Virus genome (UHGV): UHGV-0140152
Source: a virus
DNA: 19,401 bases
Reading direction: 5' to 3' (one strand)
Shown: one piece after another, positions 1-19,401 of the stretch
Position numbering within the stretch: position 1 is the stretch's first letter
Layout of the letters: each line of letters begins with the position of its first letter
Notes under the pieces: model-generated
Told to the model about the DNA's origin: nothing
Seen by the model: the letters and a program-made list of their open reading frames with translations, nothing else
The model's database searches: none
Made by a program: the position numbers and the translations under genes

Positions 1-126
1 CTGGCTCCGCGTAAGATGCGCTTCGGCATCTCCGAAGGTATGGTGATGGCTGCTGGCCCCGGCGGGAAAGATATCTTCCTGTTAAGCCCGGATGCTGGTG
101 CTAAACCTGGCCACCAGGTTAAGTAA
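1..126 (+). CDS. metG: methionine--tRNA ligase, 3' end only (gene starts upstream of window)
   Basis: Frame-1 translation [41 protein letters not shown] then TAA at 124-126; matches the MetRS C-terminus as I remember it. Confidence 0.75.
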
Positions 127-147
127 TTAAGCAACCATTCTTCACAA

Positions 148-176
148 TGCCCGGCAACACGCTGGGCATTTTTATA
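148..176 (+). terminator. rho-independent terminator of metG
   Basis: Inverted repeat ATGCCC...GGGCAT followed by TTTTT directly after the metG stop. Confidence 0.7.
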
Positions 177-209
177 TAGACACAATCCCTTCTGACTTTA
201 ACAAACCCT

Positions 210-275
210 AAAACAATTTGTTTTCTGCCTTTTGTTAATTGAGATAATAAGCCACATAAGAAAACAAATTGTTTC
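210..275. promoter_or_regulatory. two AACAA-N-TTGTT palindromic operator-like sites upstream of the first island gene
   Basis: aaaacaatttgtttt (about 210-224) and aaaacaaattgttt (about 261-274). The same palindrome family recurs upstream of the genes starting at 2166, 2711, 3662, 7473 and 19365. Confidence 0.5.
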
Positions 276-287
276 GGAGTGGTTGAA

Positions 288-587
288 ATGTTGAACATTA
301 CCCAAGCCTACCAGGTGGCATTGATCAGTTCATCTCATACATCAGAGGAAGATGCTCGCCGATTCATGATCGCAAGCAATGAGCTGGATTGGGTTTCGCA
401 AATTGACGGCGGTTGTATTGTCCACGCCGGGTTACAGGATGATGTCTGGAAAGACGACTTGCGTCGATATGGTATATCCGAAGGCGCGATTGCTAACATT
501 CAGAAAGTACTTGATGTAGGCTTTGACTCTGTACATTTTGATTGTGGTGCGCCGGTCGTTGAAGGGCTTGAGTGCTGGAACTGGTAA
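288..587 (+). CDS. hypothetical protein (about 100 aa)
   Basis: Track ORF 279..587; ATG at 288 sits 8 nt after GGAG. The track start at 279 is a GTG alternative. No family recognised. Confidence 0.6.
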   Translation: MLNITQAYQVALISSSHTSEEDARRFMIASNELDWVSQIDGGCIVHAGLQDDVWKDDLRRYGISEGAIANIQKVLDVGFDSVHFDCGAPVVEGLECWNW

Positions 588-699
588 ATCTGCAAACAGA
601 TTCAAACCGTTGATAATGGCGGTCACAATTTGATTCTTTTCTATAAGAATCCGTTGATCGCCACTACTCCCCTTCCATATCTGCAATCACATCCTTAAA

Positions 700-1560
700 T
701 ATCAATAAGTTATAGTTGTTTATACAAACCAGAAAACAACTGAATAACAGATCAATGAAACCTCAACACTTTCACCCGATTTGGTCTAAAAAATTGACGT
801 TTTCACACATCACTTCTTATACCCGCAATTCTACGCAGCAGACAGCGCCACAGCGTCCAATTTTCACCACAGACGACTCAACACACTACCAACAAAAACA
901 CACGCTCAAAATCGCTCCCGTTGCGTTACACAACCATATAAACAACTTATTTTCAGGAATAACAAAACAACTAAATAACACATGCGCCATTCCCAAAAAC
1001 AACCAACCTCTTTATGGCAGGCTACCGAAAAGACCCACCTCTTCTTCCCAGGCTACCGGACAACCAACCTAACTTTCACAGGCAATACGAAAACATTCAT
1101 GCGCGCGATACCCACGACACGCCATTCCCCAAACAGCGAAGAAACACCAGAATCACTGAAACCCCAACGAAGCCTGTTACCGCAAGGATTCTCTCAATCC
1201 CAAAAGACACGAAACATAACAATCACGGGAAACGCCATTACCCAATACACGAATAACCACAAAAGCCTTTCACACACTCCAGACAAACAACTCAAACACA
1301 ATAACGAAAGGAATCGCCCACCTGCCATTACTCCATACACGGAGAAAAACAATCACCAAAACGACGAGAACACCCCATAGAAGAACCACCGCAAAACGAA
1401 CGAAACCATTTACACCGACAGAGAGAACAACACACCCAATTCACCAACAGAATTAGTCGCCGTATAGAACGTTCTGGAAGGAGTGAGCATTAACGTCCAT
1501 AGAGAGGTTGAGACAGATAAAACACGAAGAAAACACAACATGTATAGCGAAGAAGCCAGG
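700..1560 (+). other. about 850-bp non-coding tract, A+C-rich and G-poor on the plus strand
   Basis: Strong strand compositional skew. The only ORFs are overlapping low-complexity P/T/N/Q-rich frames with no RBS. Contains degenerate roughly 30-bp repeats starting caggctaccg (about 1017-1083). Confidence 0.6.
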
Positions 1561-1580
1561 TATGTATAAGTGGGGAGGGA

Positions 1581-1606
1581 AGGAGGGGTGTCGCCTCCTT
1601 TTTCGT
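1581..1606 (+). terminator. putative intrinsic terminator ending the AC-rich tract
   Basis: AGGAGG ggtgtcg CCTCCT hairpin followed by TTTTT. Confidence 0.5.
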
Positions 1607-1690
1607 ATTTATTCAACTCCTGATTTTATCCCCCGTAACACCCCTACGGTCAGCCTTCGGTCCATACAGGGGAAAGGCTGCATCCCGCTA

Positions 1691-1802
1691 CAGAAACGGC
1701 TGGATTGCCTTCGGGGAACGGCTGGAGGCTTTCAGGGAGACGGTCGAGTTGCCTTTGTGGGTTTCGGGAAAAGGCTCGATGCCGGTTCAGGAACGGCGGC
1801 GT
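1691..1802. repeat. iteron-like array, 5 degenerate copies of GRAACGGC at about 22-bp spacing
   Basis: cagaaacggctgg / gggaacggctgg / gagacggtcg / gaaaaggctcg / ggaacggcgg. The same core recurs four times at 7971-8085. Confidence 0.55.
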
Positions 1803-2165
1803 ACAGGTATAGCGAGAGGGAGAGTTGCGGCTACCCACCTGTAATGTGCGGGAAGAAGAGAGACGCTCACGTGCAGGTGAACTTACTTACCGCTGGATTC
1901 CCTCTGAATGCCCAGCTACAGCGTAATTGTGCCAGACAGTCAGCGGGTCACAATCGATTTCAGTAGGTTTTCGGGGAGAGGATTATTCTGTCCACCAGCC
2001 ACCTTCGGCCACTAAATCAGAATAATGTAAAAAGTGTACTCGGTACTGAACCTGAAAAATCACTGCCAAAACCACATTCACCGGAATAAAATCCTTTTTC
2101 GCCTTTGCGTTATTGCGATAATAACACCAACAAGAAAACAACGTGTTTAGGCAAAGGAGAAATAC

Positions 2166-2342
2166 ATGTACAGGCATCTGAATGTCAGTATCACCCTCGA
2201 TGACGTTATCCACTCTCAGGATGTAGCTGGTCGCGTGGTGACGCTCATCTCTGAAGGATACAGAGAAGGGATGTTTGATTTCCATATCGAGGACAACCCA
2301 ATGTCCGTCGCGTGGAACTGCACGACGTCAGAAACAAAGTGA
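2166..2342 (+). CDS. small hypothetical protein (58 aa, MYRHLNVSITLDDVIHSQ...)
   Basis: Not in the ORF track (too short). AAGGAG sits 7 nt upstream of ATG; the leader taacaccaacaagaaaacaa is shared with the gene at 7473; stop lies 10 nt before the next gene. Confidence 0.5.
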   Translation: MYRHLNVSITLDDVIHSQDVAGRVVTLISEGYREGMFDFHIEDNPMSVAWNCTTSETK

Positions 2343-2352
2343 GGGTGAATAG

Positions 2353-2571
2353 ATGATTAAGATGCCTGTGATGGTTGAGGTGTGGAACGTGGATTCCCTG
2401 GCCGAGTGCCTGGATGCAGTGGGGCCGGAGCTGTATCGCAAATTGTGGTCGTTCGTCCCGGCTGAAGGGGAATCACCCAAAGGGAAGGAGATCTGGCACC
2501 TGCTCAGTGAAGATGAACAGCGGGAGCTGGTGGACGCGGTACACATTGAGTTCCCGGACGACGAAGATTAA
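2353..2571 (+). CDS. small acidic hypothetical protein (72 aa)
   Basis: Track ORF; GAGGG RBS 7 nt upstream; acidic C-terminus EFPDDED; followed by a terminator. Confidence 0.6.
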   Translation: MIKMPVMVEVWNVDSLAECLDAVGPELYRKLWSFVPAEGESPKGKEIWHLLSEDEQRELVDAVHIEFPDDED

Positions 2572-2577
2572 GAGTGA

Positions 2578-2601
2578 GGCCACCAGCACGGTGGCTTTTT
2601 G
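2578..2601 (+). terminator. intrinsic terminator
   Basis: GCCACC agcac GGTGGC hairpin followed by TTTTT. Confidence 0.7.
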
Positions 2602-2710
2602 CTGTTTGCAACCTCCGGGGCAGCGCAGCGCCGTAACGCTATGCTTTGTAGCCTTTTTCTTACTGGTATTATTTACGCCATTGAGAAAACAAGTTGTTTA
2701 CGGAGTTGTG

Positions 2711-3025
2711 ATGAAAAAATCATTGGTTCTTGGTCTGGACAAAGACCAGAAGAGAAAAGAGAAGCCTGCACTGGTTGCTCAATTAACTTTGCTGGACATC
2801 GTTGCCAATGGAACCTCTATTCGTCTGTTCCGTGAAACAGCGGTGTCTTTCGATAAAAACACCTTTACTCGTTATGTAATGAATGTTCGTCGCCAGCGTG
2901 GAAAAGGCTGGGTGGCATTTCAAAGAATGTGGCCTGCACATCAGCTCGAGCTGGCTTTGATGGAAGTAAACCGCGTGGCCCAGCAAGAAATTCAGAGAGC
3001 ATCAGTGATGGCAACAGCCTGGTAA
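2711..3025 (+). CDS. hypothetical protein (104 aa, MKKSLVLGLDKDQKRKEK...)
   Basis: In-frame ATG inside track ORF 2375..3025, downstream of the 2578-2601 terminator; GGAG 5 nt upstream; AAACAAGTTGTTT palindrome at about 2686-2699. Confidence 0.6.
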   Translation: MKKSLVLGLDKDQKRKEKPALVAQLTLLDIVANGTSIRLFRETAVSFDKNTFTRYVMNVRRQRGKGWVAFQRMWPAHQLELALMEVNRVAQQEIQRASVMATAW

Positions 3026-3056
3026 TGTGCAAGTGGTAATTAGTCGACAGTACGAC

Positions 3057-3086
3057 AGCCCCGACGTCCTTACGGGGCTTTTTTGT
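3057..3086 (+). terminator. intrinsic terminator
   Basis: AGCCCCG ...CGGGGCT hairpin followed by TTTTTT. Confidence 0.75.
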
Positions 3087-3148
3087 ATTGTAAGCACATA
3101 CCTACGATCATAGAATAGAAAAATAACTAATACACTACGGAGAGTGAA

Positions 3149-3544
3149 ATGACCGTTAAACGCGAAAAACTGACAGTTGATGTTTACTATGCCTCTGAAA
3201 CCGCCGAAGGTAAGAATGTGGCAAAAATTACCGTTGTTACGTACAACACCGAAACTGGTGCCGAAGTACAGGCCAGTACGATCGTGCGTAAAGGTGATGC
3301 CTCCGGCGGCGAGTACGCGACTCAATACCAGTCCATTCTCGATGCAACTGACCCGCTGCTGCTGAAAATCGAGAACTACTTCCGCCAGGTTGATGAAGAG
3401 GTGTTTGAAACCATGATGAATATGGTTAATTCCGTATTCACCTCCAGCCTGAACACCCGCACTACCTGGATTGGTCAGTACGGTCTGCGTATTACCTCCG
3501 GCATTCCTGCTGACACCTTAATCCCTGAAAGCGTATTCGCTTAA
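3149..3544 (+). CDS. hypothetical protein (131 aa)
   Basis: Track ORF; GGAG RBS 7 nt upstream of ATG; own terminator downstream. Confidence 0.7.
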   Translation: MTVKREKLTVDVYYASETAEGKNVAKITVVTYNTETGAEVQASTIVRKGDASGGEYATQYQSILDATDPLLLKIENYFRQVDEEVFETMMNMVNSVFTSSLNTRTTWIGQYGLRITSGIPADTLIPESVFA

Positions 3545-3553
3545 TCCTCTTTA

Positions 3554-3582
3554 AATGGCGCGTAAACCTCGCCATTTTCTTA
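3554..3582 (+). terminator. intrinsic terminator
   Basis: AATGGCG cgtaaacct CGCCATT followed by TTCTT. Confidence 0.6.
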
Positions 3583-3661
3583 TACCCGATAATAATTTGT
3601 TTTCTACCTTATCTGATTTGTGAAAATGATTTCACTGAAGCAACTTAATAAGGAAAAAATC

Positions 3662-4036
3662 ATGGGACTTGATATCTACATCGAGACGCAGCCAAAAAAC
3701 GATCTGAATAACGATACATCCAGATGGCAGGTTGGCTACTTCCGCAAGTTCAATGCGCTTGTATCGTGGGTGGAGAATAACGTTGGTATGGTTGAGAACT
3801 GTGAACTTGTGGAGCTTAACCGTGAGCATTTGCTGAAGCTGAAAGCAGACCTGGATTGTCTCAATAAAGAAAATTGCAGTGAAATAATGCCCACAATGGA
3901 AGGATTCTTTTTCGGCAGTCAGGAGTACGACGACTTCTACTGGAGAGACGTGGATGAACTGAGAGAACTCACGGAACAGCTGATAGAGAATCACGATTTC
4001 GACAATAACAGACTGACGTTCTGCGCCTGGTGGTAA
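3662..4036 (+). CDS. hypothetical protein (124 aa, MGLDIYIETQPKND...)
   Basis: Track ORF 3620..4036; preferred start is the ATG at 3662, 7 nt after AAGGA. Preceded by the operator-like aataatttgttttct. Confidence 0.65.
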   Translation: MGLDIYIETQPKNDLNNDTSRWQVGYFRKFNALVSWVENNVGMVENCELVELNREHLLKLKADLDCLNKENCSEIMPTMEGFFFGSQEYDDFYWRDVDELRELTEQLIENHDFDNNRLTFCAWW

Positions 4037-4038
4037 AT

Positions 4039-4182
4039 ATGGGCGATTTCAAGAAAACCCTGAAGGAAAGAACCGAAATGGTCAGAAAGCAAAACGCCTC
4101 TTCTGTCATCAGATACGCAAGGCAGTTCAGCAAAAACAACAGACAGATTGAAGAGCAAATCAAATCAGTCATAGTCAGATAA
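4039..4182 (+). CDS. possible small basic protein (47 aa) coupled to the upstream gene
   Basis: ATG 2 nt after the upstream stop, open to TAA, followed immediately by a strong terminator. Weak RBS; not in the track. Confidence 0.25.
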   Translation: MGDFKKTLKERTEMVRKQNASSVIRYARQFSKNNRQIEEQIKSVIVR

Positions 4183-4187
4183 GAAAC

Positions 4188-4229
4188 AGCGCCAGAAAAG
4201 CCAACGGGAGCGATTCTGGCGCTTTTTTT
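4188..4229 (+). terminator. intrinsic terminator
   Basis: AGCGCCAGAA ...TTCTGGCGCT 10-bp stem followed by TTTTTTT. Confidence 0.8.
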
Positions 4230-4317
4230 GTTCTGGTGACAGGATTACTCCTGTCAGGGCTGTTTCTTTTGTTACAGACGCTATCATGAAGACAAAAAGA
4301 GAAGGAAGATCACTGAT

Positions 4318-4425
4318 AGGTCTGGGAGTTACTTCAGTTTTAAAAATGCCTGCTTCCGTATATATAAATAATAAGTAACTTAATAAATATATACGGAAGC
4401 AGGCACTGTTAAGACTCCAGAAGTG
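4318..4425. repeat. structured palindromic element, copy 1 (17-bp stem, conserved AT-rich 22-nt loop)
   Basis: CCTGCTTCCGTATATAT-aaataataagtaacttaataa-ATATATACGGAAGCAGG with flanking ggtctgggag. A near-identical copy lies at 19171-19267. Confidence 0.7.
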
Positions 4426-4656
4426 AGCAAAAATCAACCTAAAAAGACACTGAACTCACCAGAATAAACTTAACCAGCCAGTACAGGCGCTGAAGTCTTC
4501 CGTAGCAGGCATCAAAGGGAATTTCGTTAAGGTACTTCAGCATAGGGTGGATGGATATCAAACCGTATGTGTATTGCCTCTCGTTTGATGCCTCCTGAAG
4601 CACCTTTAAAAGTTTTTTAAAAGCGCTACAATGACTATCAGATAAGAGGAGGTTTT

Positions 4657-4908
4657 ATGAGCTATCAAATTCTGACGACGACAGCAGCCAGCATTACTGA
4701 GCTGAAAAGAAACCCTATGGGCACTGTAGCTGAAGGTGAGGGGGAGGCCGTCGCAATCCTGAACCGGAATGAACCCGCGTTTTACTGTGTCCCACCAGAA
4801 CTTTATGCCTACTATCGGGAACTCGCCGAGGACGCTGAACTTAACGCGATTGCAGATGAAAGAATGAAAGAACCGGACATTGTGAAGGTTAACCTGAATG
4901 ACCTATGA
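4657..4908 (+). CDS. stbD: type II antitoxin, Phd/YefM (StbD-like) family
   Basis: 83-aa protein MSYQILTTTAASITELKRNP... resembling StbD/Phd antitoxins; GAGGAGG RBS; overlaps the downstream RelE-like toxin gene. Confidence 0.8.
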   Translation: MSYQILTTTAASITELKRNPMGTVAEGEGEAVAILNRNEPAFYCVPPELYAYYRELAEDAELNAIADERMKEPDIVKVNLNDL

Positions 4909-5179
4909 GCTGGCATTTGAACGCAGGGCACTGAAAGAATGGCAGAAGCTCGGCCACACTGTTCGTGAACAATTCAAAAAGAAGCTGTCAGAGCGCCTGA
5001 AAAATCCACATGTCCCCGCAGCCAGGCTATATGGTCATACTGACCGTTACAAAATTAAGCTTCGCGCATCCGGTTACAGGCTCGTTTATCAGGTAATTGA
5101 TGAGAAGGTTGTTTTGCTTGTCATTGCTGTAGGAAAAAGGGAAAGCAGCGAAGTCTATCACACGGCTGATACTCGTTAG
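4898..5179 (+). CDS. stbE: type II toxin, RelE/StbE family mRNA interferase
   Basis: 93-aa protein with ...RALKEWQKLG..., ...YKIKLRASGYRLVYQVIDEKVV..., ...VGKRESSEVY..., closely matching E. coli RelE as I recall it. Classic coupled antitoxin-toxin arrangement. Confidence 0.85.
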   Translation: MTYELAFERRALKEWQKLGHTVREQFKKKLSERLKNPHVPAARLYGHTDRYKIKLRASGYRLVYQVIDEKVVLLVIAVGKRESSEVYHTADTR

Positions 5180-5204
5180 CAAAGTGCGCCTTATATCCTC
5201 GCCT

Positions 5205-5440
5205 GTTGACTAAATCTCATAATAACCTGAGGTCAATTTCTTCTGTTTGTGACCTCAGGTTAATTTCCTTTATTTATAACCTTAACTTATTAGGCTGCAT
5301 TTTATTCCGCGTCATCGCTTCATTATTTATGTATATGGCGACCTTATTTAATTACGCCCACCTGAACTTACTTCTTTTCCGCCTGTTTCATTCAGCGATA
5401 ATTAACGCATCGAAACGAAACTAAACGAAAGGAGTTAAAA
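5205..5440 (+). promoter_or_regulatory. cassette leader 1 (homologous to 6200-6342)
   Basis: 12-bp inverted repeats aacctgaggtca / tgacctcaggtt, conserved block cctgaacttacttcttttccgcctgtttcattcagcgat and a conserved RBS context. Confidence 0.55.
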
Positions 5441-6160
5441 ATGAGTGCGCGTCTTAAGAAGCTTATCAAAAAGCGTAAATCTCTTAAAGAACATGCAGAA
5501 TTGATAAATTTAATTGAAAAACGTTTTCCAGTCATTTCGGATATTGAGGACTTCTATTGGGTGGAGAAATGTAAAGTTTGGGATGGCATTGATGATGTAA
5601 AAGATGTGGATGATTTTGTCAGCAAGTACAACCCAGACATTAACTACAAACTAGCTGATGATTTTGCTGGCTCGTCTAAAGATGATCCGCTTCCTGATTG
5701 GTTTAACATTGATGATTATCCTAGTTGCATGTGTACCACCTACACCAACAAAGATTTTAGTAAAGCGTGGTTTGCTATTGCTTATGGCTGTTATTTCAAT
5801 AAGTCCGACGGAAGCAAAAGACCATATTTTCTCGCTGAAATAGACTTAACCAGCGGAGAGATTACAGTACACGAAAACCACAGGAATCTAATGAAGCTTG
5901 TTGATAGCGTTCGCGTACTGGATACAGACGCCCAGCAATTAACGAACAATGCATGGTTCGGACTTGATGGAGTAAAAGGGGGTATCGAACTGATAATGGG
6001 TCATCTTTTAAATGAATACTCGGACTGGTATCATCCGCCACACAATCCGCTTGAGTCATTTGACGATCCGCTTGAGCCATTTGACGATCCGCTGAAGGAC
6101 TACATCGATGAACCAATATATATGATGGAATCTTTTCAATTAGATATGATTCCAGCATGA
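5441..6160 (+). CDS. highly acidic hypothetical protein (239 aa); distant paralog of 8856..9503
   Basis: Track ORF; AAGGAG RBS. Shares ...DFSKAWF...FLAEIDLTSGEITV... and NPLESFDD with the minus-strand protein at 8856..9503. Confidence 0.75.
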   Translation: MSARLKKLIKKRKSLKEHAELINLIEKRFPVISDIEDFYWVEKCKVWDGIDDVKDVDDFVSKYNPDINYKLADDFAGSSKDDPLPDWFNIDDYPSCMCTTYTNKDFSKAWFAIAYGCYFNKSDGSKRPYFLAEIDLTSGEITVHENHRNLMKLVDSVRVLDTDAQQLTNNAWFGLDGVKGGIELIMGHLLNEYSDWYHPPHNPLESFDDPLEPFDDPLKDYIDEPIYMMESFQLDMIPA

Positions 6161-6165
6161 CAAAC

Positions 6166-6197
6166 GCCACCAGTTAACGCTGGTGGCTTCAAGTTTT
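6166..6197 (+). terminator. intrinsic terminator
   Basis: GCCACCAG ttaacg CTGGTGGC followed by TTCAAGTTTT. Confidence 0.65.
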
Positions 6198-6199
6198 GC

Positions 6200-6342
6200 T
6201 CTCATCACCTCAGGTCAAATTTCCTCGTTTGCAACCTCAGGTCAATTTAAGAATGATATCACCTGTATCCCTGAACTTACTTCTTTTCTGCCTGTTTCAT
6301 TCAGCGATGATTATTACATCGAAAACAAACGAGGAATTAAAA
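6200..6342 (+). promoter_or_regulatory. cassette leader 2 (homologous to 5205-5440)
   Basis: Two acctcaggtcaa repeats, conserved block cctgaacttacttcttttctgcctgtttcattcagcgat and GAGGA RBS. Confidence 0.55.
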
Positions 6343-7269
6343 ATGAAACCAGTATTTTTGGGGCGAATTGATATTAGTGAATTGTTTTCAGTTAGAGATG
6401 GGTTCCAATATGACTGTGATTGCCTTGAACTTAATGGTCTTGAACGTGAATACAGATTGGCTATTGTGAATGATGGTAAGAAGACATTTTCTGTCGAATG
6501 TTTTGAAAATACTTACTTTAAGCAGGTGTTGAGAATAAGACAGCATGTGGAGATGTCAATTCGGGAAAACATCAAAAATAAATGTGAGTTTCTTGTGGTT
6601 AAAAATGAAGCAGATGAAATAAACTTTGTTACGTTCACTGATAGTGGTCGATTGGCTATGCTGGAGCTATTTCAGCTGATCGTTTCTAATAACAGTATAA
6701 CAGAAGCCTTGAACAGTCTTTCAACTATAGTATCAAGAGAAAGAGAAAACACTGGCGCTTTAATTGTAGAGGAGCTAGATGGAATACTCGAGAAGATCAA
6801 GAATAAAGAGCTGATTATAGAATATGGCAAGGAAAGTAGGAAAAATAATTTACATTCAGCTTTTCACTCCCCATATGTTGAGCGTTTGAATGGTTTGGCT
6901 GCTTTTGTTAATTTGGACTTTAATAGATTTTTTAGTTCTTTTTTTACAGAGTGTGGGCTTGTTATTGTTGAGGTAAATAATGAGAACGATGTCCCCAAAA
7001 TTATAGTACATTCGATGCCTGATATATCTCTCAATGAAATTGGGGACAAACTGGAGAATTTATACGATGTAAAAAGCATGGAAGAACTCATAGAGTATCT
7101 GGCCATAAATGCGGTAGCCATGGCTGATAATGATGTGTTTGGGGTTGGTGCACTGCATGAAGGTTTTCTTGACGCCCTTGAGCTTTACGGGACTGCTCGC
7201 TGGTTTCTGTCAGGATTAGTGGATGATGCACCTTTACTCATCAATACAGATTATTTTTATTCCAGTTGA
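6343..7269 (+). CDS. hypothetical protein (308 aa)
   Basis: In-frame ATG within track ORF 6196..7269, placed after the conserved leader and GAGGA RBS. No family recognised. Confidence 0.7.
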   Translation: MKPVFLGRIDISELFSVRDGFQYDCDCLELNGLEREYRLAIVNDGKKTFSVECFENTYFKQVLRIRQHVEMSIRENIKNKCEFLVVKNEADEINFVTFTDSGRLAMLELFQLIVSNNSITEALNSLSTIVSRERENTGALIVEELDGILEKIKNKELIIEYGKESRKNNLHSAFHSPYVERLNGLAAFVNLDFNRFFSSFFTECGLVIVEVNNENDVPKIIVHSMPDISLNEIGDKLENLYDVKSMEELIEYLAINAVAMADNDVFGVGALHEGFLDALELYGTARWFLSGLVDDAPLLINTDYFYSS

Positions 7270-7275
7270 AAACAA

Positions 7276-7300
7276 GGCCACCACTGCTGGTGGCCTTAAA
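7276..7300 (+). terminator. putative terminator hairpin
   Basis: GGCCACCA ctgc TGGTGGCC hairpin; the T-tract is weak. Confidence 0.45.
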
Positions 7301-7472
7301 TGACCATCCTGTCTCCCGCAGGCTAAAAACACCAACCTCTTACCTCCAGGCAACCGACAAACCCACCTGTTCCCGTCCGGCTACCGCAACTTTCCACTTT
7401 GACGCCTTATTCGTACAACCATAATTAACACCAACAAGAGAACAATTTGTTATTTAGAATAAGGAATCAATC

Positions 7473-7955
7473 ATGAATTTTATCGCTACTGTAAACGCAC
7501 CCGCACATGGCAATATCGCTGTAACGTTCTCTGACACTGAAAAACGAGTACTTGGTGCATGGCGCGACAATGAGACGGTAGAACTGTCAGCACAAGAAAA
7601 ATGCATTATTGCACGCGACATCATTGGCAATCGTCGTTACTCGCGGGTATTTGAGAAAGCGTATGTGGTAAATTCTGGGTTCGGAACGTTCGTCTTTCCG
7701 GTGCGCTCCGGGCGATTCTGCCAGTCCAAGCTGATTGAGTTCGCTACGCAGATTTCTGTCTGGATTAAAACTCAATCGTCGTTCAAATTTTCCGACGATG
7801 AAGCAGTATCGCAGGGGATGCGGATCGCCAACAATGCAATTAAATGCAAAAACATTACGTATACCGCTGGCGTTGACACATGGAGACTGTTTTGCGCTAA
7901 CTTTATGCTGAATGTATACGCAAGCAACCGCATCCACATCCTTGATGGCGTGTAA
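7473..7955 (+). CDS. hypothetical protein (160 aa)
   Basis: Track ORF; AAGGAA RBS; leader shares taacaccaacaagagaacaatttgtt with the 2166 gene. Confidence 0.7.
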   Translation: MNFIATVNAPAHGNIAVTFSDTEKRVLGAWRDNETVELSAQEKCIIARDIIGNRRYSRVFEKAYVVNSGFGTFVFPVRSGRFCQSKLIEFATQISVWIKTQSSFKFSDDEAVSQGMRIANNAIKCKNITYTAGVDTWRLFCANFMLNVYASNRIHILDGV

Positions 7956-7970
7956 CTGAGAAGAGGGCCA

Positions 7971-8085
7971 GAAACGGCCCTTTCTCTATAGCCACCAGCT
8001 GCCGCAGGGAAATTTTCAGAAACGGCTAGGAACGCATTCATGAGCCGACGGGAAACGGCCAGGATTTTTTCGGGAAACGGCTACA
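7971..8085. repeat. iteron-like array, 4 copies of GAAACGGC
   Basis: GAAACGGC at about 7973, 8021, 8054 and 8076; the same core as the 1691-1802 array. The first copy sits in the loop of a GGGCC...GGCCC hairpin. Confidence 0.55.
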
Positions 8086-8207
8086 TTTGCCTTTATGTAG
8101 AAAAAACATCGGGAAGCTGGTGGAATCCAATCAGCGGTTGTCGGACAGGTGAGCGGGGAAAATCATTATGACTCTCGTCACCTGAGACATCCAGATTTCT
8201 TTCATAG

Positions 8208-8260
8208 CGTAATCACATACGTGATTAAGTGGTGTGATTATGTGAAAAATCACGCGCACA
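8208..8260. repeat. cluster of GTGATT/AATCAC inverted repeats
   Basis: TAATCAC-atac-GTGATTA and GTGATT-atgtgaaa-AATCAC within 50 bp, in a convergent intergenic region. Confidence 0.5.
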
Positions 8261-8429
8261 TAATACGCGAGCGGATACGGAACAAAACAAAATGCAGATT
8301 CGCGCCGACAAATAAACGCGGATCATAAAGCAAGACTAAAAGCCAATGATTAACTATGCGCTATAGCGCAATATAACGCATTTTAAGCGCGTTAATGTGT
8401 TAAGTAATGGGTATGTACTGGCAAGGATA

Positions 8430-8570
8430 TAAAAGCGCGTCCATGGCGTTATTTTGGCGCTTATTTTTATGTTGTTGGAGTGAGTTAAAGACAATAAAAA
8501 AGCGCCATCATTGGCGCGTTATGGTGGGAGTATTGGAAACGAAAAAAGCGCCCATAGTGGGCGCTCGATT
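8430..8570. repeat. tandem GC-stem hairpins of the GCGCC(C)A-N-TGGGCGC family
   Basis: gcgccatcattggcgc and gcgcccatagtgggcgc, each flanked by A/T runs; plausibly bidirectional terminators. Confidence 0.5.
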
Positions 8571-8801
8571 TTATTTATGTAAACTGATTTCAAATCCCAT
8601 TTCTACAAACGCTTTTAACATTAAAAATATATCAGCGTCGTTCACGTCTGCTTTTTTCCGCTCCTGGTCGCTCAATAAGTCAATTTTGCGCGTCGTTTCG
8701 TCTATAAGCTCGACTGCGCGCCCAGCGTAACCAGCGATCCCAGCGATGCGATTAACATAATATTCATTATGGACGTTAACGCCAGCGATTAAAATAATCA
8801 T
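8571..8801 (-). CDS. small hypothetical protein (76 aa)
   Basis: Track ORF; AAGGAG RBS on the minus strand immediately after the 8824-8841 hairpin. Confidence 0.6.
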   Translation of the reverse strand: MIILIAGVNVHNEYYVNRIAGIAGYAGRAVELIDETTRKIDLLSDQERKKADVNDADIFLMLKAFVEMGFEISLHK

Positions 8802-8823
8802 GCTTTAAAAACTCCTTTAAATG

Positions 8824-8841
8824 CGCCCATATTTGGGCGCA
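8824..8841. repeat. hairpin GCGCCCATATTTGGGCGC (identical copy at 9577-9594)
   Basis: Perfect 7-bp stem between the stop of 8856..9503 and the RBS of 8571..8801. Confidence 0.6.
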
Positions 8842-8855
8842 TGATTTATATGGTA

Positions 8856-9503
8856 TTATTCAAAATATGGAAATGCAGAATTTTCTTCATGATCTAATAC
8901 GAAAGTTTTTTCATTAATATAATTTGGCGCATTATCGCCAAATGATTCTAGTGGTTCGAGATGATTGAAATCATCTTTTTTAATAAAGTAGGATATATAA
9001 TAGATACCATCGTGTAAATCAGCCAAACCACACCAAATATAATAGCCAATAGGATAACATGCAGGACCACGATTCACATAAACTGTAATTTTTCCGCTTA
9101 ATAAATCCATCTCAGCAAAAAAAGCTAATCCGCTTTTTTCCTCTTCTCCTTCTTTTTCTCTGATTTTTCCGTTTAGAACGTCAGCACTTTGAATAAACCA
9201 CGCTCTAGTAAAATCCGCGTTAACATATGTAGCAAATTCGCCAAAGTCGCAATTTTTGCGCAAGTTGGGTAAATCCTCGATTAAATCGAGATTGATATTT
9301 AATTGCGCTGTATTTTCAGCAATAATTAGCTCTGCTTTCGTTAATTCCGTGTTATTAAATTCTGGCTTTTTTTCTGGTAATTTGTGCACTACTTCTTTGA
9401 TTTTGTCAGCGAATTTAATTTTTGATTTAATCAATGGAAGACGAGATTCAGCCATCTCTACGAAAGCAGAGATAAAAGATTCGCAAACAGTAAAAGTTTT
9501 CAT
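8856..9503 (-). CDS. hypothetical protein (215 aa); distant paralog of 5441..6160
   Basis: Track ORF; GAGGAA RBS. Shares ...DFTRAWF...FFAEMDLLSGKITV... and EPLESFGD with 5441..6160. Confidence 0.75.
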   Translation of the reverse strand: MKTFTVCESFISAFVEMAESRLPLIKSKIKFADKIKEVVHKLPEKKPEFNNTELTKAELIIAENTAQLNINLDLIEDLPNLRKNCDFGEFATYVNADFTRAWFIQSADVLNGKIREKEGEEEKSGLAFFAEMDLLSGKITVYVNRGPACYPIGYYIWCGLADLHDGIYYISYFIKKDDFNHLEPLESFGDNAPNYINEKTFVLDHEENSAFPYFE

Positions 9504-9536
9504 ATTAAATTCCTCAATTAAAATCTGAACCAGATG

Positions 9537-9594
9537 AATAAAGCTAATATTAGCTTTATTCCGAGTTTTATCTCATGCGCCCATATTTGGGCGC
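9537..9594. repeat. perfect 24-bp palindrome plus second copy of the GCGCCCATATTTGGGCGC hairpin
   Basis: AATAAAGCTAATATTAGCTTTATT (9537-9560) and gcgcccatatttgggcgc (9577-9594), between the genes at 9608..10258 and 8856..9503. Confidence 0.6.
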
Positions 9595-9607
9595 TTGATT
9601 CCATTAA

Positions 9608-10258
9608 TTACGCTTTAAAAGCATCAGCTAGATAATTGTAGAAATCTTTTTTAATGAAGCGATATTGTTGAGTACCAGCTTTGGCGCTTCCCATTCCTTT
9701 GACTTTCTCAACAAGTCCGAGACGTTCGCAAAGATTGATTAGCTGGTTAGCTTGAGTATAGCCAGCGTCTAAGCGTAAATCATTTGCTCGCTTAACTTCA
9801 TTCATTAAATCAAAAACAGCGCCATTAGTAAAAACTTCTACTTCGTCTTTGATCATGTGAACAAGTGCAAACACGCGTGATCCGCTCATATCGTCTTTGG
9901 AGTACTCGCATTTACCAGCTTTGATAGATTTAACCAGATAAACTAATTTTTCCAGTGAGTAACTGTTAGTCATCGCTTCGCGGAAAAACACTTCTGGTGC
10001 TTGTTTGCTTGCTTTAATCGCAAAGTAAAACACAGCAGACAATTTTTCGTCGTTAACAGCAGACAAAATGTTATTAGAGAAATATTTTAACTTTGTAGAA
10101 GCAGCGCGAAGATTATCTTTATCGTTTTTGGTCAGCGCGCCAGTGCTATTAAGAAGTTCATTCTTTTGCCCCAAGTCGTTAGCTTTTGCACCCAGCTCAG
10201 CAGCAACAATATTAGCAGCTTCAACGATGTTTTTTTTAGATAATATAATGTTGGTCAT
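9608..10258 (-). CDS. hypothetical protein (216 aa)
   Basis: Track ORF; AGGA RBS about 9 nt upstream on the minus strand. No family recognised. Confidence 0.7.
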   Translation of the reverse strand: MTNIILSKKNIVEAANIVAAELGAKANDLGQKNELLNSTGALTKNDKDNLRAASTKLKYFSNNILSAVNDEKLSAVFYFAIKASKQAPEVFFREAMTNSYSLEKLVYLVKSIKAGKCEYSKDDMSGSRVFALVHMIKDEVEVFTNGAVFDLMNEVKRANDLRLDAGYTQANQLINLCERLGLVEKVKGMGSAKAGTQQYRFIKKDFYNYLADAFKA

Positions 10259-10512
10259 GATTTCAATCCTTAGATCAAATTAGAAAATTTATTTCGTTCT
10301 ATCGTTAGCGTGTTCGCTTTCGACGAGTTCAATTATCGATACGCAAAAAAAGATTGCAAGTGTTTTTTCTTAGTTTTTTACAGGGACGAAAGTCCTAGAA
10401 ATAAAAGCGAGATCGTCGAAGGTGTTCCCTAAATAAATAATCTACTCCGGCTTTTAACCTTATATATTTATACGGAGTGGAATAGGGGGTATTAAATGAA
10501 TGGCGTGTAAAA

Positions 10513-10538
10513 TAATAACCGGACTTAGCCGGTTATTA
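10513..10538 (-). terminator. putative terminator of the minus-strand block
   Basis: TAATAACCGG acttag CCGGTTATTA 10-bp stem just past the stop of 10550..11113, with a T-rich run following on the minus strand. Confidence 0.5.
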
Positions 10539-10549
10539 CCCTTATAGAT

Positions 10550-11113
10550 TTAAAATGGAAGGATTCGGTCAACCCAATCGAAGAGAACAATCATTCTTGC
10601 ATGTTCCCTGATTTTCATCGTCACCTGACAAGCATCAACGCCTAACGACACTCCCTCTATTTCACGGCCATCCGCCATGTAGACCCTTATAGATCTGCCG
10701 TTTTGATGAGCTTTGCGACATATCTTAAAAAAGTCACGACGTGATGGCTGGTTGTTCACGTAGTCAGGATGTACGGTAAGCCTGTCCGCAAAGTCCCCAT
10801 CTACTTCTGGAGGTATAATCGTTTCTATAGAGCTAACTTTCCCAAGAGGAAGACGAACTCGACGCTCTTTGCTTCTTGGAACGGGTGATAGATCAAGTTT
10901 GTTGCGTGATGGTAGTGTTCCCTGTACATACATGTTGAATACCTGTCCATCTTCCATCGTGACTTTTACAGGAACAGAGTGTGCCCTCCAGAACATCAAG
11001 GTATGTTCCACATTAGAATAGTCTCGCGGCCATACTTCAGCCGGTATGCCGTATGTAATATCTTTCGTCGTCATATCATTATAAAGTGGTTGGCAATATG
11101 TCCATTGTACCAT
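10550..11113 (-). CDS. hypothetical protein (187 aa; possibly 174 aa from an internal ATG at about 11074)
   Basis: Track ORF. The 11113 start overlaps the lipoprotein gene by 35 nt; the alternative ATG lies a few nt after the lipoprotein stop. No clear RBS for either. Confidence 0.55.
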   Translation of the reverse strand: MVQWTYCQPLYNDMTTKDITYGIPAEVWPRDYSNVEHTLMFWRAHSVPVKVTMEDGQVFNMYVQGTLPSRNKLDLSPVPRSKERRVRLPLGKVSSIETIIPPEVDGDFADRLTVHPDYVNNQPSRRDFFKICRKAHQNGRSIRVYMADGREIEGVSLGVDACQVTMKIREHARMIVLFDWVDRILPF

Positions 11114-11498
11114 CCCAGGTAGTGAAAACCCGATATGTTTTCGAGTCGCCCTGCTTTAGCTTTATTTCTCGTTCCATCCTGGAGGGGTTAAATGCGCAAA
11201 GACCTGAACTTTCAATTGATGTCCCAACGATCCACTCTCCTTCGTTAAGGTAGAAAGTTGCTTTTTCACCAGGTTCTAGCTTTGCAACCGTTTCTCCATT
11301 GATGAAAATGGAAGCGTTACATGCAGAACCAACCAGCCCTTTGTCTCGAACTATTGTTAAACTAGACTCATGTGGTGTTTGATATTTAAATATTCTGCTT
11401 TGAGGTGCATCCTTTGCCTTTGAAACAGATATAGACGAAGACGAACATCCAATTAGTGATGTGGTTAGTGTTAGAATAATTAGGTTTGTTACTTTCAT
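11079..11498 (-). CDS. putative lipoprotein (139 aa)
   Basis: N-terminus MKVTNLIILTLTTSLIGCSSS has a hydrophobic core and an L-I-G-C lipobox, indicating a signal peptidase II substrate. Confidence 0.7.
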   Translation of the reverse strand: MKVTNLIILTLTTSLIGCSSSSISVSKAKDAPQSRIFKYQTPHESSLTIVRDKGLVGSACNASIFINGETVAKLEPGEKATFYLNEGEWIVGTSIESSGLCAFNPSRMEREIKLKQGDSKTYRVFTTWDGTMDILPTTL

Positions 11499-11514
11499 AT
11501 TTGTCTGACTATGA

Positions 11515-12066
11515 TTAATAGTTAACTTGGGTTCTGTTGTAAATGTCTATTAAGAAATCGTCCTGCTTTATGTTTTTACAGGTTTTGTCGAAGGTTAATT
11601 CACCTGATAATATGCAGGCGTTGTATTTTTCGATAAAAATATTTAATGCCTGCCAATTTTTGAAAAGAAAAGAGAAACCATATGACGACTCGCTGCCGTT
11701 TATCAACCCTCGTGCGCTGGGATATTTGTATAAATTTGAATGTAGCTCTAATTTACCAGGGGCAACGTCGCCACAGGAATTCATAATGACGAACATTTTG
11801 GATATATCAAAAGGATAAAAAACTATGCCGCAATTTGTCCTGTTGCCTTTAATATCCTTCACGTAAATATAGTGCTCGTAACAATCTTTACGCGAGGCAT
11901 TTAACCTGTATTGTATTAGTTTGTGCTCTCCTTTTTGAGAGGGTATTAGGTATCGTGTACGCTTGTCTAAGCAGGATTTCGTCTTTGTACGGTATTGCGA
12001 CATACTGCTCTTTATTTCCGCTGCACTTAGAAAGTTCTCATTAAAAGGCAAATGTCCCATTTGCAC
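11515..12066 (-). CDS. hypothetical protein (183 aa) homologous to the N-terminal domain of the HNH protein at 12312..13292
   Basis: GGAGG RBS 5 nt upstream. ...YGFSFLFKNWQALNIFIEKYNACILSGEL aligns with ...LGYSFAFKNRLSIEMFLITLIDYIDSGKI of the HNH protein. No nuclease motif. Confidence 0.7.
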   Translation of the reverse strand: MQMGHLPFNENFLSAAEIKSSMSQYRTKTKSCLDKRTRYLIPSQKGEHKLIQYRLNASRKDCYEHYIYVKDIKGNRTNCGIVFYPFDISKMFVIMNSCGDVAPGKLELHSNLYKYPSARGLINGSESSYGFSFLFKNWQALNIFIEKYNACILSGELTFDKTCKNIKQDDFLIDIYNRTQVNY

Positions 12067-12152
12067 CTCCGGTTCTTAAGCATAGATAAGCCTACAAAAT
12101 TAATTCAGTCGATCAAGATCTTTTTTCAGCCGGAAGTTTATGTATCAAGAAG

Positions 12153-12168
12153 TGTGATCAAGTTCACA
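12153..12168. promoter_or_regulatory. perfect CRP-consensus-like palindrome TGTGA-N6-TCACA, about 95 bp upstream of 11515..12066
   Basis: tgtgatcaagttcaca inside a roughly 110-bp segment homologous to 13293-13415. Confidence 0.45.
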
Positions 12169-12311
12169 TACTGCTTTGCCAGAAGAATACCATATGCAAA
12201 ACATTCTATTGCTGTTAAAATTTAATCGTTCAGACATAAGGAAGCCCTATACCCTCGACAAATCTTTCTGGTATTGTCGAGGGCATGTTTCACATTTATA
12301 GGTAGATAGCG

Positions 12312-13292
12312 TTAATTGGTGTTTTTGTTCTTCTCTTTTTTGCTAATTTCATCACATGTAAGGTTCATTATGTCTATGTTTTCTTGCTTTTGAAGGTTGC
12401 CGACAATTTTTTTGCGCAATTCATAAAATCGCTCGCGTGGTATAGCTTCCTTGTTGCCGTTGATGTGAAGTATTGCGTGACAGCTAGGGCAGACGGCAAT
12501 CAGATCTGTTTTTGGGTTCACGCTTCGTGCATCTTCGCCTTGTGAAAGTGGGACGATGTGGTGAGCGTGTAGCAGCGTTTTCGTTTCTTTGCCGTCAATT
12601 TCCTTGCCGTATATTTCCGACATCGTTCTGCAACATAATTGACACCTGTAGTCTGCGTTTGCCAGAACGTCATTCCTTAACCCGGATACGCGGCTACGAT
12701 GTTGCGACTGGATTAATCTTGTTTCGCCCTCTATATATTCCTCAACTTCTTCTTTCTGGAGGTCGTAGCTGATTTCTTCTTGAGTCGGATGGACTTTTTT
12801 GTATAGAAGATCAAGATATTTAATGTCCTCTGTTATATATTTGGAATCCTCTAGCGAGGATATTTTTCCTGAGTCTATGTAGTCAATTAATGTAATAAGG
12901 AACATCTCTATCGATAGCCTGTTTTTAAAGGCAAACGAATATCCAAGATGTCTTCTATCTCCTGAATGAATTGGCGTCCAATGAGATTTCTCAATTTTTT
13001 GTGGTGTTACGCAGATACCTTTGCCGATATTGTTTACATGTTCCAATAATTGATAAACAGAATTAATGCGGTAAGCATGTGTTACTAAAGAATTTATTTT
13101 TCTTGTGCCGACGGAGGATTTTGTCATAACAACATGATGAGATATTTGTTTTTTTAAAATCAAATCATACGATGTAGCTTTTTGGTTTTCGCCTTTGTCG
13201 GTTTTTTTTATTAAATTTAGTTTTTTATTAGAGGCTATTTTCTCTATTTCTTCTCTAACTTCTTTTATCGTCATGTAAGTTTCTTTTGTCAT
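12312..13292 (-). CDS. HNH endonuclease, McrA-like C-terminal domain with an unrecognised N-terminal domain (326 aa)
   Basis: C-terminus YRCQLCC...LLHAHHIVPLSQGEDARSVNPKTDLIAVCPSCHAILH is an HNH motif with two Cys pairs, arranged like McrA. AT-rich gene. Confidence 0.8.
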   Translation of the reverse strand: MTKETYMTIKEVREEIEKIASNKKLNLIKKTDKGENQKATSYDLILKKQISHHVVMTKSSVGTRKINSLVTHAYRINSVYQLLEHVNNIGKGICVTPQKIEKSHWTPIHSGDRRHLGYSFAFKNRLSIEMFLITLIDYIDSGKISSLEDSKYITEDIKYLDLLYKKVHPTQEEISYDLQKEEVEEYIEGETRLIQSQHRSRVSGLRNDVLANADYRCQLCCRTMSEIYGKEIDGKETKTLLHAHHIVPLSQGEDARSVNPKTDLIAVCPSCHAILHINGNKEAIPRERFYELRKKIVGNLQKQENIDIMNLTCDEISKKEKNKNTN

Positions 13293-13390
13293 TATAATTC
13301 GACCTACTGGAATATCTTGATTTAAGAGGCTACAAATATCGTTCAGCCAATCAAGAAATTTTTTCAGCCGGAGGTTTGTACTTCAAAAAA

Positions 13391-13406
13391 TGTGATGAAT
13401 GTCACA
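13391..13406. promoter_or_regulatory. perfect CRP-consensus-like palindrome TGTGA-N6-TCACA, about 105 bp upstream of the HNH gene
   Basis: tgtgatgaatgtcaca within the duplicated promoter segment; on the minus strand it is followed by TTTTTT. Confidence 0.45.
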
Positions 13407-13431
13407 TGCAGGTGCGCTCATACACCTGCAT
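13404..13431 (-). terminator. hairpin after the stop of 13440..14006; likely terminator of the helicase operon
   Basis: CATGCAGGTG cgctcata CACCTGCATG, a perfect 10-bp stem, 9 nt past the stop codon. Confidence 0.5.
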
Positions 13432-13439
13432 GTAGACTA

Positions 13440-14006
13440 TTAATCATTCAATAATCTATATTTGCTTTTGATTAAATCTTCACCTTTTCTGGTGAACACA
13501 AAACCAAATTGCGATTTTTTGTTCAGTCGAAGAACTCTGTTATCCAGTGCATCGGTTGACGGAATTAGTGTCTGATCATCTATCCAATTTAGTAGCGTAA
13601 GAAAGTTCAGCAACCTCAACGTTGTTGTGCGAAGCTCTTTCGATATATTTTCAATGCTGGCAATTCGTCTTTCTTTTTTCTTTGGCGTTTCGATTAACTT
13701 CGCTTGAGAGGTGGACAATGAATAGATATTTTCATTGTCCTCATCAAACAACAGATGTTGGGTAAGTTTGCTAAAAAAACCTCGTGCGGATTCGCTTGAT
13801 AACACTCCCTCTTTATTCATATCATTAGTTATTCTGTACAAGAGTGGACCGTACTTCATTTCAGGATAACGTTGATAAAAGTTAAGTAATTCAAAAGCAG
13901 CATTAGCACCAACAAGAAAATCAGAAGGATCGCTGACCTTCCAGAAAGAATGATTTTTCTTAGCGCCTGTGGTGTCAACAAATGATAATTCTTTTAAACA
14001 ACTCAT
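13440..14006 (-). CDS. hypothetical protein (189 aa, MSCLKELSFVDTTGAKK...)
   Basis: Track ORF 13440..14039; preferred start is the ATG at 14006, 6 nt after AAGGAG. No family recognised. Confidence 0.7.
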   Translation of the reverse strand: MSCLKELSFVDTTGAKKNHSFWKVSDPSDFLVGANAAFELLNFYQRYPEMKYGPLLYRITNDMNKEGVLSSESARGFFSKLTQHLLFDEDNENIYSLSTSQAKLIETPKKKERRIASIENISKELRTTTLRLLNFLTLLNWIDDQTLIPSTDALDNRVLRLNKKSQFGFVFTRKGEDLIKSKYRLLND

Positions 14007-14071
14007 GATGTACTCCTTTCTAACAAGTGAGCACATCATAGAATTGGTGGATAGGGGGTAAATATGGAACG

Positions 14072-14350
14072 TTACGGCAACCTGCTCAGTATTTCCTCCA
14101 GATCTTCTTTGGTCATATTAGAGTTCTCATAAATACGCATAATTTTCTCACGAGTCTTAGCAGAGACTCCAACGGCAGATGAAACTTTGTCAAATTCAGC
14201 CATTGTCATTGTCTCCAGAATGGCATTGATAACTTCAGCCTTAGACATTTTGATATTTTTTTCTTTTAGTTTCACTTGAAACTTTCCAAGTTTGTCATTG
14301 GCCTTATCCGACAATGACACCTGACAATAAGTTGTTTTCTTTTCGCTCAT
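14072..14350 (-). CDS. small putative ribbon-helix-helix DNA-binding protein (92 aa)
   Basis: N-terminal strand-helix-helix pattern (TTYCQVSLSDKANDKLGKF...MSKAEVINAILETM); start is 2 nt after the helicase stop, suggesting translational coupling. Confidence 0.55.
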   Translation of the reverse strand: MSEKKTTYCQVSLSDKANDKLGKFQVKLKEKNIKMSKAEVINAILETMTMAEFDKVSSAVGVSAKTREKIMRIYENSNMTKEDLEEILSRLP

Positions 14351-14352
14351 AA

Positions 14353-15912
14353 CTAATCTCGTTTCAGAACTCCAAAATCGAATGTGCCATCAATTGGCAA
14401 TACACCTTCTGCAAAGCCAGGTGTGGTGTCGATGATGTGTTTTCGCTCATAAGAGTGAGACAACAGGTATTTGTTGCTAATGTCAATGAAATCAGTGATA
14501 AAACACACGTTTGCCTGATTTTTTTTTGCTCGTAAGCCACGACCGACACGCTGTCTCATTTCAACTTCTGCTTTCCCACCACCAGCAAGAATGACCGCGC
14601 CCACGCTTGGCACATCAACACCGACATCCAGAATAGTCGAGCCTATTAAAACATCTATTTCGCCAGACGCTAAACTGTTCAGCTTTGCTTGCCTTGTCGT
14701 CTGGTTCGATTCCCCATAGATGAAGTCAACTCTAAGGCCGGACTCTTTCATCATCTCCATCAGGATTTGCCCGTGGCGTTTAAGACGAACCAGAGTCATG
14801 CAGTTGAGAGAATGTTGCTTATAGAGCAATGCTTCTCGTACTATGGCCTCGTTTCGTCCCAAATTATACACGATCCCCAACTGATAAGCTTTTTGGTAGG
14901 CAGTGCTCATACCTACCCTAAAATTGAGGTGTTTGTTGGCAAGTTCTGCCTTGATTCTGACCTCGTCTGGTTTGTAGGCAACTTTATGATAAAGGAAATA
15001 TGGCTTTGCCAGAATACCTCTATCAATCAGGTATTTTTCTGTAACTTTAATTTCAATTCGCCCGGCCACAGCCATCAGACGCATGTTGGCTTCTGTAGAA
15101 GCCTTCATGAACGGCGTTGCCGTAAGCGCCAGGCGATAGTCTGCGTTCGTACATAATCTGGCAATGTCATAGAAATTAGAGCCTGAAGACTCATGCGCCT
15201 CTTCCAGAATAAGAAGAGAGACACTTGAAAGGAAGCGCTTCACTAACTCCTGACGTTTGAGGTGGTAGCTCTTCTTATCTGGTGTTGCATCGCGTGGTGG
15301 TTCTTCGAGGAAACTTGCAATAGTTTGAACTGTAGCGACGTTGATATGTCGTGATACCTGAAACTCACCCGAGCCAATGATTCCAACCTTTTGGTCTTTT
15401 AACCACGGTTCGCCATTTTTGGCGCGGTAGTCGATGGATCTCTGGAAGTTTTCGGCCATCTGAAACATCAGAACAGATCGGGTTGTTAAAAATAATGTCA
15501 TTCGACCGATACGTGCAGCTGCTTTGCAGGCAACGTTAGATTTCCCACCACCAGTAGCGATCTGCGCAATCATCATTCCCTCGCGAACCAGTGTTTCCAC
15601 AGTCTGATCCTGATACGCATAATCAGGATTGTATGGGAATGGGTTAACCGCCGGATTTGGCTTTCCAAGCGCCGGGGCTTTGTCTTTGCGGATATGAACA
15701 CATTTGATGCCCGCCTTGTTCAAGTTCGCCGCTACAGGCTTGGCAAAGCCAGCAGGGAACGAGTTTTTACTCCAGTGGAACATCGTGCTTGTGCCCTTCC
15801 AGTCGCCAGTGTCGACTTCGTAGCTCAACATCTGTTGCACCAGTTGCTTTACCTTGTCATCTGCGCCAGAAATAAGCGCATTTACTGCGTTAGATACAAT
15901 CCGAACAGTCAT
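14353..15912 (-). CDS. SF2 DEAD/DEAH-box helicase (519 aa)
   Basis: Walker A ATGGGKS, motif II LILEEAH (DEAH variant), motif III LTATP, motif VI QRVGRGLR. About 110-aa N-terminal extension of unknown function. Confidence 0.85.
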   Translation of the reverse strand: MTVRIVSNAVNALISGADDKVKQLVQQMLSYEVDTGDWKGTSTMFHWSKNSFPAGFAKPVAANLNKAGIKCVHIRKDKAPALGKPNPAVNPFPYNPDYAYQDQTVETLVREGMMIAQIATGGGKSNVACKAAARIGRMTLFLTTRSVLMFQMAENFQRSIDYRAKNGEPWLKDQKVGIIGSGEFQVSRHINVATVQTIASFLEEPPRDATPDKKSYHLKRQELVKRFLSSVSLLILEEAHESSGSNFYDIARLCTNADYRLALTATPFMKASTEANMRLMAVAGRIEIKVTEKYLIDRGILAKPYFLYHKVAYKPDEVRIKAELANKHLNFRVGMSTAYQKAYQLGIVYNLGRNEAIVREALLYKQHSLNCMTLVRLKRHGQILMEMMKESGLRVDFIYGESNQTTRQAKLNSLASGEIDVLIGSTILDVGVDVPSVGAVILAGGGKAEVEMRQRVGRGLRAKKNQANVCFITDFIDISNKYLLSHSYERKHIIDTTPGFAEGVLPIDGTFDFGVLKRD

Positions 15913-15976
15913 AAACCTCTTTCCTTAGTGCCTTTTGTATGTTATTTGGCTATTATAATAAGTAAGCAATTACTTA
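15913..15976. promoter_or_regulatory. compact divergent promoter region with palindromic operator
   Basis: Self-complementary tattataata containing TATAAT on both strands, followed by the palindrome TAAGTAA-gcaa-TTACTTA at about 15959-15976. Confidence 0.5.
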
Positions 15977-16675
15977 GTGGATTGTAGCAATAAAATGGAT
16001 GTAAAAATTACGATTTTGCAGGTTGATGTTGCCAACCTTCGCCCGAATACCTGGAACACCAATTCGGTTGGTGCGCAGAATTTTGAAAAACTGAAAGGTT
16101 CTATCGAAAAATTAGGCTTTTTTAAACCAATTTTGGCTCGTGAAATTGAAGATGGATTTTTTGAAATCCTCGGTGGCGAACATCGCTGGCGTGCCGCTAT
16201 TGAGCAAGGAATTTCAACGGTTCCAGTGCTTTCTGTGGGCAAAATTAGCGATGTCGTAGCTAAACAGATGTCACTGGTGGACAACGAGCGATATGGTGAA
16301 GACGACCAAATCGCATTGCAACGCTTCATTGAAGAAATTCAGTCAGAACTTGACTATCAACTGTCTGAAATCGCCCCGTATGACGACGAAATCTCGATGG
16401 TTTTAGCAAAAGAGGCGGCAATCGACCTTGAAGCACTGGAGGCGTTGTCTCGTGGTAGTGATGAGCCTGTCGATACCGACAAACGAGAGAAAACCGAACG
16501 TGTGGGGGCGGAACATCAGACCATGCGCTTCAAAGTAACTTTCGATGCGTCAGATCGTGTTGCAGAAACCATAAAAAACATCATCAAAGAGCAGGCTATT
16601 AACACCGGTAATGAAATGGAGAACGCTGGTGAGGCTCTGGTGTGGCTGGTCGACTACTACAAGGAGCGTATGTAA
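15977..16675 (+). CDS. ParB/Srx-like N-terminal domain protein (about 226-232 aa)
   Basis: ParB-box-like motif ILGGEHRWRAAIEQG. The track start at 15977 is GTG; an alternative ATG lies at 15995; no strong RBS for either. Confidence 0.7.
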   Translation: MDCSNKMDVKITILQVDVANLRPNTWNTNSVGAQNFEKLKGSIEKLGFFKPILAREIEDGFFEILGGEHRWRAAIEQGISTVPVLSVGKISDVVAKQMSLVDNERYGEDDQIALQRFIEEIQSELDYQLSEIAPYDDEISMVLAKEAAIDLEALEALSRGSDEPVDTDKREKTERVGAEHQTMRFKVTFDASDRVAETIKNIIKEQAINTGNEMENAGEALVWLVDYYKERM

Positions 16676-17343
16676 TGACCAAAAAGTTTGAAATCGTATA
16701 TCGCGACCCGGCAGATCTTATTCCCTATGAGATGAATGCCAAAAAGCATGATGAACAGCAGATCCGAGATCTGGCCGCAGCCATTAAAAAGCGCGGATTT
16801 GACCAGCCAATTACGGTCGATAAGAACGACGTAATTATTACTGGCCACGGCCGCCGTGAGGCTGCAATTTTTGCTGGACTTGAGCGCGTACCGGTTATTG
16901 TTCGCGATGATCTCAGTGATGACGAGGTTCGTGCGAAGCGCCTTGAAGATAACCGACTTGCCAGCATTGATTACGATGCAATTAAGCTACAGAAAGAGCT
17001 TGAGTCGCTTGTTCTGGACGATATCGAGGTTTTCGGCTTTGAAGAGCGTGAGTTGAATGTTCTCGTTGGCAGCATGACAGAAGAAATGGACACCGACTCG
17101 CTAGTTATCGATCTGGGCGAAGAAACTAAACGACAGAAGGATGAACACACCGAGATCAGTCGTGAAGTTGCAGCGGAAGAAGTACGTGTTGTCGACGTAT
17201 TGGGCTTTAAAACGCTCCCTGCTGGCTCTGCCATTGTTGTTGGTGATTTGCTTGCCCACATGGAAGAAATGACGAGAGAAAGCGGGGTAGACGCATTTGT
17301 GGCATATGCGGAGAAGATCTCTTCCGGGGAGATGGCTGCATGA
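16675..17343 (+). CDS. second ParB/Srx-like domain protein (222 aa)
   Basis: Motif IITGHGRREAAIFAG. Preferred start is the ATG at 16675 within track ORF 16642..17343, 8 nt after AAGGAG and overlapping the upstream stop by 1 nt. Acidic C-terminal half. Confidence 0.75.
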   Translation: MTKKFEIVYRDPADLIPYEMNAKKHDEQQIRDLAAAIKKRGFDQPITVDKNDVIITGHGRREAAIFAGLERVPVIVRDDLSDDEVRAKRLEDNRLASIDYDAIKLQKELESLVLDDIEVFGFEERELNVLVGSMTEEMDTDSLVIDLGEETKRQKDEHTEISREVAAEEVRVVDVLGFKTLPAGSAIVVGDLLAHMEEMTRESGVDAFVAYAEKISSGEMAA

Positions 17344-18005
17344 GCAAATACATCATCAACGTATCGTTTCAGACACGCGTAAATAAAACCACGCGCACGT
17401 TGGAAATCGCTGAGTCGTTCGGGCTTGGCCTGGACGAAAAAGAGTGGACGCTTTACGACAATCTGGAGCTGGAAGTGAAGCAGGGCGATGTGGTGTACAT
17501 CACCGGCCAATCCGGTTCAGGTAAATCCGTTGTGTTGCGCGAGCTGCAACGCCAGATGAAGGATGAAGGGCTTTCTGTAGCTTCTATTGATGACTTTACC
17601 TTCGATAATGAGGTTAACGTCATTGACCAACTGGGCAAAACTACCAGTGATGCGCTTGGGTTGTTATCTATGGCAGGTCTGAACGATGCATATCTGTTTG
17701 TTCGCAAGCCTTCTGAAATGTCAGACGGTCAGAAATATCGTCTCAAGATTGCCAAACTGATTGAGTCAGGCGCTAAAGTGTGGGCTGCTGACGAGTTCGG
17801 TGCTGTTCTCGATCGTGTAACCGCTCAGGTTGTGGCATCTAACCTCCAGCGTGCCGCTCGAAAGGTTGGTGCGACGGTAATGGTGGCGACGACTCACGAA
17901 GACTTGAAGAACGCGCTGCGCCCGGATATGCAGATCACCAAGCACTACAAAGAACGCGTGAAGGTGGAGTATCACAATGGTAGTCATGATGAGGCTCATT
18001 CATGA
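17340..18005 (+). CDS. stand-alone ABC-type ATPase, nucleotide-binding domain only (221 aa)
   Basis: Walker A GQSGSGKS, signature-like SDGQKYR, Walker B plus D-loop VWAADEFGAVLD, H-loop ATTHE. No permease gene nearby; start overlaps the upstream stop. Confidence 0.8.
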   Translation: MSKYIINVSFQTRVNKTTRTLEIAESFGLGLDEKEWTLYDNLELEVKQGDVVYITGQSGSGKSVVLRELQRQMKDEGLSVASIDDFTFDNEVNVIDQLGKTTSDALGLLSMAGLNDAYLFVRKPSEMSDGQKYRLKIAKLIESGAKVWAADEFGAVLDRVTAQVVASNLQRAARKVGATVMVATTHEDLKNALRPDMQITKHYKERVKVEYHNGSHDEAHS

Positions 18006-18892
18006 CGGACATCATCATTAAACGCTACCGCCCTGAAGAGTTTCCGCGTCATCTGGACTTTCTGGAGCGAATGACAGTCACAAAGGGAACTGTAGAGGAC
18101 TGGCACGCTCTTAAGTCGCTTCACTACAAAACAGACGGCAAACCTTTCGCGCCAACTTACTATCGCTGCGAACTTGACGACCGTCTGGTGGGCGTCGTGG
18201 TTATGGCTTACCCGAAACTACTGCTGGCACCTCGCCACCGCATGTTTCCTAAGTTGAAACCAACCACCAATACCACCGTGGCTAACCAGTACTGGGGTCG
18301 GTACGTGAATAACAACTTTGCGGTGATCAGTCGCTCAGTTGTGGATACTCAGTATCGTGGCGTAGGCGTCTCTTATCGAATGATTAACCTGGTTAGCAGG
18401 ATGCATGACCGGCCAATCATTGAGATCCAGTCCTCGATGAGCAAATACAATCCCTTCGCCATGAAAGCAGGGTTTAAGTTCATCCGCCCTGAGCGACCGA
18501 AGAGCTATGAAAGTGCACTGCGTGTTTTCCAGCGTCATTTTCGCTCCGACCCGGGTGATAACGAGGCGATCGTCAAAGAGTTGTTCGCAATGAGCGAGTC
18601 ACGTCGTCGCCGTGCACTGCGTGATATGGTGGCGGACTACCACAAGAACAGTTCCCTGGCAAAAGCTGGGCGGAATCGTGGCACGACGATTCAGGACATT
18701 GCCGACAGTCTGGTGGACGAGGCCAGCATTGTGAAGCTGCTCAAGGACATTCACAACCTGAGCTTTACGTCTCCGCTGTATGGTGTGTACCGAAACCCTG
18801 ACTTTGGTCGTCGACTGCCTGACACGCTGCCACTGCTGGCATTCGACAAACAACCTTTGGATAAACCGTTAGAAATTGCTTTACCGGCATAA
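18002..18892 (+). CDS. GNAT-like acyltransferase-fold protein with C-terminal extension (296 aa)
   Basis: Motif-A-like AVISRSVVDTQYRGVGVSYRMINLV and motif-B-like YNPFAMKAGFKFI; start overlaps the ABC ATPase stop. Confidence 0.55.
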   Translation: MTDIIIKRYRPEEFPRHLDFLERMTVTKGTVEDWHALKSLHYKTDGKPFAPTYYRCELDDRLVGVVVMAYPKLLLAPRHRMFPKLKPTTNTTVANQYWGRYVNNNFAVISRSVVDTQYRGVGVSYRMINLVSRMHDRPIIEIQSSMSKYNPFAMKAGFKFIRPERPKSYESALRVFQRHFRSDPGDNEAIVKELFAMSESRRRRALRDMVADYHKNSSLAKAGRNRGTTIQDIADSLVDEASIVKLLKDIHNLSFTSPLYGVYRNPDFGRRLPDTLPLLAFDKQPLDKPLEIALPA

Positions 18893-18901
18893 GGATTTGC
18901 C

Positions 18902-19168
18902 ATGACGTTAACCGACAAACAAAAGGACATAATCAAAACGCTCAATCTCGGTTATGAGCGAGGTCATCTACTTGATCTGGACGAATTGCTTGAAGTTTTG
19001 CCGTACAAGACAACCAAGCAAAGTATCCAGTTCTCAATTCGCGCTCTGATAAAAAAGGGGCTGGTGGAGAAAGGGCATACGCGTCAACGCAGTGACAATC
19101 GCTATCACCGCCGGACTCTTGGGTTAACCACTTTAGGTCGAGCCAAAGCGAAGTTACTGGTGATGTAA
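18902..19168 (+). CDS. small basic protein, possible winged-helix DNA-binding regulator (88 aa)
   Basis: Track ORF; start 9 nt after the upstream stop; HTH-like segment TTKQSIQFSIRALIKKGLVEKG; last gene of the operon. Confidence 0.5.
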   Translation: MTLTDKQKDIIKTLNLGYERGHLLDLDELLEVLPYKTTKQSIQFSIRALIKKGLVEKGHTRQRSDNRYHRRTLGLTTLGRAKAKLLVM

Positions 19169-19170
19169 TC

Positions 19171-19267
19171 GGTCTGGGAGCTTATTTAAAGACCTGCTTC
19201 TGTATATATAAATAATAAGTAACTTAATAAATATATACGGAAGCAGGCTTAATAAGACATGCCCAGA
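19171..19267. repeat. structured palindromic element, copy 2
   Basis: ggtctgggag ... CCTGCTTCTGTATATAT-aaataataagtaacttaataa-ATATATACGGAAGCAGG. One C-to-T change in the left arm would keep a G-U pair in RNA. Confidence 0.7.
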
Positions 19268-19282
19268 TTCAATTAAACACAC

Positions 19283-19345
19283 CAGTAAACAAGTTGGTTA
19301 ATAGATGCAGTAAACAAGTTGTTTTAGAGCGCATGGACGCGCTCT
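19283..19345 (+). promoter_or_regulatory. direct repeats and operator-like palindromes upstream of the next gene
   Basis: cagtaaacaagttg twice; the second copy forms AAACAAGTTGTTT, identical to the palindrome at about 2686-2699. Followed by the hairpin AGAGCGC-atggac-GCGCTCT. Confidence 0.45.
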
Positions 19346-19364
19346 ATGTGTTTTAGAGGGATCT

Positions 19365-19401
19365 ATGACTGTCGAAAAAGACGAGGTGAAAACTCGCCTG
19401 A
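19365..19401 (+). CDS. 5' end of a gene running off the window (MTVEKDEVKTRL...)
   Basis: ATG 6 nt after GAGGG, open to the window end. Only 12 codons visible. Confidence 0.4.
   Translation, partial: MTVEKDEVKTRL

Follow-up and report, generated by a model that had tools for sequence, protein, structure and literature searches.

The window, by which we mean the whole stretch of 19,401 nucleotides analysed here, opens on the 3′ end of a metG gene (1..126, plus strand; translation ending ...GHQVK*), a plasmid-borne cargo copy. The original prediction had named a metG terminator, and a strong intrinsic one is present at 146-170, within a plus-strand feature (146..178) made up of a 10-bp stem, 6 of whose pairs are GC, and a T-run behind it. 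Beyond it lies a promoter/operator module (205..277, plus strand), in which copies of a 13-bp palindrome, AAACAAnTTGTTT, at 211-223 and 262-274 are placed around a GATAAT -10-like hexamer, and then a gene for a 99-aa protein of the DUF5983 family (288..587, plus strand; PF19419, 7.6e-11; phrog_5003). The position of this gene is variable, as a presence/absence matrix gives DUF1380 or other genes there in some relatives.

The next 1.5 kb is a conserved non-coding locus (588..2150) with one strand extremely A/C-rich at 700-1480, three repeats of ~30 nt at 996-1083 and GCCATTAC repeats. Alignments show 22-bp periodic GGGAAAMGGCTGG repeats at 1669-1800, and a conserved hairpin/terminator at 1577-1604 was examined for covariation. 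No conserved ORF was found within the locus in alignments of relatives, and the locus (about 1.4-1.5 kb) is held by 835 plasmids of 10 or more genera. It could be a lytic replication origin, could serve a phage protein as a DNA site in some other way or could encode an early non-coding RNA, and may be hitherto undescribed.

Six small backbone genes occupy the plus-strand block 2079..4182, encoding proteins of 58 aa (2166-2342), 72 aa (2353-2571), 104 aa (2711-3025), 131 aa (3149-3544), 124 aa (3662-4036) and 47 aa (4039-4182). Among them are three plus-strand promoter/operator modules of palindrome plus hexamer (2095-2151, 2646-2702 and 3584-3627). Repeat analysis places an AT-looped palindrome of 61-81 nt at 4336..4416, a second copy of which lies near the right end of the window (19188-19248).

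A type II toxin-antitoxin pair of the StbD (Phd/YefM-like)/RelE-StbE type follows (4657..5179, plus strand), with a sigma-70-like promoter at 4605-4632. The toxin matches PF05016 (8.6e-13; 49.1 bits against a cut-off of 23) and TIGR02385 RelE_StbE (38.1 against 27.9). The 83-aa antitoxin, encoded upstream with an 11-nt overlap, scores 18.5 bits with PF02604, below the gathering cut-off of 29.8, and gives weak YafN/DnaT-N matches; its orthologue is annotated as a ‘plasmid stabilization protein’. The pair is common to 242 conjugative plasmids (88%) and to E. albertii plasmids (92.8%), and is predicted to stabilise the plasmid.

Two rare cargo cassettes fill the block 5361..7269, encoding proteins of 239 aa (5441-6160) and 308 aa (6343-7269), both on the plus strand. 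They share a 61-nt promoter/leader module, found at 5361-5421 before the first gene and at 6270-6330 before the second, and each is followed by a Chi-containing hairpin (6166-6187 and 7274-7297). A 160-aa backbone gene comes next (7473-7955, plus strand; phrog_1641) with its promoter/operator module at 7384-7452 and two ~30-nt repeats nearby (7325-7390, plus strand). The second non-coding stretch (7956..8570) carries GGGAAACGGC repeats spaced 22 bp apart (about 7971-8084), several terminator hairpins and Chi at 7992 (minus strand) and 8116 (plus strand). Chi is strongly enriched, which is possibly an undescribed feature.

From here genes run on the minus strand. A 76-aa backbone gene (8571..8801) is followed by a 215-aa cassette (8856-9503; GC 0.32), whose product is paralogous to the 239-aa protein. 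A 26-nt terminator hairpin stands in duplicate on its two sides (8821-8846 and 9575-9600). The interval 8821..9600 is a hot spot: L001 has no gene there, and PhiR41_1 has an unlike one of 67 aa. Beyond a 216-aa gene (9608-10258; phrog_1513) and a gene for a FljA-like regulator (10550-11074; PF03614, 1.3e-70) lies a variable block (11079..13407; GC 0.38) encoding a lipoprotein (11079-11498), a 181-aa protein (11515-12060) and a HNH nuclease (12312-13292; PF01844, 22.5 bits against a cut-off of 21.4). Copies of an 81-nt promoter-region repeat stand on both sides of the HNH gene (12089-12169 and 13327-13407).

The core of the window consists of two operons. The leftward one (13440..15912, minus strand) encodes a 188-aa protein (13440-14006), a 92-aa protein (14072-14350) and a DEAD/ResIII helicase (14353-15912). 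The rightward one (15995..19168, plus strand) encodes a ParB-like protein (15995-16675), a ParB/Srx-like protein (16675-17343), an ABC-type ATPase (17340-18005), a 296-aa protein (18002-18892) and a wHTH-like protein of 88 aa (18902-19168). A ParABS partition locus was considered and rejected, as there are two ParB_N-domain proteins with no adjacent ParA and Cyrano lysogens express the orthologue CYRAN_119 at floor level only; the ParB-like proteins also score below the NCBIfam cut-off. In the region 19188..19326 the linear records of both SSU5 and Cyrano terminate within the palindrome at 19188-19248, and two operator palindromes (19287-19299 and 19312-19324) stand upstream of a small terminase gene (19365..19401, plus strand). 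This gene is truncated by the window end and is a 210-aa gene in the source scaffold.

The window thus has two parts. The right third (13.3-19.4 kb) is the dense core, with a coding density of 92%, and adjoins packaging genes; the left two thirds (0.3-13.3 kb) are a loose mosaic of single-gene cassettes with a coding density of 65% and lower GC. Variable blocks have GC of 0.32-0.40 against 0.45-0.46 for the backbone and a whole-element median of 0.47. Much of what the original prediction had read from this region held up: there are 27 complete plausible genes (47-519 aa, most below 250 aa), 33 terminator-like sites against 17.3 ± 4.1 in shuffles, and many repeats, and the toxin-antitoxin, nuclease and helicase genes that it listed are those described above. 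Its AT-rich patch at 11.5-14 kb has GC of 0.35-0.39, and further patches occur at 5-7 kb and 8.5-10.5 kb (0.36-0.40; elsewhere 0.45-0.51). As it had stated, no tRNA, integrase or transposase was found in the window by tRNA search and domain scans of the ORFs. A generic promoter scan gave 35 sigma-70-like sites against 37.8 in shuffles, hence no enrichment. PADLOC-DB 2.0 identified no complete anti-phage defence system in the window, with partial generic matches to a PbeA-like helicase, HNH and ABC/mad3 domains only.

Breakpoints relative to other elements coincide with the repeated modules and hairpins, three of which hairpins contain Chi. Each cassette has a paralogous promoter bearing AAACAAnTTGTTT and its own hairpin or terminator. 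The positions of the breakpoints in six relatives suggest that homologous recombination between the repeated promoter and hairpin modules, of which some carry Chi, may insert, delete and exchange cassettes.

In a database comparison of the window the best matches were circular plasmids of 108-116 kb and the phages Cyrano, PhiR41_1, CMS-2020a and SSU5. Escherichia relatives show 92-94% nucleotide identity over 66-70% of the window and SSU5 itself 67-87%; none of the matched records covers at least 80% of the window. Similarity and gene order agree with the reference members of the SSU5 supergroup, annotated relatives sharing the order apbC-metG-...-helicase-ParB-ParB-ABC-...-terminase-portal. 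Past the window end the source scaffold continues through the rest of the TerS-like gene to genes for Terminase_6N, a portal protein of 524 aa and DUF6651, so that packaging and structural genes lie on the same molecule as the window. Furthermore, the core arm was found at 262 places in 250 of 5,426 complete E. coli genomes, every one of these places being on a plasmid (the carriers being of ~110 kb), and in no copy on a chromosome. These data make it very probable that the window is the metG-to-terminase arm of a SSU5-supergroup phage-plasmid, made up of a conserved core and a mosaic of single-gene cassettes. Elements of this well-known SSU5/pHCM2 type are temperate siphoviruses of ~110 kb that live as low-copy circular plasmids in enterobacteria; the groups SSU5_pHCM2 and pSLy3 were defined by Pfeifer et al. 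2021 (PMC7969092).

Since the source, a metagenome scaffold of 44,447 bp that is not closed, begins inside metG, repA, circularity and the extrachromosomal state are read from the relatives only; the window and the portion of the scaffold that was read contain no RepA/iteron module. One complete relative has 21-bp iterons on either side of repA and encodes a tyrosine recombinase and 3 tRNAs, together with tail, capsid, DNA polymerase III alpha and DnaB-like helicase genes, and relatives are typed IncFIB in PLSDB. In the relatives the RepA/iteron, tyrosine recombinase and tRNA loci are located elsewhere on the element, outside the equivalent of the window. RepA/iteron replication and partition functions elsewhere would therefore maintain the element, and integrase and att sites would be unneeded. 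Virions are reported for Cyrano (PMC9928086), and SSU5 and PhiR41_1 were deposited as phages.

The original prediction had read the region as an accessory island downstream of metG, with any mobility genes beyond the window; in the chromosome this would be an insertion 3′ of the housekeeping metG with integrase and att sites outside the window. That metG is a core gene, and that the DNA is patchily AT-rich, mosaic and full of orphan genes, fit such an insertion, which we nevertheless regard as exceedingly improbable. In E. coli, all 5,423 of the chromosomal matches that were seen end at the metG stop codon with ~92% identity, and none of these loci runs on into window sequence, whereas plasmid matches continue through the stop codon at 221 places with 94.6-97.6% identity. 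The metG fragment is thus nearer to plasmid copies, and as chromosomal metG is homologous only up to its stop codon, metG itself is cargo of the element, a second copy which in relatives is preceded by apbC/mrp. The lack of any chromosomal copy of the core arm and the passage of the scaffold into phage packaging genes also speak against an island. An integrative island flanked by chromosomal core genes is rejected, the right flank being terminase and portal, as is one with integrase and att at a tRNA, there being no tRNA and no integrase or transposase domain; the repeats are internal promoter and hairpin modules rather than element ends. For E. coli the chromosomal reading is in effect refuted. 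The observed features exceed chance expectation, and their framing as an island is wrong in kind: the region is mobile, partly mosaic and has its maintenance and mobility genes outside the window, as had been proposed, but it is not a chromosomal island and no integrase or att is missing. Gene order, whose conservation in related genomes had been named as evidence against an insertion, agrees with that condition by half: a core at 13.3 kb and beyond is conserved in all relatives, and 0.3-13.3 kb is variable. A different departure from the phage-plasmid reading is that the arm persists as plain plasmid DNA in a derived plasmid or cointegrate that has lost phage competence. Plasmids of E. albertii (62-64 kb, rep_cluster_488, non-mobilizable) are far smaller than the intact element; metG, this toxin-antitoxin pair and the 215-aa cassette all occur on them, matching at 92.8%, and it is mainly with them that the window shares its rare cassettes. 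We consider this unlikely, given that the genes directly after the window, for both terminase subunits, portal and DUF6651, are intact as called.

Within the phage-plasmid arm, AAACAAnTTGTTT matches at 16 sites against 0.70 expected, at a fixed spacing of 10-14 nt downstream of the -10-like hexamer of predicted promoters. In a 112.7-kb relative the motif has 15 sites, including ones upstream of dnaB-like, mipZ-like, cobT-like and terminase operons, and GAAAACAA is the commonest 8-mer of that genome. The palindrome is kept in SSU5, pHCM2 and elements of Enterobacter, Klebsiella and Cronobacter. That it closely follows -10-like hexamers throughout the element may be an undescribed feature. We propose that the palindrome is the putative operator of a repressor made in lysogeny that would keep these promoters off, along with those of the replication and packaging operons. 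If so, the small genes would be mostly early lytic-cycle genes.

Expression figures, which come from the relative Cyrano and so from an element without the window-specific cassettes, are consistent with this proposal. Cyrano orthologues of most arm genes, including the core rightward operon, are at background in LF82(Cyrano) lysogens, like the structural genes (S1 Table, PMC9928086). Among orthologues of palindrome-preceded genes, CYRAN_1 (which carries the small terminase annotation), 101, 106 and 108 give 6-12 normalised counts, where background is 9.8, and only CYRAN_111 is higher, at 25.5 (PMC9928086). The small genes might instead be expressed lysogenic-conversion ‘morons’, with the palindrome a ParB/KorB-like partition or silencing site or a 5′-UTR site of the FljA-like protein. 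A separate promoter and terminator serve each gene, a moron-like arrangement, the window encodes two ParB-family proteins and the FljA-like protein, one palindrome precedes a mipZ/parA-like gene of a relative, and Cyrano lysogens express orthologues of three of the genes (47 aa, 92 aa and helicase; PMC9928086). However, most orthologues of palindrome-preceded genes stay near background, and the ParB-like orthologue CYRAN_119 is at the floor (5.0 normalised counts; PMC9928086), which fits poorly with a partition protein needed in lysogeny. In addition, AAACAA/UUGUUU with a 1-nt spacer is unable to form an RNA hairpin. This alternative therefore appears doubtful.

Our preferred reading, a phage-plasmid arm under a putative lysogeny repressor, has some practical bearing. 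Where metG is mistaken for chromosome, the accessory arm of a phage-plasmid is miscalled as a genomic island, and since such elements are present in about 1 in 20 complete E. coli genomes, metagenome bins readily invite the miscall. It is in this arm that SSU5-type elements vary, and cassettes set between promoter/operator and hairpin modules offer a way to catalogue cargo. No controls of lysogeny or lytic replication are described for the SSU5 group in the searchable literature; such controls are already characterised for P1 and N15. It is conceivable, and we suggest it tentatively, that the SSU5 supergroup shares two functional elements undescribed in that literature, a genome-wide AAACAAnTTGTTT regulon and the 588-2150 non-coding locus. 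If confirmed, they would be first handles on the control of lysogeny and lytic replication in SSU5-type elements.

Compared with the SSU5 supergroup (SSU5, pHCM2 of S. Typhi, Cyrano/pLF82, PhiR41_1 and pECOH89), the window has the same gene order from metG or the equivalent position to terminase and the same helicase/ParB/ParB/ABC core, non-coding locus and palindrome. SSU5, unlike the window, has no metG at the corresponding position. The window differs from the references in combining StbD/RelE, the 239-, 308- and 215-aa cassettes and the HNH variant, a set found elsewhere in part, mainly on the 62-64-kb E. albertii plasmids. Judged by sequence, the toxin-antitoxin pair resembles the RelE/StbE-StbD modules of enterobacterial plasmids in its toxin, above the TIGR02385 cut-off, and its overlapping upstream gene for the putative antitoxin; it differs in that this antitoxin scores below the Pfam gathering cut-off.

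In P1, the C1 repressor acts at many dispersed operators governing separate operons of the plasmid prophage. By analogy, the element may have one short operator before many operons of a plasmid prophage, including those for replication and late functions; its motif, a palindrome of 13 bp, is symmetric, whereas the C1 site is asymmetric and 17 bp long. KorB of RK2 (IncP) is a ParB-family global repressor acting at OB, a 13-bp palindrome with about 12 promoter-linked sites. A 13-bp palindrome scattered at promoters and ParB-family genes on the element would parallel this in resemblance only, the ParB-like orthologue being silent in Cyrano lysogens and there being no adjacent ParA. Finally, the arm is like lambdoid morons and early-gene cassettes in its single genes with their own promoter and terminator, GC below that of the backbone and presence that varies between close relatives. 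What defines a moron is that the prophage expresses it, and in this the arm is unlike morons, most of its orthologues being silent in Cyrano lysogens.

The closest relatives of the window are all plasmids of 108-116 kb or the phages Cyrano (pLF82), PhiR41_1 and CMS-2020a, as judged by searches of complete E. coli genomes, PLSDB and INPHARED. The best of these match at 92-94% identity across 66-70% of its length, and no record in any of the three collections spans 80% or more of it. Klebsiella phage-plasmids and the Salmonella phage SSU5 are more distant matches. The annotated relatives share a common gene order, namely apbC, metG and small genes, then a helicase gene, a pair of ParB-like genes, one for an ABC-type ATPase and two others, and then terminase and portal. 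Exact-sequence matches of two window proteins traced the source to a metagenome scaffold of 44,447 bp (scaffold_163 of ERZ28620746, from run SRR1761716), in which the window spans bases 714-20114. Beyond the 3' end of the window this scaffold has a 210-aa gene, then genes for a Terminase_6N protein, for a portal protein of 524 aa and for a DUF6651 protein. The circular relative pYLMB53a (112,732 bp) carries repA with 21-bp iterons on either side, together with a tyrosine recombinase, three tRNAs, DNA polymerase III alpha, a DnaB-like helicase, a ligase, and tail and capsid genes. SSU5-supergroup phage-plasmids have been set out by Pfeifer et al. (PMC7969092), and, judging by host genus and size against Table 1 of PMC11652158, pSLy3 is the group to which those from Escherichia probably belong. 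On sequence comparison, then, the window is an arm of an SSU5-type phage-plasmid of a known kind, with a combination of cassettes unmatched in the databases searched, and it functions like the early or accessory arm of a plasmid prophage. From the relatives and 24 kb of scaffold we infer that the source element is circular, extrachromosomal and phage-competent.

The original prediction was of an accessory island inserted downstream of metG. The metG reading frame stops at base 126 and is followed by a strong intrinsic terminator at 146-170. A query made up of the final 837 nt of metG and the next 160 nt of the source scaffold found a match in every one of 5,426 E. coli genomes. Among 30 listed matches, sampled across the ranking, the 28 chromosomal ones all end at the stop codon, with around 92% identity, and at 221 plasmid places the homology crosses the stop codon with 94.6-97.6% identity. 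The right arm (13400-19401) was found in 250 of the 5,426 genomes, at 262 places that are all on plasmids and never on a chromosome. Together these results take away the basis for postulating an insertion beside a core gene; metG is cargo of the element and not a chromosomal landmark. SSU5 has no metG at the equivalent position, hence the apbC-metG pair was gained by one branch of the family. Elements of the Escherichia branch carry metG at full length together with apbC/mrp, its divergent neighbour on the chromosome, and identity to the copy on the E. coli chromosome is about 92% (1-126 in the window, where metG is cut; 1-3126 in the relative L001; 33050-36341 in the pYLMB53a record L010). 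On these elements an aminoacyl-tRNA synthetase locus has thus been captured. In Cyrano lysogens of LF82 (S1 Table of Misson et al., PMC9928086; background 9.8 normalised counts) apbC is expressed around 9-fold and metG around 1.6-fold over background.

The features that had suggested an island are all present, but those tested as defining an integrative island were not found. Besides metG and the small terminase gene, each truncated by a window end, there are 27 plausible genes that are complete and encode 47-519 aa, and three AT-rich stretches drop to a GC of 0.35-0.40. A toxin-antitoxin pair (4657-5179), an HNH nuclease (12312-13292) and a DEAD/ResIII helicase (14353-15912) were all recovered. 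The many separate terminators also held up, with 33 terminator-like hairpins against 17.3 ± 4.1 in shuffles, whereas generic sigma-70-like sites show no enrichment (35 against 37.8). A tRNA search and a domain scan of the ORFs found no tRNA, integrase or transposase in the window; replication of the element as a plasmid would explain why an integrase is missing.

Gene order is conserved among relatives in one part of the window only, being kept from 13.3 kb to the end in all full-length relatives and variable from 0.3 to 13.3 kb. A tblastn matrix of the window genes against six relatives found every gene of the 13.3-kb-to-end core in each full-length relative, with amino-acid identities of 85-100%, and all core genes except that for the 188-aa protein in SSU5 at 62-99%. 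The core has a coding density of 92% and a GC of 0.46, against an element-wide median of 0.47. From 0.3 to 13.3 kb the coding density is 65%, and backbone genes are interleaved with lower-GC variable blocks at 4140-7270 (GC 0.40; toxin-antitoxin, 239-aa and 308-aa genes), 8846-9577 (GC 0.32; 215-aa gene) and 11065-13326 (GC 0.38; lipoprotein, 181-aa and HNH genes). The rarest blocks are shared chiefly with 62-64-kb E. albertii plasmids bearing the same metG arm. Seven such records, p2014C-4015-1 (63.8 kb) and six like it, are non-mobilizable and have the same arm, toxin-antitoxin pair and 215-aa cassette; they may be shortened phage-plasmid derivatives.

The toxin-antitoxin module, a RelE/StbE toxin gene with an overlapping Phd/YefM-like gene upstream, by itself matches a module in 242 conjugative plasmids at 88% identity. 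The lipoprotein belongs to phrog_890. A full-length FljA-like protein (10550-11074, minus strand; PF03614, 'repressor of phase-1 flagellin', 1.3e-70) is kept in all relatives and might target host flagellin or mRNAs of the element itself; expression of its Cyrano orthologue rises around 16-fold in other sampled conditions, macrophage infection among them (PMC9928086). Domain and family searches gave no assignable function for genes beyond the toxin-antitoxin, HNH, lipoprotein and FljA-like genes, PADLOC found no complete defence system in the window, and the 308-aa and 296-aa proteins have no PDB relative by sequence. The 239-aa (5441-6160, plus strand) and 215-aa (8856-9503, minus strand) proteins, which share 26% identity (E = 3e-7), are distant paralogues in an orphan family with only four representatives in 1.84 billion sequences, all in Escherichia phage-plasmid contexts, for which structure prediction and fold search gave no usable match.

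Breakpoints with respect to the relatives fall at repeated regulatory DNA. A terminator hairpin of 26 nt flanks the 215-aa cassette on both sides; at the same spot L001 has one hairpin copy and no gene, and PhiR41_1 has a different, 67-aa gene. The left block ends, depending on the relative, inside the second copy of a 61-nt promoter/leader module or just 5' of the third, and an 81-nt promoter-region repeat lies in two copies, one on each side of the HNH gene. The window also holds nine exact Chi sites (GCTGGTGG), at 1992(-), 2526(+), 2580(-), 6179(+), 7286(+), 7992(-), 8116(+), 14579(-) and 19060(+), against 0.28 expected from composition. Six of the nine are non-coding, and three lie within the hairpins closing the 72-aa, 239-aa and 308-aa cassettes. 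Chi is the second commonest octamer of pYLMB53a, and its density in the window is about twice that in the whole of this relative (25 sites in 112.7 kb). The simplest mechanism we infer for the mosaic is recombination between the repeated modules, in which cassettes would be exchanged by homologous, possibly Chi-stimulated, events.

A further dispersed repeat, a palindrome whose 18-bp arms are perfect and whose loop is AT-rich, occurs at 4336-4416 and 19188-19248 in copies 95% identical, and at 34820-34877 and 67668-67723 in pYLMB53a. Rfam matches (E<=1) on both window copies were only to miRNA families and were rejected as spurious. The linear SSU5 and Cyrano records end in the copy before the terminase genes (19188-19248), which may for this reason be situated at the packaging site or close to it, or may merely break assemblies.

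The arm contains a conserved locus of about 1.5 kb (588-2150) in which no ORF keeps its position or frame across ten relatives, and which is unannotated by PGAP in nearly all sampled records. It was found, with long invariant blocks, in 835 PLSDB plasmids from at least 10 enterobacterial genera, including Klebsiella, Escherichia, Enterobacter, Salmonella, Citrobacter and Cronobacter. A highly conserved 5' block and a promoter-like TTGACG-17-TTATAC are followed by about 780 nt with a top-strand composition of 39% A, 31% C, 13% G and 17% T, containing three repeats of around 30 nt, several GCCATTAC repeats and one copy of a 13-bp palindrome discussed below. Next come a conserved hairpin with some covariation (1577-1604) and about six G-rich repeats with 22-bp spacing (1669-1800). 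These GGGAAAMGGCTGG-type repeats recur in a separate non-coding stretch (7971-8084). They look iteron-like, but identity with RepA iterons was rejected, since in a relative these have the sequence ATAACCACTGTAGAGAG. A structured RNA in the A/C-rich part was dropped, as folding is no better than in shuffles (z = -0.63), and Rfam (E<=1) gave nothing within the locus. The cumulative GC skew of a whole relative tracks gene orientation and has no extremum at the locus, giving no sign of a replication origin there. ORF calls over the locus stand at 5.0 (CYRAN_103, the floor value) and 14 (CYRAN_104) in Cyrano lysogens (PMC9928086); lysogen expression of CYRAN_102 was discarded as a sign of transcription, this being an extra gene absent from the window. 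The locus is possibly a lytic-cycle DNA site, either an origin or a protein-binding array, or an early non-coding RNA. No account of operators or a palindrome regulon, Chi enrichment or this non-coding locus in SSU5-type elements was found in the searchable literature, including the 2024 review PMC11652158.

Seven rightward small genes share a paralogous predicted promoter module, consisting of a TTtcnG-type -35, a GATAAT-like -10, 10-14 nt, GAAAACAAnTTGTTT, a Shine-Dalgarno sequence and ATG; it is degenerate ahead of the 239-aa and 308-aa genes. The 13-bp palindrome AAACAAnTTGTTT, which lies 10-14 nt after -10-like hexamers of many operons around the whole element, is matched 16 times in the window, where 0.70 would be expected, including at 211-223, 262-274, 940-952, 2136-2148, 2687-2699, 3590-3602, 7440-7452, 14325-14337, 19287-19299 and 19312-19324. 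It occurs at 15 sites in pYLMB53a, mostly 10-60 nt 5' of start codons, and precedes there the DnaB-like helicase, MipZ/ParA-like ATPase, CobT-like and TerB-like genes and the terminase operon; the half-site word GAAAACAA is the commonest octamer of that genome. The palindrome is also present in SSU5, pHCM2 and relatives from Enterobacter, Klebsiella and Cronobacter.

In Cyrano lysogens the orthologues of most arm genes stand at 5-18 normalised counts, like the structural genes (PMC9928086). The exceptions are the 92-aa gene (14072-14350, minus strand) at 114, around 12-fold over background and the highest of the arm, the helicase at 46, the 47-aa gene (orthologue CYRAN_109) at 58, around 6-fold, and, mildly, the 160-aa gene at 25 (PMC9928086). 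The 47-aa gene (4039-4182, plus strand) is absent from the gene calls of the source. Genes annotated as ParB partition genes (15995-18892) adjoin the terminase and have no ParA alongside. Their 'partition' annotation is doubtful, given that the Cyrano orthologues are at background in lysogens, with a ParB-like orthologue at the floor value of 5.0 (PMC9928086), and the partition ATPase of the relatives is likely to be the MipZ-like gene elsewhere on the element.

These expression values, though from a relative, are consistent with a model where the palindrome is an operator for a repressor that lysogens produce. On this model the rightward small genes would act early in the lytic cycle and not in lysogenic conversion, and the 'ParB' cluster beside the terminase would serve the lytic programme rather than plasmid partition. 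Candidate binders are the HTH repressor CYRAN_45, which is expressed and lies next to the recombinase, the 92-aa protein, the ParB-like proteins and the FljA-like protein. The 92-aa protein is a candidate regulator on account of its high lysogen expression and a sequence pattern resembling ribbon-helix-helix DNA binders; such a fold would be a guess from the sequence, the model having a pLDDT of 51 and a PDB profile search being empty. The palindrome is probably a global operator, and as a dispersed operator it would resemble the C1 network of P1 or KorB of RK2.

Follow-up and report, generated by a model that had tools for sequence, protein, structure and literature searches.

A 13-bp odd palindrome, AAACAA-N-TTGTTT, occurs in nine copies in the window, which is the 19,401-nucleotide stretch of virus genome UHGV-0140152 that was analysed, and it is probably the DNA operator of a genome-wide regulon controlled by a single repressor that is encoded by the element itself, a phage-plasmid of the SSU5/pHCM2 type. 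The dyad symmetry of the palindrome, its fixed positions at promoters and the silence of its target genes in a lysogen together suggest that a dimeric repressor uses it as an operator. Action on DNA, a repressive effect and the identity of the binding protein are what we infer from these data.

The window matches E. coli plasmids of ~110 kb at 92-94% identity, with ~70% of its length matched. Phage Cyrano (pLF82) is matched as well, and there is more distant similarity to Klebsiella phage-plasmids and to Salmonella phage SSU5. The left end of the window is the 3' end of a plasmid-borne metG gene, and the right end is the start of terS (small terminase). On the basis of these plasmid and phage matches and the metG-to-terS boundaries, the window is assigned to an SSU5/pHCM2-type phage-plasmid, and corresponds to the right-hand end of the linear maps of these phages. 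Clinical Escherichia, Klebsiella, Salmonella and Enterobacter frequently carry phage-plasmids of this type, to which pMT1 of Yersinia pestis also belongs; the marker genes of the type were found on ~800 plasmids in PLSDB. No regulatory circuit, site or regulon for SSU5-type elements was found in the literature searched. The operator set is previously undescribed, and the kind of system is familiar. A defined operator provides a handle on the silencing of the lytic programme and of the accessory genes adjoining metG, a list of co-regulated operons and a simple experimental entry point.

The exact 11-mer AACAANTTGTT was observed five times in the window, compared with 0.06 expected. With at most one mismatch it was observed 10 times (1.8 expected), a number that was reached in none of 200 shuffles. 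The version of the palindrome with a 2-base spacer was found in the window at chance level only; the spacer is one base. Three complete relatives, Cyrano, SSU5 and Klebsiella pJN2-26, with genomes of roughly 105 kb, were also scanned. They contain 12 (0.34 expected), 13 (0.17 expected) and 11 (0.20 expected) exact copies of AACAANTTGTT, respectively, and motif copies are dispersed around the whole of these genomes, most densely in the accessory region that corresponds to the left part of the window. A weight matrix was built from the 36 exact sites of the three relatives. It shows a symmetric 13-bp core, in which positions ±1 to ±6 are conserved and -6 to -1 mirror +1 to +6, with an unconstrained centre base and asymmetric flanks. 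The mismatches of imperfect sites are distributed about equally over the two halves (about 12 left vs 15 right, by hand tally). Among the matches listed by a contig scan for paired motifs was an unrelated repeat family of Prevotella/Bacteroidota.

The window and the three complete relatives together provide 41 exact sites. At 32 of these, a Shine-Dalgarno sequence and an ORF start follow 18-77 nt downstream on the plus strand, as compared with 13% of random positions; the same arrangement on the minus strand is seen at only one of the 41. The motif is thus both enriched over chance and promoter-proximal, and enrichment and placement support the suggestion of the preliminary description that a shared palindrome close to promoters implies one regulator. 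The near-perfect copies reported there ahead of the genes starting at 288 (two copies), 2166, 2711, 3662, 7473 and 19365 were all found, and the last of these genes, terS, has two. The further suggestion that the regulon consists of small accessory genes had to be abandoned: in the complete relatives the palindrome also stands ahead of terS, parA, a DnaB-type helicase gene, cobT, nrdB, tciA and a gene for a DUF4942 methylase, among others, so that operons for partition, replication, nucleotide metabolism and the terminase are included along with accessory ones.

Copies of the palindrome occupy two positions relative to the putative promoters. In class A, a -10 look-alike (e.g., GATAAT or TATTAT, usually after TGn) ends 20-21 nt upstream of the palindrome centre. 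The core then extends from about +8 to about +20 and directly precedes the ribosome-binding site, and the distance from its centre to the start codon is 17-26 nt (hand count). In class B, the -10 hexamer starts 26 nt downstream of the palindrome centre, which therefore lies at the place of a -35 element. The centres are near +14 in class A and near -38 in class B, both positions being deduced from the -10 look-alikes. Class A is represented in the window by the copies starting at 262, 2136, 2687, 7440 and 19287, and class B by those at 211 and 3590. A generic sigma-70 scan detected no -35/-10 pairs and no -35 match at the motif promoters. Scored separately from that scan, these promoters appear from their sequence to be of the extended -10 type (TGnGATAAT, without a -35 element).

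The promoter of gene 288 carries both classes. An exact class B copy, AAACAATTTGTTT, lies at 211..223, with its centre at ~-38 and with the -10 hexamer GATAAT starting 26 nt downstream. The extended -10 element TGaGATAAT is located at 240..248 on the plus strand, and its spacings to the operators are as in the paralogous promoters. An exact class A copy, AAACAAATTGTTT, follows at 262..274, with its centre at ~+14 directly 5' of the GGAG ribosome-binding site, and is conserved in the orthologues of Cyrano, SSU5 and pJN2-26. The centres of the two operators are 51 bp apart. The gene that they would regulate (288..587, plus strand) encodes a DUF5983/DUF1380-like protein of 99 aa, the orthologue of CYRAN_101 in Cyrano. 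An operator-like copy with one mismatch, AAACAACTTATTT, is found at 940..952 inside an A/C-rich non-coding tract, and its orthologues at SSU5 90740 and pJN2-26 25869 are exact.

Gene 2166 is preceded by the extended -10 element TGcGATAAT (2114..2122, plus strand), the hexamer of which ends 20 nt upstream of the centre of a class A copy with one mismatch (AAACAACGTGTTT, 2136..2148); the identical variant is present at SSU5 92169 and pJN2-26 27047. The promoter of gene 2711 consists of the extended -10 element TGgTATTAT (2664..2672, plus strand) and an exact class A copy, AAACAAGTTGTTT, at 2687..2699. This copy is invariant in four genomes, and the sequence further upstream diverges. At gene 3662, a degenerate class B copy with two mismatches (TAATAATTTGTTT, 3590..3602) lies 26 nt upstream of the -10 element TGtGAAAAT (3619-3627); its orthologue at Cyrano 97190 has one mismatch and that at pJN2-26 28539 is exact. 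The copies at 3590 and 2136, which are imperfect in the window, have better orthologues in relatives. Gene 7473 has a -10 element CATAAT at 7420-7425 and a class A copy, GAACAATTTGTTA, at 7440..7452, in which the 11-mer is exact.

The leader of the terminase (late) operon contains two copies. The first, of class A, has one mismatch (AAACAAGTTGGTT, 19287..19299), and the second, at 19312..19324, is exact, with its centre 25 bp from that of the first. Among 34 sequence variants of the terS leader both palindromes are kept, and the 12-nt spacer between them varies freely. A leader hairpin (AGAGCGC-ATGGAC-GCGCTCT, followed by a T-run; 19326..19354, plus strand) is located between the operators and the ATG of terS at 19365. 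Its stem shows compensatory changes in relatives (GAGCGC/GCGCTC vs GAGCAC/GTGCTC), and the structure is a probable leader terminator.

In alignments of orthologous promoters, the block from ~-45 to the ribosome-binding site is conserved and the sequence farther upstream diverges. The ~35 bp surrounding class A copies are conserved as a block. The operator is retained in elements of E. coli, Salmonella, Klebsiella and Yersinia while the neighbouring bases vary, and pMT1 of Yersinia pestis retains copies at terS, cobT and three other genes.

Expression of the target genes can be read from RNA-seq data for the E. coli LF82 lysogen of Cyrano, in which the background median is 9.8 normalised counts (PMC9928086 Table S1). 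Genes at background are terS (CYRAN_1, 7.1), cobT (CYRAN_47, 7.8), CYRAN_58 (5.7), nrdB (12.9), tciA (7.0), CYRAN_87 (7.1), CYRAN_101 (7.5), CYRAN_106 (12.2), CYRAN_108 (5.7) and CYRAN_110 (6.7); the exception is parA, which at 50 is ~5-fold over background in the lysogen despite a perfect operator (PMC9928086 Table S1). The silence of the targets despite their near-consensus extended -10 elements argues for repression rather than for a missing activator. Promoters with such elements are normally active unaided.

In the mechanism that we propose, about twenty plus-strand operons under extended -10 sigma-70 promoters would carry the palindrome at one or both of the fixed places. The regulon would comprise accessory and early genes, parA, the helicase-primase gene, cobT, nrdB and the terminase (late) operon. 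Its repressor, an element-encoded protein that is either a dimer or pseudo-dimeric by virtue of tandem domains, would bind with two-fold symmetry and would then block the binding of RNA polymerase or its escape from the promoter. Cooperative binding is possible at the paired sites, which are spaced by 51 or 25 bp. As a result the operons would be kept off in the plasmid-prophage state. A protein acting on double-stranded DNA is suggested by the dyad with its free centre base, by the equal mismatch load of the two halves and by the class B copies, which lie outside the mRNA that starts downstream of them.

The best single candidate for the binding protein, with a chance that we put at a little below even, is the FljA-family protein encoded at 10550..11113 on the minus strand. 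It matches PF03614 (Flag1_repress) over the full profile length with E=1.3e-70, and falls into PHROG 1444, 'transcriptional repressor'. The internal ATG at 11074 is probably its start. Expression of its orthologue CYRAN_114 was seen in the lysogen, with log2 values of 7-8 in four of five conditions vs 3-4 for silent genes. The protein was found in every complete relative, in pMT1 and in each of 80 IMG/VR loci with enough flank. In loci L087-L091 it is only 35-43% identical, yet the motif is unchanged. The promoter region of the gene itself contains no motif copy. An AlphaFold2 model of the protein shows two tandem domains of one helix plus five strands, and the closest solved folds to these domains are those of Hfq (TM up to 0.79, rmsd about 1.2 Å, 53-57 aligned positions). 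Comparison of the two domains revealed no mutual sequence similarity. The Hfq/Sm-like fold is typical of RNA binders.

Two distant but syntenic phage-plasmids, Drgb1 (Pectobacterium) and pW1-b (Moellerella), contain no exact motif, and near matches in them are at chance level. The protein encoded at the syntenic position belongs to the FljA family only remotely, with PF03614 matches of E=6e-8 in Drgb1 and 2e-7 in pW1-b; for the Drgb1 protein, hhalign gave a probability of 96% with about 27% identity to the profile consensus over the aligned columns.

FljA, the namesake of the family, exerts its repression of fliC via the leader that separates the promoter from the ribosome-binding site (PMC4122451). 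The Salmonella fliC leader, defined as the 40 nt upstream of the ATG and recovered from published primers, contains ATCAAGTTGTA just ahead of the ribosome-binding site, a match to the motif at 8 of 10 positions that is statistically weak (shuffle p of 0.036 for the 11-mer and 0.21 for the 13-mer), and the E. coli fliC leader matches at only 7 of 10. The present system resembles that of FljA and fliC in the PF03614 protein encoded in the window and in the class A operator, which lies between promoter and ribosome-binding site as does the fliC operator region. It differs in its ~20 targets, its dyad symmetry and its copies upstream of the -10 element, whereas only one target is known for FljA, which reportedly acts mainly at the level of the fliC mRNA. 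A wider proposal, which we make tentatively and consider less likely than the role of this protein as binder, is that the FljA-family tandem Hfq/Sm-like protein is a global silencer of the phage-plasmid, acting on DNA, on nascent RNA or on both at ~20 leaders, and that Salmonella FljA is a domesticated copy retargeted to the fliC leader. If the FljA-family protein does read the motif, this would explain both the presence of a 'flagellin repressor' gene on these elements and the origin of Salmonella fljA.

The tandem Hfq/Sm-like fold of the best candidate keeps alive an alternative at the level of RNA, the main rival reading, which we consider unlikely. In this alternative the motif would work in the leader RNA (AAG-AAAACAANUUGUUUA-GGAG) and would be bound by the FljA-family protein, so that ribosome binding is blocked and mRNA decay is triggered, which is the reported mode of action of FljA on the fliC message; of the two Sm-like domains, one could recognise the A-rich half and the other the U-rich half. 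The model with its two Hfq-like domains is consistent with such a role, as are weak Pfam Hfq/SM matches of the Drgb1 homologue and the presence of CAAGUUGU at the equivalent place in the fliC leader. Decay and repression would account equally well for the low level of target mRNA in the lysogen. The position of class A copies, immediately 5' of the ribosome-binding site and within 17-26 nt of the start codon, also suits a site in RNA, but class B copies lie upstream of the -10 element and thus outside the mRNA of the gene that follows, and several promoters have class B only. Moreover, an exact dyad with a free centre base would be pointless in single-stranded RNA. The formation of a hairpin by the palindrome is ruled out by the 1-nt spacer, and an Rfam search of the window gave no match anywhere. 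Pairing between two copies in RNA was considered and rejected on a hand comparison: the window copies at 211 and 262 could form a perfect duplex, but no compensatory changes were seen in the other pairs (SSU5 88319/88370 and 93662/93713, pJN2-26 24759/24810 and 28539/28590, and the terS pairs).

For a repressor acting on DNA, further candidate binders were considered. The second best, which we regard as unlikely, is an XRE-HTH repressor, the homologue of CYRAN_45, encoded beside the integrase gene outside the window. Expression of CYRAN_45 was seen in the lysogen, and essentially every plasmid-state relative has the gene. Phage SSU5 is without it; the tRNA-Asn/cobT junction of SSU5 was found in none of 585 plasmids, and its lack of CYRAN_45 is no argument against this candidate because SSU5 appears to be a unique deletion derivative. 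The presence of CYRAN_45 in plasmid-state relatives and its loss from SSU5 fit a role as lysogeny (master) repressor. The divergent intergenic region between CYRAN_45 and CYRAN_46 is free of the motif but has GGTAAGTGCTTACC, which belongs to a second dispersed palindrome family that is also found at the promoter of the ParB operon. CYRAN_45 is disfavoured as binder of the motif because its own control region has this different palindrome. Tentatively, the XRE-HTH protein may be paired with the second palindrome and the FljA-like protein with AAACAA-N-TTGTTT.

Two small proteins encoded in the window had been put forward as regulators, and neither is favoured. The product of 2711..3025 (104 aa) is itself motif-controlled, is without a DNA-binding or family signature, and its counterpart CYRAN_106 is at background in the lysogen. 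The product of 18902..19168 (plus strand) is a MarR-like winged-helix protein of 88 aa (model pLDDT 84). It is silent in the lysogen (CYRAN_123), and its recognition helix, KQS[IM]QFSIRAL, has hardly changed in the two motif-less relatives Drgb1 and pW1-b. A weaker candidate than the FljA-family protein is a 92-aa protein encoded at 14072..14350 on the minus strand, which is expressed in the lysogen and the N-terminus of which was read, from sequence only, as ribbon-helix-helix. Pfam provided no family support for this reading, residues 8 and 12, which would face the DNA from a putative β-strand, vary between relatives, and the protein was not detected in loci L087-L091, where the motif is kept. 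The homologues of CYRAN_37 and CYRAN_29 were set aside on account of their absence from pMT1, which keeps operators; this exclusion is weak because pMT1 is degenerate. PDB sequence searches with two candidates yielded nothing useful.

The palindrome could also be a positive element, either the site of a phage activator or part of a phage-specific promoter for lytic growth, so that silence in the lysogen reflects the absence of the activator; we consider this improbable. The position of class B copies at ~-38 overlaps that of class II activators, the promoters are without a -35 element, and the conserved block of ~35 bp around class A copies would also agree with it. Most copies, however, are centred downstream of the -10 element, at ~+14, from where activation would be very unusual, and near-consensus extended -10 elements normally need no activator. 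The winged-helix gene at 18902-19168 would be a natural source of such an activator, being located directly upstream of the late-operon operators and off in the lysogen, but its product keeps the recognition helix in the motif-less Drgb1 and pW1-b.

Similarly improbable is the binding of the motif by a conserved host protein of Enterobacteriaceae/Yersinia that has been recruited to silence or time the genes of the element. The motif is invariant over elements of Escherichia, Salmonella, Klebsiella, Enterobacter and Yersinia, all candidate regulators encoded by the elements, except the winged helix, diverge to 35-78% identity, and the motif is absent from the relatives in Pectobacterium and Moellerella, all of which speak for a host factor. 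Against it, we know of no classical E. coli regulator box that matches AAACAA-N-TTGTTT (CRP, FNR, Fis, IHF, PurR, KdgR, PhoP, NadR, LexA and others).

Accessory-region promoters are paralogous over about 60 bp; many of the class A promoters there derive from a single duplicated cassette and are therefore not independent evidence. That the palindrome is a functionless passenger in this much-duplicated cassette is nevertheless hardly credible, since it also stands at the unrelated promoters of parA, the helicase gene, cobT, nrdB, tciA and terS, which share little with the cassette except the palindrome, and since it is retained exactly across genera, with both halves conserved, while adjacent bases vary.

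As the putative operator of a dispersed regulon, the palindrome can be compared with three known systems. The closest analogue in function is the C1 repressor of P1, a plasmid prophage in which C1 shuts off scattered lytic and accessory operons via many operators that overlap sigma-70 promoters. Both elements are plasmid prophages with dispersed operator copies at scattered operons. The P1 operators are asymmetric 17-mers of unrelated sequence, in contrast to the 13-bp perfect dyad described here; in addition, the late operon here also has an operator, and no C1 homologue was seen.

KorB of RK2/IncP plasmids reads a 13-bp odd palindrome at about a dozen or more plasmid promoters, with one site class near -39. 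The KorB-KorA system shares with the present one a dispersed odd palindrome of 13 bp, in which the centre base is free or degenerate, and a site class at nearly the same place (here -38), and ParB-family genes are likewise encoded here together with a small DNA-binding protein (window 15977-19168). The differences are several. The OB consensus, TTTAGCSGCTAAA, is unrelated to AAACAA-N-TTGTTT, the ParB-like operon here (CYRAN_119-123) shows only background expression in the lysogen, in which the targets are repressed, its promoter has a different palindrome, and no co-variation with the motif is seen for the small winged helix.

Operators of the phage 434 type, ACAA-N6-TTGT, are read by XRE-family HTH repressors. 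They have the same half-site letters, ACAA and TTGT, and an XRE-family repressor is encoded beside the integrase gene here; the spacer is 1 bp here instead of 6, and the control region of the XRE repressor is without the motif. At some promoters of Drgb1 (e.g., those of the gene at 47569 and of thyX), a different palindrome, GTAT...ATAC, is found at the equivalent position.

The leader of terS, the small terminase gene (start codon at 19365), contains a GC-rich hairpin followed by a T-run at 19326-19354, located between the two terS operator copies (the operator being the 13-bp palindrome AAACAA-N-TTGTTT, a predicted repressor site) and the start codon. Compensatory changes are found in its stem in the relatives. 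This element looks like a leader terminator; if it acts as one, the late operon would be under antitermination control. An AT-rich inverted repeat of 53 bp, CTGCTTC.GTATATATAAATAATAAGTAACTTAATAAATATATACGGAAGCAG, is present twice in the window with identical sequence. One copy (19194-19246) lies just upstream of the terS promoter, where linear phage records start. The other copy (4350-4402) adjoins the phd/parE toxin-antitoxin insertion (4657-5179).

A second family of dispersed palindromes, (G/A)TAAGT-N0-4-ACTTA(C/T), for example GTAAGTACTTAC, is present in 7-17 copies per related genome and is found at intergenic sites in SSU5-group genomes. Copies are located in the promoter of the ParB operon (window 15963-15981) and, in the complete relative Cyrano (42606-42619), in the region that controls the XRE-HTH repressor. 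The variable length of the spacer suggests either a hairpin or the site of a second regulator. The ParB operon itself (window 15977-18892) encodes two ParB/Srx-like proteins, each with a GxxRxxA-type motif, and two ATPases, one of ABC type and the other forming a fusion with a predicted acetyltransferase. Every relative, even a distant one, keeps this operon, which is silent in the lysogen (E. coli LF82 with Cyrano, published RNA-seq).

Between 700 and 1450 of the window, the plus strand is strongly A/C-rich and poor in G, with a GC skew of -0.4 to -0.55 and an AT skew reaching +0.65. No convincing ORF and no Rfam match were found for this tract, which is closed by a hairpin resembling an intrinsic terminator (1577-1603). 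A conserved operator copy (940-952) falls inside it. Its Cyrano counterpart is silent in the lysogen. The tract may encode a long, G-less non-coding RNA or serve for the loading of Rho.

The FljA-family gene (Pfam Flag1_repress), the best candidate in the window for the operator-binding protein, is located on the minus strand at 10550-11113. According to our modelling, the family would consist of two Hfq/Sm-like domains in tandem. Sequence similarity between the two halves of the protein was not detectable, and the literature searched contained no statement of such a model.

Phage SSU5 (L005, 42400-42900) lacks the integrase/XRE-repressor segment of about 5.7 kb, which is carried between tRNA-Asn and cobT by all matching plasmids (585 of 585). 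For this reason SSU5, the type phage, looks like a possibly virulent derivative of a plasmid prophage that arose by deletion.

Pairs of AAACAANTTGTTT with 8-38 bp spacing form a repeat family in many MAGs of Prevotella and other Bacteroidota, as seen among the matches listed (L092-L171) from a genome contig scan for the paired motif. This family is unrelated to the phage-plasmid and calls for caution in searches with AAACAA-N-TTGTTT. The distant syntenic Pectobacterium plasmid Drgb1 carries its own Hfq gene (L214, 48354-48575), immediately upstream of a dnaB-like helicase gene.

Follow-up and report, generated by a model that had tools for sequence, protein, structure and literature searches.

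The locus considered here raises the question of what function is served by a long A+C-rich, G-poor stretch that lies without a credible gene beside the early genes of a virus genome. The window, by which we mean the whole stretch of 19,401 nucleotides that was analysed (UHGV virus genome UHGV-0140152), comes from an SSU5-type phage-plasmid and has no chromosomal location. All 249 E. coli matches were found on plasmids of ~107-116 kb, which corrects the comparison with enterobacterial intergenic regions that had been made in an earlier, sequence-only reading of this DNA. A PLSDB search found the element in 835 plasmids, which represent at least six genera, and no pMT1-type Yersinia plasmids were among these matches. 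The scan of species genomes returned only Kluyvera and three probable contaminants, no relatives outside the SSU5 group were found among phages at E<=10, and none of the papers searched on phage-plasmids was found to describe the element. Clinical Klebsiella, E. coli, Salmonella (pHCM2 of S. Typhi is one example) and Enterobacter often harbour SSU5-type phage-plasmids, which bring resistance and other cargo genes with them.

The interval without a credible gene spans 588-2165 (1.58 kb), with a DUF5983 ORF (279-587) on its left and the first of the small early genes (2166-2342) on its right, and in relatives it is either unannotated or carries ORF calls that contradict each other. The neighbouring genes belong to PHROGs families without an assigned function, apart from a RelE/antitoxin pair and a repressor. 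The window also encodes a phrog_1444 repressor (10550-11113) and a basic 104-aa protein (2711-3025). In the seven lineages examined, the element always lies directly downstream of a variable cargo gene, which is co-directional in six of them and divergent in KpJN2, and it is the exact border where variable cargo plugs in beside the early genes. Cargo, including some genes expressed in the lysogen, and early genes share the same reading direction. IS insertions were found inside the interval and are tolerated in the plasmid state, and in the E. coli lineage positions 780-1980 form a single low-diversity unit (pi 1-3 %) with recombination-prone edges. The element is best explained as a family-specific non-coding boundary of SSU5-type phage-plasmids, between variable cargo and repressor-controlled early genes.

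The compositional bias of the boundary is extreme. On the + strand, the A+C-rich, G- and T-poor tract extends over 613-1466 with a C/G ratio of ~2 or more throughout, and this is the zone in which Rho loading and termination are predicted. The core (830-1450) contains A 40.1, C 33.2, G 12.6 and T 14.2 %, and the wider region 700-1606 contains A 38.7, C 28.6, G 15.2 and T 17.5 %, compared with A/C/G/T of 28.6/21.1/21.8/28.4 % for the whole window, and the initial claim of A+C-rich, G-depleted DNA was therefore correct. When skews were calculated in 200-nt windows over 701-1400, GC skew ranged from -0.43 to -0.55 and AT skew from +0.25 to +0.65. In a complete 109.5-kb relative, no other 600-nt window is as extreme for (A+C)-(G+T) as the tract, with a value of +0.47 against a mean of 0.006 (sd 0.059) and a next-best value of 0.197. 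Variable alignment columns show the A+C bias as well (59-72 % A+C), and YC dinucleotides occur at 13.8 per 100 nt in the tract against ~10 in the window. The promoter-like motif described below, followed by a tract of like composition, was found at ~70 of ~70 related loci. The length of ~850 bp that had been proposed agrees with the skewed part, but the unannotated gap around it is wider, as given above. Likewise, the terminator hairpin proposed for its end is present at 1577-1603, but the skewed part is already over near 1466; the signs of both GC and AT skew flip near 1470, and 1470-1606 is purine-rich and not G-poor. We also observed C in excess of G in the other + strand intergenic spacers of the neighbouring gene array.

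Conserved RNA structure is concentrated at the two ends. The upstream end is a two-tier stem-loop without a U-tract (617-663, + strand), in which an outer stem is formed by TGGCGGTCA (617-625) with TGATCGCCA (655-663) and an inner hairpin by pairing of 632-638 with 645-651 around the loop TTCTAT. This stem-loop starts 1-30 nt past the stop codon of the preceding, co-directional gene and folds in 10/10 lineages at -13 to -20 kcal/mol. Its outer stem sequence is invariant in all ten, with eight of nine pairs folding in Kp L004, and the inner arms form a hairpin with differing arm sequences and the same loop in eight, the inner part folding otherwise in Kp L004 and L008. In KpJN2, where the upstream gene points the other way, the stem-loop is degenerate. 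The downstream end (1565-1603, + strand) comprises a conserved TATAAG, the polypurine tract GTGGGGAGGGAAGGAGGGG and the 1577-1603 hairpin, with T-rich sequence after it (terminator-like in the consensus scan). This hairpin has a 10-bp stem and a T-run on the + strand and is kept in all lineages via G:C to G:U changes. A good U-tract follows it only in the window and the E. coli lineage, and in SSU5, Salmonella and some other lineages it is followed by GTAGAAATTC, a poor U-tract. For 621 nt of the tract the minimum free energy was -69.7 kcal/mol (-0.11 kcal/mol per nt), and RNAalifold on 10 lineages gave a consensus of -29 kcal/mol over 879 columns, with no covariation and with no conserved structure except the two terminal hairpins and an operator palindrome. 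The Rfam search that had been recommended gave no family match in the window at gathering thresholds and, at E<=5, a single chance-level match on the opposite strand (1627-1675); the tRNA/tmRNA scan returned nothing. A terminator/antiterminator switch, in which the 3' polypurine tract would pair with the 31-nt repeats, was rejected since the pairing was not above shuffles (z -1.8 to +0.6).

The primary sequence of the tract is highly ordered. The degenerate ~30-bp repeats that had been noticed were recovered by the repeat search as three tandem ~31-bp units, CAGGCTACCG-N5-ACCnACCTCTT-N5, at 996-1090 on the + strand; the 31-bp period also appears in the A-base signal (~31) and as an autocorrelation peak at 31, and the relative L014 has four units, not three. 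A second motif, GCCATT(A/C)C... (full form in relatives GCCATTACCCAATACACGGAGAAGAAC), has four copies on the + strand at 986, 1121, 1234 and 1324 (986-1350), giving a GCCATT count of 4 against 0.15 expected. GCCATT[AC]C occurs nowhere else in the window and five times elsewhere in the full plasmid. Successive copies are 142/135/93 ±2 bp apart in seven lineages, compared with 135/113/90 for the E. coli lineage, and indels are strongly avoided within the element; no 135-142-bp super-repeat was found beyond the motif copies. An operator-like region (729-972) has one half-site, AGAAAACAA, at 731-739 and another at ~963-972; its palindrome AAACAAnTTGTTT (940-952) does not vary within the element in any lineage. 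The palindrome recurs in the window at 211, 262, 2136, 2687, 3590, 7440, 13087, 14325, 19287 and 19312, and the full plasmid has 17 sites, mostly at promoters. Within this region lies a promoter-like site on the + strand, TTGACG (794-799), 17 nt and TTATAC (817-822), with an upstream A-tract. Its hexamers are invariant and its spacer variable in 10 lineages, and the exact pattern search with this motif retrieved 61 viral contigs. The consensus scan passed over the site because its -10 element lacks the canonical final T, and no RNA signal matching 794-822 was seen in the RNA-seq data of the relative Cyrano. At the end of the skewed tract, the block AGTCGCCGTATAGAACG (1455-1471, + strand) is nearly invariant in 10 lineages, and further on a G-rich continuation of ~six direct GGRAAMGGCTGG units, 21-31 nt apart (1660-1810, + strand), is kept in all lineages. 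These G-rich units lie outside the skewed tract and inside one conserved unit with it; 1660-1810 showed no consistent codon periodicity and its fold was not above shuffles.

Cyrano is a 96 %-identical relative and likewise a phage-plasmid. In the published RNA-seq of LF82/Cyrano, CYRAN_102, which ends 1 nt before the stem-loop block, reaches up to ~590 FPKM, and CYRAN_103, which corresponds to window positions 716-1072, stays at 0-14 FPKM in 10/10 samples, including those in which the capsid and neighbouring early genes are at 120-220 FPKM. The signal falls >100-fold across the first 100-450 nt of the element, as judged from gene-level counts of a relative with strand unspecified, in which termination and rapid decay look alike. 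No intrinsic terminator (hairpin plus U-tract) was found between CYRAN_102 and CYRAN_103.

Rho requires ~80 nt of untranslated, unstructured RNA in which C exceeds G, and the properties of a rut site (>=70-80 nt of C>G, little structure, untranslated RNA) are found in 613-1466. These sequence properties and the signal drop in Cyrano give Rho loading the best support among the functions considered, at least for the left part of the tract. The earlier suggestion of a Rho loading region thus agrees with an untranslated, C>G, nearly structure-free tract headed by a stem-loop without a U-tract after the upstream stop codon, but it leaves conserved repeats and architecture that a plain rut site does not explain. 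For the tract as a whole, we tentatively propose a Rho-dependent terminator or insulator, possibly regulated, and give this proposal slightly under an even chance. RNA polymerase arriving from upstream would pass the end of the last cargo ORF, where the RNA would no longer be covered by ribosomes, and the following ~850 nt of C-rich, G-poor, nearly unstructured RNA would be a preferred substrate of Rho, which would load and release the transcript early in the tract. The 617-663 stem-loop would then shield the 3' end of the upstream mRNA, the 1577-1603 hairpin would act as a back-up intrinsic stop, and the net result would be that lytic early genes are insulated from lysogenic transcription. 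In 2018, Dar and Sorek reportedly found that transcripts terminated by Rho undergo 3' trimming as far as a protective stem-loop.

The tract resembles Rho terminators with an extended rut (lambda tR1 rutA-boxB-rutB; P1/P7 immI, P4 timm) in several respects. First, untranslated, C-rich, G-poor, unstructured RNA follows a stop codon. Second, a hairpin without a U-tract stands at the start, and in the gene-level counts of Cyrano the RNA signal drops without an intrinsic terminator. Third, temperate phages use such tracts to silence lytic genes. It differs from them in its promoter-like and operator-like sites, in that no antiterminator or boxA consensus was found, and in that its Rho dependence is predicted; compared with a typical rut site, it is ~ten times longer and has primary sequence, direct repeats and spacing conserved across genera. 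Since the element contains operator-like and promoter-like sites, the block may be subject to regulation in lytic growth, by analogy with lambda nutR-tR1. In lambda tR1 the rut sites flank the boxB hairpin, and the 617-663 stem-loop is unlike boxB. A lambda-type nut site was rejected, since the boxA consensus CGCTCTT(T)A is not matched and the nearest sequence, CGCTCAAAA at 904-912, has a 3-bp stem. No N-like arginine-rich protein or antiterminator was identified among the neighbouring genes, which weighs against the Rho-insulator reading, as does the poor U-tract of the 3' hairpin outside the E. coli lineage. A conserved promoter-like site within an insulator is also odd. Moreover, a rut tract alone needs no 850 nt, no coding-like sequence conservation, no ±2 bp spacing and no ordered direct repeats, so that tight conservation, fixed architecture, repeats and the internal promoter-like site are left unexplained by Rho loading. 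If the element is an insulator, cargo could be expressed in lysogeny without the lytic programme, which would account for how arbitrary cargo is accepted, and the element would be a compact, portable and very strong terminator module.

The element could instead be a new kind of phage cis-element beyond rut, a sequence-conserved, structure-free unit of ~1.2 kb (780-1980) with fixed geometry that would be read in single-stranded form, as RNA or DNA, by a phage-encoded complex. We consider this a possible, though doubtful, alternative. One possibility is a transcription-primed lytic origin, for which the polypurine tract (1573-1590) would provide the primer hybrid; another is a platform for processive antitermination or a DNA-entry checkpoint, with a role like that of lambda nut or T5 iss. 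Like T5 iss, the element is an untranslated region with ordered repeats, better conserved than nearby ORFs, in a large siphovirus genome at ~10 % of the linear map from one end; in the Cyrano record, whose first gene is terS, it lies 13-14 kb from the right end. T5 iss is part of a terminal repeat and is defined by large inverted repeats, palindromes and paired DnaA boxes, whereas the repeats of the element are direct, DnaA boxes are absent, inverted repeats are short and the skew is extreme. A T5-type injection stop was rejected on the absence of DnaA boxes and the presence of only short inverted repeats. We know of neither terminal repeats nor two-step injection in SSU5-like phages. The untranslated repeat region of T5 iss is 1.2-1.7 kb long and better conserved than the neighbouring ORFs (bioRxiv 10.1101/866236).

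A cis-acting nucleoprotein site acting at the DNA level, such as a lytic replication origin or other assembly site, appears unlikely, although several observations fit it. Phage proteins would recognise three kinds of direct repeat, namely 31-bp units, GCCATT motifs and G-rich 22-bp units, and the site would be activated by repressor-controlled transcription from the internal promoter-like site, as in P1 oriL and lambda ori; the 31-bp units 6 kb away would be a second iteron-like cluster, as in P4 ori and crr. The direct repeats have one orientation and keep their spacing to ±2 bp across lineages that are only 60-70 % identical, all lineages retain the ~six G-rich units (1660-1810), and the 31-bp units recur just upstream of another promoter in every lineage. 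The change of GC/AT skew sign near 1470, the operators on both sides of the promoter-like site and the scant RNA from the region in Cyrano RNA-seq are also consistent with it. Measured against iterons (17-22 bp tandem repeats with helical spacing), the element has three 31-bp units and six GGRAAMGGCTGG units at 21-31 nt. With iteron origins (P4 ori/crr, P1 incC/incA) and lytic origins (P1 oriL, lambda ori) it shares tandem direct repeats spaced by two to three helical turns, another cluster some kilobases off and repressor-controlled transcription nearby. A function in the phage cycle rather than in the plasmid fits, because IS insertions are tolerated in the plasmid state and pMT1-type Yersinia plasmids are not among the 835. 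On the other hand, there is no adjacent initiator gene, no DnaA box and no GATC between 754 and 2489, and no AT-rich unwinding element, the GC content being 42-50 %; the skewed tract far exceeds the known unwinding elements in length. No 10-11-bp periodicity was seen in the conservation, the extremum of cumulative skew over the whole plasmid lies at the plasmid RepB, ~30 kb from the element, and binding sites cannot explain G-poverty on one strand over 700 bp, variable positions included. If the element is an origin or a checkpoint, it would be an essential cis-element of a widespread phage group, hitherto unmapped. Either way, it is a bacterial non-coding sequence of ~1 kb under strong purifying selection without a coding or RNA-structure signal.

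We regard as improbable that the region acts in trans, as a long non-coding RNA, A/C-rich and structure-free, that the internal promoter would express in early lytic growth and that would titrate a G/U-rich small RNA or a host factor binding single-stranded RNA (Rho, Hfq, ribosomal S1 or GcvB, compare the prophage anti-sRNA AgvB). The conserved promoter-like site is followed ~780 nt downstream by a hairpin, the composition minimises base pairing, and the repeated motifs, as in multi-site sponge RNAs, come with many CA-rich words including CACAACAT at 1533-1540. Repeated single-stranded motifs, CA-rich like the targets of GcvB, are indeed a likeness to sponge RNAs (CsrB/RsmZ, CrcZ) and AgvB, but the element is much longer, does not present GGA in hairpins and is essentially unexpressed in available data. 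The near-zero read counts (0-14 FPKM in Cyrano samples with capsid and early genes at 120-220 FPKM) disfavour the abundant long non-coding RNA that had been considered for this region. In addition, the -10 element lacks the critical final T, a sponge has no need of fixed spacing, and Rho would terminate this RNA too. A CsrA/CsrB sponge was rejected: GGA motifs are not enriched (~6 in 621 nt vs ~4 expected) and are lost from two of three copies of the repeat motif in the E. coli lineage, and they are not in hairpin loops, as there are no hairpins.

The notion that the tract is a functionless remnant, composed of concatenated, decaying promoter and intergenic cassettes after gene loss, is very improbable. 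Its motifs do echo portions of the promoter cassettes that recur at the neighbouring small genes (YGCC at the -35 region, AGAAAACAA boxes, 31-bp units), and IS elements insert here. Nevertheless, nucleotide identity between lineages is 58-67 % for the element against 48-63 % for the flanking genes, whose synonymous sites are near saturation, so that the supposed relic of a decayed element is conserved as well as or better than its neighbours; fixed motif spacing, avoidance of indels, occurrence in 835 plasmids of six or more genera and low diversity within the E. coli lineage also speak against decay.

Least probable of all, and barely credible, is that the tract encodes a low-complexity K/N/T/Q/P/E-rich protein or short peptides overlooked by annotation pipelines. 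Long open frames are present, such as 982-1380 (132 aa), and ORFs are annotated here in some phage records, but these annotations conflict in strand and position, and the open frames can arise by chance because G-poor DNA lacks TAG and TGA. The ORFs 716-1072 and 982-1380 had zero Pfam matches, and their position and frame are not kept across lineages (ORF maps, 7-10 lineages). The frame has no ATG, GTG or TTG in 8/10 lineages, L008, L042, L053, L062, L006 and the E. coli lineage carry in-frame stops or frameshifts, and the extra 31-nt unit in L014 disrupts the 982 ORF. Variation by codon phase is flat in the tract (0.571/0.543/0.577 bits) in comparison with a flanking gene used as positive control (0.635/0.483/1.048 bits). 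Three of five between-lineage indels are multiples of three, and one 129-nt segment has pN/pS values of 1.58 and 0.89 in two frames and 0.51 in the third, a value which resembles genuine neighbour genes. Apart from this weak signal, coding potential was rejected by six-frame tblastn, ORF maps, codon-phase entropy and pN/pS in three frames with controls. These results confirm the absence of a credible ORF that the sequence-only reading had asserted, and no conserved ORF was found by homology (Pfam, tblastn, lineage ORF maps).

Finally, the second tract of the same character that had been pointed out at 7310-7400 is real. This short C>G tract on the + strand has a hairpin (7276-7297) before it and a promoter (TTGACG at 7401) after it, and contains two 31-bp units (7325-7390) that match those of 996-1090; GC skew over 7201-7500 is -0.31 to -0.41. 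The arrangement is kept with 2-4 units in SSU5 and Klebsiella relatives. The promoter at 7401 belongs to the phrog_1641 gene (7473-7955). A type III toxin-antitoxin system (tandem 34-45-nt RNA repeats, a terminator and a ToxN/AbiQ-like endoribonuclease gene) or other link to defence was rejected, as this gene has no PADLOC, Pfam or fold match and a promoter, not a terminator, separates it from the repeats, and the phrog_1641 protein was rejected as an initiator, having no PDB sequence or fold match and no Rep-like fold. Homologues of this protein are confined to the SSU5 phage group, and its AF2 model has a pLDDT of 90.9.

The A+C-rich, G-depleted tract proposed in the sequence-only reading is real. 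Its core (830-1450) contains 40.1% A, 33.2% C, 12.6% G and 14.2% T, compared with 28.6, 21.1, 21.8 and 28.4% for the whole window, and the extremes of GC skew and AT skew within the tract are -0.55 and +0.65, respectively. When (A+C)-(G+T) was calculated in 600-nt windows of a related 109.5-kb plasmid, the tract showed the most extreme value, +0.47, against a mean of 0.006, a standard deviation of 0.059 and a runner-up of 0.197. The C/G ratio is about 2 or more throughout 613-1466. The gene-free interval is larger than first described (588-2165), whereas the skew itself ends at about 1466 and is followed by a G-rich part. The terminator-like hairpin (1577-1603), the three repeats of about 31 bp (996-1090) and the second tract (7310-7400) were all recovered, the last with two further 31-bp units at 7325-7390; in every lineage these units recur shortly before the promoter that serves the phrog_1641 gene (7473-7955).

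The tract is non-coding, as had been proposed. In relatives, 1.4-1.8 kb at this place is left without annotation or carries ORF calls conflicting in strand and position. Since G-poor DNA contains no TAG or TGA, open frames arise in the tract by chance. Across the lineages compared, neither an ORF conserved in frame nor a conserved start codon was found, variation among codon phases is flat (0.571/0.543/0.577 bits, compared with 0.635/0.483/1.048 in a flanking gene), and the tract ORFs gave no Pfam match. One additional 31-nt repeat disrupts the 132-aa ORF of the window in the relative L014 (IMG/VR 2606217110_000013), which has four units instead of the usual three. A 129-nt segment shows pN/pS of 0.51 in one frame, resembling genuine neighbouring genes; 8 of 10 lineages have no start codon for this frame, and several interrupt it. 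Nor is the tract a structured RNA: Rfam gave no match, folding of the 621-nt core yields only -69.7 kcal/mol, and the consensus fold of ten lineages (879 columns) reaches -29 kcal/mol, its covariation term being slightly unfavourable.

About ten lineages could be aligned end to end. In the tract, the other lineages are 58-67% identical to the window, compared with 48-63% in the neighbouring genes, whose synonymous sites are near saturation. Variable columns keep an A+C content of 59-72%, A<>C exchanges rank first among substitutions in five of six lineage pairs, and downstream composition is alike in every one of about 70 loci retrieved via the internal promoter-like motif. The GCCATT motifs are spaced 142/135/93 bp (±2) apart in seven lineages sharing only 60-70% identity, and 780-1980 forms a low-diversity block within the E. 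coli lineage (pi 1-3%) with recombination-prone edges. These comparisons show the element to be under strong selection. Because identity, composition, motif spacing and low diversity are maintained, the decaying remnant suggested earlier is unlikely. Within the E. coli lineage, diversity at the edges (580-780 and 1980-2180) is 7-13%, and one recombinant (L062) resembles this lineage on the left and the L042 lineage on the right. IS3-family and IS1 insertions lie within the interval in several natural plasmids (L009 3152-4263, L011 3443-4656 and hit H8), and some large Klebsiella plasmids retain just its first ~330 nt, beside IS elements.

Window bases 1-124 are the 3' end of metG. Nevertheless, the locus is not an enterobacterial chromosomal intergenic region, since all 249 E. 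coli match places are on plasmids of ~107-116 kb and none on chromosomes (window 600-1700; 243 of 5426 complete genomes, 93-97% identity). The phage-plasmids Cyrano, CMS-2020a and PhiR41_1 match at 93-96%, Klebsiella phage-plasmids at ~72% and Salmonella phage SSU5 at 69%. In PLSDB there are 835 carriers, almost all non-mobilizable, from Klebsiella (427), Escherichia (224), Enterobacter (90) and Salmonella (49, including pHCM2 of S. Typhi), plus Citrobacter and Cronobacter. Mapped in full, a plasmid 97% identical has nearly all its genes in one direction: RepB, genes of nucleotide metabolism, accessory or cargo genes (HumD, apbC, metG, DUF5983), the non-coding interval, some seven small genes each with a copy of one promoter cassette, a short block on the opposite strand (repressor, helicase), ParB-like genes, terminase and structural genes, replication genes, and RepB again. 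Full-length metG (methionyl-tRNA synthetase) and apbC are phage-plasmid cargo (upstream in L001, 5236-8527); other lineages carry different genes at this position (GIY-YIG nuclease, SSU5_107 and others). The conserved left block is matched exactly in Halomonas sulfidaeris (L075, AP019514.1), a Bacillota MAG (L076) and a 604-bp Catenulispora contig (L078), probably through contamination by an enterobacterial phage-plasmid.

The element begins with a two-tier stem-loop without a U-tract (617-663), directly 3' of the upstream stop codon and at the junction of cargo and backbone. The sequence of its 9-bp outer stem does not vary (8 of 9 pairs fold in the Klebsiella lineage L004), the inner arms vary by lineage and pair around the same loop in 8 of 10, and it is degenerate in the single lineage with a divergent upstream gene. 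The C>G tract follows. Inside it are a promoter-like site, TTGACG-17-TTATAC (794-822), with invariant hexamers, a variable spacer and a -10 lacking the canonical last T; operator-like sites, among them the palindrome AAACAAnTTGTTT at 940; and the 31-bp units with four or five copies of the GCCATT motif, all oriented alike. A conserved block (1455-1471) ends the tract, and a polypurine tract and the 3' hairpin come next; the hairpin is kept in all lineages, with a good U-tract in the E. coli lineage only. Immediately 3' of it, about six iteron-like G-rich direct units, GGRAAMGGCTGG, 21-31 nt apart (1660-1810), are conserved in all lineages and belong to the conserved unit. Because they start right after the hairpin, GC skew changes sign there within 200 bp, going from about -0.45 to about +0.2-0.3.

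For Cyrano, expression values, given as log2(FPKM+5), come from the supplementary tables published with PMC9928086, in which LF82 RNA-seq was reanalysed. CYRAN_102, the cargo gene ending 1 nt before the stem-loop block, reaches ~590 FPKM, CYRAN_103 (window 716-1072) shows 0-14 FPKM in all 10 samples, CYRAN_104 (~1562-1966) shows 1-20 FPKM, and CYRAN_105 climbs to ~220 FPKM from its own promoter (PMC9928086). The same tables record no visible RNA from the internal promoter-like site, even with lytic genes partly on. Since FPKM falls from CYRAN_102 to CYRAN_103 and no hairpin-plus-U-tract was found between them, transcription, or RNA, seems to be lost over the opening 100-450 nt of the element, with no intrinsic terminator to account for it. 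Rho prefers untranslated, unstructured C>G RNA, as at the Rho-dependent terminator lambda tR1, and Dar and Sorek are said to have described in 2018 3' ends trimmed back to a stem-loop. Here, the stop codon is followed by a stem-loop that has no U-tract and would be protective, by a long C>G tract, untranslated and unstructured, and by a hairpin that would serve as back-up, and the element would act as an insulator between variable cargo, some of it lysogeny-expressed, and co-directional early genes. Given this anatomy, the textbook one for a Rho-dependent terminator, and a location where insulation is needed, we favour, at slightly less than even chances, a Rho-type terminator/insulator, possibly regulated in lytic growth, with Rho dependence inferred.

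The Rho-loading idea of the sequence-only reading thus survives as the best explanation of an untranslated, unstructured C>G region where the RNA signal drops, but it leaves out the length, primary-sequence conservation, fixed spacing, ordered direct repeats, promoter-like site and G-rich continuation, which point to an additional or different function. The element may be an extended, sequence-conserved Rho-type terminator region, which we hold possible rather than probable; a genuinely new type of cis-element is rather unlikely. It is not described in the phage-plasmid literature searched, and phage and species-genome searches recovered relatives from SSU5-type elements alone. Among other phages, T5 has the closest counterpart in anatomy: its injection-stop untranslated region spans 1.2-1.7 kb, carries ordered repeats and is better conserved than adjacent ORFs (bioRxiv 10.1101/866236), but the hallmarks of that region, inverted repeats and paired DnaA boxes, are absent here. 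The main rival, a nucleoprotein site acting at the DNA level, for example a lytic origin, draws support from the iteron-like arrays and the second repeat cluster; however, DnaA boxes, GATC sites and an AT-rich unwinding element were not found, conservation lacks helical periodicity, the skew extremum is at RepB, and the adjacent candidate protein has no Rep-like fold, so that we consider it improbable. Reads are nearly absent, which disfavours the long non-coding RNA proposed earlier and makes a trans-acting sponge RNA very doubtful.

The 13-bp palindrome AAACAAnTTGTTT occurs in the window at 211, 262, 940, 2136, 2687, 3590, 7440, 13087, 14325, 19287 and 19312. With at most one mismatch, the 109.5-kb relative has 17 sites, mostly at promoters and two of them just upstream of the small terminase gene, compared with ~0.2-1 expected by chance from a rough base-frequency estimate. 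These sites look like the operator set of a genome-wide repressor, comparable to the operators of the C1 repressor of P1; the gene at 10550-11113 (-) encodes a phrog_1444 'transcriptional repressor'. The promoter-leader cassette (TTTTCnGCCT, N13-15, GATAAT, AACACCAnCAAGAAAACAAnnTGTTT, SD) is nearly identical ahead of each small + strand gene, at 205-277, 2079-2151, 2646-2702, 3584-3627, 5361-5421, 6270-6330 and 7384-7444, and ~40 nt of it are invariant between lineages otherwise 60-70% identical. It could also drive cassette shuffling by recombination. Two ORFs at 5441-7269 (239 aa and ~308-357 aa) have no Pfam, PHROG or PADLOC match and are missing from the closest plasmid, L001; their location between cassette copies suggests cargo acquired recently. 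The small-gene array also contains an antitoxin (phrog_2268) paired with a RelE-like toxin (phrog_1213) at 4657-5179, and the opposite-strand block encodes a 326-aa ORF (12312-13292, -) whose C-terminal half is HNH endonuclease-like. Finally, terminator hairpins at 7276-7297, 2576-2598 and 6166-6187 are built on GGCCACCA...TGGTGGCC, and the first includes the Chi octamer GCTGGTGG on the + strand (7286-7293).

Follow-up and report, generated by a model that had tools for sequence, protein, structure and literature searches.

Paired arrays of 22-bp-phased direct repeats conserved in SSU5/pHCM2/pMT1-type phage-plasmids: putative protein-binding sites and a possible origin-type module

The window (the whole stretch of DNA analysed here, 19,401 nucleotides of the virus genome UHGV-0140152) contains two separated clusters of a short direct repeat, array 1 at 1669–1797 and array 2 at 8005–8081, both on the plus strand and both built on the recurrent word GGGAAACGGC, which returns on the same strand with a 22-base repeat. 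The pair is conserved throughout the phage-plasmid family to which the window belongs, and from their sequence properties the two clusters are probably phased arrays that act at the DNA level by binding a protein. As a more specific role we tentatively favour that of an origin-type module serving the element's own replisome, which we regard as possible rather than probable. The literature searched on SSU5-like (IncpKPHS1) plasmids reports RepA-proximal iterons only (PMC6735626), and contains no description of the family-wide array pair.

Nucleotide searches assigned the window to an E. coli phage-plasmid of the SSU5/pHCM2/pMT1 family, the members of which measure ~100–120 kb, with the 120-kb plasmid pRM9975-1 as the closest complete relative. 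The segment 1400–2200 was matched in 218 of 5,426 complete E. coli genomes, each time on plasmids, and was also found in the phages Cyrano, PhiR41_1 and SSU5, in Klebsiella SSU5-like phages, and in 775 plasmid records from Klebsiella, Escherichia, Enterobacter, Yersinia, Salmonella, Citrobacter and Cronobacter. Gene order, shared with pRM9975-1, runs from captured apbC-metG genes through a 1.5-kb gene-free stretch to a block of small rightward genes; after a convergent gap come genes pointing left, among them those for a FljA-like regulator and a DEAD-box (UvsW-like) helicase, and finally two ParB/Srx-domain proteins with an ABC-type ATPase. The terminase and structural genes lie past the window. 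Bases 1–125 are the 3' end of the plasmid-borne metG, a full-length host-like gene (methionyl-tRNA synthetase) that is carried on the phage-plasmid together with apbC/mrp and is found upstream in relatives (e.g. L001, 3533–6824). The early region of the window is unusually large, as the genes at 5441–7269, 8856–9503 and 11515–13292 are missing from pRM9975-1. The missing genes include those for proteins of 239, 357, 215 and 183 aa, which gave either no family match or just a function-unknown PHROG, and an HNH-endonuclease-domain protein is encoded at 12312–13292, within a stretch missing from pRM9975-1.

Array 1 comprises six units of (C/T)RGGRAAMGGC, in which the 8-mer G-R-A-R-M-G-G-Y starts at 1671, 1693, 1715, 1737, 1768 and 1790, always on the plus strand. 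A preliminary description of the region had reported five copies at 1691–1802; the repeats are indeed present there, but that range covers units 2–6 of an array which begins 22 bp earlier and has six copies. The spacing of roughly 22 bp given in the same description holds for four of the five gaps (22, 22, 22, 31 and 22 bp), the remaining one measuring 31 bp. A Rho-independent terminator-like hairpin with a T-run (1577–1603, plus strand), kept in all relatives, is found ~65 bp 5' of the array. Alignments revealed a leader box, ATTTTATCCCCCGTAAC...CACCCCT.CGGTCAGCCTTCGG.CCAT (1606–1668, plus strand), between the terminator and the array, which is mostly invariant in Escherichia, Salmonella and Enterobacter and part-deleted in Klebsiella. 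The array is closed by a GTACAG-GTATAG element (1801–1812, plus strand) and ends ~300 bp ahead of the first promoter. Further upstream, the plus strand of 720–1440 is extremely A/C-rich and G/T-poor, with a GC skew of ~-0.45 and an AT skew reaching +0.65. This stretch, which contains no credible ORF and is unannotated in RefSeq relatives, ends ahead of the terminator at 1577–1603. A short box within it (ACCCACCTCTTCC...) is kept across genera, and the overlapping CYRAN_103 is at the lysogen expression floor; the stretch might give rise, in the lytic cycle alone, to a transcript of the Rho-loading or protein-sponge-like kind, or else act as a DNA-level element.

The second array announced in the preliminary description is likewise present. 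At 8005–8081, a degenerate half-unit (CAGGGAAATTTT, 8005–8016) is followed by three full units with the 8-mer at 8019, 8052 and 8074, giving three or four copies with an irregular spacing of 33 (33/34) and 22 bp, and the array sits in a convergent terminator zone. A GAAACGGCC motif at 7971, counted earlier as the first 'copy' of array 2, in fact falls within the terminator hairpin (7958–7986, plus strand) of the upstream gene (7473–7955), in its loop and 3' arm, the version of this hairpin in relatives reading GGGGC-TGGAAAC-GCCCC followed by TTTCTTTT. Between the terminator and the array lies a Chi site (GCTGGTGG, 7992–7999, minus strand) that is kept in Escherichia, Yersinia, Salmonella and Klebsiella sequences, and a TTTGCCTTTATGTAG element (8086–8100, plus strand) closes the array. 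In the convergent intergenic zone right of array 2, several near-identical GC hairpins (AAAAAGCGCC-CATAnTGG-GCGC, then T-runs) at 8400–8860 look like stacked terminators or REP-like repeats.

GRAACGGC, the motif named in the preliminary description, occurs seven times in the window against 0.94 expected; none of 200 shuffles reached seven, and all seven occurrences fall inside the two arrays. The clustering is also far above that of shuffled sequence, a degenerate pattern giving five matches within 130 bp as compared to a maximum of two in 500 dinucleotide-preserving shuffles, and on the 120 kb of pRM9975-1, 7 of the 12 GRAACGGC matches are located in the two arrays. Arrays 1 and 2 align mutually over a 54-bp double unit. 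A logo built from 58 units reads (C/T)-R-G-G-R-A-A-M-G-G-C and continues with a weaker Y-R-G and, at +14/+15, a C-rich patch, part of its invariance stemming from unit picking; in a cross-genus alignment independent of unit picking, 78% of core columns were invariant vs 49% of those in the spacers. Within the unit the left half is strongly and the right half weakly conserved, a one-sided pattern.

Both arrays are kept in Escherichia (E. coli), Salmonella (SSU5, pHCM2), Klebsiella, Enterobacter and Citrobacter, and also in lineages in which the neighbouring proteins are just 65–73% identical. In Cyrano the two arrays are located at about 95.3–95.5 kb and 98.95–99.1 kb. In the Y. pestis plasmid pMT1, other sequence around an IS1541 insertion has taken the place of the array-1 region and array 2 is retained, as it is in the divergent lineages L172 and L176. 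Among 85 IMG/VR relatives, the two arrays share a strand and are separated by 1.4–4.1 kb (6.2 kb in the window), with 22 bp as the prevailing spacing (412 of ~700 gaps) and two to seven copies in array 1. Between relatives the copy number shifts by whole 22-bp or 44-bp units. The two arrays follow a common module plan of a terminator, ~40–70 bp, the phased units and a closing element, and a GTATAG/TATACAG/TATGTAG element is found 3' of both in all lineages. Furthermore, every lineage examined has the arrays on either side of the same early block (2166–7955 in the window), which extends from the g2166 homolog as far as phrog_1641 and varies in gene content.

Two ORFs, at 1508–1966 (plus) and 1650–1838 (minus), overlap array 1, and some GenBank records carry hypothetical ORFs over it (CYRAN_104, SSU5_109), whereas RefSeq annotates nothing. 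A coding region was rejected, as the overlapping ORFs vary by indels of 22 and 44 bp between close relatives; ORFs of the CYRAN_104/SSU5_109 type were excluded because these indels correspond to whole 22-bp or 44-bp units. The array thus lies outside any credible coding region, as originally proposed. The reading as protein-binding arrays is favoured on the grounds of the strand-uniform 22-bp phasing, the stronger conservation of the core than of the spacers, the change of copy number by whole units, and the lack of any sign of RNA function or coding.

Regarding the protein that would bind the arrays, the preliminary description had pointed to the ParB-like proteins encoded in the window. These do have a ParB/Srx N-domain with a GGEHRWRAA box, but the segment aligned to the helix-turn-helix of Spo0J is acidic, with no recognisable helix-turn-helix, as are both C-terminal halves, and the proteins were rejected as array binders. 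A ParB-parS or Noc-NBS site was rejected likewise, since the units are direct repeats and not palindromes of 14–16 bp, and a TTTC-N2/3-GAAA pseudo-dyad in the units is out of register with the geometry of parS or NBS. The core CGGGAAAC resembles ParB/Noc half-sites, to which we give little weight in view of the direct repeats and of proteins without a reading head. The two ParB/Srx proteins lie in tandem, followed by a soluble ABC-type ATPase (15977–18005), in a set divergent from the UvsW-like DEAD-box helicase; the trio is kept in every relative, pMT1 among them. At ~40 kb from the arrays lie the genes for a type Ib ParA-like ATPase and its 117-aa partner.

The first family-wide conserved gene right of array 2 (9608–10258, minus strand) encodes the phrog_1513 protein of 216 aa, which we consider a candidate binder only. 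The protein is family-restricted and is predicted to combine an N-terminal long helical hairpin with a C-terminal winged-helix domain, a fold that also matches TubR; it has not previously been annotated as DNA-binding. Also to the right of array 2, at 10550–11113 (minus), lies a homolog of FljA, the Salmonella phase-1 flagellin repressor (Pfam Flag1_repress, E=1e-70), which is kept across the phage-plasmid family. A conserved promoter/operator cassette, GATAATAACACCAACAAGAAAACAAnnTGTTT, with the palindrome AACAANNTTGTT, was observed ahead of many small rightward genes (212–273, 2108–2150, 2660–2700, 3590–3605, 7420–7455 and 19313–19323) and also precedes the ParA-like gene of pRM9975-1. As a common sequence, the cassette suggests that one repressor controls many early units, and the repeated cassettes may drive gene shuffling, the content between the arrays varying from 1.4 to 6.3 kb.

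The closest counterparts of the repeat outside the family were found in lambda-O-like origins. When 2.9 million viral contigs were scanned for a pair of motif copies at a distance of 22 bp, 78 loci were returned, ~70 of which are SSU5-like, the rest including the lambdoid prophages L027 and L086. Inside a lambda-O-like initiator gene (phrog_9773), these two prophages have five 22-bp-phased GAAACGGC-N6-GCCGAAT units with TATACAGATC repeats after them. The gene matches 'replication initiation O-like' PHROGs and adjoins CII-like and CI-like genes; this gene order is the classical lambda-type origin arrangement. The unit at 1693 of the window (GAAACGGCTGGATTGCC) and the L027 iteron (GAAACGGCAGTATTGCC) are identical at 15 of 17 positions, in register. 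The N-terminal domain of the L027-type initiator, which presumably binds the iterons, recurs in coliphage mEp390, Klebsiella phage ST405-OXA48phi1.2 and Providencia phage PSTRCR_117lys, where the initiator is annotated 'DNA replication protein O', and staphylococcal phage initiators are more distant carriers. Phages with this domain have GGAAAC-type 22-bp iterons inside the initiator gene and ATACAG repeats after them, and in contig L085 GGAAACG(G/C) repeats are located inside a DnaD-like helicase-loader gene. Iterons with ATACAG(ATC) repeats in O-like initiator genes were mapped to 887–1040 in L027, 10700–10990 (minus) in L086, 1858–2121 in L178 and 1875–2041 in L179. In lambdoid phages, including the mEp390 relatives, the iteron sequence changes in step with the initiator N-terminal domain, and lambdoid O-like initiators with their iterons make up a compact data set for reading initiator-family specificity.

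No O/DnaD-like iteron-binding N-domain was found in pRM9975-1 or in the window by tblastn or by two HMMs run against six-frame ORFs, and a profile-profile comparison (hhalign) of the O-like N-domain with the winged-helix candidate was negative; a fold-level relative of an O-like initiator might be encoded by the element. With regard to the O-type hallmark of at least four phased iterons of ~19–22 bp, six units are present in array 1 and three in array 2. A matching lambdoid origin occurs in 7 of 5,426 E. coli genomes, and owing to this rarity regular cross-talk with lambdoid prophages is unlikely.

The RepA iterons of the family's plasmid replicon have the same phasing and a different sequence. 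On pRM9975-1 they are 22-bp-phased ATCCACTATAGAGAGC repeats (ATCCACTATAGAGAG-type) that flank repA, ~36 kb from the arrays; an identity of the arrays with RepA (IncFIB-pHCM2) iterons was rejected on account of this distance and because ATCCACTATAGAGAGC and GGGAAAMGGC have no core in common. A scan of the whole plasmid with the RepA-iteron pattern matched at 855 and 119713–120157, flanking repA, and otherwise at 2475 and 2595 inside IS3-like (IS1203) copies, with no match near either array. A TATAGAGAG RepA-iteron-like sequence after array 1 was judged coincidental. For the repeats initially described as iteron-like, the nearly identical iterons of lambda-O-like origins in other phages speak for an origin-type role, but the cognate initiator was not detected in the searches of the window and pRM9975-1; iterons of the RepA replicon they are not.

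General origin features were sparse around the arrays. No DnaA box, IHF site or GATC cluster was found beside them, nor any clear AT-rich unwinding element, the local GC content being 50–57%; in 200-bp windows, GC amounts to 0.49–0.575 over array 1 (1501–1900) and ~0.49–0.50 over array 2 (7901–8200), and the AT-richer stretches nearby (1605–1630 and 8086–8110) are short. GC skew over the full plasmid follows gene orientation and gave no origin signal. The element encodes a replisome of its own with DnaE, a DnaB-like helicase, primase and SSB. Its replication genes resemble a T4/T5-like set driven by recombination or R-loops, including a UvsW-like helicase, a weak UvsY-like PHROG match and SbcCD-like genes, and such a set may need no iteron-binding initiator. 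Neither phrog_2500 nor other neighbours in the replication module gave an informative Pfam or PHROG match.

We nevertheless lean towards an origin-type module among the specific roles, because the repeats closely match O-type iterons, occur as a pair and are shielded by terminators, and because no lytic origin has been described for these elements; confidence is kept low because no initiator was detected and no clear unwinding element is present. Under such a model, head-to-tail sites two helical turns apart would be bound by a sequence-specific DNA-binding protein encoded by the phage-plasmid, which would occupy a single face of the helix and assemble into a higher-order nucleoprotein complex, while the terminator-first layout would shield the module from read-through transcription. 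The arrays would serve replication in the lytic mode, separately from the RepA plasmid origin, and would have a parallel in the paired oriL/oriR of phage SPP1. Against an origin stand the intergenic position, the failure to find an O/DnaD N-domain in the window or pRM9975-1, the lack of a clear AT-rich element, the irregularity of array 2 and the one-sided conservation. A related and rather unlikely version takes the arrays as orphan O-type iterons, either a lytic origin fired by a new initiator (e.g. phrog_1513) or decoy/hijack sites for lambdoid initiators. In the former case the coiled-coil and winged-helix phrog_1513 protein may act without any sequence relationship to O or DnaD proteins, and in the latter the arrays may capture the initiator of co-resident lambdoid phages with GGAAACGGC specificity.

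The position of the arrays, flanking an early-gene block, fits a regulatory role equally well, and the main rival to the origin reading is a regulatory or architectural boundary, at which a repressor or silencing protein bound to both arrays would loop or insulate the 1.4–6.3 kb early block, or form roadblocks at the terminators, and in this way govern genes of the early phase or of host takeover, either in the lysogen or soon after infection. We judge this role somewhat less likely than an origin: the arrays flank the same g2166–phrog_1641 block in every lineage examined, have the same orientation, each 3' of a terminator, and are followed just right of array 2 by genes for the conserved winged-helix protein and the FljA-like regulator, and expression in lysogens is weak for the majority of the block's genes. 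On the other hand, neither array overlaps a promoter, as array 1 ends ~300 bp too early and array 2 lies in the convergent terminator zone, and the early genes already have their own conserved operator, AACAANNTTGTT, at each promoter; to our knowledge, no repressor uses the array motif. Centromere-like sites, where a centromere-binding protein would coat both clusters and couple them to a partition NTPase for segregation of the plasmid-prophage, would recall parC of R1 or pB171 (parC1/parC2), tubC-TubR and the dispersed centromeres of the phage-plasmid N15. Such a function is improbable here, given that the arrays are ~40 kb from the ParA-like operon and 8–14 kb from the ParB-like genes, that the ParB-like proteins have no recognisable helix-turn-helix and that the sites are direct repeats rather than palindromes; the retention of array 2 in pMT1 is uninformative in this respect, as pMT1 diverged too recently.

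A role at the RNA level, as a repeat non-coding RNA, a CsrB-like protein-sponge transcript or an antitermination/processing signal, could be read from the fact that all copies are on the strand of flanking transcription and that many units contain GGA. It is very improbable nonetheless: ~30% of the units are without GGA, the array region gave no match in Rfam, the fold was no more stable than that of shuffles on either strand (z = +1.2 and +0.1), the RNAalifold covariation term was +1.77 with pairs often broken, and no promoter was found for array 1, which lies 3' of a terminator. In published transcriptomes of LF82/Cyrano lysogens, CYRAN_104, over array 1, is near the expression floor (PMC9928086, supplement); this measurement, which exists for array 1 and not for array 2, indicates near-silence in lysogens, and a structured RNA was rejected. 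A terminase recognition site of the pac or cosB-like kind, at which the small subunit would bind the phased repeats to start packaging, was a further candidate. Chi sites are found nearby, and phased repeats with intrinsic bending are typical of pacL or cosB, but the arrays are 10–14 kb from the terminase genes, in or beside which the motif was not found. Chi is moreover over-represented plasmid-wide, with nine sites in the window against ~0.6 expected (e.g. at 1992, 2526, 2580, 6179, 7286, 7992, 8116, 14579 and 19060) and 21 against 3.7 in the 120-kb relative, so its nearness to the arrays is not specific and it was rejected as a marker of a DNA end. The chance of a packaging site is accordingly minimal, and of the origin-binding, packaging or transcription-factor roles first envisaged, it is phased binding sites in general that remain favoured and packaging that does not. 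Least probable of all are extra RepA-binding sites that, in the manner of P1 incA, would be handcuffed to the plasmid origin and so control copy number; the 22-bp period is that of the RepA iterons and a single TATAGAGAG-like sequence is found 3' of array 1 in relatives, yet the ATCCACTATAGAGAGC iterons and GGGAAACGGC are without a common core and the iteron pattern has no match near the arrays.

Phage-plasmids of the SSU5/pHCM2/pMT1 type occur frequently in clinical Enterobacterales; the plague plasmid pMT1 is one of them, and a growing number are found to carry resistance genes. The only origin described for them so far is the RepA plasmid origin. The array pair provides a concrete handle on lytic replication or control of the early block, and defined DNA for footprinting, origin-cloning and deletion. 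If the arrays were an origin, this would explain induction-dependent bursts of copy number that affect gene dosage and transduction; if they were orphan O-type iterons, the phage-plasmid would use them to switch between, or interfere with, two replication systems.

Compared to known systems, the RepA iterons of the IncFIB(pHCM2)/IncpKPHS1 replicon are 22-bp-phased direct repeats on the same replicon, as the arrays are, but unlike these they lie on both sides of repA, together with DnaA-box-like and GATC-rich sequences. The direct-repeat centromeres of R1, pB171, tubC and N15 can be likened to the arrays as two clusters of short phased direct repeats, theirs being cooperatively bound, but adjoin their partition operon, which in the present element is ~40 kb away from the arrays. 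In SPP1, oriL and oriR are bound by G38P, with oriL inside gene 38 and AT-rich regions adjacent to both origins. By analogy, SPP1 and the SSU5-type element would each have two separated direct-repeat clusters for one binder, which for the arrays is a proposal, along with their own helicase and primase; the arrays are intergenic, unlike oriL with its gene and AT-rich neighbours, and the likeness is one of layout. The lambda-O-like origins (phi80 gp15, 'replication protein O' or DnaD-like) have iterons inside the initiator gene, with clear dyads (CGGC-N-GCCGAAT) followed by AT-rich GATC repeats, whereas the arrays are intergenic and asymmetric, without a clear AT-rich tract or GATC repeats, and no O-like protein was found in the window or pRM9975-1. 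Judged by sequence, the match to O-type iterons is thus a resemblance, the arrays differing from O-type origins on the defining points, and what the two have in common is the GGAAACGGC core, the 22-bp period, 4–6 copies on the same strand, a partial GCC at +14 to +16 and a TATA(C)AG after the last unit.

Follow-up and report, generated by a model that had tools for sequence, protein, structure and literature searches.

The closest described relatives of the gene pair studied here are SSU5_111 and SSU5_112 of Salmonella phage SSU5 (WP_016051704 and WP_164708971 in SSU5-like plasmids), which are annotated as hypothetical proteins only. SSU5-type phage-plasmids are frequent in clinical Salmonella, E. 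coli, Shigella, Klebsiella and Enterobacter. With respect to function, the described proteins that invite comparison are more distant in kind. Ocr (T7 gp0.3) and ArdA are small, strongly acidic, non-enzymatic proteins that mobile elements encode and express early. T7 gp5.9 and lambda Gam act against RecBCD and, like Ugi and AcrIIA4, are negatively charged and belong to the 50–90 aa size class, in which mini-proteins can mimic nucleic acid. With respect to regulation, the phage-plasmid P1 scatters an asymmetric C1 operator before many operons, and a small protein, Coi, inactivates C1. Finally, the leading regions of plasmids carry co-oriented arrays of small genes in which anti-defence, methyltransferase, SSB and toxin-antitoxin genes are mixed, and anti-defence genes concentrate in such early-entering, co-oriented small-gene regions (Samuel and Burstein 2024, PMC11541004).

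The present locus lies in UHGV virus genome UHGV-0140152, within a 19,401-nucleotide stretch of DNA that was analysed as a whole and is referred to as the window. A sequence-only reading had picked out a small acidic two-gene unit, ORF1 and ORF2, as possible anti-defence or DNA-mimic cargo. The stretch around the two genes matches 665 plasmid records, chiefly from Klebsiella, Escherichia, Enterobacter and Salmonella, and 651 of the 665 are typed as non-mobilizable; among the matches listed, the plasmids are 107–127 kb long and IncFIB wherever typing was checked. SSU5 and related phage records match the same stretch, and collinearity with SSU5 extends over the 19.4-kb window, the SSU5 region in question encoding a FljA-like repressor, a DEAD-box helicase, two ParB_N proteins and an ABC-type ATPase. 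Because of the plasmid and phage matches and of this collinearity, the window is assigned to an SSU5-type phage-plasmid. Its conserved module at 14353–18892 consists of a DEAD/ResIII helicase with a partial PADLOC PbeA-like match, two tandem ParB_N proteins, the ABC-type ATPase and a domain-less 296-aa protein.

The pair sits in a variable accessory stretch of the element. The arrangement of the locus is not alike in the Salmonella/Enterobacter, E. coli and Klebsiella lineages: ORF1 may be present or absent, and additional genes are inserted from lineage to lineage. ORF2 is a shell gene, with at most one Yersinia plasmid record showing a match versus 62 that match the window, and 94 E. coli records versus 428. 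The neighbourhood had been described as containing toxin-antitoxin and defence genes, and the first half of that description holds: a ParE toxin (E 9e-13) with a weak Phd-like partner is encoded at 4657–5179. The second half was not confirmed: what PADLOC returned were generic matches to HNH, helicase and ATPase models. A near-perfect palindrome of about 100 bp (4328–4427) lies upstream of the genes for the Phd-like protein and ParE and gives Rfam microRNA-hairpin matches on both strands, all under the gathering score. Another part of the variable cargo, absent from the best-matching plasmids, encodes two divergently placed paralogous proteins (5441–6160, plus strand; 8856–9503, minus strand). 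These have the common motifs FxxAWF...(L/F)AE(I/M)DL(T/L)SG(E/K)ITV, together with acidic repeats of the DPLE(S/P)FDDPL type, and match nothing in Pfam or PADLOC.

The locus is a self-contained bicistronic operon, made up of a promoter-like cassette, a palindrome, ORF1, ORF2 and a terminator. On the plus strand, ORF1 (2166–2342, ATG to TGA) encodes 58 aa with a net charge of −5 and is the homologue of SSU5_111 (phrog_15489); ORF2 (2353–2571, ATG to TAA) encodes 72 aa and is the homologue of SSU5_112 (phrog_6757). As read from the sequence, ORF1 is preceded by the Shine-Dalgarno AAGGAG (2154–2159), and ORF2 by GAGGG (2341–2345), which overlaps the ORF1 stop codon. The bicistronic unit is closed by an intrinsic-terminator-like hairpin, GGCCACC/GGTGGC followed by a T run (2576–2603, plus strand), that is kept in SSU5 and in the plasmid pCFSAN076210. 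The SSU5 pair occupies the same position, with the same cassette, spacing and terminator. The physical features first read from the sequence were borne out: the coordinates are exact, stop and next start are 10 nt apart, and the second product, put at about −11, carries 18 D/E and 6 K/R for a net charge of −12 over 72 aa and ends in EFPDDED, which includes the proposed PDDED tail. Both PHROG profiles are matched with confidence (ORF1, E 2e-33; ORF2, E 7e-44) and both are annotated as function unknown. The ORF2 match is full length (positions 1–71 of 71), while that of ORF1 covers positions 21–72 of 72, its N-terminal part being shortened by a deletion. The dN/dS values are 0.03–0.27 for ORF2, which is thus under purifying selection, and 0.28 for ORF1 against its Klebsiella homologue. 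Given the PHROG matches, the many homologues and these ratios, both ORFs are real genes.

The acidity of the pair is unusual for the element, because among the 46 SSU5 proteins of 130 aa or fewer the ORF2 homologue ranks second and the ORF1 homologue sixth. The most acidic small proteins of SSU5 are gathered in one 6-kb stretch at 88–94 kb (L005 38000–44100), which encodes SSU5_104 (DUF1380), 105, 106, 110, 111, 112 and 115 with net charges of −6 to −16; several of these genes have a cassette copy of their own. No paralogy was found by hhalign between ORF2 and ORF1, nor between ORF2 and the very acidic SSU5_115 and SSU5_110.

Upstream of the operon, the promoter-like cassette (2100–2135, plus strand) contains a conserved GCCTTT (2101–2106), an extended −10 element TGC-GATAAT (2114–2122) and the conserved spacer aacaccaacaaga (2123–2135). 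It is followed directly by the operator-like 13-bp palindrome AAACAACGTGTTT (2136–2148), which departs by one mismatch from the consensus AAACAA-N-TTGTTT. A generic sigma-70 scan did not call the cassette because it has no −35 match. Its distance from the palindrome and the Shine-Dalgarno is fixed in at least 12 SSU5 copies and in two further copies of the window, and it probably acts as a promoter. The first of these two copies (240–261, palindrome 262–274) stands before a DUF5983 gene at the start of the window; the second (2650–2699, plus strand; TGG-TATTAT at 2664–2672, palindrome AAACAAGTTGTTT at 2687–2699, with 2650–2686 as its promoter-like part) precedes the neighbouring gene at 2711–3025 (phrog_5125). 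Some 13–14 nt separate the (TGn)GATAAT-like −10 from the palindrome, which the Shine-Dalgarno follows closely; with GATAAT taken as the −10, the palindrome covers about +6 to +19, i.e. a lac-O1-like repressor position.

With at most one mismatch, AAACAA-N-TTGTTT occurs seven times in the window versus 0.14 expected (211–223, 262–274, 940–952, 2136–2148, 2687–2699, 19287–19299 and 19312–19324), and 20 times in the SSU5 genome versus 0.23 expected, where the sites precede about 17 operons. Among the SSU5 genes behind a site are parA, a dnaB-like helicase gene, nrdB, ant, a DNA methyltransferase gene, a small-terminase-like gene preceded by two tandem sites, and the small genes SSU5_104, 111, 113, 115 and 117. 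One palindrome at a fixed position in many promoters is the arrangement of a regulon, and we infer that a global repressor of the element uses it as its operator. The site before our operon is kept in SSU5, pCFSAN076210, E. coli pM-64-197 and Klebsiella elements, and, among the ORF2-family loci compared, such sites are confined to SSU5-like ones. This arrangement resembles the P1 C1 regulon, in which one operator stands before many separate phage-plasmid operons, and the two have a DnaB-type helicase, a methyltransferase and small accessory genes in common. They differ in that the SSU5 motif is a perfect 13-bp palindrome whereas the P1 operator is asymmetric, and in that repression in SSU5 is deduced from the arrangement of sites. 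Since we found no mention of the motif in the literature, it looks like a previously undescribed regulon that is global to SSU5-type phage-plasmids.

These observations change the weight of one argument for an anti-defence role, namely that the small acidic genes were under a shared operator. It is true that the palindrome precedes both ORF1 and the next gene. The same operator, however, is found genome-wide and also fronts the housekeeping operons of the element for partition, replication and nucleotide metabolism; co-regulation of the pair is therefore not specific, and it says nothing in particular about anti-defence.

Which protein binds the palindrome is a separate matter. The Pfam scan singled out no candidate, and three proteins may be considered: the FljA-like protein (10550–11113), a SSU5_116-like HTH protein and an 88-aa protein (18902–19168). 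The first, on the minus strand, is a full-length homologue of FljA, the phase-1 flagellin repressor (Pfam Flag1_repress, E 1e-70), and is kept across SSU5-like elements; it is a candidate to recognize the palindrome on DNA or on the leader RNA.

The operator also bears on the idea that ORF2, ORF1 or both might counteract the element's own global regulator, as anti-repressor or decoy, in the manner of Coi and C1. Such an acidic protein would mimic AAACAA-N-TTGTTT, or bind the repressor, and thereby help to turn on the regulon. The two proteins share acidity and a size too small for catalysis, and the operator of this very operon is one mismatch off and kept so in SSU5 and pCFSAN076210, a degeneracy that could allow it to escape first from repression. 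Against this, ORF2 homologues are widespread among phages and conjugative plasmids lacking this operator, so the function of the family cannot depend on this regulator; in addition, Pfam singled out no regulator in the element on which such a protein could act. We thus consider this explanation very unlikely.

Further upstream, the window contains about 750 nt (~700–1500, plus strand) that are strongly A+C-rich, with GC skew reaching −0.55 and AT skew +0.65, and that hold no credible ORF. A cassette-like copy of promoter and palindrome lies in this stretch at 940–952, and a terminator-like hairpin at 1577–1603. The SSU5 counterpart of the 940–952 copy is at 90740, within an unannotated gap (90381–90891), and pCFSAN076210 likewise has an unannotated gap upstream of the pair (L001 4620–5754). 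The stretch may give rise to a long C/A-rich non-coding transcript. A structured RNA between this region and the pair, at 1620–1960, was considered and rejected, the z-scores being +1.15 and +0.38.

The two members of the operon have different histories. Of the 416 plasmid records with an ORF1 homologue, 412 are non-mobilizable and E. coli contributes none; the other phages that were examined yielded no homologue. ORF2 stands alone, with no ORF1 beside it, in E. coli pM-64-197, in Klebsiella conjugative plasmids and in every distant phage examined. The description of the locus as a two-gene unit thus stands in so far as the genes adjoin in one operon, but the unit is not an obligate one, because ORF2 occurs without its partner. 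Judging from where homologues were found, ORF1 is lineage-restricted, seen only in SSU5-like elements, and dispensable for ORF2.

In this element, ORF1 also looks partly degraded. Whereas ORF2 differs from SSU5_112 by one residue, ORF1 differs from SSU5_111 by 13 missing residues and five substitutions. The missing residues correspond to a 39-bp in-frame deletion with its junction inside ATCACCCTC (2190–2198), and the deletion lies between two 9-bp direct repeats, ATC(A/T)CCCTC. Relative to SSU5, ORF1 has five non-synonymous and two synonymous changes and ORF2 one of each, counts too low to be tested statistically. In a collection of about 15 billion proteins, no more than 2 contigs carry the exact 58-aa variant. 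One could take the deletion, the balance of substitutions, the rarity of the variant and the E. coli elements that keep ORF2 without ORF1 to mean that ORF1 is decaying and functionally dispensable here, which would leave effectively a one-gene unit. Yet the deletion keeps the reading frame, the stretch that it affects varies naturally in length (68 to 72 aa), and the shortened protein still models coherently as beta-alpha-beta-beta, with moderate confidence (pLDDT 74). Together with the small substitution counts, this makes decay of ORF1 a doubtful explanation.

ORF2, by contrast with the lineage-restricted ORF1, is part of a large family that carries no Pfam or functional annotation and is spread over phages, phage-plasmids and large conjugative plasmids. 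An exhaustive profile search gave 52 representatives at 50% identity, and a second search gave at least 250 clusters at 90% identity. The members are all without a name or a precomputed Pfam domain, and scanning 30 of them against Pfam revealed no domain. By tblastn, ORF2 homologues are present in 1045 plasmid records, 566 being non-mobilizable, of the phage-plasmid type, and 470 typed as conjugative. Among the matches listed, the conjugative carriers are Klebsiella and Raoultella plasmids of 230–460 kb, and the one inspected is IncHI1B/IncFIB with a MOBH relaxase. Scans of the sequence collection with family sub-alignments returned just four viral and two genomic loci, and the broad family alignment yielded no usable pattern for such a scan.

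The sequence of ORF2 contains the motif W..D..AEC..G....LY..LW....P....W..L(S/T)..E..EL..EFPDDED. Across the family alignment, D14, E18, L31 and W32 are invariant, W11 and W48 nearly so, and the AEC motif is common; about nine positions are acidic in at least 60% of the members, and an EFP(D/E)3 tail recurs. ORF2 has these invariant and near-invariant residues as well as the length (70–110 aa) and helical character of the family. The conserved residues, i.e. the three Trp, the AEC motif and Leu, look structural. A confident AlphaFold2 model built on 22 homologues (pLDDT 88, pTM 0.72) has five short helices and shows ORF2 as a compact, strongly acidic helical mini-protein. Acidity varies over the family, with net charges from −3 to −13.

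The company that the family keeps is that of small genes. On metagenomic phage contigs, distant members are part of long runs of tiny co-directional genes, and at some of these distant phage loci the family gene stands beside DEAD-helicase and ParB_N genes, as it does in SSU5; in unrelated metagenomic phages (L008–L010), the flanking order is a DEAD-helicase gene followed by a ParB_N gene. In Klebsiella pneumoniae pEBSI041-1 (L018 13887–14222), as well as at another locus (L012, ~5950–6330), the family domain is joined to an N-terminal CxxC-x11-C-x4-C segment that resembles a Zn-ribbon. The fused homologue in the conjugative plasmid examined, of the IncHI1B/FIB type, lies within a 28-kb array of about 40 small hypothetical genes, all on one strand and with DUF4942, DUF6012 and DUF957 genes among them; other Klebsiella loci have a DUF5983 gene next to the family member. 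In rare cases, the partner of a fusion is a winged-helix-like domain (P0071, P0089). The co-oriented arrays of Klebsiella conjugative plasmids are reminiscent of plasmid leading regions, with the placement of these arrays in a leading region being putative. The likeness has two limits: our window is from a phage-plasmid rather than a conjugative plasmid, and the family motif is absent from the supplementary tables of PMC11541004.

We searched widely for a known function of the pair. Neither ORF has a Pfam-A match at E ≤ 1 or an NCBIfam match; PADLOC has none for ORF1, ORF2 or the adjacent small genes, and scans of neighbouring or allelic genes with Pfam, NCBIfam and PADLOC returned nothing. 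The Pfam models are taken to include Ocr, ArdA, KlcA and Gam. By the Pfam-A and NCBIfam profile HMMs, neither protein falls in with Ocr, ArdA or KlcA (ArdB), whereas in net negative charge, −12 over 72 aa, ORF2 does resemble this class; its charge density of −0.17 per residue seems comparable to that of Ocr/ArdA-type proteins. Ocr and ArdA are larger, elongated dimers, while ORF2 is predicted to be a compact 72-aa helical bundle without Pfam or fold match. Two PDB searches linked neither protein to a known anti-restriction, DNA-mimic or anti-CRISPR family, no solved DNA mimic or anti-CRISPR having a significantly similar fold, and Foldseek against viral models gave no match at E ≤ 0.001. The resemblance to T7 gp5.9, lambda Gam, Ugi and AcrIIA4 is one of kind, namely size class and negative charge, with no sequence or structural similarity to the pair.

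Several more specific assignments were considered and dropped. First, PHIKZ068 appeared in PDB profile searches (E 0.029), with a score summed from sub-threshold parts of 9.2 and 6.5 bits. Second, HMG-box matches in the same type of search reflect merely a local 'W..LS..EK' helix motif. Third, the tail of ORF2 (EFPDDED/EFPDDDI) might be taken for a mimic of the SSB tail, in which the terminal aromatic residue is essential; ORF2 misses that residue. Fourth, a type II toxin-antitoxin pair was rejected in that no TA domain is present, both proteins are acidic and neither has a DNA-binding fold; the window's actual pair of this type is the one at 4657–5179. Fifth, the locus does not have the make-up of an anti-CRISPR operon, there being no adjacent HTH Aca with a small Acr and no similarity to known Acr or Aca proteins.

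The literature is equally sparing. We found no mention of the accession numbers of the pair, and two anti-defence catalogues, PMC11541004 and the EVADES preprint, do not contain the family motifs in their supplements. A DefenseFinder survey of phage-plasmids reported Rad as the sole anti-defence system in the SSU5 group (10.1101/2025.09.12.675607), and therefore the pair is not a recognized anti-defence system. That result bears on known systems and does not show that the pair lacks an anti-defence role. Conversely, no homologue is annotated with an unrelated function, an outcome that would have spoken against the anti-defence hypothesis, and so the hypothesis is not refuted. An anti-defence or DNA-mimic role of the pair is thus plausible, without specific support; we cannot tell, the evidence neither supporting nor refuting it.

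Within these bounds, the following scenario is tentatively preferred. The pair would be silent or low in the plasmid state and would be made once the palindrome regulon is derepressed, the timing being deduced from the operator. Because ORF2 is without catalytic features, it most likely acts by binding in stoichiometric amounts. With its negative surface it would occupy the site at which a host protein binds nucleic acid; the most plausible targets are nucleases of restriction, of other defence systems or of recombination. ORF2 would in that case be an inhibitor that serves anti-defence or host takeover, and ORF1 either its optional partner or an inhibitor in its own right. We advance the core of this scenario, a stoichiometric binder of a nucleic-acid-binding host protein that is made on regulon derepression, as a possibility that falls short of probable. 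The points in favour of anti-defence are circumstantial: the small size, the family-wide acidity and the lack of catalytic residues; the position in a gene-flux hotspot of a mobile element; and the recurrence of the family in small-gene arrays of three kinds of mobile element. Against an inhibitor, there is no sequence or fold link to any characterized anti-defence or DNA-mimic protein, and some family members are weakly acidic, with net charges of −3 to −5. The stronger version, whereby ORF2 is the first noticed member of a large, unnamed family that forms a new class of nucleic-acid-mimic inhibitors, deployed in SSU5-type elements through an undescribed palindromic regulon similar to that of P1 C1, is in our judgement unlikely.

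The fusions deserve separate consideration, for the rare winged-helix-like and the common Zn-ribbon-like ones fit a general protein-interaction module equally well. ORF2 might then be a protein–protein adaptor for, or a modulator of, some target outside defence, for example host RNA polymerase, a nucleoid protein or a factor in replication or recombination, and would serve host takeover or element physiology instead of counter-defence. Consistent with such a module, the conserved residues are chiefly core-forming and the surface is variable, ORF2 is co-regulated with replication, partition and nucleotide-metabolism operons, and in other phages the family gene is found among nin-like small genes by the DEAD-helicase and ParB_N genes. 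On the other hand, the Yersinia and E. coli counts given above mark ORF2 as shell rather than core, conserved strong acidity is more typical of nucleic-acid mimics, and the fold of ORF2 matches no known RNA-polymerase or nucleoid modulator. On balance, we regard an adaptor of this sort as rather unlikely, and retain, with the reserve expressed above, the stoichiometric inhibitor as the working model.

Taken for what it is, the locus is a well-delimited and ordinary piece of mobile-element dark matter with a testable hypothesis attached. If ORF2 turns out to be without activity against host immunity, the locus would be one more uncharacterized accessory gene pair. If it does inhibit host immunity, it would help to explain how SSU5-type elements establish themselves in new hosts, and the same would hold for the Klebsiella megaplasmids that carry the fused homologue; a widespread new anti-defence family would be added. 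The wider interest lies in the size and spread of the ORF2 family and in the undescribed SSU5 operator regulon, which offers a concrete handle on gene regulation, so far unstudied, in the SSU5-type group.

What the first reader, a model, noticed from the sequence alone, without database searches (positions are those of the whole stretch)
4318..4425. Roughly 85-100-bp structured palindromic element present twice, bracketing about 14.8 kb
Copies at 4318-4425 and 19171-19267 share a 17-bp stem, an identical 22-nt AT-rich loop and the flanking ggtctgggag. Neither is followed by a T-tract, so they are unlikely to be simple intrinsic terminators. As direct repeats they bracket the toxin-antitoxin pair, the cassettes and both candidate operons. 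They could be recombination or boundary sites of a sub-module, small RNA genes or processing sites.
Basis: seen in the sequence. Interest (0 to 1): 0.6.

Follow-up and report, generated by a model that had tools for sequence, protein, structure and literature searches.

The report
Repeated terminator-like palindrome of a phage-plasmid
The two hairpin copies are real, but they belong to a small family of near-identical palindromes found at fixed gene-module junctions in SSU5-like phage-plasmids, where they most likely stop or punctuate transcription rather than mark the ends of a mobile 14.8-kb island.

Summary
Two direct copies, 14,844 bp apart, share 18-nt inverted arms (GCCTGCTTCCGTATATAT), an identical 21-nt AT loop and GGTCTGGGAG. 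Copy 2 is really a nested palindrome of about 135 nt.

The window comes from an SSU5/pHCM2/pLF82-type phage-plasmid. The palindrome is specific to that family and never hits an E. coli chromosome. It occupies three syntenic intergenic positions:
- T: upstream of the small terminase gene (terS).
- P: between the par operon and the replicative helicase.
- M: downstream of the Dam methylase.

Copy 2 is the universal T copy. Copy 1 is a lineage-specific extra copy inside a 3.1-kb variable insert. They therefore do not delimit a 14.8-kb module.

Best reading: an RNA hairpin that ends or insulates transcription units.
- The P and M paralogues carry T-runs only on the transcribed strand.
- Published LF82 RNA-seq falls about 9- to 200-fold across the gap holding the P copy.
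- A divergent Klebsiella oxytoca relative has canonical terminators at all three positions.

Caveats:
- The two window copies lack a T-tract.
- The arms are more conserved than a terminator needs.
- The SSU5 phage record begins and ends inside the T copy, so a packaging or origin role is not excluded.

Moderately interesting; apparently undescribed.

The parts
4319..4425 (+). Copy 1 ('W' copy). Outer motif GGTCTGGGAG at 4319-4328, left arm 4348-4365, loop 4366-4386, right arm 4387-4404, outer partner CTCCAGA at 4415-4421.
   Evidence: It is lineage-specific, shared only with E. albertii p3RM15116-type plasmids at 98-99% identity. It lies inside the insert 4140-7273 that replaces Cyrano 97743-98258.
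19154..19289 (+). Copy 2 ('T' copy), full nested palindrome. Outermost arms TTACTGGTG 19154-19162 and CACCAGTAA 19280-19288. GGTCTGGG 19171-19178 pairs with CCCAGA 19262-19267. Inner arms 19192-19209 and 19231-19248, loop 19210-19230.
   Evidence: It is syntenic with the terS-upstream copy of SSU5, Cyrano, pHCM2 and 74 IMG/VR relatives.
18902..19168 (+). 88-aa gene (phrog_900, function unknown), the last gene of the ParB-like/ATPase operon. Its stop codon lies 2 nt before GGTCTGGGAG, and its last codons form the outermost left arm of copy 2.
19366..19401 (+). Start of the small terminase gene (terS), cut by the end of the window. It is the first gene of the virion module downstream of copy 2.
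19287..19355 (+). terS leader. Two operator-like AAACAAnTTGTTT motifs (19287, 19312), then a conserved hairpin at 19325-19346 followed by TGTGTTTTAG, just before the ribosome-binding site.
   Evidence: The same layout is present in K. oxytoca and Acinetobacter relatives.
4176..4300 (+). Canonical intrinsic terminator(s) upstream of copy 1, after ORF 3620-4036. One is GGGAGCG...CGCTTTTTTT. A second is GACAGG/CCTGTC followed by a T-rich tail.
   Evidence: searches (the first; I22), and direct reading of the sequence (the second).
4657..5179 (+). Phd/YefM-like antitoxin and ParE toxin pair downstream of copy 1. A sigma-70-like promoter lies at 4605-4632.

Best explanation
The element is a family-specific, multi-copy intergenic palindrome of SSU5-like phage-plasmids. 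It most likely acts at the RNA level. When the almost unidirectionally transcribed genome is read, the element folds into a very stable hairpin at the end of a transcription unit.

At the P and M positions the hairpin is followed by a U-run and works as an intrinsic terminator or insulator. It separates plasmid-maintenance genes that are on in the lysogen from silent lytic genes.

The two copies in this window (T and W) are the same hairpin without the U-run. They are inferred to act as a leaky terminator or pause, as a 3'-end-protecting hairpin, or as a double-stranded RNA (RNase III-type) processing site. The T copy would separate the ParB-like operon from the terS late-gene leader. The W copy sits ahead of the toxin-antitoxin operon.

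Copies in one genome are kept alike by gene conversion.

Shown here: the anatomy, the distribution, the strand-specific U-runs of the paralogues, and a drop in expression across one paralogue.
Inferred: that the two window copies have the same kind of activity, and the way they act.
For: 1. All copies are intergenic and lie between co-directional genes, at three conserved junctions in Cyrano, SSU5 and pHCM2.
2. Hairpin potential is strong, with z between -4.6 and -10.
3. In 5 of 6 sequence variants each, the P and M copies have 4-5 T directly after the right arm on the transcribed strand and none on the other strand.
4. In the published LF82 RNA-seq (PMC9928086, S1 Table), CYRAN_28/29/30 read 50/89/55 and CYRAN_31 reads 6. 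In condition B6 the log2 values are 10.4 against 2.6. The P copy is the only strong hairpin in that 193-bp gap.
5. CYRAN_123 to terS falls 2-3.5-fold across the T copy.
6. In the divergent K. oxytoca pCAV1099-111 (TerS 61% identical), the same three positions hold other hairpins with canonical T-tracts. Its T-site hairpin looks like a diverged version of this palindrome, followed by T8.
7. More distant relatives (Moellerella, Xenorhabdus, a K. pneumoniae type) also have a hairpin or inverted repeat of unrelated sequence between the 88-aa gene and terS.
8. There is no match to any Rfam family. No ORF over the element is annotated as a gene in the relatives examined.
Against: - The two window copies have no T-run on the + strand. 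Copy 1 has one only on the minus strand.
- Copy 1 follows two ordinary terminators, so it is not needed to end the upstream gene.
- A separate terminator-like hairpin already precedes terS.
- The 16-nt arms are nearly invariant across E. coli, Salmonella, Klebsiella, Enterobacter and Yersinia copies while the flanks diverge. A plain terminator does not require that.
- Compensatory change outside the arms is weak: 3 pairs in RNAalifold, and permutation p between 0.01 and 0.6.
- G.U asymmetry favours the + strand at T and P but the minus strand at M.
- The RNA-seq evidence is at gene level and concerns the P paralogue in another genome, not this window.
Confidence: 0.5

Rival explanations
1. It is a DNA-level cis site for the lytic cycle. 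The T copy would be the packaging start (pac) or a virion-end site recognised by terminase, or the palindromes would be lytic replication origins. Inverted protein-binding arms flank a roughly 35-bp region that is almost pure A+T and could unwind or be cut. The P, M and W copies would be secondary sites, or duplicates later re-used as terminators.
For: - The SSU5 phage record (virion-derived) begins and ends inside the T copy, at the junction of loop and right arm. Joined end to end, it reproduces the intact palindrome.
- The site lies 100-210 bp upstream of terS, where pac and cos sites usually lie.
- The arms are conserved as sequence, not only as structure.
- TCTGG/CCAGA motifs flank the core symmetrically.
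- An Acinetobacter relative (TerS 33% identical) has one large nested palindrome near terS with weak similarity, p about 0.003-0.01.
- Extra initiation sites would be harmless for a headful packager.
Against: - The Cyrano record start is not independent. That study could not detect Cyrano virions in its virome by read coverage, and the record was made by re-annotating pLF82.
- No other phage record of the family starts at this site.
- Long palindromes also break assemblies, and isolate contigs end near the element.
- TerL is of the Terminase_6N/Terminase_3 type, which does not point to lambda- or HK97-like cos ends.
- Relatives with the same replication and packaging genes carry unrelated hairpins or plain terminators at this position.
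- GC skew shows no inflection at any copy.
Confidence: 0.15
2. It is a binding-site array for a phage-plasmid-encoded DNA-binding protein. Candidates are the two ParB_N proteins with their ATPases just upstream, or a global regulator. This would resemble the four dispersed SopB centromere repeats of N15, or the KorB operators of RK2.
For: - The sites are dyad-symmetric, few, dispersed and sequence-conserved on a phage-plasmid.
- Two ParB_N genes, an ABC-type ATPase and a 296-aa protein form a conserved operon ending at the T copy.
Against: - No protein-DNA data exist.
- Distant relatives keep the ParB-like operon but not the palindrome.
- The strand-specific T-runs at P and M are not explained.
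Confidence: 0.1
3. It is a selfish or neutral repeat. It would be a REP/ERIC/MITE-like palindrome that spread within the phage-plasmid, is homogenised by gene conversion, and serves passively as a recombination joint between gene modules.
For: - A new copy (W) appeared in one lineage.
- Window copies T and W share the loop variant CTTAATAA. It is seen in no T copy of another genome in alignment A1, and otherwise only in the E. albertii W copy and one P copy (L190).
- T, M and P copies of the same isolates share other derived loop variants.
- The left flank of the P copy is unrelated between genomes in 90% of pairs, while the core and right flank are conserved.
Against: - The three positions are conserved across genera.
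- No terminal repeats with target duplications were seen.
- No chromosomal copies exist.
- T-runs are retained at P and M.
Confidence: 0.12
4. One reading: the two direct repeats are recombination or boundary sites of an excisable 14.8-kb sub-module.
For: The copies are in direct orientation and share a core of about 57 bp at 98% identity.
Against: - Copy 2 is universal and copy 1 is lineage-specific.
- The interval holds conserved backbone genes (UvsW-like helicase, ParB-like operon) that are syntenic in all relatives.
- No recombinase gene lies in the window, and no relative lacks exactly this interval.
Confidence: 0.02
5. It is a small RNA gene.
For: A stable hairpin with conserved sequence.
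Against: - No promoter-like site was found at either copy.
- No Rfam family matches.
- It is a near-perfect palindrome with no strand-consistent signal.
Confidence: 0.04

Closest known systems
Rho-independent (intrinsic) transcription terminators
   Same: A GC-based stem at the end of a transcription unit. The P and M paralogues have the U-run on the transcribed strand only, and expression drops across P.
   Different: The stem is 18-28 bp, against the usual 5-14. The same sequence is re-used at 3-4 sites and conserved across genera. The two window copies lack the U-run.
RNase III processing hairpins of phage polycistronic mRNAs (T7 R sites, lambda sib and N-leader). Comparison from general knowledge.
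   Same: Several related long hairpins with internal loops lie between co-directional genes, with no U-tract. Predicted helices are at least 20 bp long.
   Different: No cleavage data exist. The element is a near-perfect DNA palindrome, so it folds on both strands. The strand preference is inconsistent between positions.
REP/BIME and ERIC/IRU repeated intergenic palindromes of enterobacteria. Comparison from general knowledge.
   Same: Imperfect palindromes in transcribed intergenic regions, kept alike by concerted evolution, with effects on mRNA ends.
   Different: There are only 3-4 copies. They are confined to one phage-plasmid family, absent from E. coli chromosomes, and sit at fixed syntenic positions.
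Dispersed centromere repeats of phage-plasmid N15 (SopB sites IR1-4) and KorB operators of RK2. Comparison from general knowledge.
   Same: A few dyad-symmetric sites are scattered over a phage-plasmid, and ParB-family genes are present.
   Different: Binding is untested. The palindrome is far longer and has an AT-rich centre. Relatives keep the ParB-like genes but not the site.
P1 pac, lambda cos and SPP1 pac packaging sites. Comparison from general knowledge.
   Same: The position just upstream of terS, the AT-rich centre flanked by repeated short motifs, and the SSU5 record ends inside it.
   Different: The element is multi-copy. There is no independent evidence for termini. TerL is of the T4/SPP1-like Pfam types.

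Membership tests
Intrinsic terminator | Stable GC-containing stem-loop at the 3' end of a transcription unit | tested here: met
   z = -7.8 and -9.4. Copy 2 starts 2 nt after a stop codon.
Intrinsic terminator | U/T-run directly after the stem on the transcribed strand | tested here: not met
   The window copies have at most 2-3 T on the + strand. Copy 1 has T5 only on the minus strand. The feature is met by the P and M paralogues elsewhere.
Intrinsic terminator | Transcript level falls across the site | tested here: inconclusive
   The drop is about 9- to 200-fold across the P paralogue in LF82 and only 2-3.5-fold across the T copy. The data are at gene level and come from another genome.
RNase III processing site | Roughly 20 bp or more of near-continuous double-stranded RNA inside a polycistronic transcript | tested here: met
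   The predicted helix is 17-19 bp plus flanking stems. This is in silico only.
RNase III processing site | Cleavage that depends on rnc | not testable with these tools
   Needs RNA end mapping in wild type and an rnc mutant.
REP/ERIC/MITE-like repeat | Many copies dispersed over the host genome | tested here: not met
   0 places on E. coli chromosomes and 513 on plasmids. There are 3 copies per complete phage-plasmid. In species-representative genomes it occurs only on phage-plasmid-sized contigs.
REP/ERIC/MITE-like repeat | Terminal inverted repeats with target-site duplication, and empty sites | tested here: inconclusive
   No duplication was seen at copy 1. No empty-site comparison is possible because the whole 3.1-kb region differs.
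cos/pac packaging site | Adjacent to the terminase genes | tested here: met
   Copy 2 ends about 80-120 bp before terS.
cos/pac packaging site | Coincides with virion DNA ends or a coverage step | tested here: inconclusive
   The SSU5 record ends lie inside the element. Cyrano is not independent, and no other phage record starts there.
cos/pac packaging site | Unique site in the genome (a requirement for cos) | tested here: not met
   There are 3 copies in SSU5, Cyrano and pHCM2 and 2 in this window.
Site-specific recombination or cassette boundary (attC-like) | Cognate recombinase nearby, and the interval variable or absent in relatives | tested here: not met
   No recombinase gene lies in the window. 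The interval holds conserved syntenic backbone genes.
Dispersed ParB/KorB-type binding sites | Bound by a ParB-family protein of the element | not testable with these tools
   ParB_N genes are present. There are no binding data.
Known RNA family (Rfam 15) | Score at or above a family's gathering threshold | tested here: not met
   There are no hits at gathering threshold. The only hits are generic miRNA-precursor-like hairpins far below threshold.

The most novel reading that the evidence does not exclude
The terS-proximal copy is the physical packaging-initiation or end site of SSU5-type virions, and the whole family is a set of designed DNA palindromes. Conserved inverted arms would surround an unwinding or cleavage-prone AT core, and the phage's own T4-like recombination and replication machinery (SbcCD-, RuvC-, UvsW-, UvsX/Y-like genes) or terminase would use them to start lytic replication or packaging at several places on a circular plasmid prophage. 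The terminator activity at P and M would then be secondary.
Probability: 0.12. Interest if true: 0.65.

Novelty: new member of a known kind. Interest (0 to 1): 0.36.

Why it matters
SSU5-like phage-plasmids (pHCM2 of S. Typhi, pMT1 of Y. pestis, pLF82/Cyrano, and many Klebsiella and Enterobacter plasmids) are common and clinically relevant, yet their regulation is almost unknown. Their genomes are transcribed almost entirely in one direction. Plasmid-maintenance genes must therefore stay on while neighbouring lytic genes stay off.

A conserved, re-used insulator hairpin at the module junctions would be a simple answer. It would also be a practical landmark for annotating these plasmids, for engineering them, and for explaining where accessory cargo is swapped in. 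If the terS copy instead proves to be the packaging site, it would define how these elements are packaged and how they transduce.

Tried and rejected
- Rfam at gathering threshold and at permissive E-values gave only generic hairpin noise.
- Seven literature searches (SSU5 or pHCM2 with cos, cohesive ends, PhageTerm, palindrome, inverted repeat, headful) found no description of the element or of SSU5 termini. The Gilcrease & Casjens 2018 paper and the SSU5 genome announcement are not held.
- Covariation: RNAalifold on 38 T copies gave only 3 doubly changed pairs. My first impression of widespread compensatory change in the spacers did not survive a cognate-versus-non-cognate duplex permutation test, with p from 0.01 to 0.6 depending on the segment.
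- Strand asymmetry as a test of RNA against DNA: T and P favour the + strand and M the minus strand, and there are few independent events, so it is uninformative.
- A replication-strand explanation: cumulative GC skew rises monotonically with no inflection at any copy.
- The cos reading lost support. TerL belongs to the Terminase_6N/Terminase_3 families, the Cyrano record start is not independent, and other phage records do not start there.
- The 'places per record' counts of search_dna_similar over-count because a palindrome matches on both strands. My own BLAST gives 3 copies per genome.
- The idea that the 62-kb E. albertii plasmid arose by deletion between two copies is rejected. The shared sequence breaks off inside the helicase gene, not at a copy.

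Full report
**Observation**

Both copies exist as described.

- Copy 1 has perfect 18-nt arms at 4348-4365 and 4387-4404 around a 21-nt loop.
- Copy 2 has arms at 19192-19209 and 19231-19248, with one G.T and one terminal A.C, and the identical loop.
- The repeat finder reports a 61-nt direct repeat at 95% identity, 14,844 bp apart.
- The arm pattern occurs four times against 0.01 expected by chance.
- GGTCTGGGAG precedes both copies, but it is not significant on its own.
- Folding shows that copy 2 is larger than reported. It is a nested palindrome of about 135 nt at 19154-19289. Its outermost left arm is formed by the last codons of the upstream 88-aa gene. It folds at -56.8 kcal/mol with z = -9.4.
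- Copy 1 folds at -46.4 kcal/mol with z = -7.8. DNA energy parameters give the same picture.

**Source and distribution**

The window is 92-93% identical over about 70% of its length to ~110-kb E. coli plasmids of the SSU5/pHCM2/pLF82 phage-plasmid group.

- The element hits 578-666 PLSDB plasmids from Escherichia, Klebsiella, Enterobacter, Yersinia (pMT1), Salmonella (pHCM2), Citrobacter and Cronobacter.
- It hits a handful of SSU5-like phage records.
- In 5,426 complete E. coli genomes it hits only plasmids: 513 places on plasmids and 0 on chromosomes.
- A degenerate two-arm pattern scanned over one genome per species finds it only on phage-plasmid-sized contigs of Kluyvera, Buttiauxella and Y. 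pestis, and on a mis-binned MAG. The other matches are chance palindromes.

**Positions**

My own BLAST of complete genomes gives three copies each in Cyrano, SSU5 and pHCM2, always at the same places:

- T: between the 88-aa gene and terS.
- P: between the par region (ParA, CYRAN_29/30) and CYRAN_31 plus the DnaB-like helicase.
- M: just after the Dam methylase.

All neighbouring genes are co-directional.

Window copy 2 is the T copy. Copy 1 ('W') is found only here and in 62-kb E. albertii plasmids. Relative to Cyrano it lies about 180 bp inside a 3.1-kb replacement (window 4140-7273 against Cyrano 97743-98258). That replacement also brings two ordinary terminators, a Phd/ParE pair and two ORFs.

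The 14.8-kb interval contains backbone genes that are syntenic even in distant relatives. The 'bracketed sub-module' reading therefore fails.

**Anatomy across about 117 distinct copies**

- The inner arms CCTGCTTCCGTATATA are almost invariant at all positions and in all genera.
- In most genomes the loop is itself palindromic (TAATAAGT-n-ACTTATTA), so the core is a near-perfect 57-bp palindrome with an almost pure A+T centre.
- The flanks carry TCTGG on the left and CCAGA on the right.
- Cores are more conserved than flanks.
- The left flank of the P copy is unrelated between genomes in 90% of pairs, while its right flank is conserved. This copy therefore sits at a mosaic joint.
- Copies within one genome share derived loop variants. 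Window T and W share CTTAATAA. T, M and P copies of the same isolates share TATATTAAATAATAAAT. This indicates gene conversion or recent duplication.

**Structure or sequence?**

RNAalifold finds only three pairs with changes on both sides. A permutation test of cognate against non-cognate flank pairing is weak, with p from 0.01 to 0.6. Selection for pairing outside the arms is therefore not demonstrated. G.U asymmetry favours the + strand at T and P and the minus strand at M. With few independent mutational events this is not decisive.

**Evidence for a transcriptional role**

1. The P and M copies carry 4-5 T immediately after the right arm on the transcribed strand in 5 of 6 variants each, and never on the other strand. 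T copies have none. The W copy has T5 on the minus strand only.
2. In the published LF82 transcriptome (PMC9928086, S1 Table), CYRAN_28/29/30 average 50/89/55 and CYRAN_31 averages 6. In one condition the log2 values are 10.4 against 2.6. The P copy is the only strong hairpin in that 193-bp gap.
3. Across the T copy the drop is 2-3.5-fold.
4. In K. oxytoca pCAV1099-111 (TerS 61% identical), the three syntenic positions hold different hairpins with canonical T-tracts. The one at the T site looks like a diverged version of this palindrome, followed by T8.
5. Moellerella, Xenorhabdus and a K. pneumoniae type also have a hairpin or an AT-rich inverted repeat of unrelated sequence at the T site.

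Together these points make 'hairpin that ends or insulates a transcription unit' the best-supported function for the family. For the two window copies, which lack a U-run, it is an inference. They may be leaky terminators, 3'-end stabilisers or double-stranded RNA processing sites.

**The unexplained point**

The SSU5 record, and the Cyrano record one base away, begin and end inside the T copy at the junction of loop and right arm.

- The Cyrano record was made by re-annotating pLF82. The authors could not detect Cyrano virions by read coverage, so its start is not independent.
- No other phage record starts there.
- Palindromes break assemblies.
- TerL matches Terminase_6N/Terminase_3.

A cos site is therefore unlikely. 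A pac site or a lytic origin at T cannot be excluded. The strong sequence conservation of the arms fits such a role, as does a weakly similar single palindrome near terS in an Acinetobacter relative.

**Comparison with known systems**

No Rfam family matches, and no paper I could search describes the element.

- It works most like an intrinsic terminator or insulator, and like phage intergenic processing hairpins.
- It resembles REP/ERIC repeats in being a re-used palindrome, but it is confined to one phage-plasmid family.
- It fails the U-tract criterion for the two window copies, the uniqueness criterion for cos, and the criteria for a recombination boundary.

**Verdict**

This is a real, conserved and apparently undescribed element of an ordinary general kind. 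It is of moderate interest, with a minority chance of being a packaging or replication site.

Noticed in passing
window 211, 262, 2687, 19312 (exact); 940, 2136, 3590, 7440, 13087, 14325, 19287 (up to 2 mismatches): A 13-bp palindrome (G)AAAACAAnTTGTTT recurs 11 times in the window and 27 times in Cyrano. In the exact copies shown with flanks it lies a few tens of nt upstream of a start codon, in some cases after a GATAAT-like -10 element. It looks like the operator of a global repressor, or an RNA operator in 5' leaders. The Acinetobacter relative has its own equivalent, TArTAAGCGCTTAyTA, 16 times against 1.2 expected.
   Followed up: partly
window 19325-19355: A conserved hairpin plus T-run (TAGAGCGCATGGACGCGCTCTA TGTGTTTTAG) sits directly before the terS ribosome-binding site. 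The same layout, with changed stem sequences, is present in SSU5, K. oxytoca and Acinetobacter relatives. It suggests that the late operon is controlled by attenuation or antitermination.
   Followed up: partly
window 10550-11113 (-): By synteny this ORF corresponds to a FljA-like gene (Pfam Flag1_repress, an RNA-binding translational repressor of flagellin in Salmonella, with a weak Hfq-like tail). The gene is conserved in synteny even in the Moellerella, Xenorhabdus and K. grimontii relatives. It is a candidate partner for the repeated leader motif.
   Followed up: no
L006-L008 (SSU5) and L003-L005 (Cyrano) record ends; equivalent to window 19229/19230: Both linear phage records are cut inside the T copy, at the junction of loop and right arm. 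This is either a real virion or pac end, or an assembly break at a palindrome.
   Followed up: partly
window 5361-5421, 6270-6330, 7384-7444: A 61-nt direct repeat (89% and 64% identity) lies upstream of three successive ORFs in and just after the variable insert. It looks like a re-used promoter or leader unit for small cargo genes (family D1).
   Followed up: no
window 8821-8846 and 9575-9600: A second repeated palindrome, ATGCGCCCATATTTGGGCGCATGA (96% identical copies), follows two minus-strand genes (8856-9503, 9608-10258). It is probably a duplicated terminator (D20/I12).
   Followed up: no
window 12089-12169 and 13327-13407: An 81-nt direct repeat at 77% identity flanks the minus-strand ORF 12312-13292 (D6).
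   Followed up: no
window 4497-4510: CTTCCGTAGCAGGC, about 90 bp downstream of copy 1, reads like the inner part of a left arm fused to the outer part of a right arm. It could be a collapsed remnant of another copy, or chance.
   Followed up: no
L236-L238 (K. oxytoca pCAV1099-111) 56250-56300 and 108523-108575: The P- and M-site terminators of this divergent relative share their own ~50-nt left-flank repeat (CCCTTAATTAAAAGATTTTAAAAAGAGCTTTAAATACTATC...). Re-using one sequence at these junctions is therefore a recurring habit of the group.
   Followed up: no
L211, L218 (MAG 'Bacillota bacterium OH_SDB_141'): Two contigs of this MAG carry T- and P-class copies matching enterobacterial phage-plasmid copies. 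This is probably a binning error in the public MAG.
   Followed up: no

Follow-up and report, generated by a model that had tools for sequence, protein, structure and literature searches.

In T4-type phages, repeated promoter and stem-loop motifs termed PeSLs (promoter-early stem-loops) lie beside orphan genes and mediate indels (Arbiol et al., 2010, PMC2839356; Comeau et al., 2014, PMC4122927). Their promoters come close to the consensus and proved very strong, and mini-circles as well as promoter and terminator activity have been demonstrated (PMC2839356; PMC4122927). Morons are units of promoter, gene and terminator that lie between conserved genes of prophages (defined as summarised in PMC3714127). 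The conserved upstream (CUP) repeat regulon was described in the leading region of the IncN plasmid pKM101/R46 (Delver and Belogurov, 1997, here after the passages of PMC6289460 that cite it). The locus presented in this study adds a new case to a gene-shuffling layout familiar from other phages and establishes no new principle.

The DNA analysed here, referred to as the window, is a stretch of 19,401 nucleotides that forms part of an SSU5/pHCM2-like phage-plasmid. Its best matches are non-mobilizable E. coli plasmids of about 110 kb, phage Cyrano (pLF82) and SSU5. All genes in the ORF list between about 280 and 7955 lie on one strand, and further along there is a ParB/ABC operon (15977-18892) that is named only from the annotation of relatives. 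A conserved 131-aa gene on the left and a conserved 160-aa gene on the right bound a slot that shows 27 gene/hairpin arrangements in the 77 related loci recovered with the 160-aa gene. The slot of the window is the largest (3928 bp), while in 15 loci only a 124-aa gene, a 47-aa ORF and a hairpin separate the anchors, and in others only one small gene does. Two cassettes, carrying a 239-aa and a 308-aa gene, stand in tandem within this slot, the most variable of the region. The features are as follows.

3149..3544, plus strand: conserved 131-aa gene, left anchor (phrog_2473, PHROG match 2.3e-55), in nearly all related loci
3606-3627: ACCT-N12-GAAAAT in the leader of the 124-aa gene, a member of the same leader family
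3662..4036, plus strand: 124-aa gene (phrog_7971), present or absent among relatives
4657-4908, plus strand: RelB/Phd-like antitoxin (PHROG antitoxin)
4898-5179, plus strand: RelE/ParE toxin (Pfam ParE_toxin, 8.6e-13; PHROG RelE-like toxin)
5180..5440, plus strand: intergenic region, leader 1, with ACCT pair, AT-rich insertion of about 75 nt, core block and Shine-Dalgarno AGGAG (5430-5434)
5225..5260: two 9-bp palindromes of leader 1, ACCTGAGGT (5225-5233) and ACCTCAGGT (5252-5260), candidate protein-binding sites
5361..5421, plus strand: core leader block 1, with promoter-like GCCT-N12-GATAAT at 5381-5402
5441..6160, plus strand: cargo gene 1, encoding a 239-aa acidic orphan (pI 4.57, net charge -19, GC 0.396)
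6161..6342, plus strand: intergenic region, leader 2, with hairpin 1, ACCT pair, core block and Shine-Dalgarno GAGGA (6331-6335)
6166..6187, plus strand: hairpin 1, 3' boundary of cassette 1, GCCACCAG-TTAACG-CTGGTGGC (-16.9 kcal/mol, z-score -3.5)
6207..6242: two palindromes of leader 2, ACCTCAGGT at both 6207-6215 and 6234-6242
6270..6330, plus strand: core leader block 2, with promoter-like GCCT-N12-GATGAT at 6290-6311
6343..7269, plus strand: cargo gene 2, encoding a 308-aa acidic orphan (pI 4.61, net charge -22, GC 0.367)
7276..7295, plus strand: hairpin 2, shared right junction of the slot, GGCCACCA-CTGC-TGGTGGCC (-17.6 kcal/mol, z-score -4.7)
7296..7472, plus strand: leader of the conserved 160-aa gene, a distant family member 64% identical to leader 1, with GCCT-N12-CATAAT at 7404-7425
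7440-7452: operator-like palindrome GAACAATTTGTTA in the leader of the 160-aa gene
7473..7955, plus strand: conserved 160-aa gene, right anchor (phrog_1641, PHROG match 2.1e-96)

The toxin-antitoxin module (4657..5179) is inserted in the slot directly upstream of leader 1. It is about 88% identical to a module on E. coli plasmids of about 60-65 kb, and it occupies this position only in the window and in two relatives, L001 and L102. Slot sequence matched plasmids in 359 of 5426 complete E. coli genomes, a count that overstates SSU5-like carriage because many of the matches are the RelBE module on those unrelated plasmids. Most relatives carry other, commoner cargo (the C0 cluster, 54 ORFs), whose leaders are unlike the cassette block: the 116-aa form has no such motif at all and the 93-aa form only the generic family type. 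In phage Cyrano, the small ORF CYRAN_109 is the only part of this slot reported 6-fold above background (PMC9928086); for the moron trait of expression from the repressed prophage (lysogenic conversion) this is indirect data on a different ORF from the two cargo genes. Two further candidates were set aside. A divergent allele of the 124-aa gene is not bounded by leaders, its divergence peaking inside the gene, and repeated 81-nt leaders on the minus strand do not make a second case of unrelated cargo, the proteins downstream being distant paralogues.

It had been proposed in a first-pass annotation that the two cargo genes follow homologous leaders, and all the elements named there are in place. 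Gapped pairwise alignment of 5180-5440 with 6161-6342 gives 86% identity over 172 aligned columns and a score of 131, compared to 18 +/- 5.7 (maximum 39) for shuffled controls. Because the alignment has this extent, the homology can be said to run from stop codon to next ATG in both leaders, which are set apart by the AT-rich insertion in leader 1. The 61-nt core blocks are 89% identical to each other, a 29-nt core matches twice in the window (0.00 expected from shuffles), and both leaders have a Shine-Dalgarno sequence plus TTAAAAATG. This specific 61-nt leader is rare, being found in 12 PLSDB records and 2 IMG/VR contigs. A search with the leader pattern over one genome per species was uninformative: its 13 matches all fell in unrelated taxa, and we estimate that chance would yield about that number for a 19-mer in 596 Gb. 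The -10-like hexamers are GATAAT and GATGAT, the -35-equivalents TTTCCG and TTTCTG are poor, and the best-conserved TTGACG-type box lies just 15-16 nt from GATAAT. A consensus sigma-70 scan called neither block, which we nevertheless regard as a putative promoter.

The two leaders belong to a wider family. Seven plus-strand sites resembling GCCT-N12-GATAAT occur in the window, each 34-50 nt before a Shine-Dalgarno sequence and start codon. A relaxed match at 18142, the eighth, has neither of these downstream and was taken as chance. The strict motif is found five times where 1.07 matches are expected, and over 85 SSU5-like sequences the plus strand holds 323 matches and the minus strand 18. 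In the leader of the 160-aa gene, both elements are conserved and the spacer sequence is variable in relatives down to 66% protein identity. The palindrome AAACAAnTTGTTT marks most of the other leaders (11 matches, 3 expected). It is probable, as part of the reading preferred below, that the small plus-strand genes from about 200 to 8000 are arranged as single-gene expression cassettes, each with its own promoter-like leader.

Behind the related leaders stand two ORFs of the predicted lengths whose products, as had also been claimed, are unrelated to each other (BLASTP E of at least 2; hhalign probability 0.1%). The 239-aa protein has only 2 homologous clusters among 5.8e9 proteins, and one PLSDB plasmid carries its gene. 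The 308-aa protein has 3 clusters in the same set; searching its family profile against 1.84e9 representatives added one distant relative and one fragment, and the relatives examined all sit in the same slot. With dN/dS at 0.67 for the 239-aa gene (against L006) and 0.31-0.33 for the 308-aa gene, both look like real genes. They are AT-richer than the genes around them (GC 0.37-0.40 vs 0.453-0.482). The suggestion that they encode immunity, defence or anti-defence functions found no direct backing: neither protein matched Pfam, PHROGs, PADLOC, NCBIfam or the PDB in sequence searches, tblastn against GenBank phages returned nothing, and structure prediction from shallow alignments gave unusable models (mean pLDDT 33.5 and 34.6). 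A 196-aa cargo protein of L002 aligns with the C-terminal two-thirds of the 308-aa protein at 31% over 93 aa (E 0.002); the two are collinear over 130 columns, with an hhalign probability of only 2.2%. It may be a distant homologue of that region, and in view of this it does not count as a clean third independent cargo.

The 3' ends of the cassettes are also conserved. The window has three GCCACC/GGTGGC hairpins, located at cassette ends, which are simple 8-10-bp stems with 4-6-nt loops. Hairpin 1 recurs identically after a 232-aa gene in L006 and after the 196-aa gene in L002. Hairpin 2 is followed by conserved TTAAATGACCATCCTG, and across loci its stem is conserved and its loop variable. A distant relative, L101, has a different stem (CTGGAGTTGCAACTCCAG) in its place, which suggests that structure rather than sequence is kept. 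That a stable GC hairpin follows each gene agrees with the terminators annotated earlier, but the T-tract behind them is weak (TTCAAGTTTT and TTAAATGACC) and the word terminator goes beyond what is seen. These hairpins would terminate or stabilise transcripts, and instead of termination their role may be to attenuate or stabilise RNA.

Comparison with relatives shows that the leader block and the hairpin are also where homology breaks. Some relatives carry only a 308-aa family gene (L005, L030, L068, L105), some only a 239-aa family gene (L006, L056; in L006 behind a chimeric promoter-like leader), and some the 196-aa gene behind the cassette leader. Homology of L005, L002, L030 and L068 to the window begins at 6280, within the block, continuing in L005 through the 308-family gene, and in all relatives it resumes at 7274. 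L006 is homologous from 5372 to 6187, that is from block to hairpin 1, and again from 7274 at hairpin 2. Its leader is composite: the 5' half derives from the leader of the 124-aa gene and the 3' half from that of the cassette, and the crossover point falls within the spacer of the promoter-like motif. L002 matches only the block (6280-6346, 92.5%) and hairpin 1 (6159-6187, 96.6%), around its 196-aa gene. Leader 1 with its ACCT pair precedes the 239-aa gene in the window, whereas in L102 and L001 the gene behind it is of the 308 family (62% identical). L001 equals the window minus the 239-aa cassette, and its two matches overlap in the leader block. The core blocks are direct repeats 909 bp apart, and the arrangement of L001 and L102 is that expected after loss of the 239-aa cassette. 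The proposal of modular exchange at a hotspot is therefore well founded, given the 27 arrangements, the placement of the breakpoints and the different cargo behind one leader. Failure of the leader similarity in pairwise alignment, or invariance of the locus, had been named as results that would speak against it; the similarity holds, the locus is highly variable, and neither refutes it.

We consider it likely that these are moron- or PeSL-like cassettes, in each of which a promoter-like leader and a stem-loop enclose an orphan gene, and that homologous recombination exchanges them. In such a unit the leader would comprise a T-rich stretch, GCCT, 12 nt and a GATAAT-like hexamer, then a 5' UTR that is short and A-rich, followed by a strong Shine-Dalgarno sequence, and a GC-rich stem-loop of the GGCCACCA/TGGTGGCC type would close the variable genes. 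Since the coding sequences differ but leaders and hairpins are common to the cassettes, these short conserved elements could act as portable homology. Whether the partners are different phage-plasmids or adjacent cassettes, recombination from leader to leader or from hairpin to hairpin would insert, delete or replace the enclosed orphan gene and preserve its correct expression and insulation. The end products seen in relatives point to homologous recombination as the probable route.

An alternative is that the leader acts mainly as RNA, namely as a 5' UTR, translation-initiation region or processing signal in a long polycistronic early transcript, with the hairpins as intercistronic RNA stabilisers and no autonomous promoter-terminator cassettes. 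The hairpins without U-tracts, the poor -35 element, the common strand of the genes from about 280 to 7955 and the inclusion of UTR and Shine-Dalgarno sequence (CATCGAAAACAAACGAGGAATTAAAAATG) in the part most strictly common to different cargo families would all fit. However, the GCCT-N12-GATAAT spacer keeps its length and varies in sequence in distant relatives, and this is the signature of a promoter at the DNA level and not of RNA structure. In addition, operator-like palindromes flank the bipartite motif in other leaders, and Rfam found no family match in the whole window, so that we find this reading unlikely. It is far less credible that one intergenic region was merely duplicated in tandem in this genome, with no wider role in exchange. 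The leaders are in tandem, 909 bp apart, and within the window closest to each other (89%, vs at most 64% to the others), but the core leader fronts single cassettes with different cargo in other phage-plasmids, the relatives listed above hold each cassette separately, and copies that differ by 14% and an indel of about 75 nt are not the outcome of a recent duplication. An ORF followed by an imperfect inverted repeat, in variable tandem arrays, looks superficially like an integron, and the hairpins could then be attC-like sites serving site-specific recombination. We give this next to no credence. No recombinase family was detected by Pfam in the 19 window ORFs scanned, including all large ORFs at 8571-14350. 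Structures of attC sites span 57-141 nt, while the hairpins here are simple stems of 18-22 nt. Integron cassettes are mostly promoterless and here every cassette has its own promoter-like leader; crossovers fall inside the leader/promoter at differing positions (the L006 chimera, the L001 junction), and the hairpin sequence is replaced in L101.

The ACCT(C/G)AGGT palindromes require separate consideration. Perfect ACCT[C/G]AGGT occurs exactly four times in the window (5225, 5252, 6207 and 6234), and these could be operators of a dedicated dimeric regulator, encoded by phage-plasmid or host, with the cargo genes as a small private regulon. Such a regulon can coexist with cassette exchange; we regard it as possible but rather doubtful. 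In its favour, both pairs are spaced 27 bp centre to centre, with the first site starting 46/47 nt past the stop codon of the preceding gene; they have conserved flanks (ACCTSAGGTYAAWTT), and the stretches separating the two sites are about 80% identical across leaders. Both cassette leaders also lack the AAACAAnTTGTTT palindrome, keeping only a GAAAACAA half-site, and have therefore probably escaped the regulator of the other leaders. Putative binding of a regulator is harder to reconcile with how far the centre of the second site lies from the start of the -10-like hexamer (141 nt for leader 1, 68 nt for leader 2), a placement not usual for operators or class I activator sites; common regulation through the pairs, as first suggested, is for this reason unproven. 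No candidate binder emerged: the recognisable regulators of the window are a FljA-like repressor (Flag1_repress) and an 88-aa protein that weakly matches LexA_DNA_bind, both unlinked to the sites. Of the 105 fetched loci scanned, L001 and L102 alone have the extended motif, and in them the first site is degraded to ACCTGAGGC. The module is missing from the other carriers of leader and cargo (L005, L002, L006, L103, L105) and must be dispensable for expressing the leader's cargo. The pair pattern was absent from IMG/VR, its single match there being a chance one to a tail-fibre-like ORF with a collagen-like Gly-Thr-Ser repeat, and a refined pattern found nothing in the JGI metagenomes. The pairs consequently do not belong to the general conserved shell in which they had been included. 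Two other explanations for them were rejected. The four palindromes are the only sites of the window for CCTNAGG, a Bsu36I/Eco81I-type restriction site, and their count is not unusual (4 vs 2.4 expected). A candidate sigma-70 promoter whose spacer would contain the palindrome (TTGCAA-17-AATGAT in leader 2) is not conserved in leader 1.

Taking these ideas furthest, one could imagine a PeSL-like plug-in system in which leader-gene-hairpin units circulate among SSU5-like phage-plasmids, possibly via mini-circles. In this picture the two cargo proteins, and perhaps their 196-aa relative, would act as novel acidic effectors in anti-defence or host takeover, freed from the AAACAAnTTGTTT-operator regulator and placed under a private regulator of the ACCT(C/G)AGGT pairs. 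As a whole this is a long shot.

SSU5/pHCM2 phage-plasmids are common in E. coli, Salmonella, Shigella and Klebsiella, and their accessory-gene turnover is usually framed in terms of transposons and integrons. The locus points to a quieter route, in which short shared regulatory sequences may let orphan genes be swapped and be expressed on arrival, which resembles the situation in T4-type hyperplastic regions. Looking between leaders and GGCCACCA hairpins is a practical way to variable cargo in these elements, and it yields a short list of rare, acidic, unannotated proteins as defence or anti-defence candidates.

Among known systems, CUP resembles the locus in having homologous upstream sequences before different plasmid genes, which in CUP, according to the relevant passages of PMC6289460, hold sites for ArdK, a plasmid-encoded regulator that controls these genes together. 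The two have no sequence similarity, no ArdK/ArdR homologue was detected in the window, CUP lies in the leading region of a conjugative plasmid and not in a phage-plasmid, and the main evidence here is for recombinational exchange rather than co-regulation. The IncN CUP genes include anti-restriction functions, and in an ArdK-type regulon the repressor is itself a member. Integrons share a tandem array of single-gene units, variable in content, that each finish with an inverted repeat. They differ in that no integrase was found here (19 ORFs against Pfam), nor any attC R''-L''/L'-R' architecture, and in that each unit here has its own promoter-like leader and its junctions are variable and lie inside leaders.

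The likeness to morons is closer in several respects: additional genes break up a stretch that runs uninterrupted in related genomes, a promoter-like sequence lies upstream and a stem-loop downstream (neither of them canonical here), cargo GC of 0.37-0.40 is below the 0.45-0.48 of the neighbours, and the units appear to move between related phages as functional cassettes. Morons, however, are usually described singly and without a shared homologous leader, whereas this leader family is common to neighbouring core genes, and the terminator-like hairpin here has no U-tract. PeSLs differ in their hosts, which are lytic T4-like myoviruses and not a temperate siphovirus-type phage-plasmid (SSU5-like), and have no sequence homology to the leaders described here. 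The promoter-like element here, known from sequence alone, is off the sigma-70 consensus with its poor -35, the stem-loop directly follows the upstream stop codon instead of lying within or beside the promoter, and the two leaders bear an extra palindrome pair. In common with PeSLs, short repeated intergenic motifs unite a promoter-like element, a stem-loop and a Shine-Dalgarno sequence with start codon, and they are concentrated in a hyperplastic region beside orphan genes. Indel and replacement breakpoints of close relatives likewise fall at the motifs (5372/6280 and 6187/7274; L001, L002, L005 and L006), implying homologous recombination, and the direct repeats 909 bp apart would allow mini-circle formation.

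Over ~70% of its length, the window is 92-93% identical to non-mobilizable plasmids of ~110 kb from E. coli and E. albertii. Further matches are to phage Cyrano (pLF82) and PhiR41_1 and, more distantly, to SSU5 and Klebsiella relatives, which together identify the window as a phage-plasmid of the SSU5/pHCM2 type. The two cassettes considered here sit among small plus-strand genes, between a methionyl-tRNA-synthetase-like gene upstream and a helicase/ParB block downstream, and comprise the following features.

4657-5179, plus strand: RelB/ParE toxin-antitoxin pair, directly upstream of leader 1 (5180-5440)
5225, 5252, 6207 and 6234: ACCT[C/G]AGGT, perfect 9-bp palindromes, the only four in the 19.4-kb window
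5441-6160, plus strand: cargo gene 1, 239 aa, ORF confirmed
6166-6187: hairpin 1, stable stem-loop after the 239-aa gene, -16.9 kcal/mol
6343-7269, plus strand: cargo gene 2, 308 aa, ORF confirmed
7276-7295: hairpin 2, stable stem-loop after the 308-aa gene, -17.6 kcal/mol

The RelB/ParE pair is also found on ~60-65 kb E. coli plasmids, at ~88% identity. The first-pass annotation had described unrelated genes enclosed by like leaders and terminators, and reading the region confirmed its layout of ORFs, ACCT pairs, conserved block and hairpins. The likeness of the leaders was reproduced by gapped pairwise alignment of the whole intergenic regions, with 86% identity over 172 aligned columns and a score of 131 against 18 +/- 5.7 for shuffles (maximum 39). 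Homology of the leaders therefore spans the distance from stop codon to next ATG, leader 1 carrying an extra ~75-nt AT-rich insertion relative to leader 2 (6161-6342). The core blocks (5361-5421 and 6270-6330) are 89% identical over 61 nt, and a 29-nt core within them has two matches in the window against 0.00 expected. As had been claimed, the 239-aa and 308-aa proteins have no relationship to each other. The terminators stood in part: a stable stem-loop does follow each gene, but the T-tracts at both are weak.

The first-pass annotation had also suggested modular exchange at a hotspot, and comparison across relatives supports it. The cassettes occupy a slot between a conserved 131-aa gene (3149-3544) and a conserved 160-aa gene (7473-7955, phrog_1641). 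With the latter as anchor, 77 related IMG/VR loci were fetched, to which annotated plasmids, phages and assembly contigs were added. The interval measures between 612 and 3928 bp, the upper value being that of the window, and the slot content of the 77 loci falls into 27 distinct gene/hairpin arrangements. The commonest cargo cluster has 54 ORFs, including Cyrano CYRAN_110 (116 aa). Both families of the window are rare: the 308-aa family occurs in 4 of the 77 loci, seven E. albertii plasmids (PLSDB) and three complete E. coli genomes, and the 239-aa family in three of the 77 and one PLSDB plasmid.

Breakpoints were mapped by BLASTN of window positions 3600-8000 against annotated relatives, and they coincide with the shared sequences. 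The E. albertii plasmid p2014C-4015-1 (L001) matches 3600-5444 and 6269-8000, the two matches overlapping in the leader block, and thus represents the window without the 239-aa cassette. In a second relative (L005) the match begins at 6280, within the block, and continues through the 308-family gene; in a third (L006) it runs from block to hairpin 1 (5372-6187) and is picked up again at 7274, at hairpin 2. Homology restarts at 7274 in all relatives compared. Around the 196-aa gene of pYLMB53a (L002), the match is confined to the block (6280-6346, 92.5%) and hairpin 1 (6159-6187, 96.6%). The same ~65-nt core leader aligns before the 239/232-aa, 308/310/302/324-aa and 196-aa genes. Moreover, leader 1 with its ACCT pair precedes the 308-family gene, not the 239-aa gene, in both L001 and a further relative, L102, whose 308-family gene is 62% identical. 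The L006 leader is chimeric, its 5' half (GATAACAATTTGTTTTCTGCCTTA) being that of the leader of the 124-aa gene within the slot (3662-4036) and its 3' half (GCGATAATTATCACATC...AGGAATTAAAAATG) that of the cassettes, with the crossover within the promoter-like spacer.

Each cassette ends in GGCCACCA-N4-TGGTGGCC or GCCACCAG-N6-CTGGTGGC, followed by TTAAATGAC. Across junctions the stems of these hairpins are kept and the loops vary; in a distant relative (L101) a different stem takes the hairpin's place at the same position. In tandem arrays a ~30-nt hairpin unit is directly repeated on either side of the inserted cassette. Breakpoints, chimeric leader and swapped cargo are what one would expect of leaders and hairpins serving as portable homology, recombination between copies of which would exchange the genes lying between them.

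Variation is also seen beyond the cassettes. A second variable slot lies at 2064-2600: homology to L002 and L005 starts only at ~2600, directly past a third member of the hairpin family (GGCCACCAGCACGGTGGC, 2578-2595), and neither relative shares the genes upstream of that hairpin (2166-2342 and 2353-2571). The centre of the 124-aa gene (3700-3950) has 47-78% nucleotide identity to L002 and L005, compared with 93-99% in the flanks. Its product is ~70% identical to all relatives, with a dN/dS of 0.13, and the gene looks like a divergent allele brought in by recombination with breakpoints within the gene.

The block belongs to a wider leader family, [G/A]CCT-N12-(G/T/C)A(T/A/C)(A/G/T)AT, many of whose members in the window are accompanied by a palindrome.

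227, 2101, 2651, 3606, 5381, 6290 and 7404, plus strand: leader-family sites (motif match, n=7)
211-223, 262-274, 940-952, 2136-2148, 2687-2699, 3590-3602, 7440-7452, 14325-14337, 19287-19299 and 19312-19324: palindrome AAACAAnTTGTTT, sites listed

All seven leader-family sites lie 34-50 nt ahead of a Shine-Dalgarno sequence and start codon. The eighth, a relaxed match at 18142, falls within a gene and has neither Shine-Dalgarno nor start after it; it was taken as chance. The strict motif has 5 matches in the window against 1.07 expected, and over 85 SSU5-like sequences scanned the counts are 323 on the plus strand and 18 on the minus strand. Across relatives with protein identity down to 66%, the leader of the 160-aa gene conserves T(T/G)GACGCCT, CGATAATTA and then GAAAACAAnTTGTT, the 12-nt spacer after T(T/G)GACGCCT being constant in length and variable in sequence; this pattern reads as the footprint of a putative promoter and downstream operator. 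With 11 matches where 3 are expected, the palindrome AAACAAnTTGTTT is over-represented, and it is present at most of the other leaders. Since it lies at or just downstream of promoter-like cores in most small-gene leaders, a phage-plasmid repressor probably uses it as its operator. Leaders 1 and 2 are without it and keep only a GAAAACAA half-site. The inference drawn is that the block represents a shared type of promoter and 5' UTR, and that the operator seen at neighbouring leaders was lost from the two cassettes. A sigma-70 consensus scan made no call on the blocks, where the -35 equivalent is weak, and Rfam matched no family anywhere in the window.

The ACCT palindromes are the sole CCTNAGG sites of the window. 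In both leaders they are 27 bp apart centre-to-centre, and the first starts 46/47 nt past the stop codon of the upstream gene; from the centre of the second to where the -10-like hexamer begins downstream, the distance is 141 nt in leader 1 and 68 nt in leader 2. They had been counted as part of the conserved shell, a view put into question by the 105 fetched loci, among which only L001 and L102 carry the extended motif, with the first site degraded to ACCTGAGGC. The pair pattern was not found in JGI metagenomes, and its single IMG/VR match falls in a collagen-like repeat and was set aside as chance. The pairs are thus real and non-random, yet outside the general conserved shell. Most likely they are protein-binding sites, for which no candidate binder could be named; for their role, promoter control and an action at the end of the upstream unit (roadblock or insulator) are equally plausible.

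The cargo proteins have few relatives. Among 5.8e9 proteins there are two homologous clusters for the 239-aa family and three for the 308-aa family; one distant relative of the latter (324 aa, 27% identity) and one fragment came from scanning 1.84e9 representatives in full with HMMER. All relatives examined are located in the same slot of SSU5-like elements. Neither protein had a match in Pfam, PHROGs, PADLOC, NCBIfam, PDB sequences or GenBank phages, and their AlphaFold2 models were unusable (mean pLDDT 33.5 and 34.6). Both ORFs appear to be real genes, dN/dS being 0.31-0.33 in the 308-aa family and 0.67 in the 239-aa family. Cargo GC is 0.37-0.40, compared with 0.45-0.48 in the flanks, and every slot cargo protein is acidic (pI 4.3-4.8), the larger ones with a net charge of -15 to -22. 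This acidity and a place among early-type leaders would fit host-takeover or anti-defence proteins, a lead rather than a result.

The 196-aa cargo of pYLMB53a (4750-5340 in that plasmid) is weakly and collinearly similar to the 308-aa protein over residues 148-304 of the latter, in its C-terminal two-thirds. BLASTP gives 31% over 93 aa (E 0.002), and hhalign aligns 130 columns at 33% identity, yet with a probability of 2.2%. The two proteins have collinear motifs in common (IKNKELII/IKTKDVYI, NRFF/TRFF, VEVNNEND/VEVSINEYD) and both end in a YSS-type (Y-SS) tail; they possibly share a C-terminal domain. The 239-aa protein contains a 7-residue tandem duplication (DPLESFD/DPLEPFD, window 6040-6100), absent in 232-aa relatives, whose source is a 21-nt direct repeat, CCGCTTGAG(T/C)CATTTGACGAT. 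The 308-family gene of L001 (6285-7217 of that plasmid) and of six plasmids like it appears in the annotation as two ORFs (405 and 465 bp), although tblastn aligns it end-to-end at 89% identity; in these 62-kb derivatives an internal stop has probably made it a pseudogene.

Other repeats were observed in the window. At 600-1500, ~900 bp of plus strand are G-poor and A+C-rich (GC skew -0.35 to -0.44, AT skew up to +0.55), with a strong terminator-like hairpin downstream (1577-1603); the annotation of L002 suggests no gene in the matching stretch, and Rfam had no family for it. Within it, 996-1083 holds three tandem units of 30-31 nt (ACAACCAACCTCTT..CAGGCTACCG), two more copies of which, conserved across genera, lie at 7325-7390, upstream of the promoter-like core of the 160-aa gene. 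The stretch could be a set of iteron-like binding sites or a long non-coding RNA. A 61-nt near-perfect palindromic element (GCCTGCTTCCGTATATAT...ATATATACGGAAGCAGGC; -38.3 kcal/mol, z = -10) occurs in 4336-4416 and at 19188-19248, the copies being 95% identical and 14.8 kb apart. The 19188 copy is conserved in L002 and SSU5, and the 4344 copy is part of a RelBE-containing insertion; possible roles for the element are those of a bidirectional terminator and of a recombination site.

On the minus strand, an 81-nt direct repeat (12089-12169 and 13327-13407, 77% identical) lies in the leaders of genes 11515-12066 (183 aa) and 12312-13292 (326 aa; HNH domain). Each copy has a perfect TGTGA-N6-TCACA, the CRP-site consensus. 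As a further case of unrelated cargo these repeats were rejected, because over the N-terminal ~165 aa the two proteins align as distant paralogues (22% identity, E 9e-7), making this a diverged tandem duplication. The adjacent minus-strand genes 8856-9503 and 9608-10258 (215/216 aa; no Pfam or PADLOC match for either) are each followed by the same hairpin ATGCGCCCATATTTGGGCGC (8821-8846 and 9575-9600, 96% identical). According to annotation tables, this gene type has one copy in L002, L005, Cyrano and SSU5 and two in L001.

Integron cassettes were excluded as a model, there being no integrase among the 19 window ORFs scanned against Pfam, no attC architecture, and junctions within leaders. No description of such an organisation was found in the SSU5/phage-plasmid literature examined; in Cyrano, CYRAN_109 is the only ORF of the slot reported 6-fold above background (PMC9928086). 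The closest mechanism described so far is that of the PeSLs of T4-type phages, repeated promoter and stem-loop motifs beside orphan genes in hyperplastic regions, whose recombination produces indels between close relatives and can free mini-circles (PMC2839356, PMC4122927). Repetition, stem-loop, orphan-gene association and breakpoints coinciding with the motifs are present here, whereas the promoter-like element departs from the sigma-70 consensus and the host element is not T4-like. The units also resemble morons (PMC3714127) as extra genes of deviant GC in an otherwise contiguous region, with a promoter-like sequence upstream and a stem-loop downstream; the candidate promoter and terminator are non-canonical. 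The CUP regulon of IncN plasmids (PMC6289460), in which homologous upstream sequences precede different genes and bind one regulator, is an analogue; neither homology nor a regulator was found here. The principle is already known, and what is new is an example in a different phage group. It shows a way for orphan genes to move among phage-plasmids that are clinically common, and points to a few candidate proteins plus a putative operator pair.

Follow-up and report, generated by a model that had tools for sequence, protein, structure and literature searches.

Tandem Arrays of a ~30-nt Repeat at Two Loci of SSU5-Like Phage-Plasmids: Conserved Non-Coding Elements and Putative Protein-Binding Sites

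Introduction

Two short arrays of a ~30-nt repeat, lying at two loci in the early region of SSU5-like phage-plasmids of gut bacteria, are, by sequence comparison, copies of one repeated element that is real and strongly conserved. They probably serve as cis-acting recognition sites for one sequence-specific factor, itself probably encoded by the phage-plasmid, and the reading tentatively favored here is that they are putative protein-binding sites acting on duplex DNA.

The window (i.e., the whole 19.4-kb stretch of DNA that was analyzed, from the virus genome UHGV-0140152) is part of an SSU5-like phage-plasmid, to judge by its megablast matches, which comprise non-mobilizable ~110 kb plasmids with phage genes (from Escherichia, Klebsiella, Salmonella, and others) as well as the phages Cyrano, CMS-2020a, PhiR41_1, and SSU5. 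Opening at the end of a metG-like gene, it passes through rightward small early or cargo genes and a leftward block to the ParB-like and ABC ATPase genes (two ParB_N proteins and one ABC ATPase) that precede the terminase. Such phage-plasmids are very common in Enterobacteriaceae, the region of the first array (locus 1) alone matching 834 plasmid records (PLSDB); to our knowledge, almost nothing is known about early-gene regulation or the plasmid/lytic switch in this group. Few non-coding sequences of the early region are as well conserved as the arrays, which frame the block in which cargo genes are exchanged, and the factor that reads them, once identified, would offer a first handle on early-gene or lytic-switch regulation; should they prove to be mere ordinary operator-like sites, the gain would be a better annotation of ~1.8 kb that is today blank or filled with spurious ORFs. 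Resistance genes have been reported on phage-plasmids, the SSU5-like group included (PMC9600943).

The Repeat Unit and Its Two Arrays

Each unit of 28–31 nt, a period of about three helical turns, is composed of an A-rich linker, the box ACCMACCTCTT, a five-nucleotide spacer (N5), and the box CAGGCTACCG. Six units, all on the + strand, are present in the window, namely three in array 1 (997–1089; units 997–1027, 1028–1058, and 1059–1089, of the form AAAAgACCMACCTCTT-N5-CAGGCTACCG) and three in array 2 (7298–7386; units 7298–7325, 7326–7356, and 7357–7386, with boxes CAGGCTA at 7319, CAGGCAA at 7347, and CGGCTACCG at 7378). The N5 spacer is variable in array 1 and largely conserved in array 2, and a repeat-family search placed the copies in one family, with successive units starting 31 and 30 nt apart in array 1 and 28 and 30 nt apart in array 2. 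The CAGGC(T)ACCG-type repeat that the initial annotation had placed at 7310–7400 reads as claimed, its real extent (7298–7386) being slightly larger.

That this tract resembles the one at 1017–1083 beyond chance, as had also been proposed, is borne out by local alignment, which had been set beforehand as the refuting test and which found the two regions significantly alike. The Smith-Waterman score of 700–1600 against 7270–7480 was 52, compared with 20.9 ± 2.5 (maximum 30) in 300 composition-preserving shuffles, and blastn aligned 995–1079 with 7325–7403 over 85 nt, of which 73% are identical (E = 1.7e-8). In a further register, shifted by one unit, blastn joined 997–1070 to 7298–7368 (E = 3e-7), and such a pair of registers is what marks a tandem repeat.

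A profile HMM trained on 74 distinct units from relatives, with the window left out, recovered exactly six units when both strands of the window were searched, with E-values from 4e-7 to 5e-3 (5.5e-6, 4e-7, and 4.9e-3 in array 1; 2e-4, 2e-5, and 9e-4 in array 2) and no seventh unit on either strand. Beyond the window, the same profile found units in the complete 103-kb SSU5 genome only at the two homologous loci, with none elsewhere and none on the opposite strand, and a regular-expression scan agrees with this two-locus restriction. Tandem Repeats Finder missed the A+C arrays, their copies being too divergent and too few.

A CRISPR array has repeats of 28–37 nt, usually palindromic, separated by unique spacers of similar length. 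The units described here stand head to tail with a variable spacer of only 5 nt and no conserved hairpin, and a CRISPR-like identity was accordingly rejected. The same holds for a boxA or anti-Shine-Dalgarno likeness of CCACCUCUU, in which only 6–7 nt are shared; 7–8-mers complementary to CCACCUCUU occur in the window and in SSU5 at about chance frequency.

Conservation Across Relatives

Both arrays, with 1–4 units each, are carried by relatives from Escherichia, Klebsiella, Salmonella, Kluyvera, and Buttiauxella, and both loci have been kept in every SSU5-like lineage examined, across several genera. Each genome has two loci, on a constant strand and 3.0–6.3 kb apart, and the unit spacing over the relatives is 29–31 nt in array 1 and 28–30 nt in array 2. 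An exact-pattern scan of IMG/VR yielded 94 stretches, nearly all on contigs of phage-plasmid size and typically as two same-strand sites separated by 3.0–3.6 kb, chance matches (unrelated and GC-rich) accounting for 2 of the 98 unique contexts from that database. A loose 15-base pattern scanned against genome contigs gave almost exclusively single chance matches in unrelated phyla; the Kluyvera contig L176 alone showed both loci (three matches), and a second Kluyvera contig gave one match.

The constraint on the arrays is specific to sequence. In an alignment of 52 unique intergenic sequences preceding the 160-aa gene that lies downstream of array 2, the block CCCGCAGGCTAAAAACACCCACCTCTTACCGCCAGGCTACCGA (7314–7357) is the best-conserved part of the array, with at least 90% of the sequences sharing the majority base at nearly all positions; in degree of conservation, the center of array 2 matches the −10 element and the operator of that gene and surpasses the −35/−10 spacer and the third unit. 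Over five genera the boxes are near-invariant, while the neighboring −35/−10 spacer and the flanks vary, and selection on composition alone would hardly account for the conserved G residues in CAGGC. Even L106, the relative that has diverged furthest (51% identity in the 160-aa protein), possesses both arrays, with AACACCACTC replacing ACCCACCTCT in the box at both loci; the 9-mer AACACCACTC is absent from the four other divergent loci scanned (L107, L108, L176, and L189). A change in concert of this kind is most readily understood if one factor reads both arrays. Direct observations comprise the repeat with its restriction to two loci and its conservation, the variable number of its copies, and the concerted change of both arrays.

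The number of units is polymorphic, from 1 to 4 per array, and the variants include exact duplications of 30–31 nt; in one relative a single unit is left at locus 1, and the third unit of array 1 and the first unit of array 2 are degenerate. This variability and degeneracy would suit arrays that have no present function and are the leftovers of an old intergenic-module duplication, homogenized by gene conversion, as would the debris of locus 1 found beside IS elements in large Klebsiella plasmids. The latter consists of locus 1 fragments with array 1 units in two IncFIB/IncHI1B plasmids (L232, CP026154.1, and L233, NZ_CP102995.1), which look like phage-plasmid debris. Nevertheless, the conservation of the array 2 center in the 52 sequences and the retention of both loci in every lineage run counter to such an origin, and the arrays, being ~72% identical over 60–90 bp, are a poor substrate for homology-driven conversion, so that a functionless remnant appears quite unlikely.

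Locus 2: Array 2 and the 160-aa Gene

Array 2 is directly preceded by a hairpin (7274–7297, + strand; 10-bp stem AAGGCCACCA-CUGC-UGGUGGCCUU; −17.6 kcal/mol, z = −5.5) that has no U-run on either strand and that is present where the upstream gene is on the + strand and missing in SSU5 and ST13phi12.3, where the upstream gene is on the − strand. A Chi octamer lies within it, at 7286–7293. Chi octamers (GCTGGTGG or its complement) number nine in the 19.4 kb (at 1992, 2526, 2580, 6179, 7286, 7992, 8116, 14579, and 19060), one being the 3′ arm of this hairpin and two lying inside the G-rich array 2 described below, and 31 in the SSU5 genome, far above random expectation.

Downstream, array 2 is followed by 12 bases, TTGACG, CATAATTA, TAACACCAACAAGAGAACAA, an operator-like palindrome, and a ribosome-binding site, after which a conserved orphan gene of 160 aa (7473–7955, + strand) begins with its ATG. 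These elements make up a predicted promoter-operator module (7399–7452, + strand), with a −35 element TTGACG at 7399–7404, a −10 element CATAATTA at 7420–7427, a leader at 7426–7445, and the palindrome at 7440–7452; its assignment draws on the sequence, on membership in the repeat families D1 and D3, on motif counts, and on conservation. Families D1–D3 of such promoter-operator repeats precede many early genes, and the operator-like palindrome AAACAAnTTGTTT occurs at 11 sites in the window versus 3 expected; these sites are probably prophage-repressor operators that control early genes. Array 2 would thus lie about 45–135 bp upstream of the predicted promoter or transcription start of the 160-aa gene. 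The encoded protein has no Pfam domain, no structural relative, and no recognizable fold or DNA-binding motif, and the gene (CYRAN_111) is moderately expressed in E. coli LF82 with Cyrano (PMC9928086).

Promoter-operator modules were located at 205–277, 915–952, 2079–2151, 2646–2702, 3584–3627, 5361–5421, 6270–6330, 7384–7452, 14319–14340, and 19287–19324. Those at 5361–5421 and 6270–6330 are near-identical (89%) and belong to the ORFs at 5441 and 6196, upstream of which ~27-nt repeats with the palindrome AACCTGAGGTCA...TGACCTCAGGTT are found at 5222–5293 and 6204–6248.

The leader motif TAACACCAACAAGARAACAA has exactly two copies in the window, at 2122–2141 and 7426–7445 (0 expected), and the initial annotation had placed both tracts upstream of genes that share it. 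For array 2 this description stands, the second copy following 36 nt after its last unit and about 40 nt after its last CGGCTACCG box; the first copy, in contrast, is 1,033 nt downstream of array 1, and the ~1 kb in between includes non-coding A+C-rich sequence, a terminator-like hairpin, and a G-rich repeat array. A link of both tracts to a common leader was therefore abandoned, what had been called a leader being a piece of the promoter-operator module that precedes many early genes.

The left neighbor of array 2 is variable cargo. It is an ORF of 357 aa on the + strand in the window, another + strand ORF in both Cyrano and pJN2-26, and a − strand gene in SSU5 (HTH-like) and in ST13phi12.3 (DUF7706). 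Units 2 and 3 of the array persist where this neighbor is on the − strand, and no convincing + strand promoter was found between the − strand neighbor and array 2 in SSU5 or ST13phi12.3. Array 2 is thus probably untranscribed there, which favors action on DNA.

Locus 1: An A+C-Rich Transcription Unit

Array 1 is embedded in an A+C-rich, G/T-poor non-coding stretch (830–1440, + strand; A 40%, C 33%, G 13%, T 14%) and lies ~165 nt inside what appears to be an A+C-rich transcription unit of ~770 nt (830–1605). A putative sigma-70-like promoter (794–823, + strand; TTGACG-N17-TTATAC), of which the −35 and −10 elements are conserved and the spacer is variable in the window, SSU5, ST13phi12.3, L106, and L108, would drive the A+C-rich transcript; a second promoter-like site, bearing an operator, is situated at ~915–952. 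The unit ends at a terminator-like hairpin with a U-run (1577–1604, + strand), at the position of which the relatives have a hairpin of different sequence. A consensus-based promoter scan did not call the predicted promoters at either locus.

The conserved non-coding region spans ~1.8 kb. Depositors' annotations of the locus disagree on strand and frame, the NCBI pipeline leaves the 830–1440 stretch unannotated in most plasmids, and no ORF in this stretch is conserved in a consistent frame over five lineages; with a period of 28–31 nt in addition, where a coding repeat calls for a multiple of 3, a protein-coding tandem repeat was rejected. At the start of the region, a hairpin (632–650) has a conserved loop, TTCTATAAG (L106 4214–4247), and a stem that is lineage-specific yet complementary (GATTCTT/AAGAATC in the window, TCAACCTCTC/GAGAGGTTGA in L106). 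A third direct-repeat family, GCCATTACCCAATACACGGAGAA, is irregularly spaced through the A+C-rich stretch (986, 1121, 1234, and 1324, + strand); its core has five copies in SSU5, clustered at locus 1, and occurs inverted, as AATGGCG, in a conserved block at 610–621.

In L106 the A+C-rich composition of this stretch is retained although its sequence cannot be aligned above the null, which suggests that some property of the single strand is under selection, the simplest candidate being an unstructured ~770-nt RNA. A structured RNA, by contrast, is excluded: the arrays fold no better than shuffles (z = +1.39 for array 1 and +0.72 for array 2), the segment 950–1612 has z = −0.1, and no Rfam 15 family matches either array even at E ≤ 1. 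The repeated regulatory or RNA element suggested at the outset accordingly survives as one repeated, non-coding element under purifying selection in hundreds of related replicons, and not as a folded RNA. The sole Rfam matches in the window were microRNA-like false positives on long palindromes (4334–4418 and 19180–19257); they are produced by an AT-rich perfect palindrome of 61 nt (CCTGCTTCCGTATATATAAATAATAAGTAACTTAATAAATATATACGGAAGCAGG), present at 4344–4404 and 19188–19248 in two copies that are 95% identical and lie 14.8 kb apart.

Action on RNA or on DNA

These properties of locus 1 lend substance to a possible, though less probable, alternative in which the arrays act as unstructured, C-rich, G-poor RNA in + strand early transcripts, either as Rho-loading (rut-type) sites or as sites for a sequence-specific RNA-binding protein. 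Array 1 would then cause attenuation of the A+C-rich RNA or act as the loading point for a factor on it; at array 2, read-through from the upstream cargo gene would be terminated or insulated against, the U-less hairpin before the array representing a trimmed 3′ end. The ratio of C to G is 2.5–3.2, with G at 13–14% over ~90 nt, and the + strand folds worse than shuffles in both arrays; this strand asymmetry and lack of folding fit a single-strand (RNA) function better than a DNA function, as does the position of array 1 between a conserved promoter and terminator in a unit of which the composition, not the sequence, is kept in L106. Every unit is oriented with transcription, the spacing is flexible (28–31 nt), and the stable U-less hairpin precedes array 2 in lineages with a + strand upstream gene. 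The features by which rut sites are recognized are likewise found, since the arrays are untranslated over at least ~80 nt, have far more C than G (C 36–42%, G 13–14% over 93–101 nt), and show little structure.

What Rho loading needs, however, is composition, whereas the arrays conserve a specific sequence of 26 nt in which G residues are invariant; a plain Rho-loading site is thus insufficient, and a sequence-specific RNA-binding factor would still be required. The persistence of array 2 where the upstream gene points away and no + strand promoter is evident also speaks against an RNA function. Furthermore, in the one transcriptome that was found, that of the LF82 lysogen, expression of CYRAN_103, the ORF annotated over array 1, does not rise above the detection floor in vitro and barely does so in macrophages (PMC9928086). 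The array 1 transcript is thus not detected in the lysogen, and any function of array 1 RNA would belong to the lytic phase.

We therefore lean, still tentatively, toward sequence-specific protein-binding sites on duplex DNA; the promoters, the binding of a protein, DNA rather than RNA as its target, and the regulatory outcome are all inferred. Each unit would offer two boxes, ACCMACCTCTT and CAGGCTACCG, to the factor and be joined to the next by the A-rich linker. At locus 2, the bound sites would modulate the promoter of the 160-aa gene from upstream, and at locus 1 the bound factor would block or modulate the A+C-rich transcript or bridge to locus 2. Conserved boxes, variable spacers, tandem arrangement, and purifying selection, by which a generic protein-binding DNA array may be recognized, are all found, and tandem direct repeats with a 1–4-unit polymorphism are typical of such arrays. 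Reading by one factor is supported by the sequence-specific constraint, the same-strand restriction to two loci, and the concerted change in L106. Duplex DNA is favored as the target by the location of array 2 upstream of the predicted −35 element, by its persistence beside divergently transcribed cargo, and by the silence of locus 1 in the LF82 lysogen. Several points count against action on DNA, namely the 28–31 bp unit spacing, by which the sites are not strictly helix-phased, the adjacent 160-aa protein's lack of a recognizable fold or DNA-binding motif, the single unit at locus 1 in one relative, and the consensus-based nature of the promoters, which the automated scan did not call.

Replication and Partition

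Accessory replication, partition, or packaging sites, iteron- or centromere-like and acting by pairing or looping (cf. P4 ori and crr, P1 incA), represent an unlikely third identity for the arrays, in which the two ParB-N-domain proteins or a lytic initiator could be the factors. Two clusters of direct repeats in the same orientation a few kb apart, each accompanied by a second family with a ~22-nt period, would be in keeping with this identity, as would the location of the arrays in a conserved non-coding region of ~1.8 kb and the two ParB_N proteins and ABC ATPase encoded in the window. Nothing ties the ParB-like proteins to the arrays, however, and there are neither AT-rich unwinding elements nor DnaA boxes beside them; the number of units, moreover, falls to one in a relative. 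Iterons of the IncFIB-type RepA were rejected as an identity on two grounds. In sequence, the repeats flanking SSU5 repA are of the CTCACTACAGTGGATAG type, one family having 14 copies and related families occurring on either side of the gene, often at a spacing of ~21 or 40 bp, and they are unrelated to ACCMACCTCTT-N5-CAGGCTACCG; in location, the SSU5 arrays are at 90.8 and 94.4 kb and repA at 59.4–60.5 kb, more than 30 kb away.

G-Rich Arrays and Neighboring Features

Each A+C array is followed 0.6–0.7 kb downstream by an array of a second, G-rich repeat, GGGAAACGGCT(GG). G-rich array 1 (1670–1800, + strand; families D8 and D17; GGGAAACGGCTGG) has a period of ~22 nt, and G-rich array 2 (7965–8125, + strand), of the same family, lies downstream of the 160-aa gene. 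In SSU5, the one genome that was scanned whole for it, the G-rich motif clusters only at the same two places, and in L106, L107, L108, and L176 each A+C array has a G-rich cluster on its downstream side. RNA pairing at long range, by which the A+C arrays would be joined to the downstream G-rich regions, was rejected, as the 14-bp helix 1004–1017/1497–1510, which came from a minimum-energy fold and an inverted-repeat search, is not kept in SSU5 or ST13phi12.3. Duplex energies for array 1 were not better than those of shuffles in any of four lineages, and those for array 2 against 7956–8200 were borderline (3/100 and 10/100 shuffles).

A more speculative and rather improbable proposal is that two homologous modules per phage-plasmid form an undescribed regulatory system. 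Each module would comprise an A+C 30-nt array and, 0.6–0.7 kb later, a G-rich 22-nt array, placed around either the 160-aa gene or the ~770-nt ncRNA. Transcribed from an early promoter, the ncRNA would carry recognition units matching the DNA upstream of the 160-aa gene and might titrate or deliver a shared factor, or sequester Rho or a FljA-like protein, at the plasmid-lytic switch.

FljA is the repressor of phase-1 flagellin. A homologue (Pfam Flag1_repress, E = 1e-70) is encoded at 10550–11113 (− strand) and in every relative examined, including non-flagellated Klebsiella, and the module might conceivably be a decoy or target of this FljA-like regulator by mimicry of the fliC leader, or its A+C-rich RNA a sponge for sRNAs with G/U-rich seeds. 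The 12-mer TGAGCCGACGGG at 8041–8052, in G-rich array 2, is identical to the E. coli fliC leader, and ACCCAATAC of the GCCATTACCCAATAC repeat likewise occurs in that leader. These matches are at chance level, though (the 12-mer having a blastn E of 17), in SSU5 neither module has a match, the repeat families concerned are neighbors of the 30-nt unit and not the unit itself, and a literature search yielded no FljA binding site. Mimicry of the fliC leader as a FljA target was therefore rejected, and the decoy or sponge function as a whole is very unlikely, the least probable of the functions considered.

Other features of the window include a Phd/YefM-like antitoxin and a ParE/RelE-like toxin (4657–5179, + strand), which are among the early genes between the arrays and are absent there in SSU5. 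A 326-aa ORF with an HNH endonuclease domain (12312–13292, − strand) is flanked by 81-nt direct repeats (12089–12169 and 13327–13407, 77% identical), which suggests a homing-endonuclease insertion or a duplicated intergenic module.

Comparison With Known Systems

Phage-encoded examples of anti-sRNA or sponge RNAs exist, and GcvB targets C/A-rich elements. Locus 1 resembles these systems in being able to yield a non-coding, A+C-rich, unstructured RNA from a temperate element; it differs in that a stretch of ~600 nt, and not the 30-nt unit, would be involved, and in that the RNA is not detected in lysogens.

Rho utilization (rut) sites are defined by composition, and transcripts ending at them may be trimmed back to a U-less hairpin. 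The arrays are comparable in that a stop codon and a stable hairpin are followed by ~90 nt of untranslated sequence that is rich in C, poor in G, and unstructured, and unlike rut sites they show a conserved specific sequence with invariant G residues and persist without an upstream + strand gene.

The ops element (GGCGGTAGnnTG), which recruits RfaH, sits on the non-template strand of the leader of an expressed operon. The reverse complement of CAGGCTACCG, CGGTAGCCTG, fits ops positions 3–12, whereas positions 1–2 differ, and CGGTAGCCTG, being on the − strand, would serve only leftward transcription, against all flanking genes. Given the wrong strand, and since array 1 of L106 lacks the CTACCG part and has several degenerate units, an ops/RfaH identity was rejected and the resemblance is judged coincidental.

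A further comparison is with the iteron- and operator-type arrays that are bound by plasmid and phage regulators, such as the P1 incA and oriR iterons and P4 ori and crr. The period here is 28–31 bp as opposed to 19–22 bp in iteron arrays, no initiator gene, AT-rich region, or DnaA box adjoins the arrays, and their sequence is unrelated to the RepA iterons of the replicon itself. What they share with iteron- and operator-type arrays is a set of short tandem repeats in one orientation, a variable copy number, two separated loci, and concerted change between them.

Follow-up and report, generated by a model that had tools for sequence, protein, structure and literature searches.

A conserved direct-repeat array and convergent terminators in a non-coding gap of SSU5/pHCM2/pMT1-type phage-plasmids

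Genomic context of the gap

The stretch of DNA analysed here (the window; 19,401 nucleotides of the virus genome UHGV-0140152) is part of an E. coli phage-plasmid of the SSU5/pHCM2/pMT1 type. It contains a gap of 615 bp (7956-8570) between the stop codons of two converging genes, one on the + strand (7473-7955) and one on the - strand (8571-8801). The gap is syntenic and unannotated across the SSU5/pHCM2/pMT1 family, its length staying at about 580-660 bp throughout, and a 63-kb deletion derivative from E. albertii retains both the gap region and the RepB-type gene. The literature on SSU5, pHCM2, Cyrano and PhiR41_1 mentions neither the region nor its repeats, nor a lytic origin.

The lack of a credible ORF in the gap, stated in the original prediction, was borne out: only two ORFs touch the gap, 7772-8041 (-) and 8407-8730 (+), neither of them is conserved, and the best-conserved blocks of the gap carry indels of 1-2 nt between relatives. 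The description of the gap as non-coding DNA rich in elements resembling protein-binding sites was likewise upheld; repeats and hairpins are denser here than expected by chance, and comparison indicates strong purifying selection on the repeat-bearing part. Conservation is given below as the mean column score among 24 dereplicated relatives from Escherichia, Salmonella, Yersinia, Klebsiella, Enterobacter and Cronobacter. This comparative alignment, which had been proposed as a check, revealed conserved repeat units and a lineage-specific middle segment. No sigma-70-like promoter was found inside the gap, and a search of the gap for Fis, CRP and LexA sites, GATC clusters and a 13-mer DUE yielded no conserved pattern.

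Intrinsic terminators at both ends

The outer parts of the gap are terminators, one serving the + gene and two (three in most relatives) serving the - operon. The terminator of the + gene (7958-7986, +) consists of GAGAAGAGGGCC-agaaac-GGCCCTTTCTC with a U-rich tail and folds at -17.7 kcal/mol (z -4.3), and its stem has undergone compensatory change among relatives (GGGCC/GGCCC versus GGGGC/GCCCC). On the - strand, terminator T3 (8540-8566, hairpin 8546-8566; GAGCGCCCActaTGGGCGCUU then UUUUCG; -15.5 kcal/mol, z -4.9) immediately follows the stop of the - gene; among relatives its - strand U-run is invariant, its + strand tail is not conserved and its loop is flipped in two cases. It is accompanied by T2 (8494-8519, hairpin 8500-8519, -; GCGCCAatgaTGGCGC then UUUUUU; -10.7 kcal/mol), the stem of which is invariant across relatives while the loop varies freely. 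All three have the features of Rho-independent terminators, and among relatives stems and - strand U-runs are retained whereas loops change freely. Hairpin T1 (8430-8466, -) is weak in the window (z about -0.8 to -1.0); in most relatives it has a 7-bp stem, AAACGCG-N9-CGCGTTT, followed by TTAT on the - strand. Altogether, 8 terminator-like sites were counted in the gap against 2.0 +/- 1.6 in shuffled sequences.

Of the three tandem hairpins that had been proposed at 8430-8570, the two strong ones (T2 and T3) are therefore real and the third is weak in the window, and their suggested role as elements of an origin or oriT gave way to that of ordinary intrinsic terminators of the converging - operon. 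Tandem Rho-independent terminators are common at the ends of convergent operons, as in rrnB T1-T2; the serial GC hairpins with U-runs on the - strand at 8494-8566, and weakly at 8430-8466, are of the same kind, and the terminator at 7958-7986 does the equivalent job for the + strand. There is no difference from such systems, but the likeness explains only the edges of the gap, and this terminator part is ordinary.

A phased array of three conserved units

The sequence GAAACGGC occurs in the gap at 7971, 8019, 8052 and 8074, and five times in the whole window against 0.57 expected, a count reached in 1 of 200 shuffles. The four sites had been described as iterons. Those at 8019, 8052 and 8074 proved to be genuine conserved units, whereas the copy at 7971 is formed by loop and 3' stem of the + terminator, GGGCC-agaaac-GGCCC, and has GGAAACGCC in its place in lineages other than that of E. 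coli. The genuine unit is asymmetric and about 16-18 bp long, TTTTC[AG]GGRAACGGCT, and the conserved core of the gap is a phased array of three such units, all on the + strand: unit A (8012-8030, AATTTTCAGAAACGGCTAG; conservation 0.90, with an invariant AACGG core), unit B (8044-8063, GCCGACGGGAAACGGCCAGG; 0.96) and unit C (8066-8085, TTTTTCGGGAAACGGCTACA; 0.96). The distance from A to B is 33 bp (34 in other lineages) and that from B to C 22 bp.

The unit cores (0.90-0.96) are thus better conserved than the A-B spacer (0.73) or the middle of the gap (0.71-0.78). From Yersinia to Klebsiella the units are near-invariant while the spacers diverge by about 27%, and the motif stays constant down to 51% identity of the neighbouring 160-aa protein. 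It is the same in the most divergent relatives too, which leaves no variation in the motif to set against that of a protein. Two further conserved blocks adjoin the array. A near-invariant 21-mer, CCACCAGCTGCCGCAGGGAAA (7990-8011, +; mean conservation 0.93), carries CAGCTG and CTGCnGCAG dyads along with a degenerate unit, GGGAAAT, 11 bp ahead of unit A. Directly 3' of the array lies TTTGCCTTTATGTAGAAA (8086-8103, +). The spacings of 11, 33 (or 34) and 22 bp are all near whole turns of the helix.

A second array across the cargo island

The gap array is one of just two in the genome and the distal one of the pair; its partner lies upstream. This partner, cluster 1 (1668-1800, +), contains five to six units of the same repeat family (GGGGAAAGGCT, CAGAAACGGCT, GGGGAACGGCT, GGGAGACGGTC, GGGAAAAGGCT and CAGGAACGGCG), again spaced near whole helical turns at 22, 22, 22, 31, 22 (and 40) bp, and one of the units is followed by TTGCCTTT, which is similar to TTTGCCTTTATGTAGAAA of the gap array (cluster 2). 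In relatives, cluster 1 has 3-7 units in the same orientation, at a distance of 1.4-6.2 kb upstream from cluster 2. All 27 loci with enough sequence contain both clusters, as do the divergent relatives L204 and L205; a 108-kb relative has exactly two clusters of the repeat, both on the + strand, versus 0.125 expected in shuffled sequences. The cores of the units in both arrays read GGGAAACGG. Four matches in viral contigs without similarity to the gap comprised two copies of cluster 1 (L044, L072) and two chance pairs (L045, L064), and the matches listed from an iteron scan of genome contigs were mostly chance occurrences in unrelated GC-rich genomes, plus two Kluyvera contigs.

Between the arrays lie a variable cargo island and the conserved 160-aa gene. 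The island holds small genes and a Phd/ParE toxin-antitoxin pair, with defence genes in relatives; cluster 1 is upstream of its first genes and cluster 2 just beyond the last one.

The gap might be nothing but a cluster of terminators, its repeats being remnants of tandem duplication, or conserved through linkage, with no binding or replication activity. Such an account would suit the terminators at both ends, the poorly conserved and mosaic middle, and the reappearance of the GCGCC(C)A..T(G)GGCGC hairpin in the - operon, where it separates the final genes. It is nevertheless improbable, in that terminators cover only about 120 of the 615 bp, the length of the gap is maintained family-wide, the unit cores are invariant against the divergence of their spacers, and a second array accompanies the first at every locus with enough sequence in a genome that has two clusters only. 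A simple terminator cluster, the scenario named in advance as the one that would overturn the original prediction, is hence insufficient and leaves both the invariant phased repeats and the second array unexplained.

The mosaic middle segment and its palindromes

At 8104-8262 lies a replacement segment: E. coli pTB212 and the other family members have a different sequence here, and only GTGATTATGTGAA is common to the whole family. Four AATCAC/GTGATT hexamers lie here within 43 bp (8211-8253), arranged as TAATCAC-atac-GTGATTA and GTGATT-N8-AATCAC, which is the sole cluster of this kind in the 108-kb relative, and a ATTATGTG/CACATAAT dyad extends over 8237-8264. The GTGATT/AATCAC palindromes were thus correctly predicted, but they belong to a lineage-specific replacement segment; palindromes of the GTGATT and GCGCTATAGCGC types are mostly lineage-specific. 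Further downstream, inspection of the sequence shows the palindrome TGCGCTATAGCGCA (8357-8370) and TAACGC-N9-GCGTTA (8375-8395), both present as predicted but not conserved as palindromes. The same stretch (8357-8395) contains a degenerate 10-bp tandem repeat, TATAACGCAA, in 1.9 copies. A similar sequence forms a 10-bp tandem repeat of 3.3 copies in pHCM2, and L204, the most divergent relative, has an 8-bp array of 6.8 copies of a related unit in its non-alignable middle. The 15-mer GTAATGGGTATGTAC (8404-8418) is conserved family-wide according to the alignment and column scores.

These dyads bear on a purely regulatory account, by which a phage-plasmid regulator seated on both arrays would control the island, whether as a roadblock, through activation or through silencing by looping, with no part in replication, and the dyads of the middle segment would be classical operators. 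The arrays do bracket the variable island, with one upstream of its first genes and the other past its last, their units are all oriented with + strand transcription, the segment with the ATCAC dyads has been swapped between lineages in the manner of immunity or operator modules, and repressor-like genes are near (a FljA-like protein at 10550-11113, and SSU5_116). However, no sigma-70-like promoter was found adjoining either array, there is no + strand gene downstream of cluster 2 to be regulated, and the motif is invariant whereas the candidate regulators and the island vary. Operators of dimeric repressors are, moreover, usually dyads and not asymmetric direct repeats 22 bp apart. We regard this account as a serious but rather unlikely one.

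RNA structure and transcripts

The orientation of the units, all on the transcribed (+) strand in both clusters, would also be compatible with an element acting as RNA, in which repeats within a leader, trailer or non-coding RNA bind an RNA-binding protein as a sponge or attenuator and the terminators set the ends of the transcript. The region folds better than shuffled sequences, with z-scores for 7986-8430 of -2.55 on the + strand and -4.53 on the - strand, several units contain GGA or GGGAA, and a protein of the FljA family is encoded 2 kb away. FljA is a post-transcriptional repressor of flagellin mRNA; the repeat may resemble the fliC leader, and the FljA-like protein might in principle bind it as RNA. 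Against this, no promoter was found, and cluster 2 begins just past a strong terminator. RNAalifold, applied to both strands of the left block, gave no helix with covariation support around the units, and compensatory change was confined to the terminator hairpin. Rfam 15 gave no match in the whole window at the gathering threshold and nothing meaningful at permissive E-values in 7900-8650 and 600-2700, where the best match was driven by a terminator (23 bits versus a threshold of 56). The near-helical-turn spacing suits DNA better than RNA, though tandem duplication alone could produce it. The two intergenic sRNAs of pMT1 located in an RNA-seq survey of Y. pestis, sR082 and sR083, map near ymt and not at the gap, a region on which that survey is silent. 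An RNA-level function is accordingly held to be quite improbable. As a separate candidate structure, a long closing stem formed by CCACCAGC and GCTGGTGG was rejected, since pHCM2 has lost it and pMT1 and SSU5 show no compensatory changes in it.

Partition, transfer, packaging and recombination

The gap had been suggested as the target of the ParB-like proteins encoded 8 kb away (15977-16675 and 16642-17343), a suggestion that gained no support, as these proteins contain only the ParB_N domain and nothing links them to the repeats. Their TIGR00180 scores of 43-45 bits are far short of the cut-off (58.45), and in a defence library they best match the N-terminal region of a type II methyltransferase; neither is a full-length ParB, with N-terminal CTPase, HTH and dimerisation domains, next to a ParA. 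The gap contains no 16-bp palindromic parS and no P1-type boxA/boxB around an IHF site, its repeats being asymmetric direct repeats. A centromere-like site for partition or plasmid pairing, bound by the ParB_N proteins (15977-17343) or by another centromere-binding protein, would still be conceivable, as centromeres of types Ib and II are arrays of direct repeats (pB171 parC1/parC2, R1 parC, TP228 parH), sometimes in two clusters, and the family retains the ParB_N proteins in syntenic position. The arrays resemble these centromeres in their phased direct repeats and in flanking genes from two sides, but the known examples abut a parA or parM operon and have periods of 6-11 bp, while no such operon and no ParA-type ATPase adjoins either array. 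A separate parA gene is annotated elsewhere in PhiR41_1 and pMT1 has a parABS of P1 type, the arrays being nevertheless constant across the family. A centromere function is for these reasons considered very unlikely.

Still less can be said for an oriT, a pac or cos packaging site, or a site of site-specific recombination or dimer resolution, in spite of the dense repeats and dyads and a tyrosine integrase gene in the genome. The claim of an oriT is unlikely, since 757 of 784 related plasmids are typed as non-mobilizable and no relaxase domain was detected among the window ORFs scanned. That of a packaging site lacks support: no public linear phage record of the group starts or ends at the gap, and the structural/packaging block, at the start of which the linear Cyrano record ends, begins about 10 kb downstream. 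The integrase gene is about 51 kb from the gap in PhiR41_1, and inspection of the gap revealed no dif/cer-like core.

Relation to replication origins

As the plasmid origin the gap was rejected, the RepA iterons having a different sequence and a distant location. The plasmid replicon comprises an IncFIB/RepB-type repA with 13 iterons of unrelated sequence (ACCGCTGACAGCATA) around it, some 38 kb from the gap round the circle in PhiR41_1. Where the original prediction spoke broadly of an origin of replication or transfer or a partition, recombination or packaging site, the protein-binding-like character of the gap stands, but plasmid origin, oriT, parS and packaging site are unsupported.

The genome also encodes replication proteins of its own (gp32-like, DnaB-like, DnaG-like, Pol III alpha, SbcC-like and UvsW-like), and a phage-mode origin is neither annotated in it nor described in any paper that we found. 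Units A, B and C supply the set of at least three phased direct repeats of about 17-22 bp that is typical of iteron origins such as P1 oriR, F ori2, pSC101 and lambda ori, and the two clusters of one iteron, kilobases apart and both conserved, match a P4-like layout. Other hallmarks are missing near the array: in 7990-8459 no 40-bp stretch reaches 72% A+T, AT-rich stretches at the gap corresponding to the T-runs of terminators and to the next gene; no IHF consensus site occurs in the gap even with one mismatch; and no cognate initiator (Rep) gene adjoins it. The search for DnaA boxes that had been recommended retrieved a single consensus copy (8241-8249), which lies in the lineage-specific segment and is not conserved, and GATC occurs once.

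Three known systems invite comparison. The bipartite origin of the satellite phage-plasmid P4 consists of ori and crr, with the alpha protein binding a short type I iteron that is present in both, and the present arrays share with it a phage-plasmid context and two non-coding clusters of one short direct repeat, kilobases apart at a flexible distance. The likeness is one of sequence layout only, however, as the repeats are unrelated and no iteron-binding primase-helicase of the alpha type was found: none of ten PhiR41_1 proteins scanned against Pfam is such a fusion, the DnaG-like primase (393 aa) and the DnaB-like helicase (446 aa) are separate, and neither has a Pfam DNA-binding domain. In the P1 replicon, repA lies between the incC and incA iterons, and other iteron plasmids include F, pSC101, R6K and RK2. 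Asymmetric, helically phased repeats of about 17-22 bp with 21-22-bp spacing, conserved cores with free spacers and two sets around a gene region are common to these and the arrays; on the other hand, a P1-like arrangement with another iteron already exists elsewhere in this genome (ACCGCTGACAGCATA x13 around repA), and the arrays come with neither a recognisable Rep gene nor an AT-rich DUE nor an IHF site, their lone DnaA box not being conserved. Bacillus phage SPP1 has repeated boxes at two distant loci, oriL and oriR, bound by its origin-binding protein G38P. It too is a phage that encodes a helicase and a primase and has two separate repeat clusters for one binder (here a putative one), but in SPP1 one cluster is inside the initiator gene and both are beside AT-rich DNA, which is not so here.

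Proposed function of the paired arrays

It is likely that the gap is a protein-bound DNA repeat array combined with terminators. The explanation that we favour, at well below even confidence, goes further and takes the gap as a composite, transcriptionally insulated cis-acting DNA site that is linked to replication. It is based on unit cores that outconserve their spacers, a constant motif, spacing near helical turns and the restriction of the repeat to two clusters; on the lack of support from RNA helices or Rfam, the lack of an internal promoter, the flanking terminators and the distinctness from the RepA iterons; and on a genome that has its own replication machinery but no annotated phage-mode origin. 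The units would be binding sites, all presented on the same side of the helix, for a protein of the phage-plasmid that recognises their sequence, and this protein, when on both arrays, may pair them by looping or handcuffing. Our best guess for the role is that of a replication-linked element which does not depend on the RepA origin and which might itself be a phage-mode or auxiliary origin, or else enhance or control one. It might work in the manner of P4 ori/crr or of the incC and incA iteron sets of P1, and the terminators would keep transcription away from the complex of protein and DNA. The specific assignment to RepA-independent replication is only tentative. The array has no AT-rich unwinding element, IHF site or conserved DnaA box beside it; replication genes of the T4 type might allow initiation from R-loops or by recombination, without iterons; and the units, all of them in the + direction of transcription, would suit an RNA-level motif or transcriptional roadblock as well.

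Implications for SSU5-like phage-plasmids

Yersinia pestis pMT1 and Salmonella Typhi pHCM2 belong to the SSU5-like phage-plasmids, which are also frequently met in clinical E. coli and Klebsiella; resistance genes are carried by some phage-plasmids. The IncFIB repA replicon of their plasmid mode is known, and we found no account of how phage-mode replication is started, of its starting point or of the organisation of the variable cargo region. The array of the gap is strongly conserved and previously undescribed; it probably binds a protein as a control site, with a possible role in replication. It is conceivable, if doubtful, that the SSU5/pHCM2/pMT1 superfamily has an unrecognised, RepA-independent system of two iteron arrays with an invariant GGGAAACGGCT core, serving as a lytic origin or enhancer or as a looping boundary of the cargo hotspot; that the gap is the distal half of this proposed two-array system is put forward with the same reserve. 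The array pair is a concrete and easily mutated cis-element bracketing the cargo island, of possible relevance to replication, to bursts of copy number upon induction and to incompatibility or titration. If they are regulatory sites only, the arrays would still mark the borders of the main accessory-gene hotspot of the family.

Genomic setting of the intergenic region

The window comes from an Escherichia phage-plasmid of the SSU5/pHCM2/pMT1 group. Its segment 7400-8900 aligns at 95-97% with the phages PhiR41_1 and Cyrano and also matches several hundred plasmids, mostly of ~100-115 kb, found in Escherichia, Klebsiella, Yersinia, Salmonella, Enterobacter, Citrobacter and Cronobacter. The gap under study (7956-8570) separates the stop codons of two converging genes, one on the + strand (7473-7955, 160 aa, phrog_1641) and one on the - strand (8571-8801, 76 aa, phrog_1585). 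In PhiR41_1 the + strand carries nearly all genes, the main exception being one block equivalent to window 8571-15912, and the gap is thus the meeting point of long rightward transcription and a leftward operon. The order of 160-aa gene, 580-660 bp of nearly unannotated DNA and small - strand genes is found in pHCM2, pMT1 and SSU5, in Klebsiella, Enterobacter, Cronobacter and Salmonella relatives, and in the two most divergent relatives found. As predicted, the gap holds no credible ORF: no reading frame is conserved, and indels of 1-2 nt distinguish the relatives within the best-conserved blocks. Neither a protein family nor a PDB entry matches the flanking proteins, and the confident predicted model of the 160-aa protein (pLDDT 88.6) has no significant structural neighbor; by these comparisons no recognizable initiator gene lies beside the gap.

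Two genes of the leftward block were also noted. A full-length homolog of the phase-1 flagellin repressor FljA (10550-11113, - strand; PF03614, E 1e-70) is conserved in the family, divergent relatives included. It may be a moron that silences host flagellin, or it may regulate the phage-plasmid itself. In a 326-aa ORF (12312-13292, - strand), an N-terminal part weakly similar to the family of the neighboring gene (phrog_31250) is fused to an HNH endonuclease domain; this may be a homing-endonuclease-type insertion, since the annotations of PhiR41_1 and Cyrano place other, smaller genes there.

A conserved and phased repeat array

The elements listed in the original prediction are all present in the gap, from core repeats and hexamers to palindromes and hairpins. 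The core GAAACGGC occurs at 7971, 8019, 8052 and 8074, and five times in the window against 0.57 expected. Alignment of 12 and then 24 dereplicated sequences divides the gap into a highly conserved left block (7960-8103), a variable, partly mosaic middle (8104-8400) and a conserved right block with terminators (8400-8570). Column conservation reaches 0.90-0.96 in three units (8012-8030, 8044-8063 and 8066-8085) and in the 21-mer CCACCAGCTGCCGCAGGGAAA of the left block, compared with 0.73 in the spacer between the first two units and 0.71-0.78 in the middle. Three of the four proposed iterons (8019, 8052, 8074) are therefore conserved units, whereas the copy at 7971, which reads GGAAACGCC outside the E. 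coli lineage, was rejected as terminator sequence. The unit is asymmetric, ~16-18 bp long (TTTTC[AG]GGRAACGGCT), and spaced at 33 bp (34 in other lineages) and 22 bp, with a degenerate copy 11 bp upstream of the first unit, so that all sites lie near whole helical turns. Phased asymmetric direct repeats are the signature of protein-binding direct repeats, and binding is predicted from this arrangement. That the repeats act instead as an RNA-level motif is unlikely. The inner 445 nt of the gap do form more stable folds than shuffled sequence on both strands (z -2.55 and -4.53); the alignment contains no covariation-supported helix around the units, and a long stem able to enclose them lacks compensatory changes in pMT1 and SSU5 and has been deleted in pHCM2. 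An Rfam search gave no match, and no sigma-70-like promoter was predicted in the gap.

A second array and the cargo island between

When the whole PhiR41_1 genome was scanned, just two clusters of the repeat turned up, 3.5 kb apart and both on the + strand (0.125 clusters expected in shuffles); the 108-kb genome has no third. The other cluster (window 1668-1800; 31638-31745 of PhiR41_1 stretch L014) has 5-6 + strand units spaced 22, 22, 22, 31 and 22 bp, and is also present in the viral contigs L044 and L072 and in the most divergent relatives, L204 and L205, where the core motif is unchanged in both arrays. Searching IMG/VR for the repeat pattern gave 65 contigs, and all 27 loci with enough upstream sequence carry a cluster of 3-7 units in the same orientation 1.4-6.2 kb upstream.

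Between the arrays lies a variable cargo island (window 1800-7955; 1.4 to 6.2 kb among relatives), together with a conserved small gene (2711-3025) and the conserved 160-aa gene. Its cargo comprises a Phd/ParE toxin-antitoxin pair (4657-5179) and two low-GC ORFs without family match (5441-6160, 6196-7269), and in relatives includes GmrSD and HsdM defense genes. The arrays may form a regulatory boundary of this island, a possible though rather doubtful reading. In the Klebsiella relative L205, GmrSD and HsdM genes stand just upstream of its own first cluster. Three lineages have an A+C-rich tract before the upstream array (700-900 nt, 65-80% A+C on the + strand), located at window ~700-1500 (GC skew ~-0.45, AT skew up to +0.5, no convincing ORF), at L204 1200-2100 and on the reverse strand of L044, upstream of the cluster; the lineages share its composition but not its sequence. 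Shorter leaders rich in A+C stand before the 160-aa gene of the window (~7290-7470) and before both L044 island genes.

Terminators and the variable middle

Terminator-like hairpins are enriched in the gap (8, compared with 2.0 +/- 1.6 in shuffles). The intrinsic terminator of the 160-aa gene (7958-7986, + strand, -17.7 kcal/mol), which contains the 7971 core copy, shows compensatory stem changes between lineages. Two - strand terminators, each followed by U6, lie at 8540-8566 (-15.5 kcal/mol) and 8494-8519 (-10.7 kcal/mol); their stems and - strand U-runs are conserved across relatives, while the loops vary freely, one being flipped, and the + strand tails are not conserved. The three tandem hairpins of the original prediction are thus present but are plain terminators, an ordinary part of the finding, and the third (8430-8466) is weak in the window, with a 7-bp stem and T-run in most relatives. 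The GCGCC(C)A...T(G)GGCGC hairpin also occurs at 8823 and 9577, between the last genes of the - operon. Near-identical copies at 8502, 8548, 8823 and 9577 form a local family in which only the last two in the operon have U-runs; the others look like intercistronic stabilizer or processing hairpins. The gap has terminators on both sides. That it lacks any function beyond them is quite unlikely, and the proposed density of protein-binding-like sites is real and conserved among relatives.

The middle contains the predicted AATCAC/GTGATT palindromes, as four hexamers in 43 bp (8211-8253, the sole such cluster in a 108-kb relative), and the palindromes TGCGCTATAGCGCA and TAACGC-N9-GCGTTA. The segment 8104-8262, with the GTGATT palindromes, is replaced relative to the E. 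coli pTB212 lineage and the rest of the family, only GTGATTATGTGAA being shared. An ATCAC/GTGAT dyad takes the form TAATCAC-N4-GTGATTA in the window, GTGATT-N19-AATCAC in pTB212 and AGATCAC-N10-GTGATCT in the most divergent relative, and 8-10-bp tandem repeats recur rightward of the dyads, before the terminators. These elements may be additional binding sites of lineage-dependent specificity. Short tandem arrays in the middle evolve between lineages: GCTAAATG x6.8 (16-bp unit x4.4) in L204 (7732-7801), ACGCGCTAAA x3.3 in pHCM2 (L003 1306-1338), and only ~1.9 copies at window 8362-8380.

Possible functions of the two-array system

The interpretation first offered for the gap is partly supported, its specific assignments not. 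The gap was rejected as a plasmid origin: the replicon of the family is typed IncFIB, and the repA-type gene of PhiR41_1 is flanked by 13 iterons of its own, ACCGCTGACAGCATA, in two sets with a P1-like incC/incA layout (L016 3918-5584; PhiR41_1 103.9-105.6 kb), which are unrelated to the gap repeat. It was likewise rejected as a canonical origin, as it has no AT-rich unwinding element or IHF site, a single GATC and, in the proposed DnaA-box search, a single box in a lineage-specific segment. An origin of transfer, packaging or recombination site is highly improbable. The gap is probably neither an oriT nor a packaging site: related plasmids are almost all typed non-mobilizable, none of the linear phage records begins there, and the structural and packaging gene block starts ~10 kb downstream.

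A centromere or ParB target is very unlikely. The two ParB-like proteins 8 kb away, proposed as binders of the gap, have a ParB_N domain only and score well below partition-ParB cut-offs, and no link between them and the gap was found; they resemble the N-terminal domain of ParB-methyltransferase fusions. They belong to a conserved cluster of five genes that sits just before the structural genes (15977-19168, + strand), with an ABC-type ATPase (weak matches to MADS mad3/mad8), a 296-aa protein (phrog_886; its Cyrano homolog bears the annotation of an ABC-type ATPase with a fused acetyltransferase domain) and an 88-aa wHTH-like protein. The cluster does not look like a partition system.

The gap holds a conserved, phased direct-repeat array paired with a second array. 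We tentatively commit to a RepA-independent, replication-linked role, as a phage-mode origin or as an enhancer or control site, in which a phage-plasmid-encoded protein would bind the units and the two arrays would cooperate. Repeat-based replication roles have precedents in P4 ori/crr, P1 incC/incA and SPP1 oriL/oriR. The genome encodes its own replication proteins (gp32-like, DnaB-like, DnaG-like, Pol III alpha, SbcC-like and UvsW-like), and no described phage-mode origin was found in the literature on this group. By our reading, the gp32-like SSB, DnaB-like helicase, DnaG-like primase, SbcC/Rad50-like ATPase and a helicase annotated UvsW in Cyrano form a T4-like replication and recombination set (L015 46496-47524 and 26070-28673; L014 1-1917; window 14353-15912), so that phage-mode replication could conceivably be primed by R-loops or by recombination. 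As a conserved system of two iteron arrays, the pair appears to be undescribed so far.
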